From Actinomycetota bacterium (GTDB lineage Bacteria > Actinomycetota > Aquicultoria > Subteraquimicrobiales > Subteraquimicrobiaceae), in contig JASEGB010000002.1 of NCBI GenBank assembly GCA_030018275.1, forward strand, positions 59,638 through 123,637: 64,000 nt of DNA, read 5' to 3'. Under the pieces are notes generated by a model. The model searched no databases, was not told the DNA's origin, and saw only the letters and a list, made by a program, of their open reading frames with translations. Position 1 is the stretch's first letter, and each line of letters starts with the position of its first letter. Both the position numbers and the translations under genes were made by a program. Shown here piece by piece: positions 1 to 64,000 of the stretch.

Positions 1-269
1 TGGGAACGATCAAGGTACCTGGTATAGGGATCGTTTAAGGACTCCACCATGCCCTTTATTGCTCCCTTGATCAACCTACGGGTGGGGATTTTCTCCAAAT
101 AGGTACGTTGAATCTCCTCCATGGCCTCTTGGACCAACCCCAAAGGATTTCTGGCTCTTTCCTCCTCCGCCCCTATTTGCCTTCCCAGGAGGAAACCACC
201 GGTAAAGCAAGCCCCAAGAAACATCAACAGCAGGAAAACTCCCGCTGCTACCAGGATAATCCTTTTGAA
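1..269 (-). CDS. Carboxy-terminal processing protease (S41 peptidase), N-terminal part. Partial: the gene runs off the left window edge.
   Basis: Minus-strand frame reads MFKRIILVAAGVFLLLMFLGACFTGGFLLGRQIGAEEERARNPLGLVQEAMEEIQRTYLEKIPTRRLIKGAIKGMVESLNDPYTRYLD. This is an N-terminal TM anchor followed by the S41/CtpA-type 'GAIxGMxxSLxDPYTxYL' region. TTG start after a GAGGTG RBS at about 269. The frame differs from the listed 76..279 ORF. Position downstream of ftsEX is typical. Confidence 0.55.
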
Positions 270-291
270 CAATCTTCACACCTCAATTCCA

Positions 292-1203
292 CTATACTCT
301 CAAAAACTTCCTCAGCGCTATAGCACTCCCAGTAACTCCTATGAGGATCCCAGCTAAAGTGAGAATCAGCATGAGCTTCCAGAAAATGACTTCACTGAAG
401 GATATGGGCAGGAAGGGCAATGCTTCTTTAGCCTTACTTATGAGGGAGAGCCTGGCTATATACAAGACCAAAATGGCGGCAACTGCACCAATTAAACCCT
501 GCAAAATCCCCTCTAATAGGAAGGGCCAGCGGATAAACCAATTGGAGGCTCCCACTAATTTCATTATGGCAATCTCTTTACGCCTGGCGAAGATGGCTAG
601 GCGTATTGTGTTGGCGATTAAAACCAAGGAGGCAAAGCAAAGTACAGCTATAATGATACCCCCTACTACACGGATAATCCAAGTAACTTTAAAAAACTTG
701 GGGATAACCTTCTGCCCGTATTTTATATCCCTCTCCAAATCATCGACGAGGTTGTGGATGCCCGATCGTTGCTTTATTTTTCTCACCGTTGAAGCGACCA
801 AACGGGGATTCTTCAGCCTTATCTCAAGAGAGGCGGGGAGAGGATTTCCAGAGACCGCTTCCAACAGCTCGGGTTGGTCTTTGAGATCCTTCTTCAATCG
901 CTCCCAAGCCTCTTCCTTGGAAATGTAATAAACCTTCGACACCTCAGACCATGAAAGAATTTCATTTTGGAGGGTTTTAACCTCACTGGTGGGAGTCGAA
1001 TCCTTTAAAAATACTTGAACCTCCACTTTAGATTCCAAGCCCCTAATGATATTCCCAACAATTAGCGCCAATATCACCACAGCTCCCACTAGAATGAGAC
1101 AGACTGCCACGGTACTCGCCGCAGCGATACTCATCACCCAATTTCTCTTGAAACTGGTCAGGGCTTCTCTGATGAAGTAGAAGATTCTAATCCTCATATC
1201 CAT
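292..1203 (-). CDS. ftsX: Cell division ABC transporter permease FtsX
   Basis: 303 aa. Four TM helices plus a large periplasmic loop give the FtsX topology. The N-terminus [13 protein letters not shown] is typical. The stop of ftsE overlaps the start by 17 nt. Confidence 0.9.
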
Positions 1204-1876
1204 ATACTCCCCGGAGCTGGTCTCGAATCACTCTGCCTTCTTCCAGAGCGATGACCCGCTTCCTGAAATTATTTACTATTTCCCGGTCATGGGTTGCCAT
1301 TAGCACGGTGGTCCCCGTGCGATTAATTCGGCTTAAAAGCGACACGATATCCATGGATGTTGCCGGATCTATGTTTCCCGTGGGTTCATCGGCAAGGAGA
1401 AGGGGAGGACGATTGACAAAAGCTCGGGCAATCGAAACCCTTTGTTGTTCCCCGCCGGAAAGCTCATCAGGATAATTATCGATCTTGTCCTCGAGACCCA
1501 CCAATCTGAGAACCTCAGGAACCTGGATCTTTATTGCATAAAATGGACGACCAATGACCTCAAGAGCAAAGGCTACATTCTCATAGACGGTTTTATTGGG
1601 AAGCAATTTAAAATCCTGGAATACACAACCTATATTTCTCCTTAAGTATGGAACCCTCCATGAACGGAGGTGCACAATGTCCTGCCCTGCTATATATACC
1701 TCCCCCTTGGTTGGCAATATTTCCCTCAAGAGGAGCCTAATGATGGTGGTTTTCCCAGAACCTGTGGGACCGACTATGAACACGAATTCCCCTTTTTGTA
1801 CGGTGATATTTACATCCTGTAGCGCGGGTTTACTCCCTTCATAAATCTTTGTGACATCCTTCATTTGAATCATCAT
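1187..1876 (-). CDS. ftsE: Cell division ATP-binding protein FtsE (ABC ATPase)
   Basis: 229 aa. Walker [13 protein letters not shown] signature LSGGEQQR and Walker B LLLADEP are present. It sits immediately upstream of ftsX. Confidence 0.92.
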
Positions 1877-1999
1877 CTTTGGTTCACTCCCAAAGCAAAT
1901 ATATTAACATAGGCTAGACATAAATCTTAATTAAGCTCATCTCAAATCAAATTCAAAATTCAGGTTCTTCTCCATTTTTAGTGGATACTCTTTTTCTCT

Positions 2000-2085
2000 C
2001 CTTTGATGGGAGCATATCTTTTTGACCTTGATGGGAGGAATCTTTTTTGTCTTCCCCTCCCTTGATGGGAGGGGATTGAGGGAGG
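2000..2085. repeat. Three direct copies of YTTGATGGGAG in the ftsE upstream region
   Basis: tcctttgatgggagc ... gaccttgatgggaggaa ... cccttgatgggagggga, spaced about 24 and 40 bp apart, between the tkt stop and the ftsE start. Confidence 0.5.
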
Positions 2086-2319
2086 GTACTACAAAGAACT
2101 TTCTCTTATTATCTCCAATACTCCCTCGATATTTTCAAGGATTTCATTGTCTTCGATATCTTTATCTCTATCTTTTTCTTTTTGATGTTGTCCACCATCG
2201 ACTTCTACTACAATCCTTTTCTCAAGACAAACAAAATCTACAATATACTCACCACTTGGCTGTTGCCGTCTAAACTTTAAACCACTTCAATCACCCCTAC
2301 CTTCAACTGCAAAATCTTC

Positions 2320-3273
2320 CTATACCCATTTTCTACTCAATACTCTCCCTACAGCTTCCACGATATCCTGGCTGGTGAGTCCATAATGCTTGAGAAGCTC
2401 TGCAGCCGAACCGGATTGACCGAACTCATCCCTGATGCCTACCCTAGCTATAGGAGTGGGCGTTGTCTCCGCGAGCAATTCAGCTATGGCGCTCCCAAGT
2501 CCCCCTATTATGGTATGTTCCTCGGCAGTAACCACAGCTTTCGTCTTCTCAACGGATTCTAAAATGCCTTCGGCATCCAAGGGCTTTATGGTGGGTACGT
2601 TGATGACCTCGACGCTTATTCCCTTCTCCCCTAGCTTCTCCGCGGCTTCGAGCGCTTCATTGACCATAATGCCGATGGCGAAAATCGTAACGTCCGACCC
2701 TTTCCTCAATTTTAAAATCTCACCGAATCTAAACCTGTAATTCACATCGAATATAATGGGAGCGGGTTCGCGACCCAGCCTGATGAATATTGGACCTTCG
2801 ATGTGATAGGCTGCCTTTACTGCCTCCCGCGCCTCAAAGTAATCCGCCGGTACAACCACCTTCATGTTTGGAACAGCCCGCATGACTGCGATATCTTCGA
2901 CGGATTGGTGAGAAGAACCATCCGCCCCCACGGAAATCCCAGCATGAGTTGGACAGAGTTTAACATTAAGATTTGAGTAGGCAATAGTGTTTCTCACTTG
3001 CTCAAAAGCACGCCCGGTGGCAAAGATGGCAAAAGATCCCGTGTAACAAACCTTACCACAGGTGGAGATTCCAGCTGCAATATCCATCATGTTTTGCTCG
3101 GCGATCCCACATTCGATAAACCGCTCCGGATAAGCATTGGCGAACTTAATGCTGGTCGTGGATTTAGCTAGATCTGCATCGAGGACAACAACATTTGGAT
3201 ATTTTGCTCCAAGTTCCAGCAGAGCATCCCCATATGCCTCTCTAGTCGCCCTCTTCTCTCTTAAATGGTTCAC
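2320..3273 (-). CDS. Transketolase, C-terminal subunit
   Basis: 317 aa. Pyrimidine-binding and C-terminal domains of a split transketolase. GTG start. Paired with the N-terminal subunit upstream. Confidence 0.9.
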   Translation of the reverse strand: MNHLREKRATREAYGDALLELGAKYPNVVVLDADLAKSTTSIKFANAYPERFIECGIAEQNMMDIAAGISTCGKVCYTGSFAIFATGRAFEQVRNTIAYSNLNVKLCPTHAGISVGADGSSHQSVEDIAVMRAVPNMKVVVPADYFEAREAVKAAYHIEGPIFIRLGREPAPIIFDVNYRFRFGEILKLRKGSDVTIFAIGIMVNEALEAAEKLGEKGISVEVINVPTIKPLDAEGILESVEKTKAVVTAEEHTIIGGLGSAIAELLAETTPTPIARVGIRDEFGQSGSAAELLKHYGLTSQDIVEAVGRVLSRKWV

Positions 3274-3297
3274 CGTTCACCGCTCACAGTTTACAGT
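3267..3297. repeat. Tandem heptamer array (GTTCACC family), copy A. It overlaps the tkt C-subunit start codon.
   Basis: Plus strand reads ggttcacc gttcacc gctcaca gtttaca. Minus-strand reading is CTGTGAG CGGTGAA CGGTGAA CC, which includes GTG start. Confidence 0.7.
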
Positions 3298-3308
3298 AAA
3301 ATGTACAT

Positions 3309-3353
3309 GGGCATAAATCCTCGAATATATTTTTCTGAAGGGGGTGGGCTAAT
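3309..3353. promoter_or_regulatory. Conserved roughly 45-bp leader motif, copy 1, upstream of the tkt C-subunit gene
   Basis: gcataaatcctcgaatatatttttctgaagggggtgggctaa is near-identical to the motif at 5088-5132 (cataaatcccgaatattcttccgaaggaggtgggctaa). Confidence 0.5.
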
Positions 3354-3411
3354 TCTAAAATTATGATCACCCACAGTAATTATGTCGAGATTAAGCTCAT
3401 ATTTTTGTAGT

Positions 3412-4251
3412 TTAACCCCTTTTTTCCAGCTCTTTAAGCGCTTTCTCCATTTGCTCCTTACTAGGAGCCTTACCATGCCACTCCACCCGGCCTTCCATGA
3501 AGGAGACTCCCTTCCCCTTGAGGGTATGAGCGATAATTATGCAGGGCTTCCCCTTGGTTTTATCGGCCTCAATGAGGGTATCCACGATATCCAAAACATT
3601 GTGCCCATTCACTTCGAGCACACGCCATCCAAAGGCAGACCACTTATCGGCGATGGGTTGAATCTCCATGACATCGCTCACCGGTCCATCTATTTGTAAG
3701 CCGTTGTAATCGAGGATGGCGACCAAGTTGTCCAATTTATAATGGGAAGCGAACATTGCCGTCTCCCAAACTTCACCCTCCTGGCTTTCCCCATCGCCTA
3801 TAAGGACATAGACATGGTAATCTCTCGCATCCATCTTCCCAGCTAAAGCCATTCCAGTTGCAGCCGCAAATCCGTGAGCCAAAGCTCCGGTGGATATCTC
3901 CACACCCAATACCTTTTTCATATCCGGATGTCCCTGTAAAATGCTTCCCAACCTTCTTAAGGTCCATAAAATATCGACGGGAAAGTAATCACATTCGGCT
4001 AAAGTGGCGTAAAGGAGGGGACATGCATGACCTTTACTCAATACAAATCTATCGCGGTCAGGCCATTTGGGATCTTCCGGACGGTGTCGCATGTGATGAA
4101 AATAGAGAGTGGCAACAATATCCGCTGCAGAGAGAGAACCTCCTGGATGACCGGAGCCTGCTTCTCCAATCATCCTTATAATATTCCATCGAAGAGTACG
4201 TGCCTTTTCTTCTAAAAAAGTTCTTAGTTTTTCGCGATCCAAAAGGTTCAC
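3412..4251 (-). CDS. Transketolase, N-terminal subunit (TPP-binding)
   Basis: 279 aa. Carries the thiamine-diphosphate binding motif region. GDGESQEGEVWE is characteristic of the transketolase N-terminal section. Confidence 0.9.
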   Translation of the reverse strand: MNLLDREKLRTFLEEKARTLRWNIIRMIGEAGSGHPGGSLSAADIVATLYFHHMRHRPEDPKWPDRDRFVLSKGHACPLLYATLAECDYFPVDILWTLRRLGSILQGHPDMKKVLGVEISTGALAHGFAAATGMALAGKMDARDYHVYVLIGDGESQEGEVWETAMFASHYKLDNLVAILDYNGLQIDGPVSDVMEIQPIADKWSAFGWRVLEVNGHNVLDIVDTLIEADKTKGKPCIIIAHTLKGKGVSFMEGRVEWHGKAPSKEQMEKALKELEKRG

Positions 4252-4324
4252 CTAATATCCAACAATATCGCTGCGCTCCTTATTTATATTCGCAGCTTCT
4301 CTCCATATACCTCCATTAAAATCC

Positions 4325-5068
4325 TCAAGTCCTTACCGCAAATTTTATTTCTTTCTTCCTTTCCACAAAATTTAAGACCTTATCTAACGAGCAATTTAAT
4401 ATATTCTCCTTAAGATACCCCGCTTCAAGGGCGAGTTTAATTGCTTCCCCAAACTCGCCAACTCCCTGGGCTAAATGAGCATCGCTGCTGATAATGATGT
4501 CCAAATTATGCCTTCGTGCAACCTTGGCAATCTCCAGATCGTATGCGTAACTACCCACTCGACTGGTACTCGTCAAAAATGAACTATTATTGATTTCAAA
4601 TAAAGCATCATGGGCTGCGGCTGCAGCTACCACCTCTTCGGCATCGATAGGAAAATTTGGATTTCCCGGGTGAACGATCACATCTACAAAGGGGTTTCTG
4701 ATTGCACCCAATAGTGCTCTCGTATTCTCCCTCGTAGTTTTCCCCTCATAACCGCAGCGAGGGTGGAAGCCGACGTGAACTATATCCAGAGTCTTGAGGA
4801 GATCCTGGGGCAAATCAAGATTCCCTCCCGAATCCACGATATTGGCTTCGACCCCCTTCAAAATCCGTACTCCATACAACTCCCTGGGTACTACCCTTAA
4901 ATTCCAGAAATGGTAAGCATGTGCTCCCCCGGGCAAACCAGGGCCATGATCCGTAATGGCAATGAGCTTCAGACCTTTAAGGGCTGCAGCCTTCGCTATC
5001 TCATCGATGGTGCTATATGCATGACCACTGGCAACCGTATGTATATGAAGATCTGCTACTAATTTCAT
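4325..5068 (-). CDS. PHP-domain phosphoesterase (YcdX-like)
   Basis: 247 aa. N-terminal HIHT motif and multiple conserved His/Asp residues of the PHP fold. Confidence 0.75.
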   Translation of the reverse strand: MKLVADLHIHTVASGHAYSTIDEIAKAAALKGLKLIAITDHGPGLPGGAHAYHFWNLRVVPRELYGVRILKGVEANIVDSGGNLDLPQDLLKTLDIVHVGFHPRCGYEGKTTRENTRALLGAIRNPFVDVIVHPGNPNFPIDAEEVVAAAAAHDALFEINNSSFLTSTSRVGSYAYDLEIAKVARRHNLDIIISSDAHLAQGVGEFGEAIKLALEAGYLKENILNCSLDKVLNFVERKKEIKFAVRT

Positions 5069-5087
5069 TCATTCCACCTTGTGCATG

Positions 5088-5132
5088 GTTCATAAATCCC
5101 GAATATTCTTCCGAAGGAGGTGGGCTAAGGAG
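5088..5132. promoter_or_regulatory. Conserved roughly 45-bp leader motif, copy 2, upstream of the PHP gene
   Basis: See 3309-3353. It lies 20 to 60 nt upstream of the PHP ATG on the minus strand. Confidence 0.5.
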
Positions 5133-5148
5133 GCTCTAGGCTTCTTTC

Positions 5149-6247
5149 TTATCCCCTTCTTCGTCTATGGAAAGCGATGATGAAATCATCGAGGTTTCCG
5201 TCCAAAACCTCTTGAACATTACCAGTTTCAAGATCAGTTCGATGATCCTTCACCAGACTATAGGGATGTAGGATATATGACCTGATCTGACTTCCCCAGG
5301 CAATCTCCTTCCTCTCACCTCGAAGTTCCTCTATCTTCTTTCGCCTTTCCTCCTGCATCCTCTCATATAGCCTGGCTCGCAAAATCTTCATCGCCGTTTC
5401 TTTGTTTTGAAATTGAGAACGTTCACTCTGACATTGGGCTACTATACCGCTGGGAAGATGGGTGATTCGGACGGCGGAATCCGTCACATTAACATATTGA
5501 CCACCGGGTCCCGTAGCCCTGTAGGTTTCCACCTTGAGATCCTTGGGATCGATGCTTACCTCTATCTTTTCATCTATCAATGGGATAACATCCACGGAAG
5601 CAAAGGAGGTATGTCTTCTCCTTTGAAAATCGTAGGGGGAAATTCTGACCAATCTATGGATACCCTTTTCAGCCTTAAGGAGTCCGTAGGCATATTTTCC
5701 ATGTACGGTGAAGGTGGCATCCTTTATCCCAGCTTCTTCCCCCGGAGAGACCTCATTTACTTCCACCTTAAATCCCTTGCGCTCGGACCAGCGAAGATAC
5801 GTCCTCAAAAGTATTTCCGCCCAATCCTGGGACTCGATACCACCAGCACCGGGATGGATATTGACTATGGCATCCAGTGAATCAAATTTCTCCCTAAACC
5901 AACTGCGAATTTCAAGATCCTCGACCTTTTGCTTAAGTTTCCTAAGGGATTTACCCACATCCTCGCTCAGAGCTATGTCACCTTCGGATATAGCAAGCTC
6001 ATTTAAAAGACAGAGGTCGTTATATTCTTCATTCATTCTTTCCCAGGAGGACACATCATCCTTCAAATCGCTTAAGCTCGACATGATCCTCTGTGCCCTT
6101 CGAGTATCATCCCAAAATCCCGGTTTAGCCGCCTCCGATTCGAGCTTTTTAATTCTCTCTCTCTTCCCCTCAATGTCAAAAATAATCCCCGATTTTTTCT
6201 ATTCTTTCACCAAGCCTTTGGAGTTCGTCAGAGTAGTCAATAAACAT
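5149..6247 (-). CDS. prfB: Peptide chain release factor 2, made by a programmed +1 ribosomal frameshift
   Basis: The main ORF has SPF and GGQ motifs. The upstream short frame MFIDYSDELQRLGERIEKIGDYF ends at an in-frame TGA in the context GGGGAT TAT TTT TGA C. After the shift it reads DIEGKRERIKKLESEAAKPGFWDD. This is the classic RF2 autoregulatory site. Confidence 0.9.
6170..6185 (-). other. prfB +1 frameshift site, TTT TGA C, with an upstream SD-like GGGGAT
   Basis: Read directly in the minus-strand sequence. The UGA lies at about 6177-6179. Confidence 0.85.
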
Positions 6248-6303
6248 TGCAATCCCACCTCTTTCACACAAATTTAGGCTTCCTAATTGACTAGACACTT
6301 AGT

Positions 6304-9069
6304 TTATCTGCCACAACACTTCTTGTATTTCTTGCCGCTACCACAAGGGCAAGGTTCATTCCTTCCTATCTTTCTCTTCTTCACGGGCTGAGTTGGAGTC
6401 GCTCTATAATCATCTCCAACGGCCTTGGGCATAGCGGGCATAACTGGTTCTCGAACTACCTGGACATGGAAGATATATCTGATGAAATCCTCCTTTATGC
6501 TCTGGGTCAAGTTTTGAAACATCTCAAAGGCTTCGTTTTTATACTCAATTAAGGGATCCCTTTGACCGATAGCCCTTAAACCGATGCCCTCCTTTAAATA
6601 ATCCATCTCGTAGAGGTGCTCTCCCCACTTATTGTCTATCACCTGAAGCATGATCATCCGCTCCAGCTCGCGCATCGTCTCCGCTCCCAGATCTTCTTCT
6701 CTCCTCTTATAAATCTCCTTAGCGGATTCCAGAAGCTCTTCAAATAATTGGTCTTGTGTTAGACTTTGCAGGTCAAGGACATCTTTACCCAAAGGAAGGG
6801 GATAAAGACTCCTAATGTAATCAAATAATCCATCTAAATCCCACTGCTCGGGATGGGTATTTCTATTGGTGAAAGTCTCAATGGCTTCCCTTATTACATC
6901 CTCCATTATATTCTGCACTTCATCATGGAGATTATCGCCCGATAGACATTTGGCTCTTTGCTCGTAAATCACCTCTCGCTGCTTATTCATGACATCGTCA
7001 TATTCCAAAACATGCTTTCTGATCTCAAAGTTTTGGGATTCAACCTGGCGTTGAGCGGTCTCAATGGATTTGGTGATCATCGAGTGTTCAATGGGCATAT
7101 CATTGGGTATGCCCATTCTCTCCATCAGTTTACCGACCCTATCCGAACCAAAAAGCCTCATTAAGTCATCTTCCAATGAAATATAAAATTGAGATGAGCC
7201 TGGATCACCCTGGCGTCCGGAACGACCCCTAAGCTGATTATCGATTCGCCTGGCCTCGTGGCGCTCGGTGCCGATGACATGTAACCCGCCCAGTTGTTTG
7301 ACTTCCTCAGCCATTTGGGGATCGGGAGGATTACCACCCAAAATGATGTCCACACCGCGACCAGCCATGTTGGTGGCAATGGTCACTGCGTGCTTTTTTC
7401 CCGCTTGGGCAATGATCTGGGCTTCCATCTCATGATATTTAGCGTTAAGAACCTGGTGGGGGATACCCCGTCGCTTGAGCATCTTACTTAGGCGTTCGGA
7501 TTTTTCAATGAAGATCGTACCCACTAACACCGGCTGACCTCTTTTATGCCTCTCGACGATATCGTCGACTACGGCTTTAAACTTGGCTTCTTCGGTTTTA
7601 TAAATCACATCGGATAAATCCTTTCGGATCATTGGCTTATTAGTGGGAATAACCACCGTCTCCAAGCCATAAATGTGCATGAATTCATCGGCCTCTGTGG
7701 CTGCGGTTCCAGTCATTCCCGCGAGCTTCTCATACATCCTGAAATAATTCTGCAAAGTAATAGTGGCTAGGGTTTGATTCTCCTCCTTTATCGCCACCCT
7801 TTCCTTCGCCTCGATGGCTTCATGAAGACCATCGCTGTACCTTCTTCCAAACATCAAACGTCCCGTGAACTCATCAACGATGATGACCTGGTTATCTTTC
7901 ACTACATAATCCCGATCCCTCTTAAACAGAGAATAAGCCTTCATGCTTTGTTTGTATCGATTCAGCCACTCAATTATGGGTACACCATAGGGGGATTGGG
8001 TTAAATCCACCAAATCATCGACACTGATATCCAATGCTTTGGCAATCCTCTGTTCTCCTCTATGAGTTATCTTTATGGTTTGCTCCTTCTCATTGGCGAC
8101 GAAATCATACTTATATTCATGCTTCTCTGGGTCAACCTCGGGATTCTTATCGTCTTTCGCCACCAAAAGCCAGCGCATGCGTGAAACATCTTGGTTAACC
8201 TTTCTGCAAATTCTACTCCTATCCTCAGCAGAACCAGAAATGATGAGAGGAGTCCTCGCTTCATCGATTAAGATGCTGTCCACCTCGTCGACGATGGCAT
8301 AGTGATGACCACGTTGAACTCGCTCATCTAGTGAACTTACCATATTATCCCTCAAATAATCGAAGCCAAATTCGGTATTCGTACCATAGGTGACATCAGC
8401 TTCGTAAGCTTCTCGCCGCTCAATGGGACGGAGGTTCTTCAAGCGTTCATCCTCGGCGGGATAATTAGGGTCAAATAGATACGCCGCATCGTGCTGAAGA
8501 ACTCCAACGGAAAGACCCAGAAAATGGTAGATGGGACCCATCCATTGGGTATCACGCTTGGCCAAATAATCATTCACGGTAACCACGTGGACGCCCTTCC
8601 CAAACAGAGCATTGAGATAAACGGGAAGGGTTGCGACTAAGGTTTTTCCTTCACCGGTCTTCATCTCAGCGATTTTACCCTCATGAAGGACAATCCCACC
8701 CATGATTTGGACATCGAAATGGCGCATATTTATCGTTCGTTTGGCGACCTCTCTAACAACCGCGTAAACTTCAGGTAGAATTGGATCCAAAATCTTGTTT
8801 CTGACCTGCTTCAACTTTTCGCTGAATTTAATCCTCTCCTCAGGCAGAGCACCTTTAATCTCCTCTTCTAAGCGCTTTAACTCCTCCTCAAATTCTTTTG
8901 ATCTTTCCTGGACGAAGCGCTTAAACTTGAGGGCTTTCGCCTTAAGTTCCTCATCGGGAAGACGACTGATCTCGGGCTCCAATGCATTTACAGCCGCTTC
9001 TCTTTCCTGAAGAGCTTTTAGCTTTTTCCCTTCTCCGAAACGGAGTACCTTATGAATTAAATTAAACAT
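6304..9069 (-). CDS. secA: Preprotein translocase ATPase SecA
   Basis: 921 aa. Contains DEAD-like motor domains. The C-terminal zinc-binding tail is [14 protein letters not shown]. Confidence 0.95.
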
Positions 9070-9149
9070 GTATATGCACCTTCAAATTTAGATTTTGTCG
9101 CATTTTACCACTATTTTAACATGGTCTAGCTCCATTCTCACTTTCCCAT

Positions 9150-9620
9150 ACTCAAACCAAAATCTTAACTCTCACAAAATCAATAACCTGTTCCGCAACT
9201 TTAATTGCTTCTTTGGCATCGTCTTCAGTGAATTCCTCAATTGCATACTCCCCAAAGGGACCGCTCCCTTTAACATCCATTTAGCTGCTTTCAAATCATA
9301 TTCTGATTGACATAACCAAACAGTAACATCTGGTCTATTTTCGCTCATAGATTACTTTTCCTTGACTCATTATCTCCTCAAGAAAAGGATTATTGTACTT
9401 GTGCATTTTCTTTAATTCTTGAGGAGTATAAACAAGTGGCTCAAATGGAACAATTATAATCGCACAATTTTAGTACCTCGCCAATACGATCGATTAACCG
9501 CTTTTTCCTAGTTTTTGATTATGAGCATATCTATATCACTATTTTCACTAAATTCTCCACGAGCCGCGGACCGAATAGAATGATCTTCTCTGGTTTATAC
9601 TTTTTGATTACTTGCTCGGC
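9150..9620 (-). pseudogene. Decayed HEPN/MNT toxin-antitoxin pair. The nucleotidyltransferase and HEPN fragments are spread over several frames.
   Basis: Minus-strand frames give GEFSENSDIDMLIIKN (MNT GS..DxD motif), then a stop. TPQELKKMHKYNNPFLEEIMSQGKVIYERK is the MNT C-terminus. MSENRPDVTVWLCQSEYDLKAAKWMLKGAVP followed by EYAIEEFTEDDAKEAIKVAEQVIDFVRVKIL is HEPN-like, frameshifted, with the R-x4-6-H core missing. Confidence 0.45.
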
Positions 9621-10038
9621 AATCCGATTTATTTCTCTCCCAAGCCTCTTTTCTAAACTGCTTTTCGCCACCAAAAATTCTCCTTTCACGCCCAAGGGTT
9701 CTCAAATAAAAACAGTAGTATCTTATCATATTTTAAAAATTCTACCAACTTCCCTCGTCGCTCGTCGCTCGACACTCGACTCTCTTTTAATCAGCCTATT
9801 GACCATCGACTTCCTTCTCTTTCCTATATATATCTTTGCCCGAGTAGAAAAACGCCCAAACATAGAAGTATATATAGCCTAGACATAATTCACGCTTAAT
9901 AATTCGATAAGAGTATCCTGGAAGGCGCATCTTAAGAGAACCGTTAAGCGAGCAAGGCTCGAACAGCGGCGGCAACGGCCGACCCGAACTTATGGAGGGC
10001 GTTCGCCCTTAAGAGAGCAGCGAGTAGGCTCGCAGCAG

Positions 10039-11304
10039 CTAGCGCCTGAGGAGTTTTCCTCGTCTTTGCAGGATATTTGTTAACGCCCTTACCACTTTGG
10101 GGTCGAATCGGAAGCCTTGTTGTTTTCTTATCCTCGTCACGGCTTGATTTGGGGTGAGGCGTTTTTCCGGCTTTTCTGCGTAGGTAAGCTCGTCGTAATA
10201 ACTAGCAACGTTGATAATTCGAGCCGCTATCGGGTGATCCGCTTCCGATCTCCTTTCTCCATCAAAAGCCCGATGATGCTTTCGGACAATGTTTGAAGCA
10301 TCCCTCAAGAATTCGACCTGCTCAAGGATTTCCGCGCCCACGACAGCGTGTGGAGGCTCGCCATCCTGCGAGGTCGTCTCCAATACCGAATCTAACGAAT
10401 CCTCATCTACCCCTATCTTCCCAAGGTCATGGAGTAAAGCAGCATATCCAACCAACTCGAGCTTTCTACCATGGATACCCATTTCCCGCGCGATATTAAT
10501 TGCATAACTAGCTACCCTTTGTGCATGACCACAATTTTGAGGATACTGCGTCTCGGCTGCGCTAGCGAGAGCCCTTATTGTATTGTAATAAGCTCTACGT
10601 ATATCCAGATATAATTTGAAGGAGTGTCTTGCCACCAACAGGGGGATGAAGAATAAAGGAGCAATCCAATAATGAATCTCCCAGAACAGCAAAGCCATGA
10701 GTATTCCAACGGAGAATAGAGCGGCGTAAATTGGTCCAAGGAGCCTTGTTCCACCAATGAAAGCTGAAAGGAAGAGAGTTCTCCTCTTCAGAGAATGCAG
10801 TAATTGATCTAAACCGACATCGATGAGGAAATAGCTGAGACAGAGAGCAATCAGCGGTAGAAAATCTCTGAATAAACCGAGTTCACCCGGGGCTGCTTGG
10901 TATGGACGCCCTCGAGTTAGATAGAAAAGGAGATAGAAAATGGTGCCGGAGATGCAAATTGTTATTGAGGTCACAGCGATTGGAAAGAGGACCCCTCCCA
11001 TCTCTACCATCTTCCGCCTTATTAGAGCAGTGATGATAATCCCAACAACGGTTGCAACGAGGATGTTTGAAAGTGGCAATAGAAGCAAAGCAGCTAGGAT
11101 GATAGCAGGGCTTACCGAAATGGATCCTCCTTGGGGCAATGTGATATCAAAGAATTCGGCCGTGCAAACTAAGGCAGCAAAGAAGATGAATTGAAGGATA
11201 TCGGAATATTCAAAAGAGATATCCCTCACGAAATAGGAAAATAACCCGCAACCAACCAGAATGATGAAGATTCTTACGATTAATCCTCTAGATATATCCG
11301 ACAA
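10039..11304 (-). CDS. Polytopic membrane protein with a C-terminal HD domain. It is a degenerate HD-GYP paralog.
   Basis: 421 aa. About 8 to 10 TM helices, then LLHDLGKIG. The GYP region reads HHRAFDGERR instead of HHERxDGxGYP. Confidence 0.7.
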   Translation of the reverse strand: MSDISRGLIVRIFIILVGCGLFSYFVRDISFEYSDILQFIFFAALVCTAEFFDITLPQGGSISVSPAIILAALLLLPLSNILVATVVGIIITALIRRKMVEMGGVLFPIAVTSITICISGTIFYLLFYLTRGRPYQAAPGELGLFRDFLPLIALCLSYFLIDVGLDQLLHSLKRRTLFLSAFIGGTRLLGPIYAALFSVGILMALLFWEIHYWIAPLFFIPLLVARHSFKLYLDIRRAYYNTIRALASAAETQYPQNCGHAQRVASYAINIAREMGIHGRKLELVGYAALLHDLGKIGVDEDSLDSVLETTSQDGEPPHAVVGAEILEQVEFLRDASNIVRKHHRAFDGERRSEADHPIAARIINVASYYDELTYAEKPEKRLTPNQAVTRIRKQQGFRFDPKVVRALTNILQRRGKLLRR

Positions 11305-12595
11305 GGCTCATCTGCCCTTTCCTTTTTTCACCCTCTCGAGGGTTAGCATTCAAGCCCAAACCCATCATTAATGCATTCACCAAAATTTTATCCCATTGAG
11401 ACCCACTGTATGTGGTGAGTTCCTCTATGACCGTTTCTTGATCCAGAGCTGGACGATAAGGACGAGCTGATGTCATAGCGTCATAGCTGTCAGCCACGGC
11501 TAAAATTCGAGCCATGAGGGGGATCATCTCCCCCTTAGTACCATCGACATAACCGGAACCATCCACCCGCTCATGATGATGAAAAATGGCGGGCACAACC
11601 TCCTTTAAGAATTCTATCTCTCTAATTATGGCCACGCCTATCTCCGGATGTTCCTCGACTTTCCTATATTCGGCGTGGGTAAGCTTCCCAGGCTTACTAA
11701 GAATTCTTCGAGTAATTCCTATTTTTCCCACATCATGGAGGAGAGCTGCGTACTTAAGCGTTTCGATTTTTTCCTCAGGCAAATGTAACTGCCTCGCGAT
11801 CTTCTCCGCATATTCCGCGACCCGTTCCGAATGGCCCCTGGTATATGGATCCTTGGCTTCAACCGCAGCGACCAGGGATTTCACCGTGCCCATGTAAGCT
11901 CCACGCAATTCCATATAAACTTGGAAGGTCTGCCTGGCGATGAGGAGGGGTGCTATGAGTAAGACGATTCCCGCTGGTCCAGCTTTGACATAGATTTGGG
12001 CCAAAATGACTCCTAACGGTGCGAGTGCAAAATAATTGGGAATGGCCCATTTGCAGTCAAAAAGCCAAATATTAACGGGGGAAATATCTTCCAAAAATCC
12101 GATCCCCATCGATACTAAAGAACTATTAATGAGAAAATAAGCAGCTGCACAAAGAATAAACGGTATAAGAATCCAAGGGAAATCAGAATAGCTAAGACCC
12201 TTGACCATTAAAATTGGTCCATGTGCATAAAGATAAACCAAACCCGCTATCCCCGTATCCAATATGGCCAGACTCCCATTGGCTAACCATCTATAAAAAG
12301 AGGATCTTTCCTTTATATCCCTCCAAACCACGGCGGTGGATAAGGCTGCCAGTGCAGCGGAAGCTGGTCCTAAAAGAAGAATGGCGGCATATAGGAGGGC
12401 AAAGCTAACGGAGACCGCTCCCACCTTGGGAAGATCTATTCCAAAGGACTCAGCGAGCCAAATTAATAAACCAAAGAGGAGAATATGCTGCCAAGATAGC
12501 ATAGGAGTGGCAGACACCAAGTAAAAGAGGAGAGCCGAGGCACACACGGTTAAAAATATCGAATATGCCTTAAAACTAATGGGTACTTTTTTCAA
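11288..12595 (-). CDS. Membrane-anchored HD-GYP domain protein (putative c-di-GMP phosphodiesterase)
   Basis: 435 aa. Carries LLHDVGKIG and HHHERVDGSGYVDG. The N-terminal polytopic domain is paralogous to the downstream gene. Confidence 0.82.
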   Translation of the reverse strand: MKKVPISFKAYSIFLTVCASALLFYLVSATPMLSWQHILLFGLLIWLAESFGIDLPKVGAVSVSFALLYAAILLLGPASAALAALSTAVVWRDIKERSSFYRWLANGSLAILDTGIAGLVYLYAHGPILMVKGLSYSDFPWILIPFILCAAAYFLINSSLVSMGIGFLEDISPVNIWLFDCKWAIPNYFALAPLGVILAQIYVKAGPAGIVLLIAPLLIARQTFQVYMELRGAYMGTVKSLVAAVEAKDPYTRGHSERVAEYAEKIARQLHLPEEKIETLKYAALLHDVGKIGITRRILSKPGKLTHAEYRKVEEHPEIGVAIIREIEFLKEVVPAIFHHHERVDGSGYVDGTKGEMIPLMARILAVADSYDAMTSARPYRPALDQETVIEELTTYSGSQWDKILVNALMMGLGLNANPREGEKRKGQMSLVGYI

Positions 12596-12715
12596 CCTTC
12601 AACCTCGTTTCAAGCTATCCCTTAATCCTCAACCTTGAACCCTATCAAATTCTAAATCTTGCACAAGTCAGAACTAAAGTTGCAATGATTGTTGGTTCTA
12701 AAAACCGCTTAACCT

Positions 12716-12955
12716 TCATGGAAGAGAGCTCCCTCCATAAAGTGTTCCTTTGCCATTGACCCCCTGGCTAATTTCTTGGAAAAGTAAACACACTGCCGAA
12801 AAGATTTGGTATTTAGGGGTTTTAGGGGAAGAGCAAGTGTATCTCTTCGATGGAACCACCTCTCCAGCTACGATGCGAGCTGCTTTTATTCCTTCGATCT
12901 GGCAGATTACATTCTCCAAGTTTTCTACATCGATTTTCTTCAAATCAGCCTTCAT
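12716..12955 (-). CDS. Hypothetical small protein. The call is doubtful.
   Basis: 79-aa ORF in an otherwise empty 500-bp gap. The first about 40 aa look protein-like (DLKKIDVENLENVICQIEGIKAARIVAGE). No convincing RBS. Confidence 0.2.
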   Translation of the reverse strand: MKADLKKIDVENLENVICQIEGIKAARIVAGEVVPSKRYTCSSPKTPKYQIFSAVCLLFQEISQGVNGKGTLYGGSSLP

Positions 12956-13045
12956 ACACTAGTCGGTGTTTAAGAGGATATAACCCTTTATTCTCTTTGC
13001 TCACGATTTTTCCTGCTTGTCACAAGGAAAATTTTTGAATAGAAA

Positions 13046-13080
13046 AACCCCATGTTATAAAACATGGGGTTCATGGGTTT
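13046..13080 (-). terminator. Rho-independent terminator downstream of csp
   Basis: Minus strand reads aaccccatgtt ttat aacatgggg followed by TTTTTCTATT. The stem is a perfect 9 bp. Confidence 0.75.
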
Positions 13081-13109
13081 GCTGTTAAATTCTTGAAAAT
13101 CTAACAGAC

Positions 13110-13310
13110 TTAGGGAGCTCTGCGGACATTCGCAGCTTGAGGGCCTCGGTCGCCTTGAACAATGTCGAATTCGACCTTTTCTCCCTCCCGTAGGGTTTTG
13201 AAACCCTCCTCCTGGATTGCAGAGAAATGAACGAATACATCTTCACCATCTTCGCGCTCGATGAATCCGTACCCCTTCTCTGCGCTGAACCATTTGACTC
13301 TTCCTTGCAC
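13110..13310 (-). CDS. cspA: Cold-shock protein (CspA family)
   Basis: [17 protein letters not shown] ... VFVHFSAI carries the RNP1 and RNP2 motifs. The likely start is a GTG 7 nt after a GGGAGG RBS. The listed TTG start at 13328 would add 6 aa. Confidence 0.9.
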
Positions 13311-13422
13311 TTCACAACCTCCCAACAAAAATTAAGCCACTTTCGTGGCAAGTCCTACTTGCAAGCTAACACTATCATAAATCATGAGGGGTGTCAATTT
13401 ATCATTTTCGGCTCAATAATAC

Positions 13423-14139
13423 TCAGTGATAGATAGTAGATCGAGCTATGGTGAGGACATTTACTCCATGCGCCCCTTGGGCGAGGAGGATTTTACTGCA
13501 TTCATTCACCGTGGCTCCCGTGGTTAAGACATCGTCTATTAAAAGAATCGTCTTATTTCGTAAATCTGCCTTACTTGAAGGAGAAAACACTCCTCTTACA
13601 TTTTTTCTTCTCTCCTCGATAGAGAGCTTATTTTGTTCCACAGTCTCTTTGGCTTTGATGAGAACTCCTTCGCAGGGCTTATCGACTCGTAGCGATATCT
13701 CCTCAGCCAATAAGCGCGATTGATTAAAACCCCTCTTGCGCTCCCTTCCTTTACTTAAGGGCACATAGGTGATCAAATCCACATCGAATAATCCCTGCTC
13801 AGCTCGGCTTATCATCAGTTGGGCGAAGACCGGCGCCAGTCTTCTGCCGTTATGGTATTTGAACCCGTGGATCGCCTCCCGCAAATTCCCATCATAAAGA
13901 CCAGCAGCCCGAGCCAAAGAGAATCGAAAATGCTTGCCACGGCACTCTCTGCATTCGTTGGTTTGAAGATTGCAGGGTTTTCCGCACTTAAGGCAGATGG
14001 GAAACTTAATCAAGGGCAAAGAAGAAAAACACTCGTCACAGAGTGGATCCCCACAAAGACAACCACAAACGAGGCACCGAGGAGGATATATCAAATTTAG
14101 CAAGCCCTTAAACAGCTTTCCCACCTTTCCCTCCCCCAC
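13423..14139 (-). CDS. comF: ComF family protein (phosphoribosyltransferase domain, ComFC-like)
   Basis: 238 aa. N-terminal Cys-rich zinc ribbon (CLVCGCLCGDPLCDEC). C-terminal PRTase motif LLIDDVLTTGAT. Confidence 0.8.
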   Translation of the reverse strand: MGEGKVGKLFKGLLNLIYPPRCLVCGCLCGDPLCDECFSSLPLIKFPICLKCGKPCNLQTNECRECRGKHFRFSLARAAGLYDGNLREAIHGFKYHNGRRLAPVFAQLMISRAEQGLFDVDLITYVPLSKGRERKRGFNQSRLLAEEISLRVDKPCEGVLIKAKETVEQNKLSIEERRKNVRGVFSPSSKADLRNKTILLIDDVLTTGATVNECSKILLAQGAHGVNVLTIARSTIYH

Positions 14140-14254
14140 AAACTCTTAAGACCAAAACTCCAATAATTTTCACACTTCGAATCGCTATTTCCTTAGTAAC
14201 CTTTTCCAAGTCTTTGATGGTTAGTGAGCTAGTGTCATTGCAAGGTATAGACAT

Positions 14255-15292
14255 TTATTCTCTAACGAGTTTCTCTAAATTGATCTCGAAAGGTAGTCTG
14301 ACGATCCCTTTTTCAGTGATGATGGCTTCGATGAGCTCGTGAGGGGTGATATCAAAGGCGGGATTGGCTATGGATATCCCACTTGGGGCTATTTGCTGAC
14401 CAAAGATATGAGTTACTTCTCTGGGATTTCGCTCCTCGATTGGGATTTGCTTCCCAGAAGGGATATTAAAATCAATGGTGGGCGTGGGAGCAGCTATATA
14501 GAAGGGGACATTATTCTCCTTCGCTAGAACTGCTAAGGTATATGTTCCAATTTTGTTGGCTACATCTCCATTGGCAGCAATTCTATCGGCACCCACAATT
14601 ACCTTGCTAATCTCTCCTATGCTCATGAGGAAACCCGCCATATTATCGGTGATTAAAGTGGCGGGTATTTTTTCCTTCATTAACTCCCAACATGTCAGTC
14701 GAGAACCTTGGAGAAGGGGGCGGGTCTCATCCACGTACACATGAATTTTCTTGCCCTGATTCCAAGCGGCTCGAATGACCCCCAGGGCGGTGCCATATCC
14801 TCCCGTGGCTAAAGTCCCTGTATTACAATGGGTGAGTATATTGTCCCCATCTTCTATGAGTGCTGCGCCAAGGGCTCCCAACTGGCGATTTGCCTCCTCA
14901 TCTTCCCTGGCAATCTCCATTGCTTCCTCATATAGGACTTTTTTCAGATCCTCGACGCAAAGATTCTTGCTTTTATGCACCAACCTCTTCATTCTTTGGA
15001 TGGCCCAAAAGAGATTGGCGGCTGTCGGTCTAGTCTGGGACATTTCTTCACAAACTCTCTCTATTTCATCGATGAACTGATCGCTGGTTTTCGCCGTGGA
15101 ATTTTTGGCTCCAAGAGCGATGCCAAAGGCAGCAGCCACCCCAAGGGCAGGAGCTCCTCTAACCTTCATGGATTTGATGGCTTCGGCGACTTGATGGGGA
15201 TTTGTGAATTCCAAATAATCTTCCTTAAGAGGAAGTTTCGTTTGATCCAGTATCCTTACCTTTTCATCAACCCACTCAATAGCCTTTATCAA
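14255..15292 (-). CDS. mtnA: S-methyl-5-thioribose-1-phosphate isomerase (eIF-2B alpha/beta/delta family)
   Basis: 345 aa. The N-terminal motif EWVDEKVRILDQTKLP and overall length match the MtnA / eIF-2B-like family. Confidence 0.82.
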   Translation of the reverse strand: MIKAIEWVDEKVRILDQTKLPLKEDYLEFTNPHQVAEAIKSMKVRGAPALGVAAAFGIALGAKNSTAKTSDQFIDEIERVCEEMSQTRPTAANLFWAIQRMKRLVHKSKNLCVEDLKKVLYEEAMEIAREDEEANRQLGALGAALIEDGDNILTHCNTGTLATGGYGTALGVIRAAWNQGKKIHVYVDETRPLLQGSRLTCWELMKEKIPATLITDNMAGFLMSIGEISKVIVGADRIAANGDVANKIGTYTLAVLAKENNVPFYIAAPTPTIDFNIPSGKQIPIEERNPREVTHIFGQQIAPSGISIANPAFDITPHELIEAIITEKGIVRLPFEINLEKLVRE

Positions 15293-15350
15293 TTTCGTCC
15301 CCCATGAAGCTCATAGCTCTGTAGCTCAGAAGCTCGAAACTGATTTTTTT

Positions 15351-15378
15351 CTGTGAACGGTGAACCGTGAACTGATTT
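15351..15378. repeat. Tandem heptamer array, copy B. It lies immediately 3' of the aldolase stop.
   Basis: ctgtgaa cggtgaa ccgtgaa. The same 21-mer occurs at 21400-21420. Confidence 0.75.
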
Positions 15379-15944
15379 TATTTTTCGAGCATTTCGATGA
15401 GATAATTTATCCTCGCCACTTCTTCGACCAACTCGGCGATGTTCACCGCTTCATTCAAATCTTCACCCACAGTCACGACGCCATGCATCTCCAACAGGGC
15501 AGCCTTACCCAACCTCAGGTGGTCTCTCACAGCTTCAGCGAGCTCCCTTGTGCCATAGACGAAAGGAGGAACAACCGGTACCCTCCCCAAAATGTACTCA
15601 CCTTCAGGATTCACGGGTCGCAAACTCTTCTTCAAATAGGCCAGGGCTGAGGCATAAGGAGAATGAGTGTGCACAATAGCATTGACATCCGGACGCGCTT
15701 TATATATCTCTATGTGCACCCACTTCTCAGTGGAGGGTTCCTCCTCCCCTTCCAGCTTTTCTCCCTCGGAATCTAAAACCACTAAATCTCTCTCGGATAG
15801 TTTGCCCAGGCAAGCACCGGTAGAGCTGATTAAAATCCTTCCCTCATCCACGCGGCAGCTTATATTCCCTACCCGCCCAATCACCAAGCCCTTTTCATAG
15901 ACCTCTTTTGCAGCTTGTATTATCTCTTCTTTATAGCCTTCCAT
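15378..15944 (-). CDS. Class II aldolase/adducin family protein. It is probably methylthioribulose-1-phosphate dehydratase or an L-fuculose-P aldolase-like enzyme.
   Basis: 188 aa. The His-rich metal site HTHSPYA is present. The location between mtnA and ahcY suggests MtnB. Confidence 0.72.
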   Translation of the reverse strand: MEGYKEEIIQAAKEVYEKGLVIGRVGNISCRVDEGRILISSTGACLGKLSERDLVVLDSEGEKLEGEEEPSTEKWVHIEIYKARPDVNAIVHTHSPYASALAYLKKSLRPVNPEGEYILGRVPVVPPFVYGTRELAEAVRDHLRLGKAALLEMHGVVTVGEDLNEAVNIAELVEEVARINYLIEMLEK

Positions 15945-15980
15945 TTTTTCCTCCCATTATAAAGCTCGGGAGCTCAGAGG

Positions 15981-17237
15981 CTATGTGCCCATCTCCCAGG
16001 ACTTAAGATATTTTTCTTGCTCGGAGGTGAGCTTATCTATTTCAATCCCCATAGAGGATAATTTAAGCCCTGCAATTTCCTCGTCTATCTCCTGTGGAAC
16101 GGAATAAACCTTCTTCTCCAAACTCCGACCATGCCTCAAAAGGAACTCGACGGAGAGAGCCTGGTTCGCAAAGCTCATATCCATGACGCTTGCCGGATGT
16201 CCCTCAGCAGCAGCCAGATTCACCAACCTTCCTTCGGCAAGAAGATAAAGCCTCCGTCCATCCTGCAAAGTATATTCATCGACAAAATCTCGAATTTTTC
16301 TTTTTTCTTTGGATAAAGCCTCTAAAGCAGGAATATCAATTTCCACGTTGAAATGCCCCGCGTTTGCCAGGATAGCTCCGTCCTTCATGACCTCAAAGTG
16401 CTCCTTGGTGAGTACGCGAATATCCCCAGTTGAGGTGATAAAAATGTCTCCGATTTTAGCCGCCTCCAAGGAAGTCATAACCCGATATCCATCCATCACC
16501 GCTTCCAGAGCCCTAATTGGTTTCACCTCCAAAATCACCACTTTTGCACCCATAGCTTGAGCTCGTTTAGCGATTCCTCGACCGCACCACCCATAACCCG
16601 AAATCACCACTGTCCTCCCAGCCAAAAGAACATTCGTGGCTCTCAAAATCCCATCTATGGTACTTTGCCCTGTACCATATCTATTATCGAATAGATATTT
16701 CGTCTGAGCATCGTTGACGGCGATTATGGGAAATAGGAGCACCCCTTCCCTGGCCATACTCCTCAATCTTATAACCCCTGTGGTGGTCTCCTCCGTTCCC
16801 CCGATGACCTCCCGAGCCTGATTCCTCCTTTGAGAATGAAGGGTTGAGATGAGATCAGCTCCATCATCCATGGTGATTACGGGTCTATGGTCTATAGCGG
16901 AGTTAATATGGTCGTAATATGTCTTGCTATCTTCACCCCTGATGGCAAAGACGGGGATTTTAAAATCTTCAACCAAAGAAGCAGCCACGTCATCCTGCGT
17001 GCTTAAAGGATTCGAGGCGCAAAGGGCAACATCCGCACCTCCCTCTTTAAGGGTTCTCACCAAGTTAGCCGTCTCCGAAGTTACATGGAGGCATGCGGAA
17101 ATTCTCGCACCTTGAAGGGGGTTTTTCTCACGGAAGCGTTCTCTTATTACCTTAAGTACCGGCATTTGGTTGTCCGCCCACTCTATGCGAAGCTTGCCCT
17201 TGGGCGCGAGAGCGATGTCCTTAATATCGTATTTCAC
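15981..17237 (-). CDS. ahcY: Adenosylhomocysteinase
   Basis: 418 aa. Carries the SAHH signature regions and the NAD-binding GYGWCGRG motif. Confidence 0.95.
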
Positions 17238-17275
17238 TTGAAATCCCCCCTTATCTACGTTCTAGGTTCAAGCCT

Positions 17276-18109
17276 TCAACCTTCAACGACTTTTCGGACA
17301 ATGCCTTTAATGAGTTTTCTGAGATTTACCTCAGTTTTCTGAGCTTGAACCAGAACCTCTTCGTGAGTCACTTTCTTTTTATCCGATACCACATCGGTGA
17401 TGCAAGAAATTCCCAAAACCCTAAGTCCAGCATGGTTGGCCACTATTGCTTCAGGCACCGTCGACATCCCCACGGCATTTGCTCCTATCCTAGCCAGAAA
17501 TTCAATTTCTGCGGGAGTTTCATAACTCGGTCCTGGAACTCCCACATAGACACCCTTGTGTAACCTGATTCCCTCCTCCCGAGCAACCTTTTGAGCGATT
17601 TCAATGAGCTTCCGATCATAGGCCTGGGACATATCAAGGAAACGAGGTCCGAGTTCTGGGTCATTTAATCCGATAAGGGGATTGGTTCCCATAAGGTTGA
17701 TGTGATCGGTGATGATCATAAAATCCCTGACATCGAAATCGGGGTTAAGTCCTCCAGCCGCATTGCTGAGGATGAGTATCTCGACCCCCAATTCTTTAAA
17801 CACCCTGATGGGAAGGGTTATTCCTTTCATGGTGTATCCTTCATAATAATGAGGACGCCCCTGCATGACGATGACTTCTTTCCCCTCAAATTTACCGGAG
17901 ACTAAATTTCCCGAATGACCTGGGGTCATTGGTATAGGGAAATGAGGGATATCTCGATAAGGAATAACCTTTTTATCCTTAATTTCATCAACCAATCCAC
18001 CCAGTCCTGAACCCAAAACTATGCCAATCAATGGTTTTACTTCTATTCTCTCCCGGACAAAGTGTGTTGACTCTCTAACCTGGTTTTTGAATTGCTCTAC
18101 GGGATCCAA
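17276..18109 (-). CDS. Purine nucleoside phosphorylase / 5'-methylthioadenosine phosphorylase (PNP/MTAP family)
   Basis: 277 aa. It has the PNP family 2 fold motifs. The context favours an MTA phosphorylase role. Confidence 0.82.
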   Translation of the reverse strand: MDPVEQFKNQVRESTHFVRERIEVKPLIGIVLGSGLGGLVDEIKDKKVIPYRDIPHFPIPMTPGHSGNLVSGKFEGKEVIVMQGRPHYYEGYTMKGITLPIRVFKELGVEILILSNAAGGLNPDFDVRDFMIITDHINLMGTNPLIGLNDPELGPRFLDMSQAYDRKLIEIAQKVAREEGIRLHKGVYVGVPGPSYETPAEIEFLARIGANAVGMSTVPEAIVANHAGLRVLGISCITDVVSDKKKVTHEEVLVQAQKTEVNLRKLIKGIVRKVVEG

Positions 18110-18301
18110 ATTTCACACTCCCCTAAATTTGCTCTCCCAGTTTTCGCTTAAAATATCGCACACTTATTTTAACAACTTATTTGAACTATTAACGAGTTAG
18201 GTTGACACTTCAGACATTCATTTTCGGAGCACTTCACCCCGACCATGGTGTTAACCCATCTTGTTAATAATACTACTTATTTACCATAATAACCTATTTA
18301 C

Positions 18302-18335
18302 CAGGCTATTCTCGAATTCTCAAGAATTTGAGAAT
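18302..18335. promoter_or_regulatory. Near-perfect 32-bp AT-rich palindrome between the PGI/PMI stop and the methionine-salvage operon start
   Basis: ctattctcgaattctcaagaatttgagaatag. The arms CTATTCTCgAATTCT and AGAATTtGAGAATAG are inverted repeats. Confidence 0.45.
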
Positions 18336-18351
18336 AGTTGGGTGGTTATTT

Positions 18352-19479
18352 TCATGAAGATTCAGCTAGTTTCTTCTTAAGCAAAGTTATCCTGTGAACC
18401 GGTGTGGGATCCACCCCATTTAAAACTGCGAGATAGGCACTGACAAAATCTCCAAAATATATGATGGAGAAGGTTCTAGTCAGTTTTGATTTGCCCTCCG
18501 CCCACACTTCAACAACATCGCCGAAATGATCTTCTATGAGCGATCTCGTGATCTCAATCCTCCTCTTAATCCTCTCCGGCTCACCCTCATCCCTGAGCAG
18601 GATCAGGTAGAAATTTTCCGTAATATTCTCCAAGAGTTCCCATCCCACCGTCTCATTGTGATTGAGTTCGGGGAAAACGTGCCAAAAGGCTGGTATCTTG
18701 GCATTCTCATTGAACTGGCACTTCCAACGAAGGGCAGCGACCGCAGTAGGACCATCGGAACCATAAACCACGGGAATCCTGCCAAAGAGCTTAATGGCTA
18801 AGCCCTTGGCTCCATTCTGCTCACAAGGTCGACTTAAGGATAACTTTTTTGCCTTATCTTTAAGGAGCTTGATGGTCTCCTCAATATCCCCCATCTTGTT
18901 CGCTATGATATCCGACTTCTGCAGGGCTATTAAGATTGGCAATGTGAGATAACCAAGAGCCGACCGGGGCTGAATGCCACCGGGAATTTTGATTAAAGGC
19001 ATACCGTGCTTTTGAGCCGCACTTTCCAGCATGCCGCCGGATGCTATGGATATTATGGGACAGCCCAACCGAACAGCCTGATCGAAACAGCTCAAAGTCT
19101 CTTCAGTATCACCGGAATAGCTCACCGCAAAGCATAATGTCCCTCGATCAACAAAACTGGGAATGGAGTAACCCTTGCTCACCCAAATCGGGACTTTGAC
19201 CTCATCGCTTAAGATAGTTTTGGTGATGTCCCCACTTATGCCAGAGCCACCCATCCCCATAATCAGAATGGAATTTAGAGATGGCACCCTGCCGTGCCCA
19301 TGGGGCCAGGCAGGCAGGAAATCGAGGGGTGTTTCCCCCGCCAACCTGACCGCTTCCTCACATTGGTCTGGGAAATGCTCTAAACCTAAGAGCATTCCCT
19401 CTGCATCTACTGCCTTTACCTTTTCAACATCGTCTAGATCGATGGTTATCCCATTCACCGAATGTTTCCACTTCTCCAT
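18352..19479 (-). CDS. Bifunctional phosphoglucose/phosphomannose isomerase (SIS domain, archaeal-type PGI/PMI)
   Basis: Two SIS domains. The N-terminus MEKWKHSVNGITIDLDD fits this family. The listed ORF extends 41 codons upstream into a repeat element, and that extension is rejected. Confidence 0.78.
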   Translation of the reverse strand: MEKWKHSVNGITIDLDDVEKVKAVDAEGMLLGLEHFPDQCEEAVRLAGETPLDFLPAWPHGHGRVPSLNSILIMGMGGSGISGDITKTILSDEVKVPIWVSKGYSIPSFVDRGTLCFAVSYSGDTEETLSCFDQAVRLGCPIISIASGGMLESAAQKHGMPLIKIPGGIQPRSALGYLTLPILIALQKSDIIANKMGDIEETIKLLKDKAKKLSLSRPCEQNGAKGLAIKLFGRIPVVYGSDGPTAVAALRWKCQFNENAKIPAFWHVFPELNHNETVGWELLENITENFYLILLRDEGEPERIKRRIEITRSLIEDHFGDVVEVWAEGKSKLTRTFSIIYFGDFVSAYLAVLNGVDPTPVHRITLLKKKLAESS

Positions 19480-19626
19480 TAAAATTGCTTCCCTGTTTGG
19501 GTCTTTGGGTCGACACGGAGGTTGACCCCTACGTTTGATCGTCTTGCGGTTTTTTGTAGGGACGAACCTCTGTGTTCGCCCTTCAGTAGCGCGGTGGTTC
19601 ATCCGCCGCTATTGCTTTGTCGGGGA

Positions 19627-19667
19627 CCCGCCTGGAGCGAAGCCTCCCTTTGGGACCGGACGGGCAG
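19627..19667. repeat. 40-bp repeat, copy 1 (intergenic)
   Basis: cccgcctggagcgaagcctccctttgggaccggacgggcagg. Copy 2 at 19965-20005 differs at about 2 positions. Confidence 0.7.
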
Positions 19668-19680
19668 GTAAACCCCGACG

Positions 19681-21228
19681 CTACGATCTACAGCGAGCCT
19701 CGTCCAGAATCTCTTGTCCCACTTTAAGGAGAGTAGAAACTCTTTGGGGACTGCTGGCTTCGGCGTAAATGCGAACGACCGCCTCCGTTCCAGATGGTCT
19801 GATCAGGAGCCAACTCTCATCGGCAAGGAGAAACTTGCACCCATCCATATTGTCGATGGTAACCACCTTAACTCCAGCCAATTCGCTGGGATTGAAAGTC
19901 TTTAAATAGTTAAGGAGATTTTCCCTTACAGTTGATGCCGTTTCCACACCATGTCTGCCGACAGGCCCGCCTGGAGCGAAGCCTCCCTTTGTGACCGGAC
20001 GGGCAGGCAGGTCCACCCGGTCATAATAAAAATAACCTATTCTCTTCATTAAATCATCCACCAATTCCTTGAGGGTCTTCCGGTGAGTGATCATGATTTC
20101 CACGAGAAGCAACCCAATTAAGATTCCATCCCTCTCCGGGATGTAATTCTTTATCCCAATGCCTCCGCTTTCCTCGCCCCCGATTAAAACATCGCGGGTC
20201 AAAATATGCTCGCATATGTATTTGAATCCAATGGGAGTTACATGTAGGGGCAGATTATACTTCCGCGATAAGATATCAATCATTTGAGTGGTGGAAACGG
20301 TCTTGACCACTTCGCCGCGCCATTTGCGCTGGTTAACCAGGTGCTCTAAAAGAAGTGCAAATATCTGGTGAGAGTCGATGAATGCTCCTGAAGGATCAAT
20401 GGCTCCCGTTCGATCCGCATCTCCATCCATCGCCAGACCTACATCGAAACCTCTCCTTTTGACCTCGCGACGAAGATCCTCGAGGTTCTCCGAGATGGGC
20501 TCGGGATTTATCCCCCCAAAGGTAGGATTTATCCCCTTATGGATTTCTACCACCTCGCAACCAAGCCTGGAAAGAGCTTCACTTAAGTATCCCTGCCCCG
20601 CTCCGTACATGGGATCGACAACCACCTTGAGTTGGAAGTTAGGAGTTGGGAGTTGGGGGAATAGGTTTTTGTCTAGGAGGGTGAGGATGTTGGAGAGGTA
20701 TGCTTCCTTGGGATCGAAAAAGCGCAGGCGATCTTCCTGGGTTGCTTCCTCGCCCCAGGCCCCTTTTCGGGGCAGAGAAATCTTGAGCGGTTTCTTACCC
20801 CGAGCTGAATTCCTTCGATAGCACTGCTCTATTTTCCCGGTGATCTCCGGAGTTGCGGAACCGCCGAAAGAAGCTTTAAACTTCAAACCATTGTACTGAG
20901 GAGGGTTATGGCTCGCCGTAATGAGAATGGCTCCATCCGCCCGTTTGTCCACAACGGCAAATGAGACCACGGGAGCGGGAGCAAAACTCTCAGTGAGTAA
21001 AACATCGAAGTCATTTGCCGCGGCAACGAGAGCCGCTTCCAAGGCAAACCTGTCCGAAAGAAACCTGGTATCATAACTGACAATTAATCTTGGCCGAGGG
21101 CTGATAGCTGAAGGCTGAAAGCTGATTTTAATGTAGTCGCATATGGCTTGAGAGACCCATCTCACGTTCTCGAAGGTGAAATCGTCCGCTATTATTCCTC
21201 TCCAGCCATCAGTGCCAAATCTAATCAT
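19681..21228 (-). CDS. Phosphomannomutase/phosphoglucomutase (alpha-D-phosphohexomutase)
   Basis: 515 aa. Active-site TASHNP, a metal-binding DGDADR-like loop and the phosphate-binding RPSGTE motif are present. It contains the second copy of the 40-bp repeat in-frame (PARPVTKGGFAPGGPVGRHG). Confidence 0.9.
   Translation of the reverse strand: MIRFGTDGWRGIIADDFTFENVRWVSQAICDYIKISFQPSAISPRPRLIVSYDTRFLSDRFALEAALVAAANDFDVLLTESFAPAPVVSFAVVDKRADGAILITASHNPPQYNGLKFKASFGGSATPEITGKIEQCYRRNSARGKKPLKISLPRKGAWGEEATQEDRLRFFDPKEAYLSNILTLLDKNLFPQLPTPNFQLKVVVDPMYGAGQGYLSEALSRLGCEVVEIHKGINPTFGGINPEPISENLEDLRREVKRRGFDVGLAMDGDADRTGAIDPSGAFIDSHQIFALLLEHLVNQRKWRGEVVKTVSTTQMIDILSRKYNLPLHVTPIGFKYICEHILTRDVLIGGEESGGIGIKNYIPERDGILIGLLLVEIMITHRKTLKELVDDLMKRIGYFYYDRVDLPARPVTKGGFAPGGPVGRHGVETASTVRENLLNYLKTFNPSELAGVKVVTIDNMDGCKFLLADESWLLIRPSGTEAVVRIYAEASSPQRVSTLLKVGQEILDEARCRS
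19965..20005. repeat. 40-bp repeat, copy 2, inside the phosphomannomutase CDS
   Basis: cccgcctggagcgaagcctccctttgtgaccggacgggcagg. Confidence 0.7.
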
Positions 21229-21241
21229 CTTCGTTCACCAT

Positions 21242-21262
21242 GGAATCGTTGACCGTTCACCG
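21242..21262. repeat. Heptamer pair (gttgacc gttcacc) just upstream of the phosphomannomutase start
   Basis: Minus strand reads GGTGAACGGTCAACG..GGTGAACGAAG ATG. Confidence 0.6.
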
Positions 21263-21392
21263 AAATATCCTTTAATGAATTCTTAAGAGCACTAATCATC
21301 ATAGCAAGTCTATTGCACTCTTCATAGAAATGTTTGTAATCTTCGGTGGTAATAAAAGTGAATTCCATTTCTCCTCAAGCTTTTATGATCTT

Positions 21393-21426
21393 CACTGTGA
21401 ACTGTGAACGGTGAACCGTGAATGAA
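21393..21426. repeat. Tandem heptamer array, copy C. It lies immediately 3' of the gmd stop.
   Basis: ctgtgaa ctgtgaa cggtgaa ccgtgaa. Confidence 0.75.
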
Positions 21427-21430
21427 GGTG

Positions 21431-23404
21431 TTAAACTCTTTTGCGCCAATAGTTTAGCAAGTCTTCCAGGGTCTTTTCGAAGGGGATTTCCGGTTCCCAG
21501 CCCGTGGCTTTCTTGAACTTAGTGGCATCTCCCGCCAAGATGGGAACATCCGAGGGACGCATGCGAGCGGGGTCTTGCCTTATCTCCACATCCACATCGC
21601 TCAATTTGAGCAGCATGTTGAGCATATCTGCAATCTTAACCGCCTTCCCCGATGCGATATTATACACCTCTCCAGGCTCACATTTTTCCAGCGCCAGCCA
21701 ATAAGCTCTTACCACATCTCGGACATCCGAGAAATCGCGTTTCGCTTCCAGATTTCCCACTTCAATTACGGGCTCTTTTAAGCCCTTTTCAATCTCCGCA
21801 ATCTGTTTAGCGAAGTTCGACGCCACAAAAACTTCTCCACGCCTTGGTCCCGTGTTATGAGCTAAAAGATTACCCACGCCCGCTTGAAACATTCCATCTT
21901 CTGTAGAAAAATCCCACACCTCCTCAGAATAATCTATTGGATTAAGAGATTTTATAATTCCATCTGGCTTTTGAAGATGTTTGCCCCAATTTTTATGAGC
22001 TTTTATATCTGAATTTAAATTTATAGAAATATATCCTTTCCTTTTATCTTCGAAATTAATATTAATTTCCTGTCCAGTAGTCTCTTTTATTAAATAACAC
22101 AATCCCGCGGCCAATATCCTTGACTTAGTCTTGAAATTTTTGAATTTATATTCACCATGTCCTTTCTTTAATCCATCTCCTTCATTATAGCCTTCAAGGA
22201 AAGCAAGTTTTGCTTCCTTTTGAGCGTTTAAGATACATTGGGGAACTTTTTTATTTCCATCAGAAGCATATACCTGTGGATATAACCACTTAGCAAATTT
22301 TCCAGGATTTCTTACAGATAATCTTAAACTACTCTTATTTTCTTGATAAAAACTATCTTTTCCAAAATGTTTAAGGAGAATTCTTTTTGTTTTATCTAAA
22401 AGAGTTTTATTAGTGTTATCAACTCTAACTTTCCCTACAGTTATGCATCCTTCTGCAACAAAAAATCCAAAAAACCAAGCTACCTCTTCATTCACATGCA
22501 TTATATTACTCGATGGATAATTAACAATAGCAACTTTATCCCCTATTTGAAGGTTTACAACTTCTTCCGGTTTCAAATCCTTACCAATAATAGAATGATT
22601 ATCTGTAACTTCTAATAGTCCCTTTTTAGTTAAAATTCTAATTAATTTATTATCGCGAATGGGATGGCAACTAATTTCTTTAAGTTTAACCCAATGATTA
22701 TTTGACCACACTGATAAATTGTATCTCCGTAAATTCCAAACTTTGACATCCCCTATAAACTTGCCTGATTTATATCCTCCGATTTTATATTTATTTCTCA
22801 TCTCATTAATGTATTTGATATCTATCAAACCTGAGGAATCGTCTCTAATCATTACTGGTGTCCACTTAGATACTGAGTGATTGAAAGCACGGGTTCGCAC
22901 GATGTGCATGCCATAGCTTCGATGATATTGGTATCCCAATAAATCCTGAGCTACCTTGCTCACCCCATAGGGACTCAGAGGCCTTAAGGGATTGGTCTCC
23001 CTTATGGGAATCTCATTTTCATAGACGAGACCATACTCCTCGCTGCTTCCAGCGAGCTGAACTCGAGGGTTAAGCTTCAGCTCGCGGATGGCTTCGAAGA
23101 GATTAACCTGACCAATGATATTTGTCACTAGGGTCTCAGCGGGTGCATGCCAGGAACTTGGTATGTACGATTGTGCTGCTAAATGAAAAATGTAATCGGG
23201 TTTGCTTTGCTCTAAAGCTTTAATTACCGAGGAGGCATCTCGAAGATCACAATCAATTAGCTTAATCTTGCTCCTGATGTGATCGATATTTTCCGTTCGA
23301 CTCCTCCACCTGATGGTCCCGAAAACTTCAGCGCCCTTTCCCAGGCAGTATTCGGCGAGATGACTTCCCACAAACCCCGTTATACCTGTGATGAGTACCT
23401 TCAC
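21431..23404 (-). CDS. gmd: GDP-mannose 4,6-dehydratase interrupted in-frame by a 341-aa LAGLIDADG intein
   Basis: The N-extein carries the SDR Rossmann fold GITGFVGSHL ... YGVSK ... RAFNH. The C-extein reads TGPRRGEVFV ... to the end. The exteins total about 316 aa, typical for Gmd. The canonical Gmd motif FNHESPRRGETF is split between H176 and T518. Confidence 0.9.
   Translation of the reverse strand: MKVLITGITGFVGSHLAEYCLGKGAEVFGTIRWRSRTENIDHIRSKIKLIDCDLRDASSVIKALEQSKPDYIFHLAAQSYIPSSWHAPAETLVTNIIGQVNLFEAIRELKLNPRVQLAGSSEEYGLVYENEIPIRETNPLRPLSPYGVSKVAQDLLGYQYHRSYGMHIVRTRAFNHSVSKWTPVMIRDDSSGLIDIKYINEMRNKYKIGGYKSGKFIGDVKVWNLRRYNLSVWSNNHWVKLKEISCHPIRDNKLIRILTKKGLLEVTDNHSIIGKDLKPEEVVNLQIGDKVAIVNYPSSNIMHVNEEVAWFFGFFVAEGCITVGKVRVDNTNKTLLDKTKRILLKHFGKDSFYQENKSSLRLSVRNPGKFAKWLYPQVYASDGNKKVPQCILNAQKEAKLAFLEGYNEGDGLKKGHGEYKFKNFKTKSRILAAGLCYLIKETTGQEININFEDKRKGYISINLNSDIKAHKNWGKHLQKPDGIIKSLNPIDYSEEVWDFSTEDGMFQAGVGNLLAHNTGPRRGEVFVASNFAKQIAEIEKGLKEPVIEVGNLEAKRDFSDVRDVVRAYWLALEKCEPGEVYNIASGKAVKIADMLNMLLKLSDVDVEIRQDPARMRPSDVPILAGDATKFKKATGWEPEIPFEKTLEDLLNYWRKRV
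21854..22876 (-). mobile_element. Intein (class 1) with a LAGLIDADG homing-endonuclease domain, inside gmd
   Basis: Ser1 follows the ...FNH extein. Block B is LEVTDNH. The two dodecapeptide motifs are FFGFFVAEGCI and FLEGYNEGDG. The C-terminal blocks are VWDFSTEDGMFQAGVGNLLAHN. The +1 extein residue is Thr. The region is visibly more AT-rich than the flanking gmd sequence. Confidence 0.85.
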
Positions 23405-23467
23405 CTTTCAACCTCCCAAATTTAAAATTTCATAAAAAATTACAGTTTTGGGTTGTTCAATCCGAAT

Positions 23468-23489
23468 AACAGGTCTAAAGACCTGTTTC
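23468..23489. repeat. Hairpin repeat aacaggtc taaa gacctgtt, family member 1
   Basis: Perfect 8-bp inverted repeat. The same core occurs at 31826-31845, 53369-53391 and 53470-53526. Confidence 0.7.
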
Positions 23490-23565
23490 TACTATTTTAA
23501 ATGAATGTAAAAATTGGATTTAAGGATTTATTATGCCTGGTAAATAAAGGTGTCGAGGTCTGACC

Positions 23566-24678
23566 CTAGAATTTGATTTTTGCTCTTTCAATCTTTGTAT
23601 CGGGCCAGATTCTCACCCCTCGTTTAAGATGGTTCTCATCCTCGATGATCATATTGTCTCCTAAAACGGCGGTCTCCGCCACGTGAACCTTCTTGCCCAG
23701 GCAAAGCCCTCTACCCAAAAGGCTATTCCTGACAACACTGGCTTCATCGATGTGGCAACCATCAAAGATTACGCATCTCTCAAGCATGGCCCCTGTTTGA
23801 ATCACGCAATTATTCCCTATCGTGGTATTACTAAAAATTGTAGCATTGGAGTGGATACGGCAGTTCTTTCCAATCACCGTGGGACCAAATATGGTGGCTT
23901 CCGGACCTATTTCCGTCCCCTCGCCAATCCAGACCCTAGGCTTAATCTCTCTCCCAGAGAATTCGAAGTCAAGCTTGCCATCCAAGATATCATGATGGGC
24001 TTGGAGATACTTTTCAGGAGTCCCGATATCCAGCCAGTAGGCGCCGGATGGAAATCCAAAAACCCTCTCGCCCTTCTCCAGCAGAGTAGGGAAGAAATCG
24101 CGCTCGAAGGAATAATTCTCACCCTTCGGTGCATACCTCAAAATTTCCGGTTCAAGCACGTAGGTTCCGGCATTGATCAGGTCCGTGGTTACTTCATCCC
24201 AGCTTGGCTTCTCCACGAAATTCAGAACTTGACCCGAAGTATCCAGGAGAACCAAGCCATACGCTGTGGGGTCTTCCACAGGAGTCAAGGCGATGGTCGC
24301 CATCGCTTTCTTCGCGTGATGGTATTCCATGAGTTGAGCGAGATTAAGATTTGTAACGATATCACCATTGAAAACGATGAAGGTTCCTTCCAAAAATCTC
24401 TCCACATTCTTGACGGCGCCACAAGTGCCTAGGGGTTTTTCCTCAGTCACATAGGTAAGCTTCACCTTCAGATGGCAACCATCAGCGAAATAAGATTCAA
24501 AACATTCAGGACGATAACTCGTGCTCAAGATGATATCGGTGATGTCGAATTGCTTAAGCAATCTTATAACGTGCTCTAAGAGTGGGATATTGACCAAAGG
24601 AAGCATGGGTTTAGGAATGGTGCAGGTGAGTGGTCTTAGGCGTGTTCCCTGCCCTCCAACCAGAATTACAGCTTTCAT
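23566..24678 (-). CDS. Mannose-1-phosphate guanylyltransferase-like NDP-sugar pyrophosphorylase (N-terminal nucleotidyltransferase plus C-terminal left-handed beta-helix)
   Basis: 370 aa. It has the signature motif ILVGGQGTRLRPLT and C-terminal hexapeptide repeats. Confidence 0.85.
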   Translation of the reverse strand: MKAVILVGGQGTRLRPLTCTIPKPMLPLVNIPLLEHVIRLLKQFDITDIILSTSYRPECFESYFADGCHLKVKLTYVTEEKPLGTCGAVKNVERFLEGTFIVFNGDIVTNLNLAQLMEYHHAKKAMATIALTPVEDPTAYGLVLLDTSGQVLNFVEKPSWDEVTTDLINAGTYVLEPEILRYAPKGENYSFERDFFPTLLEKGERVFGFPSGAYWLDIGTPEKYLQAHHDILDGKLDFEFSGREIKPRVWIGEGTEIGPEATIFGPTVIGKNCRIHSNATIFSNTTIGNNCVIQTGAMLERCVIFDGCHIDEASVVRNSLLGRGLCLGKKVHVAETAVLGDNMIIEDENHLKRGVRIWPDTKIERAKIKF

Positions 24679-24738
24679 TTATAATCCCCTCCAATTTGTG
24701 ATTCGCTTTTTGTCGGGGATAAACCCCGACACTACTTA

Positions 24739-25608
24739 CTACTTGCGCCGTCTTAAAAAATTGATGCAAACAAGAAGGCATCCTCTTAAGCACAAACCCA
24801 AGGCAACCAAGAGTTTCAGATATCTCTTCCAGCTATTCCCATACCGCTTTGAATAGAACCGATACATGCTCTTTTGAAACTCGATTATCATTGGCATACT
24901 CTGCCTCTTGCTACTCTCGGCAATATAATGAACCACCCTGGCATCAGGTGTGAAATAAACCCTCCAACCTTTCTTCCACATTCGGTAGCACAGATCCAAA
25001 TCTTCAACGTACATGAAGTAACCTTCATCAAAAAATCCCACATCCTCCAGGGCTTTTCTGCGAAGACATATAGCTGCCCCCGAAACCCAATCCACGACTC
25101 GCTCGGATTTATGATCCCAATCAGCCATCTTGTATTTTCTGGAGATGGGATTGGATGGAAAAATAACGCCAAAAAAGGCATGCACCATAGCTTCTCCAAA
25201 GGAGGGAAAATTCCTGCAAGAGTACTGGATCGAACCATTGGGGTTTAAGAGCAGAGGTCCCACCACCCCCACATCCTCATGGTTTTCCATGAATTCCACC
25301 AGCCTGTCCGACGCCTTAGGGAAAACTCGGGTATCGCTATTAAGCAGGAATATATATTTTCCTCGACTCGCCTCAATGGCTTGATTGCATGCTTTGGCGT
25401 ACCCAATATTGATGGGGTTCTGGATCAACCGGACTTCGGGGAATTCCTTTTTAACCATCTCCACGCTGCCATCGGTGGAATTATTGTCCACGACGATTAC
25501 TTCGAAAGGACACCCTTTCTCGAAAATCGAGGTCAGACAATCCTTAAGTAAATCTTTGGTATTCCAACTGATTACGGCAATGCTCAAATCCAAAGTTTCC
25601 ACTTTCAC
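24739..25608 (-). CDS. Glycosyltransferase family 2
   Basis: 289 aa. Motifs VVDNNSTDGS, a DxD and a C-terminal ED. Confidence 0.85.
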   Translation of the reverse strand: MKVETLDLSIAVISWNTKDLLKDCLTSIFEKGCPFEVIVVDNNSTDGSVEMVKKEFPEVRLIQNPINIGYAKACNQAIEASRGKYIFLLNSDTRVFPKASDRLVEFMENHEDVGVVGPLLLNPNGSIQYSCRNFPSFGEAMVHAFFGVIFPSNPISRKYKMADWDHKSERVVDWVSGAAICLRRKALEDVGFFDEGYFMYVEDLDLCYRMWKKGWRVYFTPDARVVHYIAESSKRQSMPMIIEFQKSMYRFYSKRYGNSWKRYLKLLVALGLCLRGCLLVCINFLRRRK

Positions 25609-25618
25609 GACAAATAAT

Positions 25619-26608
25619 TCACCACAAATGTCTTCTTATCCAAGCCTTATAATCGAATTTCTGAAACCACTTCTCTATCTCCACCTGGCTCACCTTTCTA
25701 TTCTTTTGGATAACTCTCCTTTTCGCAAAAGTTCTGGGCAACTCCCTTAAAATATCAATCCAACCCAATAACGCCGCTGGACATCTGAAAAGGAGTGCTC
25801 CCGTCTTTAAGGTATCCGTGATCAGAAAATGATGGAGATTCCTCAAAATGCTGGCGAAGGAATCGTTCTTGAGGATCATCAGATATCTATTTTTGTAATT
25901 GTGGATTTCCACCAATTTGGTTCTCCTTACGGCAATTCCCCCACGATAATGATAAGCCACAGCAGAGGGTGTATAAATACATTTCCATCCATGCATCTGT
26001 GCCCGCCAATTGAGATCCACATCCTCTAAAAAGGCAAAGAAGGCTTCATCGAAGTACTCCCCACCTGCCTTAACATCCTCCAGCATTCCCCTCTTGTACA
26101 GGGAAGCCGCGGCACAGGAGCCGAAAATGTATTCCACTTGGTCGTATTGACCCTCATCAATTTCTCCATCTCCTCTATCGATGACCAATCGATTCTCGAA
26201 CATGGTGTGACCCACCGAGTCTATAACCTTTGTTCGACCTTCATCGTTGAACCTCAATAACTTGCCCGAAACTGAACCAATTTTTTCATCCAAAGAAGCG
26301 GCTTTGACCATCTCACTTATATAGGTGGGGGTCATCACGACATCTATATTCAAAGGTATCACATAAAGACCCTTGGAGGTAGCAATCCCTTGGTTGATAG
26401 CCATTGAAAACCCCTTATTTTCCTCGTTCTCTATGAGGATTACGGAGGGATAGTTTCTCTTTATGATTTCCTGAGACCCATCGGTTGAGCTATTATCGAT
26501 GACGATTACCTCTAGTGCCGGATAAGTCTGACCTAGCACCGAATCCAGGCAATCCTTTACAAACCTTTTCCCGTTCCAATTCACAATAATAACCGAGACT
26601 AGATCCAT
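25619..26608 (-). CDS. Glycosyltransferase family 2
   Basis: 329 aa. Motifs VIVIDNSSTDGS and DVD. Confidence 0.85.
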   Translation of the reverse strand: MDLVSVIIVNWNGKRFVKDCLDSVLGQTYPALEVIVIDNSSTDGSQEIIKRNYPSVILIENEENKGFSMAINQGIATSKGLYVIPLNIDVVMTPTYISEMVKAASLDEKIGSVSGKLLRFNDEGRTKVIDSVGHTMFENRLVIDRGDGEIDEGQYDQVEYIFGSCAAASLYKRGMLEDVKAGGEYFDEAFFAFLEDVDLNWRAQMHGWKCIYTPSAVAYHYRGGIAVRRTKLVEIHNYKNRYLMILKNDSFASILRNLHHFLITDTLKTGALLFRCPAALLGWIDILRELPRTFAKRRVIQKNRKVSQVEIEKWFQKFDYKAWIRRHLW

Positions 26609-26618
26609 TTTTCATCCC

Positions 26619-26679
26619 AGTTCATCGTTCACAGTTCACCGTATAATTCGTTCACCGTTCACCGTGGACCGTTCACCGC
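26619..26679. repeat. Tandem heptamer array, copy D. At about 8 units it is the longest copy, and it lies upstream of the GT2 start.
   Basis: gttcaca gttcacc gtataattc gttcacc gttcacc gtggacc gttcacc. Confidence 0.75.
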
Positions 26680-26807
26680 GAATCGGCCTTGAACCCAAAT
26701 GTGGTTCATGGTTTCATTTTATCGAGATTAATCTCTATTTTTATACTACCTCACAATAGAAAAGACAACATTCTAAACCCTGCCTACCACTTATCACCTA
26801 TGCGGTG

Positions 26808-26925
26808 AAAAGTAGGGGTGGGGTTTATCCCCACCCAAAATAATCATTCATTAATGTAGGGGCGGAACTCCATGCCCGCCCAAAGCTATAGCGGGGGACA
26901 AGCCCCCGCCTACAAATTCGATGTA
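26808..26925. repeat. Three tandem GC-rich hairpins sharing a TAGGGG / CCCGCC core
   Basis: gtaggggtgggg-ttta-tccccaccc. taggggcgg-aactccatg-cccgccc. tagcggggg-acaag-cccccgcctac. They lie between the GT2 start and the galU stop. Confidence 0.55.
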
Positions 26926-26929
26926 TATA

Positions 26930-27787
26930 CTAATAACTGTGCAACATCCTCAAATAATCCATTAAGTCCTCTCTCAAATCCTCTTTCGCGAGGGCTATCT
27001 CGATGTTTGCTTTAAGCCAATCTATCTTGCTGCCAATATCGTATCTCTTCCCCTCAACTTTGTAGGCATAAATATTCTGTTCAGCGAGGAGCAACCTTAA
27101 GGCATCGGTGAGCTGAATTTCATTGTTCCTACCGGGTGGCGTCCTCTCCAGGCAGTCAAAAATCTCAGGTGTCAGGATATACCGCCCAAAAATGGCTAAA
27201 TTTGAGGGGGCTTCCTCCAAGGGAGGTTTCTCAATTAAGTTTTCGACCTTGTAAATCCTCTCGCCAATGGGATATCCATCGATGATACCATATCTTTCGA
27301 CCTTATCGCGGGGTACTTCCTCCACAGCTATAATCGGTGAGCCGCACTCTCTGAATATATCAAGCAATGTTCTGGTGCAGGGAATATCCATTAAAGTGAT
27401 GGTATCCCCCAATAAAACGGCAAAGGGTTCATCGCCGACATGTTTCCTAGCACAAAGAACGGCGTGTCCCAAACCCCGAAGCTCCTTCTGCCTGATGTAA
27501 TGGATATCGGCGAGGTCGGCGATACCCTGCACGTGCGTCAAAAAATCGTGCTTTTCTTCCTCCCTCAAAAAATACTCAAGCTCAAAGGACTTGTCGAAAT
27601 GATCCTCAATCGCCCTTTTGCCCCGCCCGGTGATCACCAAAATATCCTCAGCCCCCGAAGCCACAGCCTCCTCGATAACGTACTGGATGGTTGGCTTGTC
27701 GACCACGGGGAGCATCTCCTTTGGTTGAGACTTGGTTGCCGGGAGCAACCTGGTTCCGTAACCAGCAGCCGGAATAACCGCCTTCAT
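26930..27787 (-). CDS. galU: UTP--glucose-1-phosphate uridylyltransferase
   Basis: 285 aa. The N-terminus AVIPAAGYGTRLLPATK..PKEMLPVVDKP matches GalU throughout. Confidence 0.9.
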   Translation of the reverse strand: MKAVIPAAGYGTRLLPATKSQPKEMLPVVDKPTIQYVIEEAVASGAEDILVITGRGKRAIEDHFDKSFELEYFLREEEKHDFLTHVQGIADLADIHYIRQKELRGLGHAVLCARKHVGDEPFAVLLGDTITLMDIPCTRTLLDIFRECGSPIIAVEEVPRDKVERYGIIDGYPIGERIYKVENLIEKPPLEEAPSNLAIFGRYILTPEIFDCLERTPPGRNNEIQLTDALRLLLAEQNIYAYKVEGKRYDIGSKIDWLKANIEIALAKEDLREDLMDYLRMLHSY

Positions 27788-27840
27788 TGAATCCCCCCAA
27801 ACCAGTTTCGGACAAAGCGCTTTCTATACATCGTATGCCT

Positions 27841-28281
27841 TCAAAGCTTCGCTGGATCGAGGCGCCTAACTTCCTTAATGAGATCGAAGTGTGCATCGGT
27901 ACTGATTATGCACTCGATACCATTGCTGAGCATCACAGCGGCGTGAATTAAATCCCGAGGAGCAATCCTAGCCTTCATATATTTTTCAACCAGCTCTATT
28001 AGCTTACTTACTTCAGAAAGACCTACTGGGAGAACTTCCAATCCGAGTGCATAAATATCTTTACACACTTGAAGGGCAGTGGTCCACTCGCCAACAAGAG
28101 CATAGCGGTATATTATCTCTTGAAAAACTTCACTATCAGTTACGGGAAGACCAAATTCTTTCTCAAAACTGCCATCCGCTATTTTCAGAATAAGTTTTGC
28201 ACAAGGCTCTTTATAAGGATGGTCTTTCCCCCGAGCATACATCACAATGTTGGTATCAATGAAGTAGGCTGTTTCTACCAT
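27841..28281 (-). CDS. vapC: PIN-domain toxin (VapC-like)
   Basis: The FIDTNIV N-terminus and conserved acidic residues are present. The likely start is 14 codons inside the listed ORF. Confidence 0.72.
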   Translation of the reverse strand: MVETAYFIDTNIVMYARGKDHPYKEPCAKLILKIADGSFEKEFGLPVTDSEVFQEIIYRYALVGEWTTALQVCKDIYALGLEVLPVGLSEVSKLIELVEKYMKARIAPRDLIHAAVMLSNGIECIISTDAHFDLIKEVRRLDPAKL

Positions 28282-28538
28282 CCTCCATGCCCTCGGGCTA
28301 TAAGCTCCTCGATCTCTTCCCAAGTGGGTAACTTTTCCTGAGCTGATATAATTCTCTGTGCCGCTTGCATCCGTACCTTCTTGGAAACCTCATCTTCCGC
28401 AAGAACTGTTTTCTCCACAGCCTCTCGTATCAAAGCAGCAACCGAGACCCCTCGGAGTTTTGCTTTCTCTTCTAGCTTCCGATATTGCTCCGGCTCAAAC
28501 AAGATCATCGCCTTTTTGGTTAATGACACCACTGTCAC
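28275..28538 (-). CDS. vapB: Ribbon-helix-helix antitoxin (VapB/CopG-like)
   Basis: 87 aa. It overlaps the PIN gene start. It has an RHH-like N-terminus and a charged C-terminus. Confidence 0.6.
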   Translation of the reverse strand: MTVVSLTKKAMILFEPEQYRKLEEKAKLRGVSVAALIREAVEKTVLAEDEVSKKVRMQAAQRIISAQEKLPTWEEIEELIARGHGGW

Positions 28539-28632
28539 CTCTTTTATATCAACATCAATATATATAACACTTGAGACTTTGTCAACACATTAGGCATCAG
28601 TCAACAGCCAGCTGAATTTGCCGGGAGCCTCG

Positions 28633-30018
28633 CTAAATTAAAGACTCGCCTTCTAAACCTTGTGCTTCCATAAATAAGCTAGTTTCGGGTCTTTGAATTT
28701 TCTCCAGAGAAATGCCTTTAACTCCGATTCCCGTATAAACGAAACCGAATTCCGTTAAAAGCTGAGAATCTAAACAATTTCTGGTATCGAATATAATTGG
28801 TTTCTTGAGCAACGATTTGATTCTTTCAAAATCAAGCCATCTGAATTCATCCCACTCGGTCAACAAAACGAGCATATCACTGTCCTTAGCTACCTCATAG
28901 GCATTAGTGGCGAACTCGACGCCCTTTAAAACCCGCCCGGCATTTTCCATAGCCGCAGGGTCGTAAGCTTTCACAAGGGCACATTCCGTTTGGAGATGAT
29001 TTATGATATCTATCGCCGGTGCGTCCCTAACATCATCGGTATTTGGTTTGAAGGATAAACCTAATATACCAATGCACTTATCTTTAAGATCACCTAAAAG
29101 TTGTCGGATCTTCACCACCACTAACCTCTTTTGATCTTCATTAACCTTTAAAACCTCCTTAAGCAGGTTGAATTCGTATCCACAATCTTCAGCAATTTTA
29201 ATGAACGTTTTACAGTCCTTGGGCAAACACGAACCTCCCCAGCCCGGTCCAGCCTTGAGGAATTCAAAACTGATCCTCTTATCATATCCCATCCCTGTAG
29301 CTACATCCTTTACATTTGCCCCCACAGTATCGCATAGATTCGCTATGAAGTTTATGAAAGAAACCTTGGTCGCCAAAAAGGCATTGCAAGCATACTTTAT
29401 TATCTCTGCACTGATCTGGTCGGTAATGAGAATGGGAGCTTTAAGGGGGCGATAAAGCTCGGTCATAATTTCGGCAGCTTTTTGACTATCCGTGCCTATG
29501 ATAATTCTGTCTGGATTGAGGAAATCTTTTACCGCCGAGCCTTCGCGCAAAAATTCAGGATTGGAAACCACATCAAACTTGTGAGGATAAACCATATTTT
29601 CAAGGATTATCCTTTTAACCAGCTCAGCTGAGCCCACAGGTACTGTGCTCTTATTGGCAATTATAGTATATTTATTAATCCCTTTAGCTATGCCCTTTGC
29701 GGCAGACTCAACATGGGATAAATCCACACTTTTTTCATTGAATGGAGTTCCAACCGCGATGAAAACAATATCGGATTCACTCACACCTTCTCCAACATCC
29801 ATTGAAAAACTCAATGTATTTCTCTTATAATTCTTTTCCACGATTTTGCTCAGCCCTGGCTCATGAACAGGAATTACACCATTGCACAAACTTATTATTT
29901 TGGAGCCATCGATATCCACACAAACAGCGTCGTGACCAATATCAGCCAAGCAAGCCCCCATAGTCAATCCAACATATCCGGTCCCTATAATACAAACTCT
30001 CAATGTTCTCCCCTCCAA
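28633..30018 (-). CDS. ugd: UDP-glucose 6-dehydrogenase / nucleotide-sugar dehydrogenase
   Basis: 461 aa. N-terminal NAD motif GTGYVGL and the catalytic Cys region GGSCLPKD. Confidence 0.9.
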   Translation of the reverse strand: MEGRTLRVCIIGTGYVGLTMGACLADIGHDAVCVDIDGSKIISLCNGVIPVHEPGLSKIVEKNYKRNTLSFSMDVGEGVSESDIVFIAVGTPFNEKSVDLSHVESAAKGIAKGINKYTIIANKSTVPVGSAELVKRIILENMVYPHKFDVVSNPEFLREGSAVKDFLNPDRIIIGTDSQKAAEIMTELYRPLKAPILITDQISAEIIKYACNAFLATKVSFINFIANLCDTVGANVKDVATGMGYDKRISFEFLKAGPGWGGSCLPKDCKTFIKIAEDCGYEFNLLKEVLKVNEDQKRLVVVKIRQLLGDLKDKCIGILGLSFKPNTDDVRDAPAIDIINHLQTECALVKAYDPAAMENAGRVLKGVEFATNAYEVAKDSDMLVLLTEWDEFRWLDFERIKSLLKKPIIFDTRNCLDSQLLTEFGFVYTGIGVKGISLEKIQRPETSLFMEAQGLEGESLI

Positions 30019-30068
30019 AAGCTGAAATTATAAAAGCTCCTCCAATGCATTCCATTGTTTTTTCTACA

Positions 30069-30719
30069 TTATTGGGGCGACTTCCTCTTTAAATCCCTTT
30101 CCCTCACAACAACCCACACCAAACATGCTAACACTATAAGACAAAGGAGAACATAAAAAAGAGAAAAGGGCTTATCCCTGAGTATCCTTCCCATTGCGGC
30201 ATTTACTAACTGTCCTAGATCCATATCGATGTAAGTTTGAAAAGCAAGATCTTTTCCGGAAAGAGCATCACCATTCAAGTAAGCTGCACCCTTGGGATAA
30301 GCATCTTTAGAGCTCAAAAAGATACCAACGGGATTTTTCAAGGTCGAGTTGGGTGATTCAAGCAAAAAGTAATATTCTTTATTTTTAGAATCTGGAATGG
30401 GCGCAAAAGTAAACGTATTAAAAACCTCATTCTGAATTTTAGAACCACCGATTCTGACCTCAGCTAAATTCCTATCGGCTGCCAAAGAATCTTTTAATTT
30501 GAATATAACTTCTGAAGGCTTTTTGGAATCTTTGATGGATAATTTAACATCGATACGATTTAGATTCCTCTCCTGGCAAATGAAGGATTGCCCAATAGTT
30601 TTTGAGCCATAAATGTGCTCGATGATATCGGAAGAAGTGCTCGGGCTCTCCAAGGGGACTTGAACGCATCCACCCAAGAGGAATGCTATAAAAAATAAGG
30701 CAAAAAATACCCTCTTCAA
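30069..30719 (-). CDS. Hypothetical lipoprotein with a C-terminal TM anchor
   Basis: 216 aa. Lipobox LLGGC after the signal peptide. Hydrophobic C-terminal helix. Confidence 0.5.
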   Translation of the reverse strand: MKRVFFALFFIAFLLGGCVQVPLESPSTSSDIIEHIYGSKTIGQSFICQERNLNRIDVKLSIKDSKKPSEVIFKLKDSLAADRNLAEVRIGGSKIQNEVFNTFTFAPIPDSKNKEYYFLLESPNSTLKNPVGIFLSSKDAYPKGAAYLNGDALSGKDLAFQTYIDMDLGQLVNAAMGRILRDKPFSLFYVLLCLIVLACLVWVVVRERDLKRKSPQ

Positions 30720-30734
30720 CTTGTTATCCCTCAG

Positions 30735-31715
30735 TTACTCCTTCCTCGCTTGCTTTCCTGCGGATCTGTCTGAACTCTCTTCCAGTTCTTTCTTCTTCAA
30801 CCGATACAAGAGCTCCTCAGTGAGCTTGCGATTGGCATCGATTAGATCGGCTATGACACCGAGGCTAACCGTTTGAAAACCGAGGATCATCAATACAGCA
30901 GCCAGAATTAAGGATTGGATGTGACCACCGGACTGACCACTGAAATAAAAATATAGAAACCTTACTCCAATCCCAACGCCACCCAGAAACAACAATGTAC
31001 CCATTATAAAGAAAACTTTCAAGGGTTTATACATGGTATAAGTTCTCACTATGGTTATCCCCGCTCTCCTAATGTACGAGGGTATGTTCGAAATCAATTT
31101 TGAGTGACCTTCCCTCGCCCTGAAGGTACAAGGAACCTCTGAAACGACCAACCGCTTGTTGATTGCCTGGATGATCGTCTCCTGAGTATATGTATAATCC
31201 GATAAAACATTGATTCTCAATGCAGCTTCCCTTGAAAATGCCCTGAAGCCAGTTTGCGAATCGTAAATGGGGTAACCAACCAACCTTCTTACGAAGAAGC
31301 TCCCGATAACATTCCCCCACTTCTTTCCAAAGACCATATGGTCCAATTTCCAAACCTGTCTATTTCCTAAAACTATGTCCGCTTTATGTTCCAAAATTGG
31401 TTTAATGAGCTTGGGGATTTCCTGCTGATTGTATTGCAAATCGGCATCAGTATTGACGACGATGTCCGCTCCAAGTTTTAAAGCAGTTTCCAATCCTATT
31501 TTAAAAGTGAATGCCAGACCCCGATTAGTTTTTTGAGAAAGGATATAGTCCGCTCCCGCCTTCCTCGCAACCTCGGCAGTATTATCCGTGGAACCATCAT
31601 CGACCACCAATACATCTACCTTATCGATGCCGGGGATATCTCGGGGGATTTCTTGAATCACCGAAGCAATGGATTTCTCCTCATTATACGCGGGGATCAT
31701 CACAACCAGTTTCAT
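30735..31715 (-). CDS. Polyprenol-phosphate sugar synthase-like GT2 (DPM1/GtrB-like) with C-terminal TM helices
   Basis: IPAYNEE, VVDDGSTDNT and DADLQ motifs, plus two C-terminal TM segments. The start is taken at MKLVVMIPAYNEE. Confidence 0.8.
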   Translation of the reverse strand: MKLVVMIPAYNEEKSIASVIQEIPRDIPGIDKVDVLVVDDGSTDNTAEVARKAGADYILSQKTNRGLAFTFKIGLETALKLGADIVVNTDADLQYNQQEIPKLIKPILEHKADIVLGNRQVWKLDHMVFGKKWGNVIGSFFVRRLVGYPIYDSQTGFRAFSREAALRINVLSDYTYTQETIIQAINKRLVVSEVPCTFRAREGHSKLISNIPSYIRRAGITIVRTYTMYKPLKVFFIMGTLLFLGGVGIGVRFLYFYFSGQSGGHIQSLILAAVLMILGFQTVSLGVIADLIDANRKLTEELLYRLKKKELEESSDRSAGKQARKE

Positions 31716-31788
31716 TTTCCTGCACCTTTGTAACTTCGCATTTTTAAACACCTCGTAGAAACAAACCTTCAGGCAGACACACTTTTGA

Positions 31789-31845
31789 TCTGTAGAAACA
31801 GATCTTCAGGTCTGTTATTAGTAACAGGTCTAAAGACCTGTTTTT
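31789..31845. repeat. Composite hairpin repeat holding both family cores
   Basis: gtagaaacagatcttcaggtctg is the reverse complement of the core at 53478-53500 with 1 mismatch. It also holds aacaggtctaaagacctgtt. Confidence 0.7.
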
Positions 31846-31976
31846 ACATGATTCTACACTCTACCGAAGTGCAACCTTTATAATAAATATACGAGATAAC
31901 CGACCGAATACCTTCTAGCTAAGCTGCTTCATCTCGCCCGTGTCTGCCGTATTCTGTAGCGCGGCCGTAGCCTTTA

Positions 31977-32012
31977 GTCATTGCGAGCGAGCCCAAGGCG
32001 AGCGCGGCAATC
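31977..32012. repeat. gtcattgcgag palindromic repeat family member
   Basis: gtcattgcgagcgagcccaaggcgagcgcggcaatc. The stem is ATTGC/GCAAT. Confidence 0.65.
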
Positions 32013-32014
32013 TT

Positions 32015-33967
32015 TTATCTTCTCCCCAATATCACGATAATATCCGTCTGGATTGAAGAATCTTTTTTCAAAATTGCGGAGTATTTACCTTTAATTTGAT
32101 CAGCGACCAATTGCGCAACATCTTCATTGGCTGATCTATAACGGATGATGGTCTGAGCGTAATCATAGCTGTCCGCATTTCGTATATTCCTGATATTAAA
32201 ACCATTTCTCCTCAGAAGATCGGCAATCTCTTTGGCTGAACCCGTAATCCCATTCCCGTTAAGAACATCTATCCTCGCCTTGCTTTTATCTACAACTGGC
32301 TCAGCAACCGCAGGAAGTCCGCCCTTCCTATCTCGCCCTAAGATAAGGGCAATGTCTATGTCCAAATCGGGAGATAGATTTGGATAAAGCAAAGCCGGAT
32401 AGAATTCTTCAATTTCTTTAGCCACAAGATTAGCTACACTCTCTTGCCCTGGTTTATGACGGATAACGGTGCGGGGATAAGCATCATAGCCCGCGTCCCC
32501 AATGGTCTGAATACTAAAACCGCTTTCGCTCAGCTTAGAGGCGATACTTGTTGCCTCTCCCCTTACTCCATTCCCATTTAGCACATCGATCTTAACTTTA
32601 CTTTTATCAATTTCCAAAGTTACTTTAGCTTCAGGAGTCTTTGGAGCCTTCGCCGCAGCTTTAATGGATTCCTTTTGCGGCTTCTTCGCTATCATCGGTG
32701 AAGTGGCAACCCTGTGAACCTTCTTGGTAAACCACAGTCGCCCTGTAGCATACGCACCACCGATTAAACAAACCAAAAAAAATAGAATAATTACACCAGC
32801 TAGGGCTCGAATTTTCACTTTTCTCGTAAGGCGCTTAGCCATAACTCGAGGTCTTACTTTGTGGGGGATCGTTTGCACAGCTTCCGTAGCAACCGCTGGT
32901 TTTTCCAGAAGTTTTTCCGGAGAAAGGATTCTAAAAGAAGCGGATGTAATCTTAGCTAAAGTTTTCCTACATTTAACAAACACCTCATTTTCTTTTGCAT
33001 ATTCAATTAACAATGAAGCTGCTACCAGAGCAAAAAAGGCATAAGCGAGCATTCCCACCAATCTTGCTTTGGATGCGTCTCCTACCATTAGGAAAATTGG
33101 ACAGCATAATAACAAGAGTAAAGCAGTGGCGAGTTCGACCAATATTTCTGATATCCGCTTTTCTTTTGCATATTCAAGCAACCATAAAAACACCCCAACA
33201 CCCAAGAAAACATAAGCTGACTTCCCAATTAAACTTGCTCTGGAGACATCACCAAACATCAAGAATAGGGAACAACACAATAGCAAAGGTAAAGCAATAA
33301 CCACTGAAAATCTATAATCCAATTTATAAATCCAGCAGAAAATAAAATACAAAATAAGCAGGTATCTCAAACGTATTACAAAACCAAAAATTGATATGTT
33401 TCCAAAGAATGCCGTAAATAATATTCCACCGACAAGTAATGAGGTCAGAACATAATCGTAGTTAACTTTAACAAACTCACTTACAATTTCGAATCCTTCT
33501 ATCTTTACTTCCTCTTTTTCACCACCAAGCACCAATATGGAAAGCAAAATTATTAAAATCCCGGAAATGAAAGATAAAAGACGCGAAAGATTACCCAATC
33601 CTGCAGTTTTATACCATATAAGGATTGCCCCTAAAATTCCCAGCCCGATGATGAACCCAAGTTCCTTTAATGTTATTACCTCATGCCGAACTTCTTCTTT
33701 CTCTTCTCTACTGGTGAGTGCAGCAATGACGCCACTAACTAAAACGATTACTAAAAGGATGTTGAGATTGAAGAAAAAACTTACGAAGCCTTCCTTTATT
33801 GTCTCAAGCAATAAGAGAATCAAATAAGTTGCTAACGATGTCACAAATATATCCTGATTGACATCCCGCAAAAATTTCAGAAACTCAATATGTTTCGTGT
33901 TCAAAATACGTCTTTTTCGATTATTAACTCTTGCAGACAGGTTCATTCTTTCCTCGCTTGTCTTCAA
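32015..33967 (-). CDS. Polytopic membrane protein with two C-terminal LytR_C-like domains
   Basis: 650 aa. About 10 TM helices, including an internal duplicated TM hairpin (LLLCCSLFLMFGDVSRASLIGKSAYVF and LLLLCCPIFLMVGDASKARLVGMLAYAF). Two extracytoplasmic repeats, (K/R)IDVLNGNGV/ITG...GF.I...G.A....TVIRH/TIIRY, match the LytR_C pattern. Confidence 0.6.
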   Translation of the reverse strand: MKTSEERMNLSARVNNRKRRILNTKHIEFLKFLRDVNQDIFVTSLATYLILLLLETIKEGFVSFFFNLNILLVIVLVSGVIAALTSREEKEEVRHEVITLKELGFIIGLGILGAILIWYKTAGLGNLSRLLSFISGILIILLSILVLGGEKEEVKIEGFEIVSEFVKVNYDYVLTSLLVGGILFTAFFGNISIFGFVIRLRYLLILYFIFCWIYKLDYRFSVVIALPLLLCCSLFLMFGDVSRASLIGKSAYVFLGVGVFLWLLEYAKEKRISEILVELATALLLLLCCPIFLMVGDASKARLVGMLAYAFFALVAASLLIEYAKENEVFVKCRKTLAKITSASFRILSPEKLLEKPAVATEAVQTIPHKVRPRVMAKRLTRKVKIRALAGVIILFFLVCLIGGAYATGRLWFTKKVHRVATSPMIAKKPQKESIKAAAKAPKTPEAKVTLEIDKSKVKIDVLNGNGVRGEATSIASKLSESGFSIQTIGDAGYDAYPRTVIRHKPGQESVANLVAKEIEEFYPALLYPNLSPDLDIDIALILGRDRKGGLPAVAEPVVDKSKARIDVLNGNGITGSAKEIADLLRRNGFNIRNIRNADSYDYAQTIIRYRSANEDVAQLVADQIKGKYSAILKKDSSIQTDIIVILGRR

Positions 33968-34023
33968 TTGCTACATAGCACAAATCAATTACCCATGCTT
34001 CCTGAATATATGCAACATTTTTT

Positions 34024-34210
34024 AGTCACTGCGAGCCCCTGTTTTGGGCGTTGCAGTCTCCTGATTGAGATCACCACGGCTGCGCCTCGCGACGACTTCG
34101 TCGGATTGCTTCGGGACTAAAGTCCCTCGCAATGACATCAGTGCAGTCATTGCGAGCGAAGCAATCTCGTGAGCAATTTAGATGCTTCTGAGCCGTCAGA
34201 AGTGCTAGCC
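34024..34210. repeat. Cluster of gtcattgcgag-family palindromic elements
   Basis: ctcgcaatgac-atcagtgca-gtcattgcgag is a perfect hairpin. gtcattgcgagcgaagcaatc. cgacgacttcgtcggattgcttcgg. Confidence 0.7.
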
Positions 34211-35688
34211 TAAAGGAGTCCAGGCTTTTTCAAAGTGATCTCAATGGAGCCGAGTACTATTTCTTCGCCCCTCCCTGTAAGACCTGGTGCATGAAGCACA
34301 AAATTCAATTTGTTATCTTTTGCCTCAATTTCAGTTAAATCTATAGTGACAGAGTTTGTTCGCCACACGCCCTTCCTTTTCGCAGGAATAGTGTAGTCCG
34401 CCACAATATAATCTATGTCGGTAAGTACAAGGTCCTTGGAATATGGCGCAGTTTTCACCGGAATTGGATCAAAAAGCGAATCTTTTGAAAAAGCAAAGTA
34501 GCCACCTTCTGAACTTAAAACAATATCACCCTTTTCAGTAACTATTTTATTTGTTTCCCTCCCAAGATTTACACTAAAGCTCTCATTTTCCTTATTAAGT
34601 ACTAACTTTCGATTATCATTTATGTGTAAAGTTTGTAGACCAGGCATATGCCACGACATAGCGCTTAGCTTTTTACCATTTGTGTAAAGGGTATTTTCCT
34701 TCGTTGGTCCTATCTTATATAAGTCATGGTCAGCAAGGAAAACCTTTTCCTCAAAGCAAAGATATTTTTGTTGAGACTCTAAGTCCTTAATCACAACATC
34801 AACTCCACATTCCAAAACAATCTTATATACACCCTCTTTTAAATCAGGAGCCATAACTTCAACCTTTTGAAGTTTTGAAGGTTTGCCGCTATTGGAAGCA
34901 TCTCCATCATCAGGAACAATTTGAGAATGTATCAATTTGCTTCCCGAGAAAATATTTATATTCAAAGGATCGGGTCCCTCATACCAATTGATATCTTGCT
35001 TGTTAAGAGCAAACTCAAGAGGCTGGTCCTTCACGTATATGTAGAAGGTATGAGGACCCCTTAATGAAGCATCGATCTCAGTACCTTCATTTACCTTACT
35101 AATCTCAACTCTTGGTCGCTGTACAAACTCATAGTGATAAGTAGCAATGCGAGCTTTTTCAGCTTTCTTACTCTTGGGAACAGGTGGATTAGCAATGAAA
35201 TCACCAACACTAGCAAATCTCTTCTTCCTCTGAAAGAGAGTCAGACCATTACTTTGAAGTCTATTCCAAGTCAAGGCATTAAGAGATTTATTATGCACGG
35301 GCTTGAAAATACATTGCCCAGTAGCAATATCCCGAACTCCTACCAAAAATTCCTCAGGGTCTCCTTGATATTTTATCTTGACCTCTGCCGTAGCAAACTT
35401 GGTATAAGGTACTTTAAGATCAAAAGTTACCTGGTCAGTTGTCATTTTTTGCTGAGGTATCTGGTAATACGCACCTTTCTTATCTCTGCTTAAGGCAGCA
35501 GAAGGAACAAGAGGGGTGGGTATAGCAATATTTTCAGAGCCTTCTGTTAAATCCATCTTATAAGTGACTGTAGCACCAAAAGGAGCAACATTCTTGTACA
35601 CTAAAAGACCAAAAAATATAATGGCAAGGAAAATGATTATTGCTCTTGCTCTCCGCCTAGCCAAAGATAGCCTTTCACCTTGCTGCAC
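34210..35688 (-). CDS. Hypothetical exported or membrane-anchored protein
   Basis: 492 aa. N-terminal signal-anchor, no recognisable catalytic motif. Confidence 0.5.
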   Translation of the reverse strand: MQQGERLSLARRRARAIIIFLAIIFFGLLVYKNVAPFGATVTYKMDLTEGSENIAIPTPLVPSAALSRDKKGAYYQIPQQKMTTDQVTFDLKVPYTKFATAEVKIKYQGDPEEFLVGVRDIATGQCIFKPVHNKSLNALTWNRLQSNGLTLFQRKKRFASVGDFIANPPVPKSKKAEKARIATYHYEFVQRPRVEISKVNEGTEIDASLRGPHTFYIYVKDQPLEFALNKQDINWYEGPDPLNINIFSGSKLIHSQIVPDDGDASNSGKPSKLQKVEVMAPDLKEGVYKIVLECGVDVVIKDLESQQKYLCFEEKVFLADHDLYKIGPTKENTLYTNGKKLSAMSWHMPGLQTLHINDNRKLVLNKENESFSVNLGRETNKIVTEKGDIVLSSEGGYFAFSKDSLFDPIPVKTAPYSKDLVLTDIDYIVADYTIPAKRKGVWRTNSVTIDLTEIEAKDNKLNFVLHAPGLTGRGEEIVLGSIEITLKKPGLL

Positions 35689-35889
35689 TTACCACCCCTC
35701 CCAGTTTACAAATAGAACCATTTTTACACTATCTGCCTATTTCTTTGAAGCCCTGAGCCCAGATATCTTGCGACCCCCAAACTATGCTAATGCAGCTCAT
35801 ACCTTATTTGATGAACTCGCTTATGTGTTTCAGAAAACGAGGAACATCTCTAACGGCTGCTTGGAGACCATCATAAACCTTCTTGGTAT

Positions 35890-36219
35890 CTATCTCATCA
35901 TATTCATGTACAAGCCTGTTTCGAAGACCAGCACAAGGAGAATCTCTCTTGCAAAATCTGGTGGAAGAACACCAACTTTTGCAAGATCCAAGAAGGATCT
36001 AAAGTAATCAGATGGAGGTGGATGCCCTTCCTCGGTAATTATGTGATAACTGATATCTATCATTCTGCCAATCATTCGTTCGAGATACCGCTCAGCCATC
36101 ACTTCATTCGCCGAATTTGCAGCATAATTTTCATAGCTTAAATTGGCTAAAGATCTTATAGCTTCGAAGTCTTCACTAATAAGGTTGATTTTCCGCATGA
36201 TCAGAGTTTTGTCAATCAT
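35890..36219 (-). CDS. HEPN-domain toxin (HepT/DUF86-like)
   Basis: 109 aa. R-x(6)-YH motif (GRMIDISYH). It overlaps the upstream MNT gene by 4 nt. Confidence 0.6.
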   Translation of the reverse strand: MIDKTLIMRKINLISEDFEAIRSLANLSYENYAANSANEVMAERYLERMIGRMIDISYHIITEEGHPPPSDYFRSFLDLAKVGVLPPDFAREILLVLVFETGLYMNMMR

Positions 36220-36692
36220 TCACCAGCTTCTCCCGCATAACGAGCAATAAATCGTCGGGCAAATTCCTCTTCCATTCTGAAATACTTTCTATGGTCAACA
36301 TATCGTTTAAAAGCATATATTTTAAGTCGAGCAAGGTCACTTTCTTTGCCATAAAGAATTTCATTTCTTTCCATAATCTTTTTGAGAAATAAGGGATCAG
36401 CTTGATTGATGACGGCAAGGTCAACTTCTCTTTCAGGAATAAGTTTCTGCAACTCAAAAAGAAGGTCTGAATACTTCTCCATAGAGAGATCAGGCTTTTT
36501 ACAAAGAACGGCGATATCAACGTCGCTTTGGGGGTGAACCCTGGTGGATACTGCCGAACCGAAAGCGAGGATCATACGAAGATTAAACCTCCTGGCGATC
36601 TTCTCAAAATCGTTCTCATTCGCATTATTTGAAAACTTAAATAATTCCATTTGACCTGCTTTCTCCTTCACGCATAAAATTCTACCCTTCAT
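36216..36692 (-). CDS. Minimal nucleotidyltransferase (MntA-like antitoxin)
   Basis: 158 aa. Pol-beta NTase motif GSAVSTRVHPQSDVDIAV. Confidence 0.75.
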   Translation of the reverse strand: MKGRILCVKEKAGQMELFKFSNNANENDFEKIARRFNLRMILAFGSAVSTRVHPQSDVDIAVLCKKPDLSMEKYSDLLFELQKLIPEREVDLAVINQADPLFLKKIMERNEILYGKESDLARLKIYAFKRYVDHRKYFRMEEEFARRFIARYAGEAGE

Positions 36693-36726
36693 AATCTACT
36701 TTTTCTTAGACGTCTCGTCAATCAGA

Positions 36727-36770
36727 TGATCGGTTTCTTCTACATTGGCTGCCCAATGCCTTTTCAAAAA
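36727..36770. promoter_or_regulatory. Shared roughly 35-bp motif upstream of a TA cassette, copy 1
   Basis: ggtttcttctacattggctgcccaatgcctttt matches 37940-37975 (agtttcttctacatcacctgcccaatacctttt). Confidence 0.5.
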
Positions 36771-36911
36771 CTTAAAATTTCCTACCTATTATAAAGCACT
36801 GCTCCACCAATGGATACACTGTTCGCAATAAAACGAAGCATCAAAGACTATGTGATGCATATTACACTCGGTTTATTTACCACAAAACAAGTCATTTTGA
36901 GCCCTTCCCTT

Positions 36912-37100
36912 GTTGTCATTGCTTCACTTCGTTCAGGACAAGTCTGAGCCCTTCGCTTAACCGTCATTCTGAAGGACCCTGAGTGAAACGAAGGGGACTG
37001 AAGAATCTCATATCCCTCTTTGTCATTGCGAGCTTCGATTTATCGAGGCGTGGCAATCCGACGAAGTCGTTGCGAGTCCGCCTGAGGCGGACGAACAATC
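36912..37100. repeat. Cluster of gtcattgcgag-family palindromic elements
   Basis: gtcattgcttcacttcg. cgtcattctgaagga...ctgaagaatc. gtcattgcgagcttcg. ccgacgaagtcgttgcgag. Confidence 0.7.
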
Positions 37101-37138
37101 TGTGTCTTCACAGCAAACAGCGTTTTGTGATCCCTGAA

Positions 37139-37543
37139 CTATTTGGAGAGTGTTTCTAAGAATGTTTTTGGAGATAGAATCTTAAGGCCGACTCCGTCCG
37201 CTTTTTGAAGGCGCACGTCACCAGTAACCAGCATTTCTGCTTTCCCTTCTCTTGCAGTCTCAATAATTGGATTGTCGGAAGCATCCTTAGCCCAACTCCC
37301 TTTAGAGTCAACGACGGGAATGAGTTCAGAAAAAGAAAGAATTTCCTCAATTAGATTGCCAACTAAATTAGACTCCAAATCAAACTTTCCTTCTGCCACC
37401 CTTCTAAACTCTTGAAGGATATAAAGGGAGGTTACAGAAGTAAATTTGCCTTTTCTCGCATGTTCCAAAATCTCCCCAGAGATACCACCAAAGAGAATTC
37501 CAGAAAGTAGAATATTGGTATCCAGAACAACTCTAACGGCCAT
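37139..37543 (-). CDS. PIN-domain protein (VapC-like toxin)
   Basis: 134 aa. VLDTNILL N-terminus and a conserved Asp near the C-terminus. Confidence 0.75.
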   Translation of the reverse strand: MAVRVVLDTNILLSGILFGGISGEILEHARKGKFTSVTSLYILQEFRRVAEGKFDLESNLVGNLIEEILSFSELIPVVDSKGSWAKDASDNPIIETAREGKAEMLVTGDVRLQKADGVGLKILSPKTFLETLSK

Positions 37544-37781
37544 AGCGGATTTCAGATAGGGCGCGGTTTATGTCTTCTTCTTTTAAACCCATCTCTTTTG
37601 CCTTTTGACGTGTTTTTTCCACCAGTTCATCCCATTGAGATTTGACTTTTGAAAGGACAATCCTATCGCCCTCAATTTCGACATCAACTTCACTTGCAGG
37701 TTTGATATTAAGACGCCCCGCAATGTCCTTTGGGATTGTCACTGTCAAGCTGTTTCCAACCCGTCTTATCTTGAGTTTCAT
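37533..37781 (-). CDS. AbrB/MazE/SpoVT-family antitoxin
   Basis: MKLKIRRVGNSLTVTIPKDIAG swapped-hairpin motif. The start is taken at the internal Met. Confidence 0.65.
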   Translation of the reverse strand: MKLKIRRVGNSLTVTIPKDIAGRLNIKPASEVDVEIEGDRIVLSKVKSQWDELVEKTRQKAKEMGLKEEDINRALSEIRYGR

Positions 37782-37939
37782 TTTGGCTTCCTCCTGAATT
37801 CTGGATATACCAAGTATATACAAAGAAAACTGCTGTGTCAAGCTAGGCACAAACTCCCCAAGGATTTCAACAAAATCAACAACGCCCCTGAATTATAACC
37901 TATCTGTTTTACGATGTCTGCAAAGCTCCGCAGACAATA

Positions 37940-37975
37940 AATCAGTTTCTTCTACATCACCTGCCCAATACCTTT
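37940..37975. promoter_or_regulatory. Shared roughly 35-bp motif upstream of a TA cassette, copy 2
   Basis: See 36727-36770. Confidence 0.5.
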
Positions 37976-39457
37976 TTAGGATTTCTCTATTAATCCCTTC
38001 AATATCAAAATATCCTCGCTTTTAATTTCCTTAAAAAGCACGAGTAAGCCCATGTACGCCAATGCAGCAACCACATAGAGGATAGTCAAATTCAAACCAG
38101 TGGCGGGAACCATAATAAAAATGAATGAAATCACCAGAGAAGAAATCAAAATCTTGAAAACTGACTGTGGAGAAACCAAAGTCGCAAAATTTTTCCAAAG
38201 CAAGCTTGCTCCCAAGATAACCCCAACCAAGCAAGTTAACGTAGTTGCCATGGCCGCTCCACTTAATCCGTAGTGAGAAATTAAACTCATGCATAATCCA
38301 GCATCTGCCAAGACCAAGAAAGAAGCTAAGATTATAACTTCTTTAAAATTATTGTTCGCCATTAAGATAGAGAGGATTGCCAGGAGAATAGAAATAAAGG
38401 CATAGCCGAAAGCCAAAATAGCAAGAGGAGAACCAGCAGCTAAATATCTTTGAGAGTACAGCAAGGAAACAAGATTCGTGGAAGTAACCGCCATAACAAA
38501 AGAAATTGGCACCAAAAACAGGAGCAAAAACCTCAAAGCTTGATTAATGTACCTTTTGGTCTGTTCGATCCTTCCTTCAGCGATAGAATTAGTGATAGCA
38601 GGAAAAAGAGCACTGGAAAGAGCACCAAAAAGAAAATAAAGAACTTTAGCTAGAGTGCTGGCGGCGACATAATAGCCAACCTTAGGTGCACTTAAAACGA
38701 TCTCCTTAACAAACCATAGATCAATGCTCATAAGCAAATTGAACAGAAGCCCAACGATCGCGAAAGGAACTGCCAGTTTTAAAAGCCCAAATGACTTTAC
38801 TGTCTTTACCGTATCATTTATGTCCACCTCTTCTGTGCCACCAATTAGCTCTCTAAAATAATAAAATCCTACCAGAAATCCAAAAACAGAGGCCATAATG
38901 TTTCCAATTAAGGCTCCTGCAACTGAAAGACCTAAAAGCACTAGCCCAACAACAAAGATAAGCTTTGAAAAAAAATATACAATTGAGGCAATTGCCTGCT
39001 GCTTGTAAAACCTCGAGCCGTTCAATAAGGCGATATAAATGTTATAAAAAGCCAATATGGGGATGTCTAAAATAGCGATCTTAAAATAAACATCTATTTT
39101 TGGATCATTAAAGATACGGGAAAGAAAGGGGGAAAATGAAAAGGCTAATACAAATAAAATAATTGCAACTAAAGACTGAAGATAAATAGCTTTTTTCTCA
39201 ATAACCTTTGTAAAAAAAGGAGATTCAGCTACCTTTTTGATGGCTGCACCTGAGACTCCGCCCAGAGTAATTTCCAGCCAGACAAGTAAAGAAATCACAA
39301 AACCAAAGAGTCCATAATGACTGGGACCGAGCACTCTACCCAAAGTGATATGTAAAGCATAGCCACATATCAGAGCAAAAGCCTGACTAATAGTTAAATA
39401 AAAGGTCCCTTGTGCTACTGTTTTTTTCATTAGCAACCTGTCACTCTCTAGAGTCAA
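37976..39457 (-). CDS. wzx: Polysaccharide biosynthesis protein / oligosaccharide flippase (Wzx, MOP superfamily)
   Basis: 493 aa, about 12 to 14 TM helices. The N-terminal region has the glycine-rich spacing typical of the Wzx family. Confidence 0.8.
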   Translation of the reverse strand: MTLESDRLLMKKTVAQGTFYLTISQAFALICGYALHITLGRVLGPSHYGLFGFVISLLVWLEITLGGVSGAAIKKVAESPFFTKVIEKKAIYLQSLVAIILFVLAFSFSPFLSRIFNDPKIDVYFKIAILDIPILAFYNIYIALLNGSRFYKQQAIASIVYFFSKLIFVVGLVLLGLSVAGALIGNIMASVFGFLVGFYYFRELIGGTEEVDINDTVKTVKSFGLLKLAVPFAIVGLLFNLLMSIDLWFVKEIVLSAPKVGYYVAASTLAKVLYFLFGALSSALFPAITNSIAEGRIEQTKRYINQALRFLLLFLVPISFVMAVTSTNLVSLLYSQRYLAAGSPLAILAFGYAFISILLAILSILMANNNFKEVIILASFLVLADAGLCMSLISHYGLSGAAMATTLTCLVGVILGASLLWKNFATLVSPQSVFKILISSLVISFIFIMVPATGLNLTILYVVAALAYMGLLVLFKEIKSEDILILKGLIEKS

Positions 39458-39809
39458 GTCTTACATTATCTTTAAAAATTCTCAATCAATAGATTCGAAT
39501 GCTTTTATTCCTCTCTACTATTCAAATTGACAGTCCCATACTTTCCTTCATATACAAATATCTTCTACTGGCAAGTTTCTCTTATTATCTCTATAGCAAA
39601 ATTCCAGATACGTCTAAGACAAGATGGTTGATTCGTGAATAACCTCACATCTCTCATTCTTCCTCGGGATCCTCCTTAAAGTGCAAAATACGGTTAAAAG
39701 ATTCTAAATAACTGACCCTGGGGCATAATTTAATTTAAGCTATGTTGTCGCATATACCACATGATATTGGGTGCTTAGATAAATTATTTATTCTTGTGCT
39801 TGTTTGATT

Positions 39810-40337
39810 TCACATACTCCATATGAGGTGTTTTACCCTCATTGGTGAATAATCATTTATGATATTGAAATAGACTGCACATTGAAAAGTAAATATGCAA
39901 GTAAGTACCAGAGTCTTTACCCTGTCTAAATGCTTGACTGGTAGTTTGTCAGAAAGAGCAAATATTTCCTGAATCTGTCCAAAGAAAGGCTCAATGGTAA
40001 TTGATCTATTCTTGTAGATGGCTCTTCCCTCTTTGGAATTAAAGAACTCTGCTTCTTTTCTTCTCTCTTTCTTGGTATGCTTTTTGACTTCTACTGGGGT
40101 AATTAGCTTTTTTTCTCGCTTTTTCTCGTACTCTTTTAATTTGTTGTCATCATAGCCCGCATCGCCAGTAATAAATTTAGTCTCTTTAGGAAGAGAAGCT
40201 GTTAGTTTTGGATATAACTTATTATCTGGCACATTAGCACTTACCACATCAGCATTTAGAGTCAATATTTCCACAAGAGGGGACTTTCTGCTTTTTAATA
40301 TCATCTTTGTGCCAAATGTTGCCATTAGCCCAGGCAA
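39810..40337 (-). pseudogene. IS4/IS5-family DDE transposase, C-terminal fragment
   Basis: 175 aa. It has the DAGYD and IEPFFGQI motifs. The N-terminal half is absent or frameshifted. Confidence 0.7.
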
Positions 40338-40444
40338 GATAGAGTCAATAGATACAGTTTTAATGTCTGCTAGCTTCTTAACAACAAAAGCTGTGGCTGC
40401 TCTTATGATACATACAGTAAGGCCAAAGAAGAACTTTTAAGTCT

Positions 40445-40817
40445 TCTATCAAAGGTTCTTCTGTCAGGAATACTTTTAAGACCAATAGCAGAGTATGTTT
40501 AATCTTTTCTTAGCGATAAACGCAGCCCACTCCGTAGGGAAATTATGATTGTTAATTATGTCAAAACTTTTTGGTATCATCCTTCCTATATTGAGCATGT
40601 TACCGAGTACAATGTAATAAGGTGAACAAGATAGGGACAAAGGTAGAAGAGGAGGGACAATATTTATTGTAACTTCTGGAAAACACCTTTCTTTATCTAC
40701 AGCATTGGTAAATATTTCTACTTCGTGTCCCCTTTTTGAAGCTCAATTGATAATCTTAATATTTGTCTTTCTCCACCCGCGGGATGAACAAAGGGGGTGT
40801 GAATCATTGCTATTCTC
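40445..40817 (-). pseudogene. GT4 glycosyltransferase N-terminal fragment, frameshifted and then truncated by the IS fragment
   Basis: MRIAMIHTPFVHPAGGERQILRLSIELQK. After a 1-nt slip in the aaaaagggg run it continues GHEVEIFTNAVDKE...DIINNHNFPTEWAAFIAKKRLNI. Confidence 0.6.
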
Positions 40818-40852
40818 ATACCTCCGATTCGAGGTAAAAATATGATAATGAC

Positions 40853-41344
40853 ATGATTAAAACACCAGTAGAAGTATTTGGTGTATGCGCAGCTGCAGCA
40901 CTTTATAGAAGCAAGGCATTGAAAGAGGTTGGATTATTTGACAAGAGCTTCTTTACAATACTGGAAGATGTTGACTTGTCTTGGAGGATCAGATTATCAG
41001 GATATAAGGCTCTTCTTGTGCCTACAGCAAAGGTATTCCATAAGCGGGGAATCTCAGGGAGGAAACAGAACTCAAAAAGGTTGGCAATGCTCAAAACATA
41101 TTATGGAAGCAAAAATCGAGTTTGCCTTGTTCTCAAGTATTACCCTACTGGACTAATTCTTAAATTTTTTGCTCTTCTTTGTTGTAGGTTTTTCCGTGCA
41201 TCAACATGCAGTATGGGAATCAAAGATAATCTCATCACTGACGTCTTTAGATGTCTCAAACAGAGGAAAACCATACACCACAAGTACCCAAATATTAAGG
41301 AGATACAAGACAAATGGATTCGCCGTAGTCCAATAGGTATTTGA
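40853..41344 (+). pseudogene. GT2 glycosyltransferase C-terminal fragment. The N-terminal catalytic half is missing.
   Basis: 163 aa. FDKSFFTILEDVDLSWRIRLSGYKALLVPTAKVFH is the typical GT2 C-terminal region. There is no upstream DxD domain. Confidence 0.6.
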
Positions 41345-41576
41345 TGCCTATATTATTATGAGCAAAACTGTCTTTCTTGCGCTTAAAGCAGGCGAAGTTG
41401 CCAAAAAGACTTCTCTCGAAAACAAGCTAGCTGCAATCAAACAAAAATCCTCCCCTCCTGAGCTCATTAACATTTGGGCTGCATTTCTTCAACCTATTGT
41501 CATACAAAGTTCTATTAGCCAAACTACCATTTTATCACATAATTCCCCATACCTCAAAAACAAGCTTTGTAGCTGC

Positions 41577-42431
41577 TCAATCAACACCTTCTTGGACCCT
41601 ATACAATTTTGAAGCAGGATCCACTAGGCGTAGAAAGTAATCCCTTTTTGATAACTCGCCATCGAACTGCTGAAGCGAAATTGGGCCATCTACCAGGATA
41701 TAGACAGGTACATTATTCTGCTTTAATGTCGCAGTAATATTTGCCAACAGCTTAGGATCCTGCTGCAAACTACTAATAATTCCGACTTTCCGCTTCGGAA
41801 AGAGCATTTTATCAAAGTATTGACAAAGGATCACTGAATCTGATTCAGTGTTTGCAAAAATCGTCTCTGCAATTTCAGAATACTTAAGCGCCACTTCACG
41901 ATTACTAACCATCGCGGGATAAGTTGCTTGAATGCCCATCAAAACAAACATAAATACAGCAAAGACAGCAAGAATCTTACGTCTACTAATACCTAGAACG
42001 AATTCTACAAACAGGGGTACACATAATACATAGATTGGCAGGAAATACCGAATATACGAGTTATGCAAGAGTATTGGGCACTGTGCACGAAAACCAGTCA
42101 ACAAGAAATAGGTAAATAAAAATACCGGTATTGGAAAATATGCTACATAGGCAACCGCCCTCTTTTTGCATAGGCAATACAATGCACCAAGAATTGGTAA
42201 AATGAAAAGTGGCATTGCATTAGCCATAAGTTTAACGTTTTCAATCAGATTTACGGGTTGGTTCCCGGGCGGAGGAATTGTATTTTTCCATCTCAAGCCA
42301 ACGTGCAATCCCGTTTTGAAATATCCTCCGTAGAAGCTCTTATTTAAAGCAAGGAATGGGATTGAAGTTAAAAGCAGAATAGCAACCGCTGCTAGAAGAT
42401 ATTTGTAGTTAATCGATCTTCTTTTCAACAA
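41577..42431 (-). CDS. Polytopic membrane protein, possibly the C-terminal part of a GT-C-like glycosyltransferase. It may be truncated by the adjacent IS remnant.
   Basis: 284 aa. About 6 TM helices plus a roughly 100-aa soluble tail. The upstream region is occupied by transposase debris. Confidence 0.4.
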   Translation of the reverse strand: MLKRRSINYKYLLAAVAILLLTSIPFLALNKSFYGGYFKTGLHVGLRWKNTIPPPGNQPVNLIENVKLMANAMPLFILPILGALYCLCKKRAVAYVAYFPIPVFLFTYFLLTGFRAQCPILLHNSYIRYFLPIYVLCVPLFVEFVLGISRRKILAVFAVFMFVLMGIQATYPAMVSNREVALKYSEIAETIFANTESDSVILCQYFDKMLFPKRKVGIISSLQQDPKLLANITATLKQNNVPVYILVDGPISLQQFDGELSKRDYFLRLVDPASKLYRVQEGVD

Positions 42432-42439
42432 GAGTACTT

Positions 42440-42970
42440 TCTTAAATGATCTTTACTCTCGAGGTCTTAAAGGAAAACATCTAAGTCTCATAATAGTTGA
42501 TGGCTGCCCTGGACTTTTAAAAGCCTTGGATATTGTCTATCCTTACATTCCTATACAACGCTGTTGGGTTCATAAATTAGCAATGTAGCTAATAAATTGC
42601 CTCAGAGAAAGCAAGAAGAGGTACTAAAAGGTGCAAAAGCTATCTATAAGGCAGAAAACAAAAAAGAAGCACTAAGATTATACTGGGAGTGGGCAAAAGC
42701 TTACCGCAAATCTTATCCTGAAGCAGTGGAGTGTTTGAAAAAGACATAGATGGACTCCTGTCCTTCATGGACTTTCCTAGAAAGCACTGGATAAAGATAA
42801 GAACAACCAACATCATTGAAAGATCTTTCAGAGAAGTAAGAAGAAGAACAAGACCAATGAGCTCATTTTCCAACTATAGGAGTGTCGACAGAATCATCTA
42901 TGGCATTATTCATTACTTGAATTCTAAGTGGGAGAAGAAACCCTTGAAGGAATTTACACAATTATCTTGA
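42440..42970 (+). pseudogene. IS256-family (mutator-type) transposase remnant. It is N-terminally truncated and has at least 2 frameshifts.
   Basis: Frames give LSLIIVDGCPGLLKALDIVYPYIPIQRCWVHKLA, then (fs) NVANKLPQRKQEEVLKGAKAIYKAE...EAVECLKK, then (fs) DIDGLLSFMDFPRKHWIKIRTTNIIERSFREVRRRTRPM. This is the IS256 signature. Confidence 0.75.
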
Positions 42971-43076
42971 CACTACCTTTAAAATTTTATTATGGCCAAG
43001 TTTTTCGTCTATATGAATTGCGTACTTTCATATGTTTTATATGCTATACTATAGTTTGGCAAATTTAATTGCTCAT

Positions 43077-43555
43077 TCACAAATGAATATCACGCTGCCT
43101 TTGGCATAAATCTTTCAAGTACTGGTTCAAGAGAACTTTTTCAAGAGTCATCTTGCAGACCTCTTTTAGAAACAGCTGGAAGTGTTCCTGGCGATGTTTG
43201 AAGATTACTTGAGAGATGTTTTTGAGTCGAGCGTCCTTAACCAAACGATGCTGAAGATAAGCTAAGGCTAGAAGACAAAGGGTTAGGTATTTGGTGATGC
43301 CCTCAACCGTTCTTAGTCTGAAGTCTCCCAAACCCAACCGAGTCTTAAGGTAAAGATGGTCGATCTCTACTTGCCAGCGCTCTCATAGTAATTCAGCACT
43401 TCTTTTGCTTTAAGGGAGGTATCTGTCGACAAGAAGTACTCTGGGTATCTATCCCGGGGGTGCCTTTTTGAGATGATCACCTTAACCTCCTCACCGAAAT
43501 CGCTTATGAAGCCCTTAAAAGTGGATGTGAGGTGGGTAGCGGAGCTCAACATCAC
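43077..43555 (-). pseudogene. IS4-like (IS701/ISH3-type) transposase C-terminal remnant with a frameshift
   Basis: YYES..(fs)..QVEIDHLYLKTRLGLGDFRLRTVEGITKYLTLCLLALAYL is the typical end of DDE IS4-family transposases. Confidence 0.6.
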
Positions 43556-43712
43556 TTTGTTAAAGCTCTTGTTCCTTAAGCGCTTGGCATAAGATGAGAC
43601 CTCTTACCGTTAAGCTTTCGGTTATGTTTGATCCTGCAGATGACATTAAAACCTTTGCGGAAACAGAACTATCAATGCATCCACTACCTCTCTTAAATGT
43701 CTAAATTGAGGC

Positions 43713-44096
43713 TTGGTGAGTCTAAGATTGAGAGCTAAAAGGAATTCCAGTAAATGCTTTGATGGTCCTGCGATTTTTGCTATCATGGAAGCTGCCTCCA
43801 GAAGGTGGATTGTTGGTTGCTATCTATATTCACTTTTCACTTTCTGGAGGTTTTCCACATCAGTGGTTTTGTTCCTTTTAGCTAATTTTTTGCCAAACTA
43901 CAGTGCTATAAATAAACAAATAATTTATACAAAAATTATGGTCTTGGCTTTGGTGATGAATATTATATTAAACCTTTTGCTTATTCCTAAATACTCCTAT
44001 ATTGGAGCAAGTGTAGCTGCAGTTATCCCTCAATTTTTACAATCCCTACTGTTATTTTTATTGGTAAAAAACTTTTATAAAAATGCAATTTATTAA
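43713..44096 (+). pseudogene. Wzx-type flippase C-terminal fragment
   Basis: 127 aa. Only the last 3 to 4 TM helices are present (GASVAAVIPQFLQSLLLF). No N-terminal part. Confidence 0.5.
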
Positions 44097-44718
44097 GATT
44101 CTCAAATCACTTTGTAGACATTTCTTTCCTAGATTATTTGAATATTTAAGAAAAGAACTTTCCGATTGTAATACAGTTTTGGATTTGGGTTGTGGCTATA
44201 ATTCTCCTATTCAATATTGTAATATTCCTTTTTCAATTGGAGTTGAAAAATTTGAACCCTATCTCAAAGAAAGCAAAGAGAAAAAAATTCATAATCAATA
44301 TATAAAAGCTGATATTACAAAAATAGAATTTAAACCAAAATCATTTGATGCTGTAATAGCCATTGATGTGTTAGAGCATTTATCTAAGGAAGAAGGTTAT
44401 GAGCTATTAAAAAGAATGGAAAAATGGGCAAGAAAGAAGATTATTATCTTTACACCAAATGGATATGTATATCAAGATGACTATGATAATAATCCTCTTC
44501 AAGAACATAAATCCGGGTGGAATGCTGAGGAATTAAAGAAATTAGGATTTAAAATTTTTGGAGTCAATGGTTGGAAAAGACTCAGAGGATACAGGGGAAA
44601 AATAAAATATAAACCAATTCTTTTTTGGAGGATAATTTCGGATTTGACTCAAAAGATAACCTATCGTTTTCCAAATTTGGCATTTCAATTATTCGCTATT
44701 AAAAATCAAAGAAGATAG
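44083..44718 (+). CDS. Class I SAM-dependent methyltransferase
   Basis: 211 aa. Motif I is VLDLGCGYNS. Post-I is AIDVLEHL. Confidence 0.8.
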   Translation: MQFIKILKSLCRHFFPRLFEYLRKELSDCNTVLDLGCGYNSPIQYCNIPFSIGVEKFEPYLKESKEKKIHNQYIKADITKIEFKPKSFDAVIAIDVLEHLSKEEGYELLKRMEKWARKKIIIFTPNGYVYQDDYDNNPLQEHKSGWNAEELKKLGFKIFGVNGWKRLRGYRGKIKYKPILFWRIISDLTQKITYRFPNLAFQLFAIKNQRR

Positions 44719-44732
44719 ATGAAGCTATTATT

Positions 44733-45260
44733 ATGCGTGAATTAATTAAACAATTTGTCAAAATCATTGCTGAGACTTTACCTATCTCCGAACCTGTTTT
44801 TGAGTTTGGGGCTCTTCAGGTGTCAGGCCAGGAAGGTTTTGCAGATCTTCGCCCTTTTTTCCTAGGTAAGAAATATGTTGGTTGTGATATACGAGAGGGT
44901 CCAGGCGTAGACCGAATTTTGAATCTCCATCACATAGAACTTCCTTCAGAGTCAGTTGGGACAGTTTTAATTCTCGATACACTCGAACATGTAGAATTTC
45001 CAAGAAAGGCAATGGAAGAAGTTTACAGAATACTTAAACCAAATGGTTTTACCGTGATTAGTTCCGTTATGAATTTTCCCATCCACGATTGTCCATCTGA
45101 TTATTGGCGTTTTACCCCGCAAGCTTTTAAGAGCATTCTAAAGCTTTTTAATTTTTCATTCGTTGATTTCGCTGGCGATGAACACTTTCCTCACACTGTT
45201 GTGGGATTAGGTTTTAAGGGTTTGCCCCCTAAAGATTTTGATAAATTTAAAAAAGTTTAA
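44733..45260 (+). CDS. Class I SAM-dependent methyltransferase
   Basis: 175 aa. It has the VGCDIREGPG and ILDTLEHVEFP motifs. Confidence 0.75.
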   Translation: MRELIKQFVKIIAETLPISEPVFEFGALQVSGQEGFADLRPFFLGKKYVGCDIREGPGVDRILNLHHIELPSESVGTVLILDTLEHVEFPRKAMEEVYRILKPNGFTVISSVMNFPIHDCPSDYWRFTPQAFKSILKLFNFSFVDFAGDEHFPHTVVGLGFKGLPPKDFDKFKKV

Positions 45261-45486
45261 ACTTTGGAAAAGGGAATGGAGTAATTCTTCAAAGAAGTCG
45301 TGGAAAGCATTGGTAAAAATATGCGTTCCTCCGATACTTTTAGATTTATATCGAAAAATTCAAAAAATTCAACTTTAGGCACAATGTCGTCTAACAGAGT
45401 GTATCTAGTTTTACTATGTTTTATATAGATACGCTCGAAAAGTTAAACATAATTAACCTCGGAACACCAAGAAAATAAAATAAAAA

Positions 45487-46380
45487 ATGAACTATCCAAA
45501 AGTTTCGATAATAATTCTTAATTGGAATGGTTTAGAAAACACTATAGAGTGCTTAGAATCTTTACAGAAGATCACCTATTCAAACCATGAAGTCATAATC
45601 GTTGACAATGGCTCGAAGGGAAATGATGTAAAAATTTTAAAGCAAAAGTTTGGAGAATATGTTCATGTAATTAAGAATAAAAGAAACCTTGGCTTTGCTG
45701 AAGGAAACAACGTTGGTATTAGATATGCAATGAGAAAAGACAGTGGTTATATTCTTTTATTAAACAATGATACCATTGTCGATGCAGACTTTCTGACTGA
45801 GTTGATAAAGGTTGCAGAGAGTGATCCCAAAATCGGAATTGTTGGGCCAAAGATCTATTATTACTATGAGCCAGATAAGATTTGGTTCGCTGGAGGAGAA
45901 ATACATTGGTGGAAAGGAAAAACAAAACACCTACATACCCGCGAGATTGACAAAGGGCAAGCGAATAAGATCAGAGAGGTTGATTATATAACAGGGTGTA
46001 CTCTTCTTGTGAAAGGGAGTGTACTTAAGAAAATTGGATTATTGGATGCATCATATTTCTCCTACTTTGAAGAGACGGATTTTTGTGTTCGAGCTAAACA
46101 AAAGAATTATACGATTTTATATGTCCCGACTGCAAAAGTGTGGCACAAGATTTCTGCTACATCACATTACCAAGATGCATTCTATAATTATTACTTTGCT
46201 AGGAACAGAATCATTTTTATGAAAAAGCACGGAAGGTTGCTATATCGATTAACATTTTACCCATACCAGGTTTTTGTCAAAAGTCTAGGCGCCTTGCTGA
46301 TTTTTGGATTGAAACGCAAGAATCCTAGATCAGCATTTGCTTACATAAAGGGAATTGTTGATGGGCTCAGGTGTAACTGA
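45487..46380 (+). CDS. Glycosyltransferase family 2
   Basis: 297 aa. It carries IVDNGS, NND and a C-terminal EETDFC. Confidence 0.85.
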   Translation: MNYPKVSIIILNWNGLENTIECLESLQKITYSNHEVIIVDNGSKGNDVKILKQKFGEYVHVIKNKRNLGFAEGNNVGIRYAMRKDSGYILLLNNDTIVDADFLTELIKVAESDPKIGIVGPKIYYYYEPDKIWFAGGEIHWWKGKTKHLHTREIDKGQANKIREVDYITGCTLLVKGSVLKKIGLLDASYFSYFEETDFCVRAKQKNYTILYVPTAKVWHKISATSHYQDAFYNYYFARNRIIFMKKHGRLLYRLTFYPYQVFVKSLGALLIFGLKRKNPRSAFAYIKGIVDGLRCN

Positions 46381-46414
46381 TTACATGCAATCCTCATTAT
46401 CGAAGCTCATCAAC

Positions 46415-48283
46415 TCACTTTTCCACCTTGTAAACATATAGAACCTTGTCAACAACTTGAATGTCTGTTGGAGGAAGCTCGCCAATCGTTCTCTGTATGG
46501 GAGCATATCCTTGATGCAAAGGTTTTGGAGGAATTAACTCAGGTCTTGTGTATCTATCTGCAGCGATTATCCTTCTAAGAATCATTGTTGGCTCTCTAAC
46601 TGCGGTAATCATTCTTAATTCTTCGTCTGAAAAAAGCCGGAAATTAGGTAATATCTCGTACTTATTTTCTAAGTTAAGATCACTTTTGCTTGAAATAACG
46701 AAAATGTCTGACTCATTCTCCAATTCTTGCAGAACCCTTTCTGTATCTAAATCCTCATAATTAGAAGAAATTGTTCTATATCCGTAAACAAAGTGTAATG
46801 GTTCAGCGATTTCATGATCCTGGAGGGCGACTACTAGAGCTGCATTAGTGTCACCAATAGCTCTGTGTATTTTGTCAAGCCGCTTTCGCATATACTTTTC
46901 TTCAGCGAAAACCAAGAGAGGCGCCCAAGTAGCTAAAAATAGGGTTATTACCAAAAAAATGCAACCAATTTTTAATTTACTACTTTTGACACTGTCAATC
47001 CCCATAGAAGTCGCTAAGAATAAAAGAGGAATCAGTACTACGTGGTAGTGTCTCATAAACCAAGGATGTACCCATGAAATTGTGGGATATTTTATCAACA
47101 AGAACGCCGGGCTGCTCAATAAGACCAGCTGCAAAAATTTGAAATTGTATTTTTTGTATTTCAACCCTATGACTATGAAAGCTAACAAAGGAATTATTAA
47201 ATATGCATTAAAGCAGTCGAAAACATATCGCAATGTGTAGTTCTCGTAAGTCGGATAACTTGTCGCTACTCCACTTGAAGACGAGAAGAAGCTCGTTATT
47301 AGACTAGATATTTTTATCCACATAGCTCTCAAGTACATCAAACAATATCGTGATCGAGTCAAATATAGATAAAGACATAAGATAGAAAAATTGAGCATGA
47401 CGAAGATAGAAGCAAAAATGGCTTTTTCCGAAAACTGTAGGTGGTATTTTCTATGTTTATTATTCAAAATCCACAAAATCACAGTAACTGTTATAAAAAC
47501 AATTAAGTACAATAACAGTTCAAACCTCACAACCAAACCCAATGAGAGAGGAATGAAGCTTGCAATAATATAGTCCCCGTTTTTCCTTTCAATCCCATCT
47601 AAAAACAAAAGAAAAGTCAGCCATATTAAAAGAATCATAAGATTTTCAGATAGAGTCTCTCTGGCAAACCCGAGAGTGTTGTAGTGTAAAGAAAAAAGCA
47701 CTGTAAATATTAAACCCACCTTAGGACTACTTAGAATCTTGCCAACAAGATACAAAACTAAAAGAGCAAAAAACAATAACAATGAATTTGCCCAAAATAA
47801 TCCCTCTAGCCCACCAATCTTATAAAAATAGCTTAAAAACACGCTGTACCCGGGGAGAAATTGTGCAGTATAGGTGTGGGGTGCCACTTCCATAAAACCA
47901 GCGTAAAAGGGATATCCCCTAAATGGAATAAAGATAGACCCCTTCTTTGCAATATGCATCGCAAAGAAACTATATACCCCACTATCATACCCACCCCATA
48001 AAGTTACATGATGGAATATCCCATTCAAAATTGAAAAAAAGAGAGAGATTCCCACAGCTATTTTGTCATAGTGTGAGAAAACCAGTTTTTTGGTACTAGC
48101 AAGGTATAAAGGAAAACAAAGTGATAGGAATAGACAAGAAATTAGAAGTAGGCTTACGTATCGATAAACTTCAAGAAAAACAGAAAGCATACCTACACCC
48201 ACAATGATACTGATCGCTAAAGATGCAAAAACAATAGCTTCTCCAACTGTATATTGTTTATCGAATGTATTATCTGATTTCAC
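46415..48283 (-). CDS. Large polytopic membrane protein. It is a GT-C-like candidate glycosyltransferase or polymerase.
   Basis: 622 aa. At least 12 TM helices followed by a roughly 150-aa C-terminal soluble domain. No soluble catalytic motif was identified. Confidence 0.5.
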   Translation of the reverse strand: MKSDNTFDKQYTVGEAIVFASLAISIIVGVGMLSVFLEVYRYVSLLLISCLFLSLCFPLYLASTKKLVFSHYDKIAVGISLFFSILNGIFHHVTLWGGYDSGVYSFFAMHIAKKGSIFIPFRGYPFYAGFMEVAPHTYTAQFLPGYSVFLSYFYKIGGLEGLFWANSLLLFFALLVLYLVGKILSSPKVGLIFTVLFSLHYNTLGFARETLSENLMILLIWLTFLLFLDGIERKNGDYIIASFIPLSLGLVVRFELLLYLIVFITVTVILWILNNKHRKYHLQFSEKAIFASIFVMLNFSILCLYLYLTRSRYCLMYLRAMWIKISSLITSFFSSSSGVATSYPTYENYTLRYVFDCFNAYLIIPLLAFIVIGLKYKKYNFKFLQLVLLSSPAFLLIKYPTISWVHPWFMRHYHVVLIPLLFLATSMGIDSVKSSKLKIGCIFLVITLFLATWAPLLVFAEEKYMRKRLDKIHRAIGDTNAALVVALQDHEIAEPLHFVYGYRTISSNYEDLDTERVLQELENESDIFVISSKSDLNLENKYEILPNFRLFSDEELRMITAVREPTMILRRIIAADRYTRPELIPPKPLHQGYAPIQRTIGELPPTDIQVVDKVLYVYKVEK

Positions 48284-48584
48284 AAACTATTCTCTCCTTT
48301 GCTAATCCAAATGAATCCACAATGACTTTGCCCTCTGTTTTCTCTATTTTTTATAATATCGATATCTTTTTGAAAGTTGTTCCGTTTTCTTTGCCACTGC
48401 TTATAACCCATTATCGGAGGCTTTCCTATAGAAAAGTCTTTTTGCTCTTATTTTTGGCATTTCAGAATTGCTCATATTTCTCTTTTATAAGATCGCAGGG
48501 GGCACAGGTAACAACAAAACGAATGCCTATCTGAAAAAAGTGTAATATTTGAACTCTACATTGACTGCGGACCCATTTTTGCTC

Positions 48585-49691
48585 TCAGGTAACCAACCTT
48601 CCGTATGTGTCGTGATGCAGTTTTGCAATATTATCCCAAGAAAGTTCTTCTTTTAAAAGCCGTTCATTGCGGCAAAACAACTCCAGCTTTTTCTCATCAT
48701 TCAGCAAATCTAATATTGCGCCAGCAAGTACCTCACTATTCTTTGGCGGCACAGTTAGACCTATTCTATATTCCTGAACTACTTTCGCCATACCACCAAC
48801 ATCGGTTGCAATAATTGGTTTTTCATAGGTAATTGCCTCTCGATAGAGCACACCGCTTTGCGTGATATGGACGTACGGCAACACCATTAGCTTGGATGCA
48901 GAAACTATCGCTGGTATATCTAAGTCTTTAACAAAACCTGTAAAAAAAACTTTTCCTTCGAGCTCAAGATCATTAACCATTGACTTTAGCTTCCCAAGGT
49001 AATTCGCATGACTTGGCGATGCACCACCAGCTATTACTAGGACTAAACCTTTTCTTCTTTCTAGCACTTTGGGAAAAGCTGCGATAAGATACTCAAGGCC
49101 TTTATTTGGTCTTATGGCACCCAAAAAAGTTATCAAGACGCTGTTTCCCAAATTATATCTTTCTCTTATTTTCTGTTTTTCCAGTAATGTAACCTCTTTA
49201 GCTTGATCCACACCGTGAGGTATAGTCTCTACTTTTTCTGCATCAATTTTAAATTTGACAAGCAGTTCATTTTTGTGCTCTCTGGTATGAACTAAAATCT
49301 TATTTGTCAACCTATAAATTATGGTTTCATATAAATGAAAGAGAAGTTTTGTGAATATATTTAAATGCTTTTCATAAATACTTGACTTCTCATGAGCAGT
49401 AAGAACCAGTTTTGCTTTTACTCGAAACGGTTTCAAGCAGATAAGAAAAAGCGGGAAAAGGGGACCGCATATAGTAGGAGTATACTGAACGTGTACAATA
49501 TCAGGACGCTTTCTTAATACTTCATATAAGAACCCAAACCATGCTAACAAATGTTTCTTTTCCCTGTAAAAAAAAATCCTCCCTAAAATAACCTCGACAT
49601 CATTTCCCTTGAGGCCATCTATTAATTGTTTGGTATATTTTGAAACTCCGCAACCCTCCGTGGGGTAACTACTAACCACATAGACTTTCAA
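48585..49691 (-). CDS. Glycosyltransferase family 4 (GT-B, glycos_transf_1)
   Basis: 368 aa. C-terminal motif region PYVHITQSGVLYREAITYEKPIIATDVGG. Confidence 0.85.
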   Translation of the reverse strand: MKVYVVSSYPTEGCGVSKYTKQLIDGLKGNDVEVILGRIFFYREKKHLLAWFGFLYEVLRKRPDIVHVQYTPTICGPLFPLFLICLKPFRVKAKLVLTAHEKSSIYEKHLNIFTKLLFHLYETIIYRLTNKILVHTREHKNELLVKFKIDAEKVETIPHGVDQAKEVTLLEKQKIRERYNLGNSVLITFLGAIRPNKGLEYLIAAFPKVLERRKGLVLVIAGGASPSHANYLGKLKSMVNDLELEGKVFFTGFVKDLDIPAIVSASKLMVLPYVHITQSGVLYREAITYEKPIIATDVGGMAKVVQEYRIGLTVPPKNSEVLAGAILDLLNDEKKLELFCRNERLLKEELSWDNIAKLHHDTYGRLVT

Positions 49692-50791
49692 TTGTTTTCA
49701 CCTTGGATTAGTTCCCAAAACTCTTCAAAATATTCTTTAGCAATGCCTTCCCAACCAAAGTTACCTAAAGTAAATTCTCTGGCCCTTTCCCCAAAATCTT
49801 TCCGTTTTTGATCATTGTCTATCAATTCATTGATTCTATTCACATAATCACTTATGTTATAAGGCTCGACTAAGAAACCATTACAACCATCTTCTATTGC
49901 GTTTTGAATCCCCTCAAGTCTGGATGCAATCACTGGGAGAGCGCATGAAGATGCCTCCAGAGCGACAATTCCAAATCCCTCCATATCCCCTTTGACCTTT
50001 ATGTTTGGCATTATAAATATGTCAGATGCGTTGTAAAGCAACTTCAAAGTGTCGACATTTACCTCGCCCAACAATAGTACATAATCTTGCACGGTTTTTT
50101 CTCTTATGCTTTCTTCTATTCTTTCTTTCATTACTCCATCACCAGCAATTAAATATAGAATTTCTCTTCTTTTCTCAATAAGTTTTGGCATAATGTTTTC
50201 AATAAACCAGTGGAAGCCTTTTCTCTCAACCAGTCTTCCAACCGAAAGAAGAATTTCTCTCTCCGTAAGATCAATGCCTATTATCTTTGAGATTTGCCTT
50301 CTAAACTCACCCCTATCTCCATCCAGATAAAACTCATTAAAATCTATGCCTACGGTTATTACCGAGCATTTATCTGCTTTAATCCCCCTCCGCAGGCATT
50401 CCTCCCTCGTAGCCTCACTTATACAGATAATCTTGTTAGCCATATTGGTGAACCTTGGCACTACCGACTGATAAACTCTATTCGGATAAGTTATATCCAA
50501 GCCGTGAACTTTTACGACCACGGGTTTTCTGAAAATCTTCAAGAAAGGGATCAGGGGTGATAACAGAGCGTCACTTAAAAATACTGTATCAACATCTCTC
50601 CTTGCCCATAACAAAAAGAGTTTGAGAAAAGCATAGATGTAAAACAAGGGTGAATATTTGCCAAAGTTATTCGAGATAACCTTCAAATCCAGATGCTTAC
50701 TCAAATTGCAAGCCAAATCATAATTTAGTTTCTCCGCTCCTCCCACATCAGGAGGATAATTTCTGGCAATAAAAACCAGTTTCACGCTCAC
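49688..50791 (-). CDS. Glycosyltransferase family 4 (GT-B)
   Basis: 367 aa. C-terminal region EGFGIVALEASSCALPVIASRLEGI. Confidence 0.85.
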   Translation of the reverse strand: MSVKLVFIARNYPPDVGGAEKLNYDLACNLSKHLDLKVISNNFGKYSPLFYIYAFLKLFLLWARRDVDTVFLSDALLSPLIPFLKIFRKPVVVKVHGLDITYPNRVYQSVVPRFTNMANKIICISEATREECLRRGIKADKCSVITVGIDFNEFYLDGDRGEFRRQISKIIGIDLTEREILLSVGRLVERKGFHWFIENIMPKLIEKRREILYLIAGDGVMKERIEESIREKTVQDYVLLLGEVNVDTLKLLYNASDIFIMPNIKVKGDMEGFGIVALEASSCALPVIASRLEGIQNAIEDGCNGFLVEPYNISDYVNRINELIDNDQKRKDFGERAREFTLGNFGWEGIAKEYFEEFWELIQGENN

Positions 50792-50869
50792 GCCTCGTCA
50801 TTGCAATCTAGTGTTGGGCCTATCACGCTTATTTTCATAACCTAATTACCCTCTTACCCCTTTCCCCTA

Positions 50870-51010
50870 TTTCTCACGGAGAGAGTGAGATCCAGAAAGT
50901 ATCTTCCTCACAACGAAGTTATCGTCGGTGTGGCTCATTTTAAACTGAATCATCTCTCCTAATAATCCTAAAGTTGCAAATTGGACACCCATAAGCATTA
51001 GAAGAACACC
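50870..51010. repeat. Displaced copy of the 3' end of the GT2 gene at 52363-53328 (copy A)
   Basis: gtggctcattttaaactgaatcatctctcc...cccataagcattagaagaacaccgaaaag aligns to 52425-52515. Confidence 0.6.
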
Positions 51011-51059
51011 GAAAAGCAAAATATGGCGATAAAAACCACTTTATCTGCAGATGCATTTC

Positions 51060-51458
51060 CTAGGAGCTTTTCTTCTCAATCCATCTTTTAATAATGCGAT
51101 GAACATCTTCGGCTGCATTAAGTGCTTCTTTTGCATCTCCGAGAGAAGGCATGGAAACACTACTCGCTGGAACAGCGTCAGGATACCTAGTGGGGATATA
51201 GTACCCATCGATGACCTTGAATTCCTTCTCATATCCTAATAACTCCGTTTTGATTTCGTAACAAAGCGGCCAAAGTTCCACAAGCTTATGGGTCTTCGGA
51301 TAAAGCCTGCCATTAAAAAGTAAAAAAGCTTTTAAACTCTTCTCAACGGATTGCTGGGCTAAAAAGCAAACCTGAGCATAGAAAGCATTTTCCAACCCTA
51401 AACGAGCGAATTTTAAATCATCTTCAGCTCTAGATAACCATTTTTCATGCTGCTGCAT
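51060..51458 (-). CDS. HEPN-domain protein (toxin of a HEPN/MNT pair)
   Basis: 132 aa. It has a HEPN helix bundle. It overlaps the MNT gene by 14 nt. Confidence 0.75.
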   Translation of the reverse strand: MQQHEKWLSRAEDDLKFARLGLENAFYAQVCFLAQQSVEKSLKAFLLFNGRLYPKTHKLVELWPLCYEIKTELLGYEKEFKVIDGYYIPTRYPDAVPASSVSMPSLGDAKEALNAAEDVHRIIKRWIEKKSS

Positions 51459-51834
51459 CGTAAATCACTTTACCTTTTTCCAAAACCTCCTTCTGAAAAA
51501 ACAGATTGCTTTTTGCCTCCTCCTCAAATTCTTCCGGCGTATACACCAGAAAATCAATACCTACGTCATAGTCACATAAAGTGATTACCTCTTTTAATCT
51601 TTCATAAAAACCTGTATTTGTTTTTTTTATGATGAGCAAATCGATATCGCTTGTTAGTGAAATTTGTCCACTAACAATGGAACCGAACAGGATTATCTTC
51701 TCTGGCTTATATTTCTCTTTTAAAGTGCTAACGATAGATTCAATATTCCTTTCTAAAAGCTTTTTTCTGCTTTCACACAAATTCTTAGTCACTCTACCTC
51801 TCCTCTCCGTTTTGCTTTCAAGATACTGCTCCAA
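51445..51834 (-). CDS. Minimal nucleotidyltransferase (MNT antitoxin)
   Basis: 129 aa. Motif GSIVSGQISLTSDIDLLI. TTG start. Confidence 0.75.
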   Translation of the reverse strand: MEQYLESKTERRGRVTKNLCESRKKLLERNIESIVSTLKEKYKPEKIILFGSIVSGQISLTSDIDLLIIKKTNTGFYERLKEVITLCDYDVGIDFLVYTPEEFEEEAKSNLFFQKEVLEKGKVIYDAAA

Positions 51835-51949
51835 TTCGGCAATAAACTTCTCTGCGTCTCTAACAACTATCTCATCCGTGGTTCGTCAATTTTTATCTTG
51901 ATGCTATAGTCAGACTCCTCTCTTTCCTTGCGAATGTAATCATCTGTAC

Positions 51950-52200
51950 ACCTCTCACATCAACGATGTTAATACCCATTATAACTTCTCTTACTACCCC
52001 AATCTAACCTCGCATCTTTTATTTTTCGAAGTTGTAATCTTCGCCTGCTATAGCCTCTCGCTATACAAGAAATCTTATCCTCTTTGCTCACTATCCCAAT
52101 GCTGAGAGCCAATAATTCTTCTTATGGTAAAGTTATCATTAATGTGGCTCATTCCAGACTGAATCATCTCTCCTCCACTCGTCTCTAAATTCTTTGACAA
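51950..52200. repeat. Degenerate duplicate (copy B) of 52298-52500, the GT2 3' end plus about 80 bp of its downstream flank
   Basis: cacatcaacgatgttaatacccattataacttctcttactacc matches catctcaatagatgttaatacccattataactacttttactaacc. The GT2 tail homology follows it. Confidence 0.6.
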
Positions 52201-52362
52201 TATCTTCCCACTTCATAGTAATTGCCTCCTTCCCAATTCCATAAATCTATTCCGTCCCTTTCGATACTATTATAAAGAGGGTCGGCGACAGACACCTCTC
52301 ATCTCAATAGATGTTAATACCCATTATAACTACTTTTACTAACCCAGTCTAACCTGCATTTT

Positions 52363-53328
52363 TTATTTTCCGAAGTTTTGTGAGCGCTGAGAGCCAAGAA
52401 TCCTTCTTATTGTAAAGTTTTCGCTGGTGTCACTCATTTTAAATTGAATCATCTCCCCGAGTAATCCCAGAGAGATAAATTGGATTCCCATAAGCATTAA
52501 TAGAACACCGAAAAGTAGAAGAGGTCTGTGACCAATTCCTTGACCCATAAACCAAAGTACAGATAGATAGGCATTGATGATGAATCCCAAAATCAACATG
52601 ATCAGTCCCAGTAGTCCGAAAAGATGCAAAGGCTTTAAGCAGTAGTCGGTCAAAAACATGACAGTGAGTAGGTCGAGAAAGCCTCTGATGTAGCGTATCG
52701 CTCCGTACTTCGATTGCCCCGATTGCCTCGGTCTGTGGTTTATTTTGACTTCCCCAACCTTGAAGCCCTTCCCGTGAACAAGAACGGGAAGATACCTATG
52801 TAGCTCCCCGTAAAGCTTTATGCCCTTGGCTGTCTCTCGCCTATATACTTTGAATCCGCAGTTAAAGTCGTGGAGTTTTATTCCGCTTATTAAGGAGGTG
52901 ACCTGATTGAAAAGTTTTGAGGGAACCCTTTTTGAGAAGGAATCATGTCGAGGATATCTCCAGCCGGAGACGAGGTCGTATCCCTCCTCGATTTTTGAGA
53001 GGAATTTGGGAATCTCTGCTGGATCGTCTTGAAGATCGGCATCCATGGTGATAATTATTTTACCATCCGCATATTTGAATCCAGCAGAAAGGGCAGCAGC
53101 TTTTCCAAAATTACGCCGCAATTGAATGATCTTTACCGCTTTATCCTTGGCGTACAACTTCTCAAGGGAAGATATAGAACCATCTGAGCTTCCATCATCA
53201 ACGAAGACTATCTCGTAGCTCTTCCCGAGATTAGATAATGTGCTTGTGAGCTGTTTGTGGAGTTGTTCAAGACTCTGGCTCTCATTGTAAACTGGAATGA
53301 CTATGGAGATTTCATTCAAATTGATCAA
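52363..53328 (-). CDS. GT2 polyprenol-phosphate glycosyltransferase (ArnC/GtrB-like) with two C-terminal TM helices
   Basis: 321 aa. It carries IPVYNE, VFVDDGSSDGS and DADLQDDP, then a TM pair. Confidence 0.85.
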   Translation of the reverse strand: MINLNEISIVIPVYNESQSLEQLHKQLTSTLSNLGKSYEIVFVDDGSSDGSISSLEKLYAKDKAVKIIQLRRNFGKAAALSAGFKYADGKIIITMDADLQDDPAEIPKFLSKIEEGYDLVSGWRYPRHDSFSKRVPSKLFNQVTSLISGIKLHDFNCGFKVYRRETAKGIKLYGELHRYLPVLVHGKGFKVGEVKINHRPRQSGQSKYGAIRYIRGFLDLLTVMFLTDYCLKPLHLFGLLGLIMLILGFIINAYLSVLWFMGQGIGHRPLLLFGVLLMLMGIQFISLGLLGEMIQFKMSDTSENFTIRRILGSQRSQNFGK

Positions 53329-53368
53329 CCCCGATTAATATTCTGCACTTTTGGCAAAAATAACGGTA

Positions 53369-53526
53369 AAAACAGGTCTTTAGACCCGTGAGGCTATTGA
53401 CAGGCGAGAAATCTTGCTCCTCGCATGTATGAAAGCACTATAATTGTTAACAATCACCTGTTAATAATAACAGACCTGAAGGTCTGTTTCTACAGGTCTA
53501 AAGGTCGTGCCTGACCTGAAGGGTCA
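53369..53526. repeat. Repeat-rich intergenic block holding aacaggtct-family hairpins, a gcgag hairpin and a gtcattgcgag-family element (to 53590)
   Basis: aaaacaggtctttagacccgtg. gcgagaaatcttgctcctcgc. cagacctgaaggtctgtttctacaggtctaaaggtcgtgcctgacctgaagggtcat. ggattgcttcggctacgcctcgcaatgac. Confidence 0.65.
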
Positions 53527-53688
53527 TTTCCGAGCACAGCTAAGAATCTCAAAGGGATTGCTTCGGCTACGCCTCGCAATGACGAATAATGGTTGCTATC
53601 CACTATTTTGGGAGAAGAGCCGTAAATTATTATTTCTCCAGAGCAGCTTTAAATCCTCCCACTCAATTTGATGCTTCACGAGTTAACT

Positions 53689-55050
53689 TCATTTGTCGAT
53701 ATGGTGAGTCCCAATCCGAATCTCTATGCCCTGCGATTTCTTTAAGCTCATGAATACTAAATATATCATCCAAATTGAAACCGCTGTAAAAACGCTTCTA
53801 AAAATCCCGATGAAGTTATCAACGGGATAAACACTAGAGATAATCTCCGAAGGACTGAGCAGACTAGCAAAGAAGCTTGGATGAACAGGGCATAGTAAAT
53901 AACCAGCAAGGGCTCTTCCCCATTGAAAAGTATACACCACAAAACAGACAATCTGGATAAGATGGAGTTTCAAGTATTTAATGTCCTCAGCAATTGCAAA
54001 CACCAGGAAGAATGTCAACCAACTCAAATATTGGGGATGGAATCGAGATATGGAAAAAAAGAGTAAAAGAATTAAAAGGGGATATCCCCAGGCATCCGCA
54101 AAATTGCCCTTTGAGAAATAAAAGCAATATATGAGGATAAGTGTGTAGCAAACAACAAAGATATAAAGGTAATCATGATAACCAAGGAAAAAACTCATGC
54201 TATAAAAATATCTAGTCTCTGGCATTTTTAGCCACGTGCTAATCTCACCGAAATAACCTATGAAAAGCCTATACGCAACCGCTAGAACAATTAAAGGTGA
54301 AAGTGCCCATGCAAAAATCTTCATTCGGGAAAGGAGGGTTCGCCCAAGCATAAATGCAATGGGAATTATAAATAGCAAAGGAAAGGCTCGGATAGTGACA
54401 CTTAATCCCAGTATGATCATAGCGAAGCATAAGCGTTCCCGTTGCAATAAATATAAAAAGAGAAAAATGAAAAAAGCTATCAATACCTCATATCTACCAA
54501 AAATATATGTGCCAAAAATGCAGATTGGGTTCACCATCCAGAATTTAAAGGCTCTTAAACCTTGAGGCACCTTCTTGAAAAGATACAGGAGCAAGATTGC
54601 ACAGGCGATATCGAATAATAGATAGGGAAATTTGAGGAGAAAGAGCGTTCGAAAGATATTTTGGTGATTGCAAAACTTGAAAAAGGTTTGCCACACCAGT
54701 GGAGATTCCCAAGTCTTGGCTCCCCACCACCATGGGTGAGTCCAAATCTCGTTATAATAAGGCATAAGCGGGGTGAAGATATAAAGGGTAAGAGCATGAA
54801 TGAAATGAGCGCCAACATTGATGGATGCACGGGTTAAATTGTGGTGGTAAACGATCTCATGGGCTCTCCAATATATTGCCAATAGGTCAGCATGAGCTGC
54901 AAAGGGCATTAGGATTAATCGAATAAGCAAGCCCAGAAGAAACCATTTTAGAAGAGTTAGAAGAGTTAAAGTTCTTTCGGGAGAGGAGCGGTATTGTTCC
55001 GGGATTAATTTATTGAATATGGATCCGGGGTAAAGTGATAATTTTTTCAA
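53689..55050 (-). CDS. Polytopic membrane protein (GT-C-like candidate)
   Basis: 453 aa, about 11 TM helices. It sits adjacent to the ArnC/GtrB-like GT2. Confidence 0.5.
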   Translation of the reverse strand: MKKLSLYPGSIFNKLIPEQYRSSPERTLTLLTLLKWFLLGLLIRLILMPFAAHADLLAIYWRAHEIVYHHNLTRASINVGAHFIHALTLYIFTPLMPYYNEIWTHPWWWGAKTWESPLVWQTFFKFCNHQNIFRTLFLLKFPYLLFDIACAILLLYLFKKVPQGLRAFKFWMVNPICIFGTYIFGRYEVLIAFFIFLFLYLLQRERLCFAMIILGLSVTIRAFPLLFIIPIAFMLGRTLLSRMKIFAWALSPLIVLAVAYRLFIGYFGEISTWLKMPETRYFYSMSFFLGYHDYLYIFVVCYTLILIYCFYFSKGNFADAWGYPLLILLLFFSISRFHPQYLSWLTFFLVFAIAEDIKYLKLHLIQIVCFVVYTFQWGRALAGYLLCPVHPSFFASLLSPSEIISSVYPVDNFIGIFRSVFTAVSIWMIYLVFMSLKKSQGIEIRIGTHHIDK

Positions 55051-55443
55051 CTGAACTCCTTATCCTTTTTCAACACGCCACATCAATAAAAAACTTCTCT
55101 CCTGACCAGAGAGTTGGTTCTTGTATTTTGTGTTCCGATTAGCAAAGAATCTTTGAGGATATCTGGGTTAACTCAGGTATTTTCACGCTCAACATATCCC
55201 CTTATTTCCACGGAGAGCGAGATCGGGAAAGGATTTTTCCGCTGTTTCCAGATATTCTTGTGAACTTTCCAGACGGACTTCTACAAGAGTTTTTGTGCTG
55301 ATTTATATTCGCCTGCCCCGTTGCTTCTGGCGGGTTCGGGACCATTAGACATTAGGCATTTGTTCATCGGTTTCTTTTCCACATTCATTTCCCCACTTCA
55401 TAATTTCCAGCTTTCTCAATCCGCATCCGGTAATTACACTTGG

Positions 55444-55803
55444 TCATTTAATAAGTGGACGGATACGAATTTTACCTTCGCTTGCTACAATAAAATGGTC
55501 TAATATCTGAGTAGGCTTTTTGGAAAGGATTGTCTCTAAAGCAGCGATTTTAAGAGAGGGTGACTCTTGAACAAATCGAAATAAAATAATCCCTCGTACT
55601 GGTAATCTTTGGCGATAAATAAGAAATCCAAAATCTTTATCGTTCGTGATTATAACTCTATTCGTGCGAAACGCATAATCCAATAAAAAAGAATCTTCGC
55701 GACTAGCAAGTTCTTTCGTAGTCGCGACAATAATATTATGACCTTTTTCGGCAAGATAATGAACAACCGACTGACCTATATTTTCATCAATTAGAAATTT
55801 CAT
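55444..55803 (-). CDS. DUF5615 / PIN-like (Mut7-C-like) putative toxin
   Basis: 119 aa. The N-terminus FLIDENIG is typical of DUF5615 partners of DUF433. Confidence 0.55.
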   Translation of the reverse strand: MKFLIDENIGQSVVHYLAEKGHNIIVATTKELASREDSFLLDYAFRTNRVIITNDKDFGFLIYRQRLPVRGIILFRFVQESPSLKIAALETILSKKPTQILDHFIVASEGKIRIRPLIK

Positions 55804-55813
55804 TAGAGAAATA

Positions 55814-56068
55814 TTACGTCTTCAGGATGGGGTAAACCTCCTCTTCTTCTATAATTTTCTCGGCATAAAGAAGCGCAGCACGAATATCATCTTTTTTTAA
55901 AGAAGGGTATTCTCTAATAATATCTTCATCCCGCCAGCCCTGGGCAACCAATTTTATAACCAACTCCACCGGAATACGTGTCCCCAAAATGATTGGTTTG
56001 CCTAGCAAAATCTTTGGATTAATTTCTATACGTTTCATAAAATCTTTCATTCTTAATCTCATCTCCAT
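55814..56068 (-). CDS. DUF433-family putative antitoxin
   Basis: 84 aa. PIILGTRIPVELV matches the DUF433 core. Confidence 0.55.
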   Translation of the reverse strand: MEMRLRMKDFMKRIEINPKILLGKPIILGTRIPVELVIKLVAQGWRDEDIIREYPSLKKDDIRAALLYAEKIIEEEEVYPILKT

Positions 56069-56191
56069 GCAATTGTTTTTGCAGCCCTGTTCCCACTTCT
56101 TCTTTACAGCCCAAGTTTAATGCAACATTAAGATAAAATCAACAAGCAGGTCCCAAATCAGATACCCAATCTAACTACATATCCACAACTT

Positions 56192-56587
56192 CTATTCCTT
56201 CCAGTCTTTTGAAAGTCTCTTATCAAATGTGGCTGCTCTCTTGTACCCCCTTTTCTTCACCAGGCAACCATTATAGGCATTTATGAATTCCATATTATCA
56301 TCCTTGTATTTCTCTATAGCCTCTTCTATTAAGTTCGCATTCATAACTTTAAGGCCTTTTGTGTGAAGAAGACTTTTTATTACATCCTTTACCTCTTCCT
56401 TAAGAAAACCGTAGTAAGACTCTAAAACCCATATAATTTCCGCTATTACCATCTCAGAGGTAACCAGCTTTATTTCTCCCTTTTCAGCCTTTTCAAATAA
56501 ATCCTTTGCCTTCTCGTAGAGGTCTTCGACATCAGCTACAAAGAACCTTAAAAAGACATTGGTGTCTACAAAGATCGGCTCACTCAC
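56192..56587 (-). CDS. vapC: PIN-domain toxin VapC
   Basis: 131 aa. FVDTNVFL N-terminus. Confidence 0.8.
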   Translation of the reverse strand: MSEPIFVDTNVFLRFFVADVEDLYEKAKDLFEKAEKGEIKLVTSEMVIAEIIWVLESYYGFLKEEVKDVIKSLLHTKGLKVMNANLIEEAIEKYKDDNMEFINAYNGCLVKKRGYKRAATFDKRLSKDWKE

Positions 56588-56834
56588 CCTTTAATCCTTC
56601 CTCCGCTACCCTTTTGGAGACCACCTTTTTGGTATAATCTCTTTCATTTCCTGCACCTATAGCTCTGCCTCTGGCAATCCCACCTAAACTTAACAATGAT
56701 CTTCTTTCAACTTTCTTAATCTTCACCATATCTCCTTCTAATTCAAAAATAACCTCATCCCCTTCTTTAATCCCAAGTTTTTCCCTCAACGCTTTCGGCA
56801 CAGTTACCTGTCCCTTTTTGGTTAATACTGGCAT
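56580..56834 (-). CDS. vapB: AbrB/SpoVT-family antitoxin (VapB)
   Basis: MPVLTKKGQVTVPKALREKLGIKEGDEV. It overlaps the vapC start. Confidence 0.65.
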   Translation of the reverse strand: MPVLTKKGQVTVPKALREKLGIKEGDEVIFELEGDMVKIKKVERRSLLSLGGIARGRAIGAGNERDYTKKVVSKRVAEEGLKGE

Positions 56835-57063
56835 TTCTTCAAGCAAAAATATCGCATCTCTCTTAACTAATACGTCTTCTGTCAACTTTTTTCTTCATCA
56901 GTGTTATCAGCACTATCCGTGCTCTCAGCGTTTCGTTATCCATATTCTCAGCGGTTGCCAAAGCAAATAGCTGAGGCAACAAATCAGCGTTATTCTTCTT
57001 GTCTGAGAATTGCTCAGCTTAGCAAATAAGGCAATGATGGGAGATTTAGGGTCAAATTTGTGC

Positions 57064-57285
57064 TTAACCATGAAAGGCCACTGCGTATCCTTTTTTTGGA
57101 ATTTCTCCAGTATAAAACAGAGCGATGTCTCCTCTCACTTTACTTTGCTTTTCATAGATCTCATCCCTTGCCTTACTGTGAGCAATAACTTCGCCTTCTA
57201 TTGGATGACCCAAGTCATCCGTCTTCAAGACCCTTAGAAGAACCCACTCATCCCTGTATTTCTTTTTGATCTCATCCACTCTCAT
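57064..57285 (-). CDS. Hypothetical small protein
   Basis: About 73 aa from the internal Met (MRVDEIKKKYRDEWVLL...). No recognisable motif. Confidence 0.35.
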   Translation of the reverse strand: MRVDEIKKKYRDEWVLLRVLKTDDLGHPIEGEVIAHSKARDEIYEKQSKVRGDIALFYTGEIPKKGYAVAFHG

Positions 57286-57618
57286 TTGTAGACCTCCTCT
57301 CTCCTTTATCCTTTTTCTTCTCCAATCATAACTAAATATCCAAGACAACCAAGTAAGGTCAAGCCAGAAATTACCAGCCCAATATAGAATAAACTCTGAG
57401 GCCAGAAATATAGGGTAATTGTGAAATTCTTGGTTCCAACCTTCTTAGGATCTAAGTACCATATTTTGTAGGATTGATTTCTCTCAAAAGTCTATCTTTC
57501 AGCCTATGTTTTTTCCGATAATCCTCAGGAATAGCAAGTCGACTTCTGAGAATAAAGTAAAGATCGAAGAAATCTCTGGGCGCTTTTCGTCTGAAAAGAG
57601 CTTCAAATTTTTCAACCA

Positions 57619-57828
57619 CTAAAGAATCTTCAAATCTAAATCCTCAGAAAAACGCGGGCTCCCGTAGATGATCTTTAGAGCGGTTCCGTCCTTAAACAAT
57701 AGCCTTTCGGAACCTTTCTGCTGGTAAAAGTAAGACAAAAAGAGGTGCTGACAATATTCGCGGGCTACGTTGAGGTCGCTTGTTTGAGCTTTGGTGGCAA
57801 ATCTCTTTATCGCATCCTTGGTGATCAT
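57619..57828 (-). pseudogene. AbiEii/DUF1814-type nucleotidyltransferase toxin. Only the N-terminal 69 aa are present.
   Basis: LLFKDGTALKIIYGSPRFSEDLDL matches the AbiEii N-terminal motif. An early stop follows. Confidence 0.5.
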
Positions 57829-58217
57829 AAGACATCCATGGCCAATTTCATTAAGTTTTCCCTTTTAAAAACCTTGGTGTATTCGATTACTCTTTTTTTG
57901 CGAAGATTTTTCGCCTGCAGCCTCTCGTTCATGCTTCTTTTCTTAAGATCAACAAAGTAGAGATAATCAACAAGAGCCTTTTCCGGCTCCGCAATGAAAA
58001 CGGTCAAGTCATCGATCTTTCTCGGCTCATATCCTGTAAAGGCCTCTTTTCTAATTTTGTAATATCGGTAGATTTTATTTAACACTTCGAACTCCCTCGT
58101 TGGCTTGGTTGTCGCAGAAGTAATGGTGTAAACAGTTTCGGGGATAAGGTGGTAGTAAGACAAGGCATATTCGAAGGAAACATAGGAAGGCTGATAAAGT
58201 TTGTTCGCTTCACTCAC
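57825..58217 (-). CDS. AbiEi-like antitoxin C-terminal domain protein
   Basis: 130 aa. SFEYALSYYHLIPETVYTITSATTKPTREF resembles the AbiEi C-terminal region. Confidence 0.45.
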   Translation of the reverse strand: MSEANKLYQPSYVSFEYALSYYHLIPETVYTITSATTKPTREFEVLNKIYRYYKIRKEAFTGYEPRKIDDLTVFIAEPEKALVDYLYFVDLKKRSMNERLQAKNLRKKRVIEYTKVFKRENLMKLAMDVL

Positions 58218-58291
58218 TCCCTTCTCAGCCAGTCCACTTTGATCAGACTCTCTACCTGCTCCAAATCGGGGTCACCGCTTAAAAGTGGAGC

Positions 58292-59419
58292 CTACTCACA
58301 AGCAAGATCCTCACTTCGCGCCTCAAGAAGAGCTTTTATGAGTCTCACTATCCTCTCGCCGGACTTTCCATCTCCAAAGGGAATTTCCCAATCCCGCCTG
58401 GCTTTGAGCATCTCATCGACGCTCTCCAACATCCTTGCCGGTTCGGTTCCAGCCAAGATGTTTGAGCCCACTTCCAAGGTCTCGGGTCTTTCGGTGTTGT
58501 CCCTCAGGGTCACACAAGGGACACCCAATACACAGGATTCCTCCTGAACTCCACCTGAATCTGTTAAAATCAATTTCGCCTCGGATTCCAGTAGCAAGAA
58601 ATCCAGATACCCCAGAGGTTCAATTACCTCTATACTCTCCACCAGATTTTCAAGATTATATTCCTTTATCATTTTCAAGGTCCTGGGGTGGATGGGATAA
58701 ACGATTGACACCTTATATTTTTCCTGAATCTTATTTAACCCTCTCAGGATACGCTCAAGTCTTTCGGCATCATCAGTGTTCTCTGCTCTGTGGAGGGTGA
58801 CGAGGAAATATTCCTCTCCCGCCTGCCATTGCGAACTTCCTCGCCTCCTAGCGATTTCCAGGTTCTGGTAAACGGCATCGACGATAGTATTTCCGGTGAC
58901 GAATATCTTATCCTCCGGGATACCTTCCTTGAGTAGATTATCTTTGGCGGTTTCGGTGGGGGCGAATAAATAATCGGAGATGTGATCTGCAATTATACGA
59001 TTGATTTCCTCGGGCATGGCTCTATCATCGGATCTCAACCCCGCCTCCACATGCCCGAATTTCACGGGCAATTTCGATGACACGAGCGCCGAGGCGACGA
59101 CGGTATTTGTATCGCCCTCCGCCAGAGCAATATCGGGATTTTCCTCCCGCAAAACTCGTTCGATTTCCACCAACATCTTCCCCGTCTGAACGCCGTGAGA
59201 ACCGGACCCTATACCCAGGTTGTATTTTGGCTGGGGGAGTTCCAAATTCCTGAAGAATATCTCATCCATGGTGTAAGAGTAGTGCTGCCCCGTATGCAAA
59301 AGAAAGTAGCACATATTCCTACCTTCGAGCGCCCTTATTACCGGCGCCATCTTTATGATCTCAGGTCTTGTGCCCAAAATTACCGCAATTTTCTTCACAT
59401 GTACTCCTTGACTTATCAA
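58292..59419 (-). CDS. wecB: UDP-N-acetylglucosamine 2-epimerase (non-hydrolysing)
   Basis: 375 aa. It carries GTRPEIIKMAP, HTGQHY and HVEAGLRS. The real start may be the GTG about 8 codons in. Confidence 0.9.
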   Translation of the reverse strand: MISQGVHVKKIAVILGTRPEIIKMAPVIRALEGRNMCYFLLHTGQHYSYTMDEIFFRNLELPQPKYNLGIGSGSHGVQTGKMLVEIERVLREENPDIALAEGDTNTVVASALVSSKLPVKFGHVEAGLRSDDRAMPEEINRIIADHISDYLFAPTETAKDNLLKEGIPEDKIFVTGNTIVDAVYQNLEIARRRGSSQWQAGEEYFLVTLHRAENTDDAERLERILRGLNKIQEKYKVSIVYPIHPRTLKMIKEYNLENLVESIEVIEPLGYLDFLLLESEAKLILTDSGGVQEESCVLGVPCVTLRDNTERPETLEVGSNILAGTEPARMLESVDEMLKARRDWEIPFGDGKSGERIVRLIKALLEARSEDLACE

Positions 59420-59481
59420 GGATACTGAAATAGATTTGTGATTGACCGGATGGTTTCTGCAATTTATTAAATTAAATTAAA

Positions 59482-59946
59482 ATGAATTCTATCTCAAAAG
59501 AAATTGCCATAATTTTCATAGCTATGCTTCCCATCGCCGAATTAAGATTGGCTCTCCCTATGGCATTAAATGTATACCAGATGTCAATTGGTGAGGCATT
59601 CTTTTGGTCAGCTTTGGGAAATTTCCTCCCAATCTTCTTCATCGTTTATTTGCTGGAAGGGGTCTCTCATTGGCTTTCCGAGCACTTCCATCTCTTCAAC
59701 CGATTTTTTACCTGGCTCTTTGAGAGAACTCGCAGGAAACATAGTAAAAAATTCGAAATTTTTAAGAATATGGCTTTGGTAACCTTCGTAGCCATTCCCC
59801 TGCCCATGACCGGTGCCTGGAGTGGAGTAGCCGCTTTTGTTTTTGGTATCCCCCCTAAAAGGTCTTTACCCTTAATTGGTTTAGGGATATTGATCGCCGG
59901 AATAATTGTTGCTTCCCTCTCCCAGGGAATGGGATTGCTGTTATAA
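59482..59946 (+). CDS. Small membrane protein (COG2426-like putative small exporter)
   Basis: 154 aa, 4 TM helices. Confidence 0.55.
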   Translation: MNSISKEIAIIFIAMLPIAELRLALPMALNVYQMSIGEAFFWSALGNFLPIFFIVYLLEGVSHWLSEHFHLFNRFFTWLFERTRRKHSKKFEIFKNMALVTFVAIPLPMTGAWSGVAAFVFGIPPKRSLPLIGLGILIAGIIVASLSQGMGLLL

Positions 59947-59961
59947 CCAGTTGGCAAAAGA

Positions 59962-60342
59962 TTATGTCCTCGTGATCAAAAAAACGCCAAAGCAGATCAC
60001 GAAGGTTCCCAGCCAGCGCAATGCAGTTACATTCTCTCGTAAAAGGATGCTGGAAATAATGAGAACCATGACGTAACTTAAACCCAGCATGGGATAAGCA
60101 AAGCTCAAATCGACTCGGGAGAGGACCACAAGCCAAATGGAAGCTGCTATAACATATAAAAACAAACCCAATACCACAAGAGGAGTCGTGGCAACCATAA
60201 CAATCGTTCCCCCTAGATTAGAAAGATGACTGGCGGATATCCTGCCTACCGAATTCATCCCTACTTTCAAACAGAGCTGACCGGAAACGGCGAAACTGAT
60301 GCTTAAAATGATTAAAGCTAAAGAAGCTAACATTTTGTCCAC
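59962..60342 (-). CDS. Small 4-TM DMT-superfamily protein (EamA / ArnE-ArnF-like)
   Basis: 126 aa. Its size and topology resemble the undecaprenyl-phosphate-sugar flippase subunits. Confidence 0.5.
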   Translation of the reverse strand: MDKMLASLALIILSISFAVSGQLCLKVGMNSVGRISASHLSNLGGTIVMVATTPLVVLGLFLYVIAASIWLVVLSRVDLSFAYPMLGLSYVMVLIISSILLRENVTALRWLGTFVICFGVFLITRT

Positions 60343-60400
60343 CTCGCCCTTAATTAAATTATCGATTTCGTCAATTAAATTTGGAATCTAGTTAATGATT

Positions 60401-62680
60401 TTACAATCTACTTAATTGCTCTTTAACATCCTCAGAAACTGCGCCGGGTCCTCCTAAGACATATATGGTGGATATGTTGGACTTATTATGGCTGACAAAG
60501 GAGCGGGTTACATCGGGCACCATACCTGGTTCCACAAGAAGGATAGGAGCAGGATTCATCCTTGCGGCGAGTGCCCCACCAGCTAATCCATCAGCGAAGA
60601 AGTCCCCCCTAGTCACAAAGATAGGACCTGGAGAGGTAAAGCGGAAAAGGGAATTTTCGTCGATTGCAATCTTCACCGCGGTTTCGTATTGGTCAGCTCC
60701 CCAAAGTCTGGTCAATATGTTGTACCCTGAGTTTCTCAAGTATTGCTCCACATCGGGATGGACAGCTCCCGGACCCCCCACTATGATGAGATTTCTTATC
60801 CCCAAATCCTGAAGAACTTGTAAGGTCTCGGATGGAATCAAAGTAGGCTTGGTCAAGAGGATGGGCATGTTATTGGCTGCAGCTGGGGAGGAGACCGCGA
60901 GGGCATCGGGGAAGTTTTCTCCGGTGGTGATGATGGCTGTGGTTGGAGGGACTATCCCAAAGTTTACGGAGTTTATGAAAATTCTCCTGGCAACATCGGC
61001 TGCAGTTCCGTAGGATGTGTTCTGCCAGATTCTGTCGGGAGTGATACCGTTAGCCCTCAATTGATTTAAAACATTCTCAGATATGGCGCCGGGCCCACCT
61101 AAAACTATCGCTATTTTAGTGCCCAATCTTTTTATCTCCGCTAAGCTCTCCGAACTCAAAGTTTCAGGATTAGTGAGTAAAATAGGTATGGGTGTATTTA
61201 CCATCGGGTCATTTCTAAAGGTGTAAGCCAAAGGAACTCCGGGTAAAGCATCGGTGAAGTAATCATCCCGAGCCACTAAAACTACTCTGGAAGAGGACCA
61301 GCCAGCTTGAGAGATAGCAACGGCGGTTCCATGAGAAGTTTGACCCCAGAGAGGTCTGGTGTGTGAGCCAACTGATTTAATAAAATCCCTGATAGCCGTC
61401 TCAAAAGCGGTGCCCTTTATAGTATAATAAGGTTCGTTCTGCTCCTTCTCCCAATAATAAGGAGATAAAATATGCGCTCCATGCCTATAAGCTACTTGCA
61501 AGGCTCTAAAGCAACGGAGGTAATGATCCCCCCAGTTATAAGATGCGGAATATGGATTATGCTGAGGCTGGCCAATGCTGGGATTATGCTCAAAGATGCC
61601 CCAATTTGGAGACCAAGCGCGAGCGGTGGCAAAAAGATTTTCATCGAAGCAAGTGTTCTGGAGGGTTGTAATTCCAATACATCCCCCATTGACACTGGCA
61701 GTTTCCAAGGGGCTAGCCAGAAAATACCTGCTCCAAAAGGGGTTATCGGTTCGAACCGTTTGATGAGTATATATTCTTGAGGCAGGCAAACCCACTTCTC
61801 GGAACCAATCAACCTCTCTTTGAACCTGTATATCCACAAGGCGAATTCTAAAGTTGGTCCATTCTTCAGCTCGAGGATTACCCGCGATTGGCTCTCCAAA
61901 AGCTGGACGAGGGGGACCCACCTCCTCCCAGCTCTTAAAAGAAGTCTCCATTGCTCTGTTAAAAGCGGATAAATCGCCGCCAAATTTTGCTTTCTCAAAT
62001 TCTCTAAACTCCCTTATGGTGTCCGGATTGTAATCCGTATAATAAAAGGGACTCATAAAAATCTCCGCATCTGTGTTTACCCCAATGAGAAGGTCCGGTC
62101 GCTCTCGATAAAATTGGGCAATTATTGTTGCAGCGGCTTTAAAATTCCTTTCCTGATAACGCCTTATCTCCGTATTAAGATTGTTGTAAGTTAGCAGGCG
62201 CCCCAATCCTGGAATGGTTCCCATCTCATCCGTGGGAACGGTGCCATCGTCTTTCCATTGGCAATTCATTGGATTTTGTTCTAAGTATACAATGGCATTA
62301 ACACTTGGGTCTCTTCTCACTGTTCCCCCCCAAGGTCCACCATTAAACACGATAACTACAGGAAGATTAGTCTCTTTCGCCAAGTTAAGGATATTGTTCA
62401 AATTGGTGGGATCAAATTCAAAATCTTGAGCTCTTCCCTTTGTCTCGCTCATATAAAAGAGACTCGCAGTGAAGCCAATTTTAGCATAATATCCCCCTGT
62501 GCCTAATCTTCCCTTCATATCCATAAGATTCTCGTAGGTACAGTTACCAACTATTGGAGCTATAAAGAAGGTTTCTTCATAACTAGCTGCATTACTAATA
62601 TGGGGAAAGCATGCTAAAACCATGAATAAAATGAGAATCAAAATTAGAAACCTGGTGCGCATCTTGCTCCTCCTTTGCAA
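60401..62680 (-). CDS. Secreted protein with three C-terminal CWB2 cell-wall-binding repeats
   Basis: 759 aa. Signal peptide. A roughly 450-aa N-terminal domain of unknown, possibly glycoside-hydrolase-like, fold. Three repeats of about 95 aa with the pattern G.D.Y.TA..IA...........TG..F.DAL......A.....P.LL.........L..LG.....I.GG.GAV. Confidence 0.75.
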   Translation of the reverse strand: MQRRSKMRTRFLILILILFMVLACFPHISNAASYEETFFIAPIVGNCTYENLMDMKGRLGTGGYYAKIGFTASLFYMSETKGRAQDFEFDPTNLNNILNLAKETNLPVVIVFNGGPWGGTVRRDPSVNAIVYLEQNPMNCQWKDDGTVPTDEMGTIPGLGRLLTYNNLNTEIRRYQERNFKAAATIIAQFYRERPDLLIGVNTDAEIFMSPFYYTDYNPDTIREFREFEKAKFGGDLSAFNRAMETSFKSWEEVGPPRPAFGEPIAGNPRAEEWTNFRIRLVDIQVQREVDWFREVGLPASRIYTHQTVRTDNPFWSRYFLASPLETASVNGGCIGITTLQNTCFDENLFATARAWSPNWGIFEHNPSIGQPQHNPYSASYNWGDHYLRCFRALQVAYRHGAHILSPYYWEKEQNEPYYTIKGTAFETAIRDFIKSVGSHTRPLWGQTSHGTAVAISQAGWSSSRVVLVARDDYFTDALPGVPLAYTFRNDPMVNTPIPILLTNPETLSSESLAEIKRLGTKIAIVLGGPGAISENVLNQLRANGITPDRIWQNTSYGTAADVARRIFINSVNFGIVPPTTAIITTGENFPDALAVSSPAAANNMPILLTKPTLIPSETLQVLQDLGIRNLIIVGGPGAVHPDVEQYLRNSGYNILTRLWGADQYETAVKIAIDENSLFRFTSPGPIFVTRGDFFADGLAGGALAARMNPAPILLVEPGMVPDVTRSFVSHNKSNISTIYVLGGPGAVSEDVKEQLSRL

Positions 62681-62798
62681 CCTCTAATTTAACTTTTTAT
62701 TCTTTCTATCGGATTTCTCCTCCAGTCTTTTTAAATAATTTTCCAAATTAGCGTCAAGAAAAGCTCAATGGTTCTGCCGACTCCCTTGAGAAAAAGCA

Positions 62799-63999
62799 CT
62801 ACCTTCTCTTCCCGATAATTTTATGGAAGTTTAGGGCTAAAATTTGAAAAAATACAATGCTCGCCGCTATTCCGCTGACGAGCTTGCCCAACCAGAAACT
62901 CCGAGGTCGGTAAACCAACTGGATTTTATGAGAGCCGGATGAAAGCGGAATCGAGCGAAGGATGTAATTCGCTCTCAAAATTTCTGTTTCCTTCCCATCT
63001 ACATAAGCCTTCCATCCCGAACAAAATACTTCACTTAAAAGTAAGAGGCATCTTCCTCTTGAGTTAACCAAAAGCTTAATCTCATTCGGTTCGTAAACCG
63101 TAATTCTGACGTAATCTCTACCAACAGGACCGGATAAAACCTCATCCTTCTTGGGCAAAGAAGGTATTTTTTCCAGAACGGCTACGTGCCTTGGATCAAA
63201 ATTTTCGCTTTTTAACTTCCCAAAAATTTCTTTTTTCCCTTTCAGAACCTCCCACCTATGTATGAGAAAAGCACGAGGTAGATAATTTGGATTTTTATAA
63301 ATCTTCATATCCTTATCGAAAACTTTCCATGAGGATAAACTTTGGATTTCCTCCGAACTCAATATGTATTTAGCATTCAGCAAATCTAATAGTTTAGAAT
63401 TTAAAGAGTCAACACTTATAAAATTCGGAATTTCATTAAAAATTGCATATTTCCCATGATCTTCAATGAGATTTACAAATTCGGCATAGCGGTTGAGGAT
63501 AAAAACATCACTACCCTGGACGTCAAACAAGCCATATATCATCCCCGTATTTGGGGTTAACGGTGAGAATAAACCCTCGTGACCAAATCTTACCACTCTG
63601 AAAAGCTCCGGATCTTTCCGAAGAAAATTTATGGAAGGGGTATCGAAGTAAACTATCTTAGGACCCACATAACTTAGAAAGCTCATCCCGAAGAGGAAAA
63701 TATCTAAAACTATCAATCCAAGGGCTAATACCTTAAAAATTGAAACATTAATTTTCTTTCTAAGCAAAAGGGTCAATAGGATTGCCGAAGCGCTAAAAAA
63801 CAAAAGAAATAATCCCACCTCCCGAGCAAGATATATCGCAGAAGCTTTATATTTTATAACCGCCGGTAAGGTTGAAAATATCAAAAGACCAGCACAAATT
63901 GTGGCTACTGCCAAAAAATAGAGCATTTTCTTTGATCTAGATTCGGAAAACGAATTCGTAAGATAGTGCATTCCCAATCCGGAAAGAACCGATAATGAA
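62799..63999 (-). CDS. YfhO-family membrane protein, partial. The N-terminus lies beyond the right edge.
   Basis: TM helices followed by the conserved C-terminal extracytoplasmic domain (…PRAFL…VYEPNEIKL…). No stop codon is reached upstream before the window ends. Confidence 0.55.
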   Translation of the reverse strand, partial: SLSVLSGLGMHYLTNSFSESRSKKMLYFLAVATICAGLLIFSTLPAVIKYKASAIYLAREVGLFLLFFSASAILLTLLLRKKINVSIFKVLALGLIVLDIFLFGMSFLSYVGPKIVYFDTPSINFLRKDPELFRVVRFGHEGLFSPLTPNTGMIYGLFDVQGSDVFILNRYAEFVNLIEDHGKYAIFNEIPNFISVDSLNSKLLDLLNAKYILSSEEIQSLSSWKVFDKDMKIYKNPNYLPRAFLIHRWEVLKGKKEIFGKLKSENFDPRHVAVLEKIPSLPKKDEVLSGPVGRDYVRITVYEPNEIKLLVNSRGRCLLLLSEVFCSGWKAYVDGKETEILRANYILRSIPLSSGSHKIQLVYRPRSFWLGKLVSGIAASIVFFQILALNFHKIIGKRR

Positions 64000-64000
64000 A

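Follow-up and report, generated by a model that had tools for sequence, protein, structure and literature searches.

A short repeat beside two toxin-antitoxin cassettes of an actinomycetotal glycan locus is most likely a host spacer duplicated by cassette insertion

A sequence of about 35 bp stands in front of two unrelated toxin-antitoxin (TA) cassettes in the genome of an uncultured Actinomycetota bacterium. Judged by its sequence context, it is most likely the native spacer 3' of a Wzx gene, duplicated upon insertion of a VapBC segment of ~1.2 kb. We assign a probability of about 0.65 to the whole explanation, in which the spacer would have been duplicated by host recombination with the end of the upstream gene as anchor.

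Results

The window (the whole 64-kb stretch of DNA analysed) contains eight TA loci. The part that concerns us here, positions 27841-58217, is a strain-variable cell-envelope glycan locus with genes for Wzx, GT2/GT4 transferases, sugar-nucleotide enzymes, and a LytR_C protein. The TA loci and the IS debris are as follows (numbers in brackets after a family name are E values).

9150-9700 (about), minus strand: decayed MNT/HEPN pair adjoining secA, with several frameshifts and an internal HEPN deletion
27841-28538, minus strand: RHH antitoxin (2e-6) and PIN toxin (1e-11) pair
35804-36219, minus strand: HepT toxin, frameshifted; the ORF 35890-36219 stops early
36216-36692, minus strand: MntA nucleotidyltransferase antitoxin of a type VII TA system, apparently intact
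37139-37781, minus strand: VapBC, PIN_3 (8e-17, TIGR00305) and AbrB/MazE-type antitoxin (7e-14)
39810-40337: IS debris, DDE_Tnp_1 fragment
42731-42970: IS debris, Transposase_mut fragment
51060-51834, minus strand: MNT (51445-51834; 5e-12) and HEPN (51060-51458; 1e-30) pair
55444-56068, minus strand: DUF433 (55814-56068; 1e-22) and DUF5615 PIN-like (55444-55803; 2.5e-19) pair
56192-56885, minus strand: AbrB/MazE-type antitoxin (56580-56885; 2e-13) and PIN toxin (56192-56587; 1e-11)
57452-58217, minus strand: AbiE remnant (Pfam, PADLOC), AbiEi (57825-58217) and AbiEii fragments (57619-57828, 57452-57619)

Every TA call in 27841-58217 is backed by profile searches (Pfam, NCBIfam, PADLOC). The TA families named in the original prediction were thereby borne out, both decayed loci included, the one next to secA by stitched or partial pieces. 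Single ORFs at about 9150-9700 gave no HMM match. Stitched over three frames, the MNT of this locus is 45% identical to that at 51445-51834 (E 2e-24; as DNA, 73% over 92 nt, E 4e-6 by self-BLAST), and its HEPN is represented by an N-terminal piece (E 0.003) and a C-terminal piece (E 0.006). In the AbiE remnant, AbiEi (PADLOC 1.5e-34) covers profile positions 66-191 of 200 and thus lacks ~65 N-terminal residues; an intact AbiEi of 194 aa in L016 is 76% identical to it. AbiEii is left as two fragments (profile positions 1-67 and 165-203 of 260). With 75.5 bits, MntA passes the NCBIfam equivalog cut-off of 60; the HepT-like protein is matched by Pfam (1e-8), but its NCBIfam score of 51.8 is below 60. 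The frameshift in HepT precedes the active-site motif RNRLVHEY (Rx4HxY, 35900-35923), which lies in another frame running to the stop at 35804-35806. The sequence flanking this frameshift is identical in two further assemblies. Relatives have RHH/PIN pairs too, but at 25-26% identity these are not orthologues of the pair in the window.

Every cassette is encoded on the minus strand, in the same direction as its neighbouring genes, and TA DNA makes up 5.1 of the 30.4 kb. Domain pairs, sizes, and gene order (antitoxin first, genes overlapping or abutting) agree with those of known type II VapBC, type VII MntA/HepT, HEPN/MNT, DUF433/DUF5615, and type IV AbiE modules. Unlike in these families, among the putative modules here HepT is frameshifted and AbiE fragmentary.

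The proposal of a polysaccharide locus with IS debris is supported, the debris being the two transposase fragments; the Pfam scan of the larger ORFs in the window detected no recombinase gene apart from these. The region was also described as recombination-active, in agreement with its lower GC content (38.9%, compared to 45.4% in the housekeeping part), the lack of cassettes in two relatives (see below), and hyper-divergent patches relative to a 99%-identical strain (L001) right beside the cassettes.

The two copies of the shared motif bracket the VapBC cassette. The features of this junction are listed in the direction of transcription.

37976-39430, minus strand: Wzx-type oligosaccharide flippase (Polysacc_synt), the upstream anchor gene
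37941-37979, minus strand: motif copy 2, first ~36 nt of the post-Wzx spacer, beginning at the Wzx stop (TAA, 37976-37978)
37849-37910, minus strand: remnant similar to the final codons of a vapC, together with a 45-nt 'tail'
37139-37854, minus strand: VapBC cassette proper (promoter-like site, vapB, vapC)
37841-37813, minus strand: promoter-like site of VapBC, TTGACA-17-TATACT (promoter scan)
37533-37781, minus strand: AbrB-type vapB
37139-37543, minus strand: PIN_3 vapC
36771-37138, minus strand: non-coding filler from vapC to motif copy 1, with several units ending AATGAC
36729-36767, minus strand: motif copy 1, lying between mntA and the VapBC insert; putatively duplicated Wzx-3' spacer
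34210-35688, minus strand: 492-aa protein without family match; its gene is directly downstream of Wzx in relatives

Positions 36729-36764 and 37941-37976 are identical at 31 of 36 sites. Their local alignment scores 47, compared to a mean of 20 and a maximum of 28 for shuffled sequences, and the whole-window self-BLAST gives an E value of 5.5e-4. The similarity between the sequences ahead of two unrelated cassettes, as originally predicted, is therefore real and non-random. The five differing positions point either to an old event or to a diverged donor allele. Along the coding (minus) strand, 160 nt separate the end of copy 2 from the downstream ATG of vapB, and 37 nt separate the end of copy 1 from the annotated ATG of mntA. 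Each copy thus does stand ahead of its cassette as claimed, within a few bases of where it had first been placed. The motif does not accompany other cassettes: even with up to three mismatches allowed, no further copy was detected in the 64-kb window with its eight TA loci. There is no support for a third copy 3' of MntA/HepT, and searches of genome, metagenome, and viral collections did not find the motif outside this species. Both copies are present in L001 and L002, and we found no strain of the same species in which the site is empty or has a single cassette. Three assemblies made independently, namely the window, an NCBI MAG, and a Logan contig, all show the two-copy arrangement.

We compared cassette presence and absence with more distant relatives. 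In L013 and L014/L015, whose Wzx proteins are 74% and 73% identical to that of the window, a homologue of the 492-aa gene follows directly 3' of Wzx, and the spacers of 178 and 61 bp are without TA genes; both cassettes are thus missing from the same spacer in two relatives. The bases after the stop read AAAGGTATTAGG in L013, AAAGGTATTGGG in copy 2, and AAAGGCATTGGG in copy 1, with 13 of 15 identical in a fixed register; L014 has C for the T of L013 at one of the 15. A GTAGAA box is also common to the relatives' spacers and both copies, and copy 1 retains TTGAAAAGG, including a TGA that resembles the relatives' Wzx stop. An HMM built from the relatives' spacers alone ranked the two motif copies first and second in the whole window, and the reverse search with an HMM from the two copies alone did not retrieve the relatives' spacer. 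The homology is solid for the first ~15 nt only, and full-length shuffle tests gave p values of about 0.01-0.05.

Homologous VapBC cassettes were found in L027-L031, with 88-90% DNA identity limited to 37854-37137, in a different context and without the motif. The promoter-like site of VapBC moves with the cassette into these other genomes. Both promoter-like hexamer pairs identified by the promoter scan, TTGACA-17-TATACT and TTGACG-17-TAGATT (36721-36693), fall outside the motif. Because copy 2 starts at the Wzx stop, the opening bases occur in cassette-free relatives, homologous cassettes lack the motif, and the hexamers lie outside it, we regard the motif as probable host spacer and not as a cassette element. 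The 45-nt 'tail' is located downstream of vapC in L029 and upstream of the cassette in the window. The inserted segment includes the filler, which has GTCATTGCGAG-type units on the plus strand and matches 34086-34109 partially in inverted orientation.

Duplicated gene ends also surround the MNT/HEPN pair at 51060-51834.

52386-52520, minus strand: GT2 glycosyltransferase 3' end, reference copy (gene 52363-53328)
52175-52216, minus strand: truncated small ORF MKWEDIVKEFRDEW, fused to the second GT2 3'-end copy
52101-52173, minus strand: second, partial GT2 3'-end copy, 79% identical, fused to the truncated ORF
51948-52033, minus strand: 86-nt unit, second copy, in front of MNT/HEPN; 87% identity with 52292-52377 (E 2e-21)
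50897-51021, minus strand: third GT2 3'-end copy, 81% identity across 101 nt (E 3e-20); has a stop of its own

Three GT2 3'-end copies are hence arranged around this pair (repeat E values 3e-20 and 2e-10), the third downstream of the pair and just upstream of a GT4 gene. The scan called a promoter-like site only in the 52292-52377 copy of the 86-nt unit (TAGACT-17-TATAAT, 52351-52323). In the related MAG L029, a perfect 57-bp repeat, the same sequence as the upstream gene's final 57 nt, brackets 839 bp that contain hicAB only, and L027 serves as the empty-site comparator for this insertion. Furthermore, L027 carries a 63-nt repeat on either side of Phd/PIN, the 3' end of PMT_2 is duplicated in L013, and L025 has a stranded Wzx 3' end with spacer. 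Five of the seven cassettes in 27841-58217 lack flanking repeats.

Discussion

These observations suggest that small, self-contained TA cassettes were added into intergenic spacers, co-oriented with the operon genes. The native spacer would start after the Wzx stop and, as in the cassette-free relatives, lead directly to the 492-aa gene. An insert of ~1.2 kb, consisting of vapC-end remnant, tail, promoter, vapB, vapC, and filler, would have left a piece of spacer on both of its sides: one motif copy remained beside Wzx, and the other is now in front of MntA/HepT, which probably entered this spacer in an event of its own. As for the route, host recombination that uses the upstream gene's 3' end as its anchor is the most likely, either by single-crossover (Campbell-type) integration of a circularised fragment bearing gene end and cassette, or by one-sided homology-facilitated illegitimate recombination. 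Both would keep the upstream gene intact and strand a partial second copy of its end past the insert. Later decay of the cassettes in place would then account for the frameshift in HepT and for the wrecks of AbiE and, near secA, of MNT/HEPN. The suggested insertion-boundary sequence thus came close in that the copies mark an insertion, but the sequence apparently belongs to the host spacer and not to the cassettes.

Direct repeats of the 3' end that restore the target gene are the classic signature of integrase-mediated insertion, and integrative elements duplicate their att sites; elements that lack an integrase and are mobilisable in cis are known as CIMEs. The duplicated gene ends could accordingly be att sites at which a tyrosine or serine recombinase encoded elsewhere integrated every cassette, either as such or as part of a larger element that has since shrunk to the TA pair, the cassettes now being integrase-less, cis-mobilisable remnants. 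We consider this unlikely. The repeats are indeed 3' ends or 3' flanks of upstream genes that stay intact, the GT2 site shows tandem arrays in which the repeat separates successive inserts, and the filler and vapC-end remnant look like decayed cargo. However, no integrase gene turned up among the larger ORFs of the window or beside the related cassettes, the motif does not occur in viral contigs, and the repeats differ wholly between sites, so that one recombinase with one att specificity would not suffice. Moreover, the inserts measure 0.8-1.2 kb, and the perfect 57-bp repeat of L029, with hicAB alone inside, leaves no room for a recently decayed element.

Somewhat less probable still is that the motif is a functional element of the spacer between Wzx and the 492-aa gene (a -10 region, leader, or processing hairpin), with both copies under selection since each inserted cassette would otherwise separate downstream genes from it. 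In L013 and L014, Wzx is followed by the conserved opening bases and a conserved TAGAAT/GTAGAA box, and L025 keeps the spacer, with a GTAAAA variant of the box, despite replaced upstream genes. Visual inspection suggests that a 6-bp hairpin (CATTGG-GCAG-CCAATG) can fold in copy 1 and weaker ones with G-U pairs in the other versions. But RNAalifold found no consensus structure among five sequences, Rfam gave no match, the promoter scan placed no site inside the motif, and both window copies read TAGAAG, having lost the final T of a TAnnnT -10 element. Such a function could account for conservation, but not for duplication.

The proposal of a common promoter/operator, or of a boundary carried by the cassettes, that couples regulation of the MNT/HEPN-type and AbrB/PIN pairs is largely refuted, and we give it very little credence. 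Each copy does precede an antitoxin gene, with the same orientation in both cases, yet the hexamers are outside the motif, promoter and genes of VapBC are ~90% identical in other MAGs that lack it, its opening bases follow Wzx in cassette-free relatives, the antitoxins belong to unrelated classes (AbrB-fold DNA binder and nucleotidyltransferase), and only two copies accompany eight TA loci. Least credible of all is chance similarity or an artefact of assembling a metagenome of mixed strains: the sequence does come from a MAG-type assembly and strain mixing could produce the hyper-divergent patches relative to L001, but the alignment statistics, the three assemblies with the same two copies, and the L029 repeat, which NCBI and JGI assemblies both contain (a Logan contig has the cassette as well), argue against it.

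Sedentary chromosomal integrons with TA cassettes, such as the Vibrio superintegron (PMC11023631 deals with the cassette reservoir of such integrons), likewise contain small co-oriented cassettes, which often are TA pairs equipped with a promoter, and recurring short sequences in between. Unlike in integrons, there is neither IntI nor an attC-like imperfect palindrome with R''/R' cores here, and the repeat is specific to one junction with two occurrences only. Sites of the pdif type form one conserved 28-bp family in inverted orientation, whereas the flanks in our case are direct duplications of whichever host sequence was struck. Discrete TA-bearing units bounded by short conserved sequences are shared with the pdif (XerC/D) modules on Acinetobacter plasmids (10.1101/2022.01.12.475240).

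Overall, the locus is an ordinary TA-laden flexible glycan island, and the recurrent insertion scar is mildly interesting. In Alteromonas, additive flexible genomic islands, which are integration hot spots, are distinguished from replacement 'glycotype' islands (PMC4898812). Unlike in the additive islands, the cassettes described here reside inside a replacement-type glycan island and not at tRNA genes, protein-coding genes are targeted, at their 3' ends or flanks, and the cargo consists almost only of TA pairs with no integrase nearby. As in the additive islands, the polysaccharide cluster varies between relatives, small cassettes are added at fixed junctions, near-identical cassettes (VapBC, ~90%) occur in different backgrounds, and partial target copies lie between the inserts.

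A low-GC glycan locus with toxin-antitoxin cassettes

The first ~18 kb of the window carry housekeeping genes (ftsEX, transketolase, RF2, secA, HD-domain proteins, and methionine-salvage genes). A cell-envelope glycan locus extends from there to the end of the window, nearly all of it on the minus strand. It contains genes for PGI, PGM, sugar-nucleotide enzymes, several GT2/GT4 transferases, and methyltransferases, and also encodes a Wzx flippase, a LytR_C protein, a UDP-GlcNAc 2-epimerase, and a CWB2 wall-binding protein. The GC content of positions 27841-58217 is 38.9% compared to 45.4% in the first 27.8 kb. Neither tRNA genes nor Rfam families were found in the window. For the toxin-antitoxin (TA) families listed in the original prediction, each pair is supported by Pfam, NCBIfam, and PADLOC; a further locus near secA is recognized instead by a match of stitched reading frames.

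TA pairs and IS debris in the glycan locus
27841-28538, RHH+PIN pair
35890-36692, MntA+HepT pair (type VII TA)
37139-37781, AbrB+PIN_3 pair
39810-40337, DDE_Tnp_1 fragment (IS debris)
42731-42970, Transposase_mut C-terminus (IS debris)
51060-51834, MNT+HEPN pair
55444-56068, DUF433+DUF5615 pair (putative TA)
56192-56885, AbrB+PIN pair

All three PIN toxins exceed the Pfam gathering score (45.7, 62.6 for PIN_3, and 45.8 bits), and the PIN_3 toxin (37139-37543) also passes TIGR00305. Their antitoxins (RHH_1, 27.9 bits; MazE_antitoxin, 51.9 and 50.8 bits) are encoded directly upstream of the toxin in the same orientation, with ORF overlaps of 8-49 nt. Judged by domains and gene order, the three pairs are predicted VapBC (type II TA) systems. 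In the pair at 51060-51834, an HEPN gene (106.3 bits) and an MNT gene (NTP_transf_2, 43.3 bits; Polbeta, 46.2 bits) are adjacent and co-oriented with a 14-nt ORF overlap. Likewise, DUF433 and DUF5615 (79.9 and 69.6 bits) are found in adjacent, co-oriented small genes. The assignment of DUF433/DUF5615 as a TA system is a prediction in the literature.

MntA matches the equivalog model NF047752 (75.5 bits, cutoff 60), but HepT is not intact. Its ORF ends at 35890, which leaves the sequence RNRLVHEY (Rx4HxY) out of frame; the frame encoding it runs on to a stop codon at 35804-35806. The frameshift is located near the codons for ...DFARE (35890-35965, minus strand), and mntA is intact. Because of the frameshift, HepT scores below the NCBIfam cutoff of 60 (51.8 bits, matching profile positions 1-84 of 120 only). 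We compared the window to two near-identical assemblies of the same species, the NCBI MAG contig L001 (GCA_030019535.1; 98.96% identical) and the Logan contig L002 (99.87%). All three agree over the 61 nt that span the shift, so it is probably a genuine, toxin-inactivating mutation.

Two further loci are remnants. The AbiEi match (PADLOC, E = 1.5e-34) covers only profile positions 66-191 of 200 and shares 76% identity with the last two thirds of a complete 194-aa AbiEi on another contig (L016), and AbiEii consists of two fragments (profile positions 1-67 and 165-203 of 260). The locus thus has neither protein of an AbiE system (type IV TA / abortive infection) at full length, a full-length AbiEi being one that includes the N-terminal winged helix. 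Near secA, single ORFs gave no HMM match. Stitched across frames, the MNT part is 45% identical to the MNT protein of 51445-51834 (E = 2e-24), the HEPN ends are recognizable, and the DNA-level match has an E value of 4e-6.

A duplicated sequence on both sides of a VapBC cassette

A sequence of ~36 nt, here termed the motif, occurs at 36729-36764 (copy 1) and 37941-37976 (copy 2), with 31 of 36 positions identical. Its local alignment score of 47 compares to a shuffle maximum of 28, and whole-window self-BLAST returns it with an E value of 5.5e-4; the originally noted similarity is therefore real. Allowing up to three mismatches, the window contains these two copies only. Copy 2 begins at the stop codon of wzx.

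Order of features around the motif (minus strand, 5' to 3')
Wzx gene (37976..39430)
motif copy 2 (37941-37976)
short hairpin
vapC-end-like remnant and 45-nt tail
promoter-like site TTGACA-17-TATACT
vapB and vapC
filler of ~370 nt
motif copy 1 (36729-36764)
promoter-like site TTGACG-17-TAGATT
mntA and frameshifted hepT
~115 nt
492-aa gene (34210..35688), no family match

The filler DNA at 36771-37138, like a stretch at 34086-34109, consists of GTCATTGCGAG / ...AATGAC-type units.

Other Actinomycetota MAGs (L027-L031) encode VapC homologues that are 90-91% identical. Their DNA matches the window at 88-90% over 37854-37137 only, a stretch that comprises the promoter, vapB, and vapC. Beyond it, the gene neighbourhood has nothing in common with the window (Phd/PIN, HicAB, a Big_13 gene), and the motif is absent beside these VapBC homologues. 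In L029 the 45-nt tail comes after vapC; in the window it precedes the cassette and itself follows CAGATAG, which resembles the last codons of vapC. It follows that the inserted segment contains what is left of another vapC end.

Within the window, no motif copy lies next to any other cassette. In genome contigs, a 19-base core gave 10 matches in unrelated taxa, each single and without the motif flanks; these are attributed to chance, and a widespread element was rejected. No match was obtained in metagenomes (24 specified bases) or in the viral collection. A scan of metagenomes with the Wzx alignment for additional relatives yielded three loci only, all uninformative, and exact-protein look-ups of the 493-aa Wzx form and of MntA gave no match.

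Several other candidates were discarded. Both copies could be read on the minus strand as KR(H/Y)WA(A/G)(N/D)VEETD, but just one of the five nucleotide differences is silent, no ORF is supported, and L001 and L002 have no gene call there. A third copy at 35718-35746, upstream of the 492-aa gene, fits by position and shares GGCAG...GTGTAAAA, yet is unsupported (nhmmer E = 40 over the window, shuffle p = 0.06-0.36, no local-alignment signal). A conserved RNA hairpin can plausibly be drawn by eye if G-U pairs are admitted, but no structure is predicted by RNAalifold and Rfam gives no match. An HMM of the two copies matches the ends of PMT_2 genes in the related contigs L013 and L014 (AAAAGGCATGGGCAGGCAAT) at E ~1; the reverse model misses the motif, and the match was treated as chance. 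Finally, ATAGGTAGGAAAT, ahead of copy 1, was considered as a leftover of Wzx coding sequence; it resembles the last Wzx codons of L013 only with a 9-nt gap, and the local alignment is not significant.

The motif resembles the native spacer behind Wzx

In two cassette-free relatives, L013 and L014/L015 (Wzx proteins P0002 and P0003, 74% and 73% identical), the homologue of the 492-aa gene follows directly after wzx; the spacers, 178 and 61 bp long, hold no TA genes. In a codon-by-codon alignment, AAAGGTATTAGG comes after the final Wzx codons and stop in L013; L014 has C for the second T of ATT. The corresponding window sequences are AAAGGTATTGGG after wzx (copy 2) and TGA-AAAGGCATTGGG (copy 1). 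Each copy is identical to L013 at 13 of 15 positions in fixed register, and a GTAGAA box then follows at similar distance. An HMM built from the two relatives alone ranks the two motif copies first and second among all window matches. These relatives, cassette-free at this site, have the opening of the motif once, right after wzx.

The match becomes weaker past the first ~15 nt, the full-length shuffle gives p ~0.01-0.05, and the spacer of the relatives is not picked up by an HMM built solely on the window copies. Motif-like sequence is absent in more distant relatives (Wzx 50-57% identical). The identification of the motif as the native spacer 3' of wzx, which comes from sequence comparison, is therefore well supported for the 5' half and likely for the remainder. 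The repeat appears to be host sequence that is single at the insert-free site, in a comparison that for the window is between species and strong over ~15 nt only.

Where the window has its cassettes in the Wzx spacer, L013 carries ~117 nt (11483-11600) that L014 lacks, and this position may be an insertion hot spot. In another related contig, L025, ~60 nt of a Wzx 3' end plus the spacer are kept ahead of the 492-aa homologue, and the neighbours are replaced by a divergent cluster; this is counted with the gene-end scars described next.

Some other cassettes are flanked by duplicated gene ends

Several TA cassettes in this lineage are flanked by duplicated ends of the upstream gene. In the window, the terminal ~125 nt of a GT2 gene (52363-53328) are present three times, and the MNT/HEPN pair sits between the second and third copies. 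An 86-nt unit follows the first and second copies, with a promoter-like site called by the scan in the first unit.

Copies of the GT2 3' end
the gene's own end
52101-52173, second copy (73 nt)
50897-51021, third copy (125 nt, with its own stop)

In L029, hicAB is flanked by a perfect 57-bp direct repeat (843-899 / 1739-1795), which is the last 57 nt of the upstream gene including the stop. L027 lacks hicAB and has the 57-bp sequence once; it represents the empty site for the L029 insertion. Phd/PIN in L027 is flanked by a 63-nt repeat (1396-1457 / 2323-2384, 86% identical) that starts just past the stop of the upstream gene, and in L013 the 3' end of PMT_2 is duplicated. No flanking repeats were found at the other five cassettes of 27841-58217.

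A 94-aa ORF at 57064-57348 (minus strand; core MRVDEIKKKYRDEWVLL..., weak DUF5678 match, E = 0.006) has a truncated relative (MKWEDIVKEFRDEW) at 52175-52216 (minus strand), fused to the second GT2-end copy. ORFs of this type may be a further kind of small cassette in the same hot spots.

Origin of the repeats

Taken from these comparisons, the motif is most likely an insertion scar made of native spacer, left on both sides of the VapBC insert. Insertion would have used host recombination, with the upstream gene's end as the anchor, either by a single crossover with a circularized fragment bearing the gene end and the cassette, or by one-sided homology-facilitated illegitimate recombination. 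Both routes would leave the upstream gene intact and a second partial copy stranded beyond the insert. A diverged donor allele or age could then account for the 14-21% divergence between repeat copies in the window, and a recent event for the identical copies in L029.

Of three rival explanations, an integrase acting in trans is the most likely. No recombinase gene was found nearby, neither among the larger ORFs of the window nor in the flanks of L027-L031, where a site-specific integrative element should have a cognate integrase near its repeats. Terminal inverted repeats were not seen by eye at the insert ends, an inverted motif copy is absent from the window, and the flanking repeats differ from site to site. 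A functional host element retained in two copies ranks second; the motif opening recurs behind wzx in the two closer relatives. Least likely is the common promoter/operator originally proposed, since the promoter scan places the promoter-like sites of both VapBC and mntA outside the motif and homologous cassettes elsewhere do not have it, which removes cross-regulation of two unrelated TA systems by a common operator as a lead. An integron-like array was also considered and rejected: no IntI was found among the larger ORFs of the window, the motif has two copies only, and the 45-nt VapBC tail is found beside no other cassette.

Read as an insertion scar, the motif marks a point of DNA insertion, an evolutionary reading that can be checked. 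TA cassettes of ~1 kb with long duplications of the neighbouring gene end amount to five cases in four assemblies, with no recombinase gene in view. This pattern bears on how chromosomal TA pairs move when no recognizable mobile element carries them and, if confirmed by a genome-wide count, could provide a sequence signature to date and trace TA gain. The one feature here that merits systematic follow-up is the recurrence of long gene-end duplications at TA cassettes that lack a recombinase.

We regard it as a rather improbable extension that VapBC, MNT/HEPN, HicAB, and Phd/PIN spread as minimal recombinase-less units which regularly duplicate 36-125 nt of the upstream gene's 3' end, the repeats being both product and vehicle of mobility. 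In one version, RecA would excise the cassette between its flanking repeats, and the ~1-kb circle would reintegrate into related genomes by a Campbell-type event; in another, insertion would be of the NHEJ type at widely staggered breaks.

Strain differences and further elements of the locus

The window and L001 show a single difference across 38026-35689, which includes both cassettes and both motif copies, and differ by 0.2-0.6% elsewhere. Just outside this block are patches of 19-30% divergence, in wzx (38027-38191, 32 differences) and in the 492-aa gene (35546-35645 and 35095-35265), with synonymous and non-synonymous changes and one 6-nt indel. They look like short recombination tracts beside the cassettes; strain mixing during assembly is a possible alternative source. 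Low GC, IS debris, the absence of the cassettes from the same spacer in two relatives, and divergent patches agree with the original view of a recombination-active accessory region. TA build-up and decay in a low-GC, strain-variable glycan island is expected of flexible regions, and surface-glycan islands that gain and erode TA cassettes are of a known kind (compare additive and replacement islands, PMC4898812).

Between the IS remnants are three gene fragments, at 43713-44096 (plus strand), 40853-41344 (plus), and 41577-42431 (minus). One encodes part of a GT2 (163 aa, Pfam match below threshold); the other two have no Pfam match and resemble, by eye only, a Wzx C-terminal piece and the C-terminal part of a membrane protein. 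The fragments point to an earlier form of the glycan cluster that has been erased in part. In a 657-aa sugar-nucleotide dehydratase/epimerase of this pathway (GDP_Man_Dehyd/Epimerase; 21431-23404, minus strand), the family match comes in two stretches and a LAGLIDADG_3 domain is present at residues 307-356, probably an intein. A 42-nt GC-rich element is present twice (19627-19668 and 19966-20007; 98% identical, E = 1e-12), with one copy in the PGI-PGM spacer and the other in frame inside the phosphoglucomutase gene, between domains III and IV, where it encodes ...ARPVTKGGFAPGGPV...; it looks like the palindromic elements that invade coding regions. Stem-loop repeats (AACAGGTCTAAAGACCTGTT and variants, some in tandem) are located between glycan genes at 23467-23492, 31782-31847, 53366-53389, and 53456-53503 and appear terminator- or REP-like.
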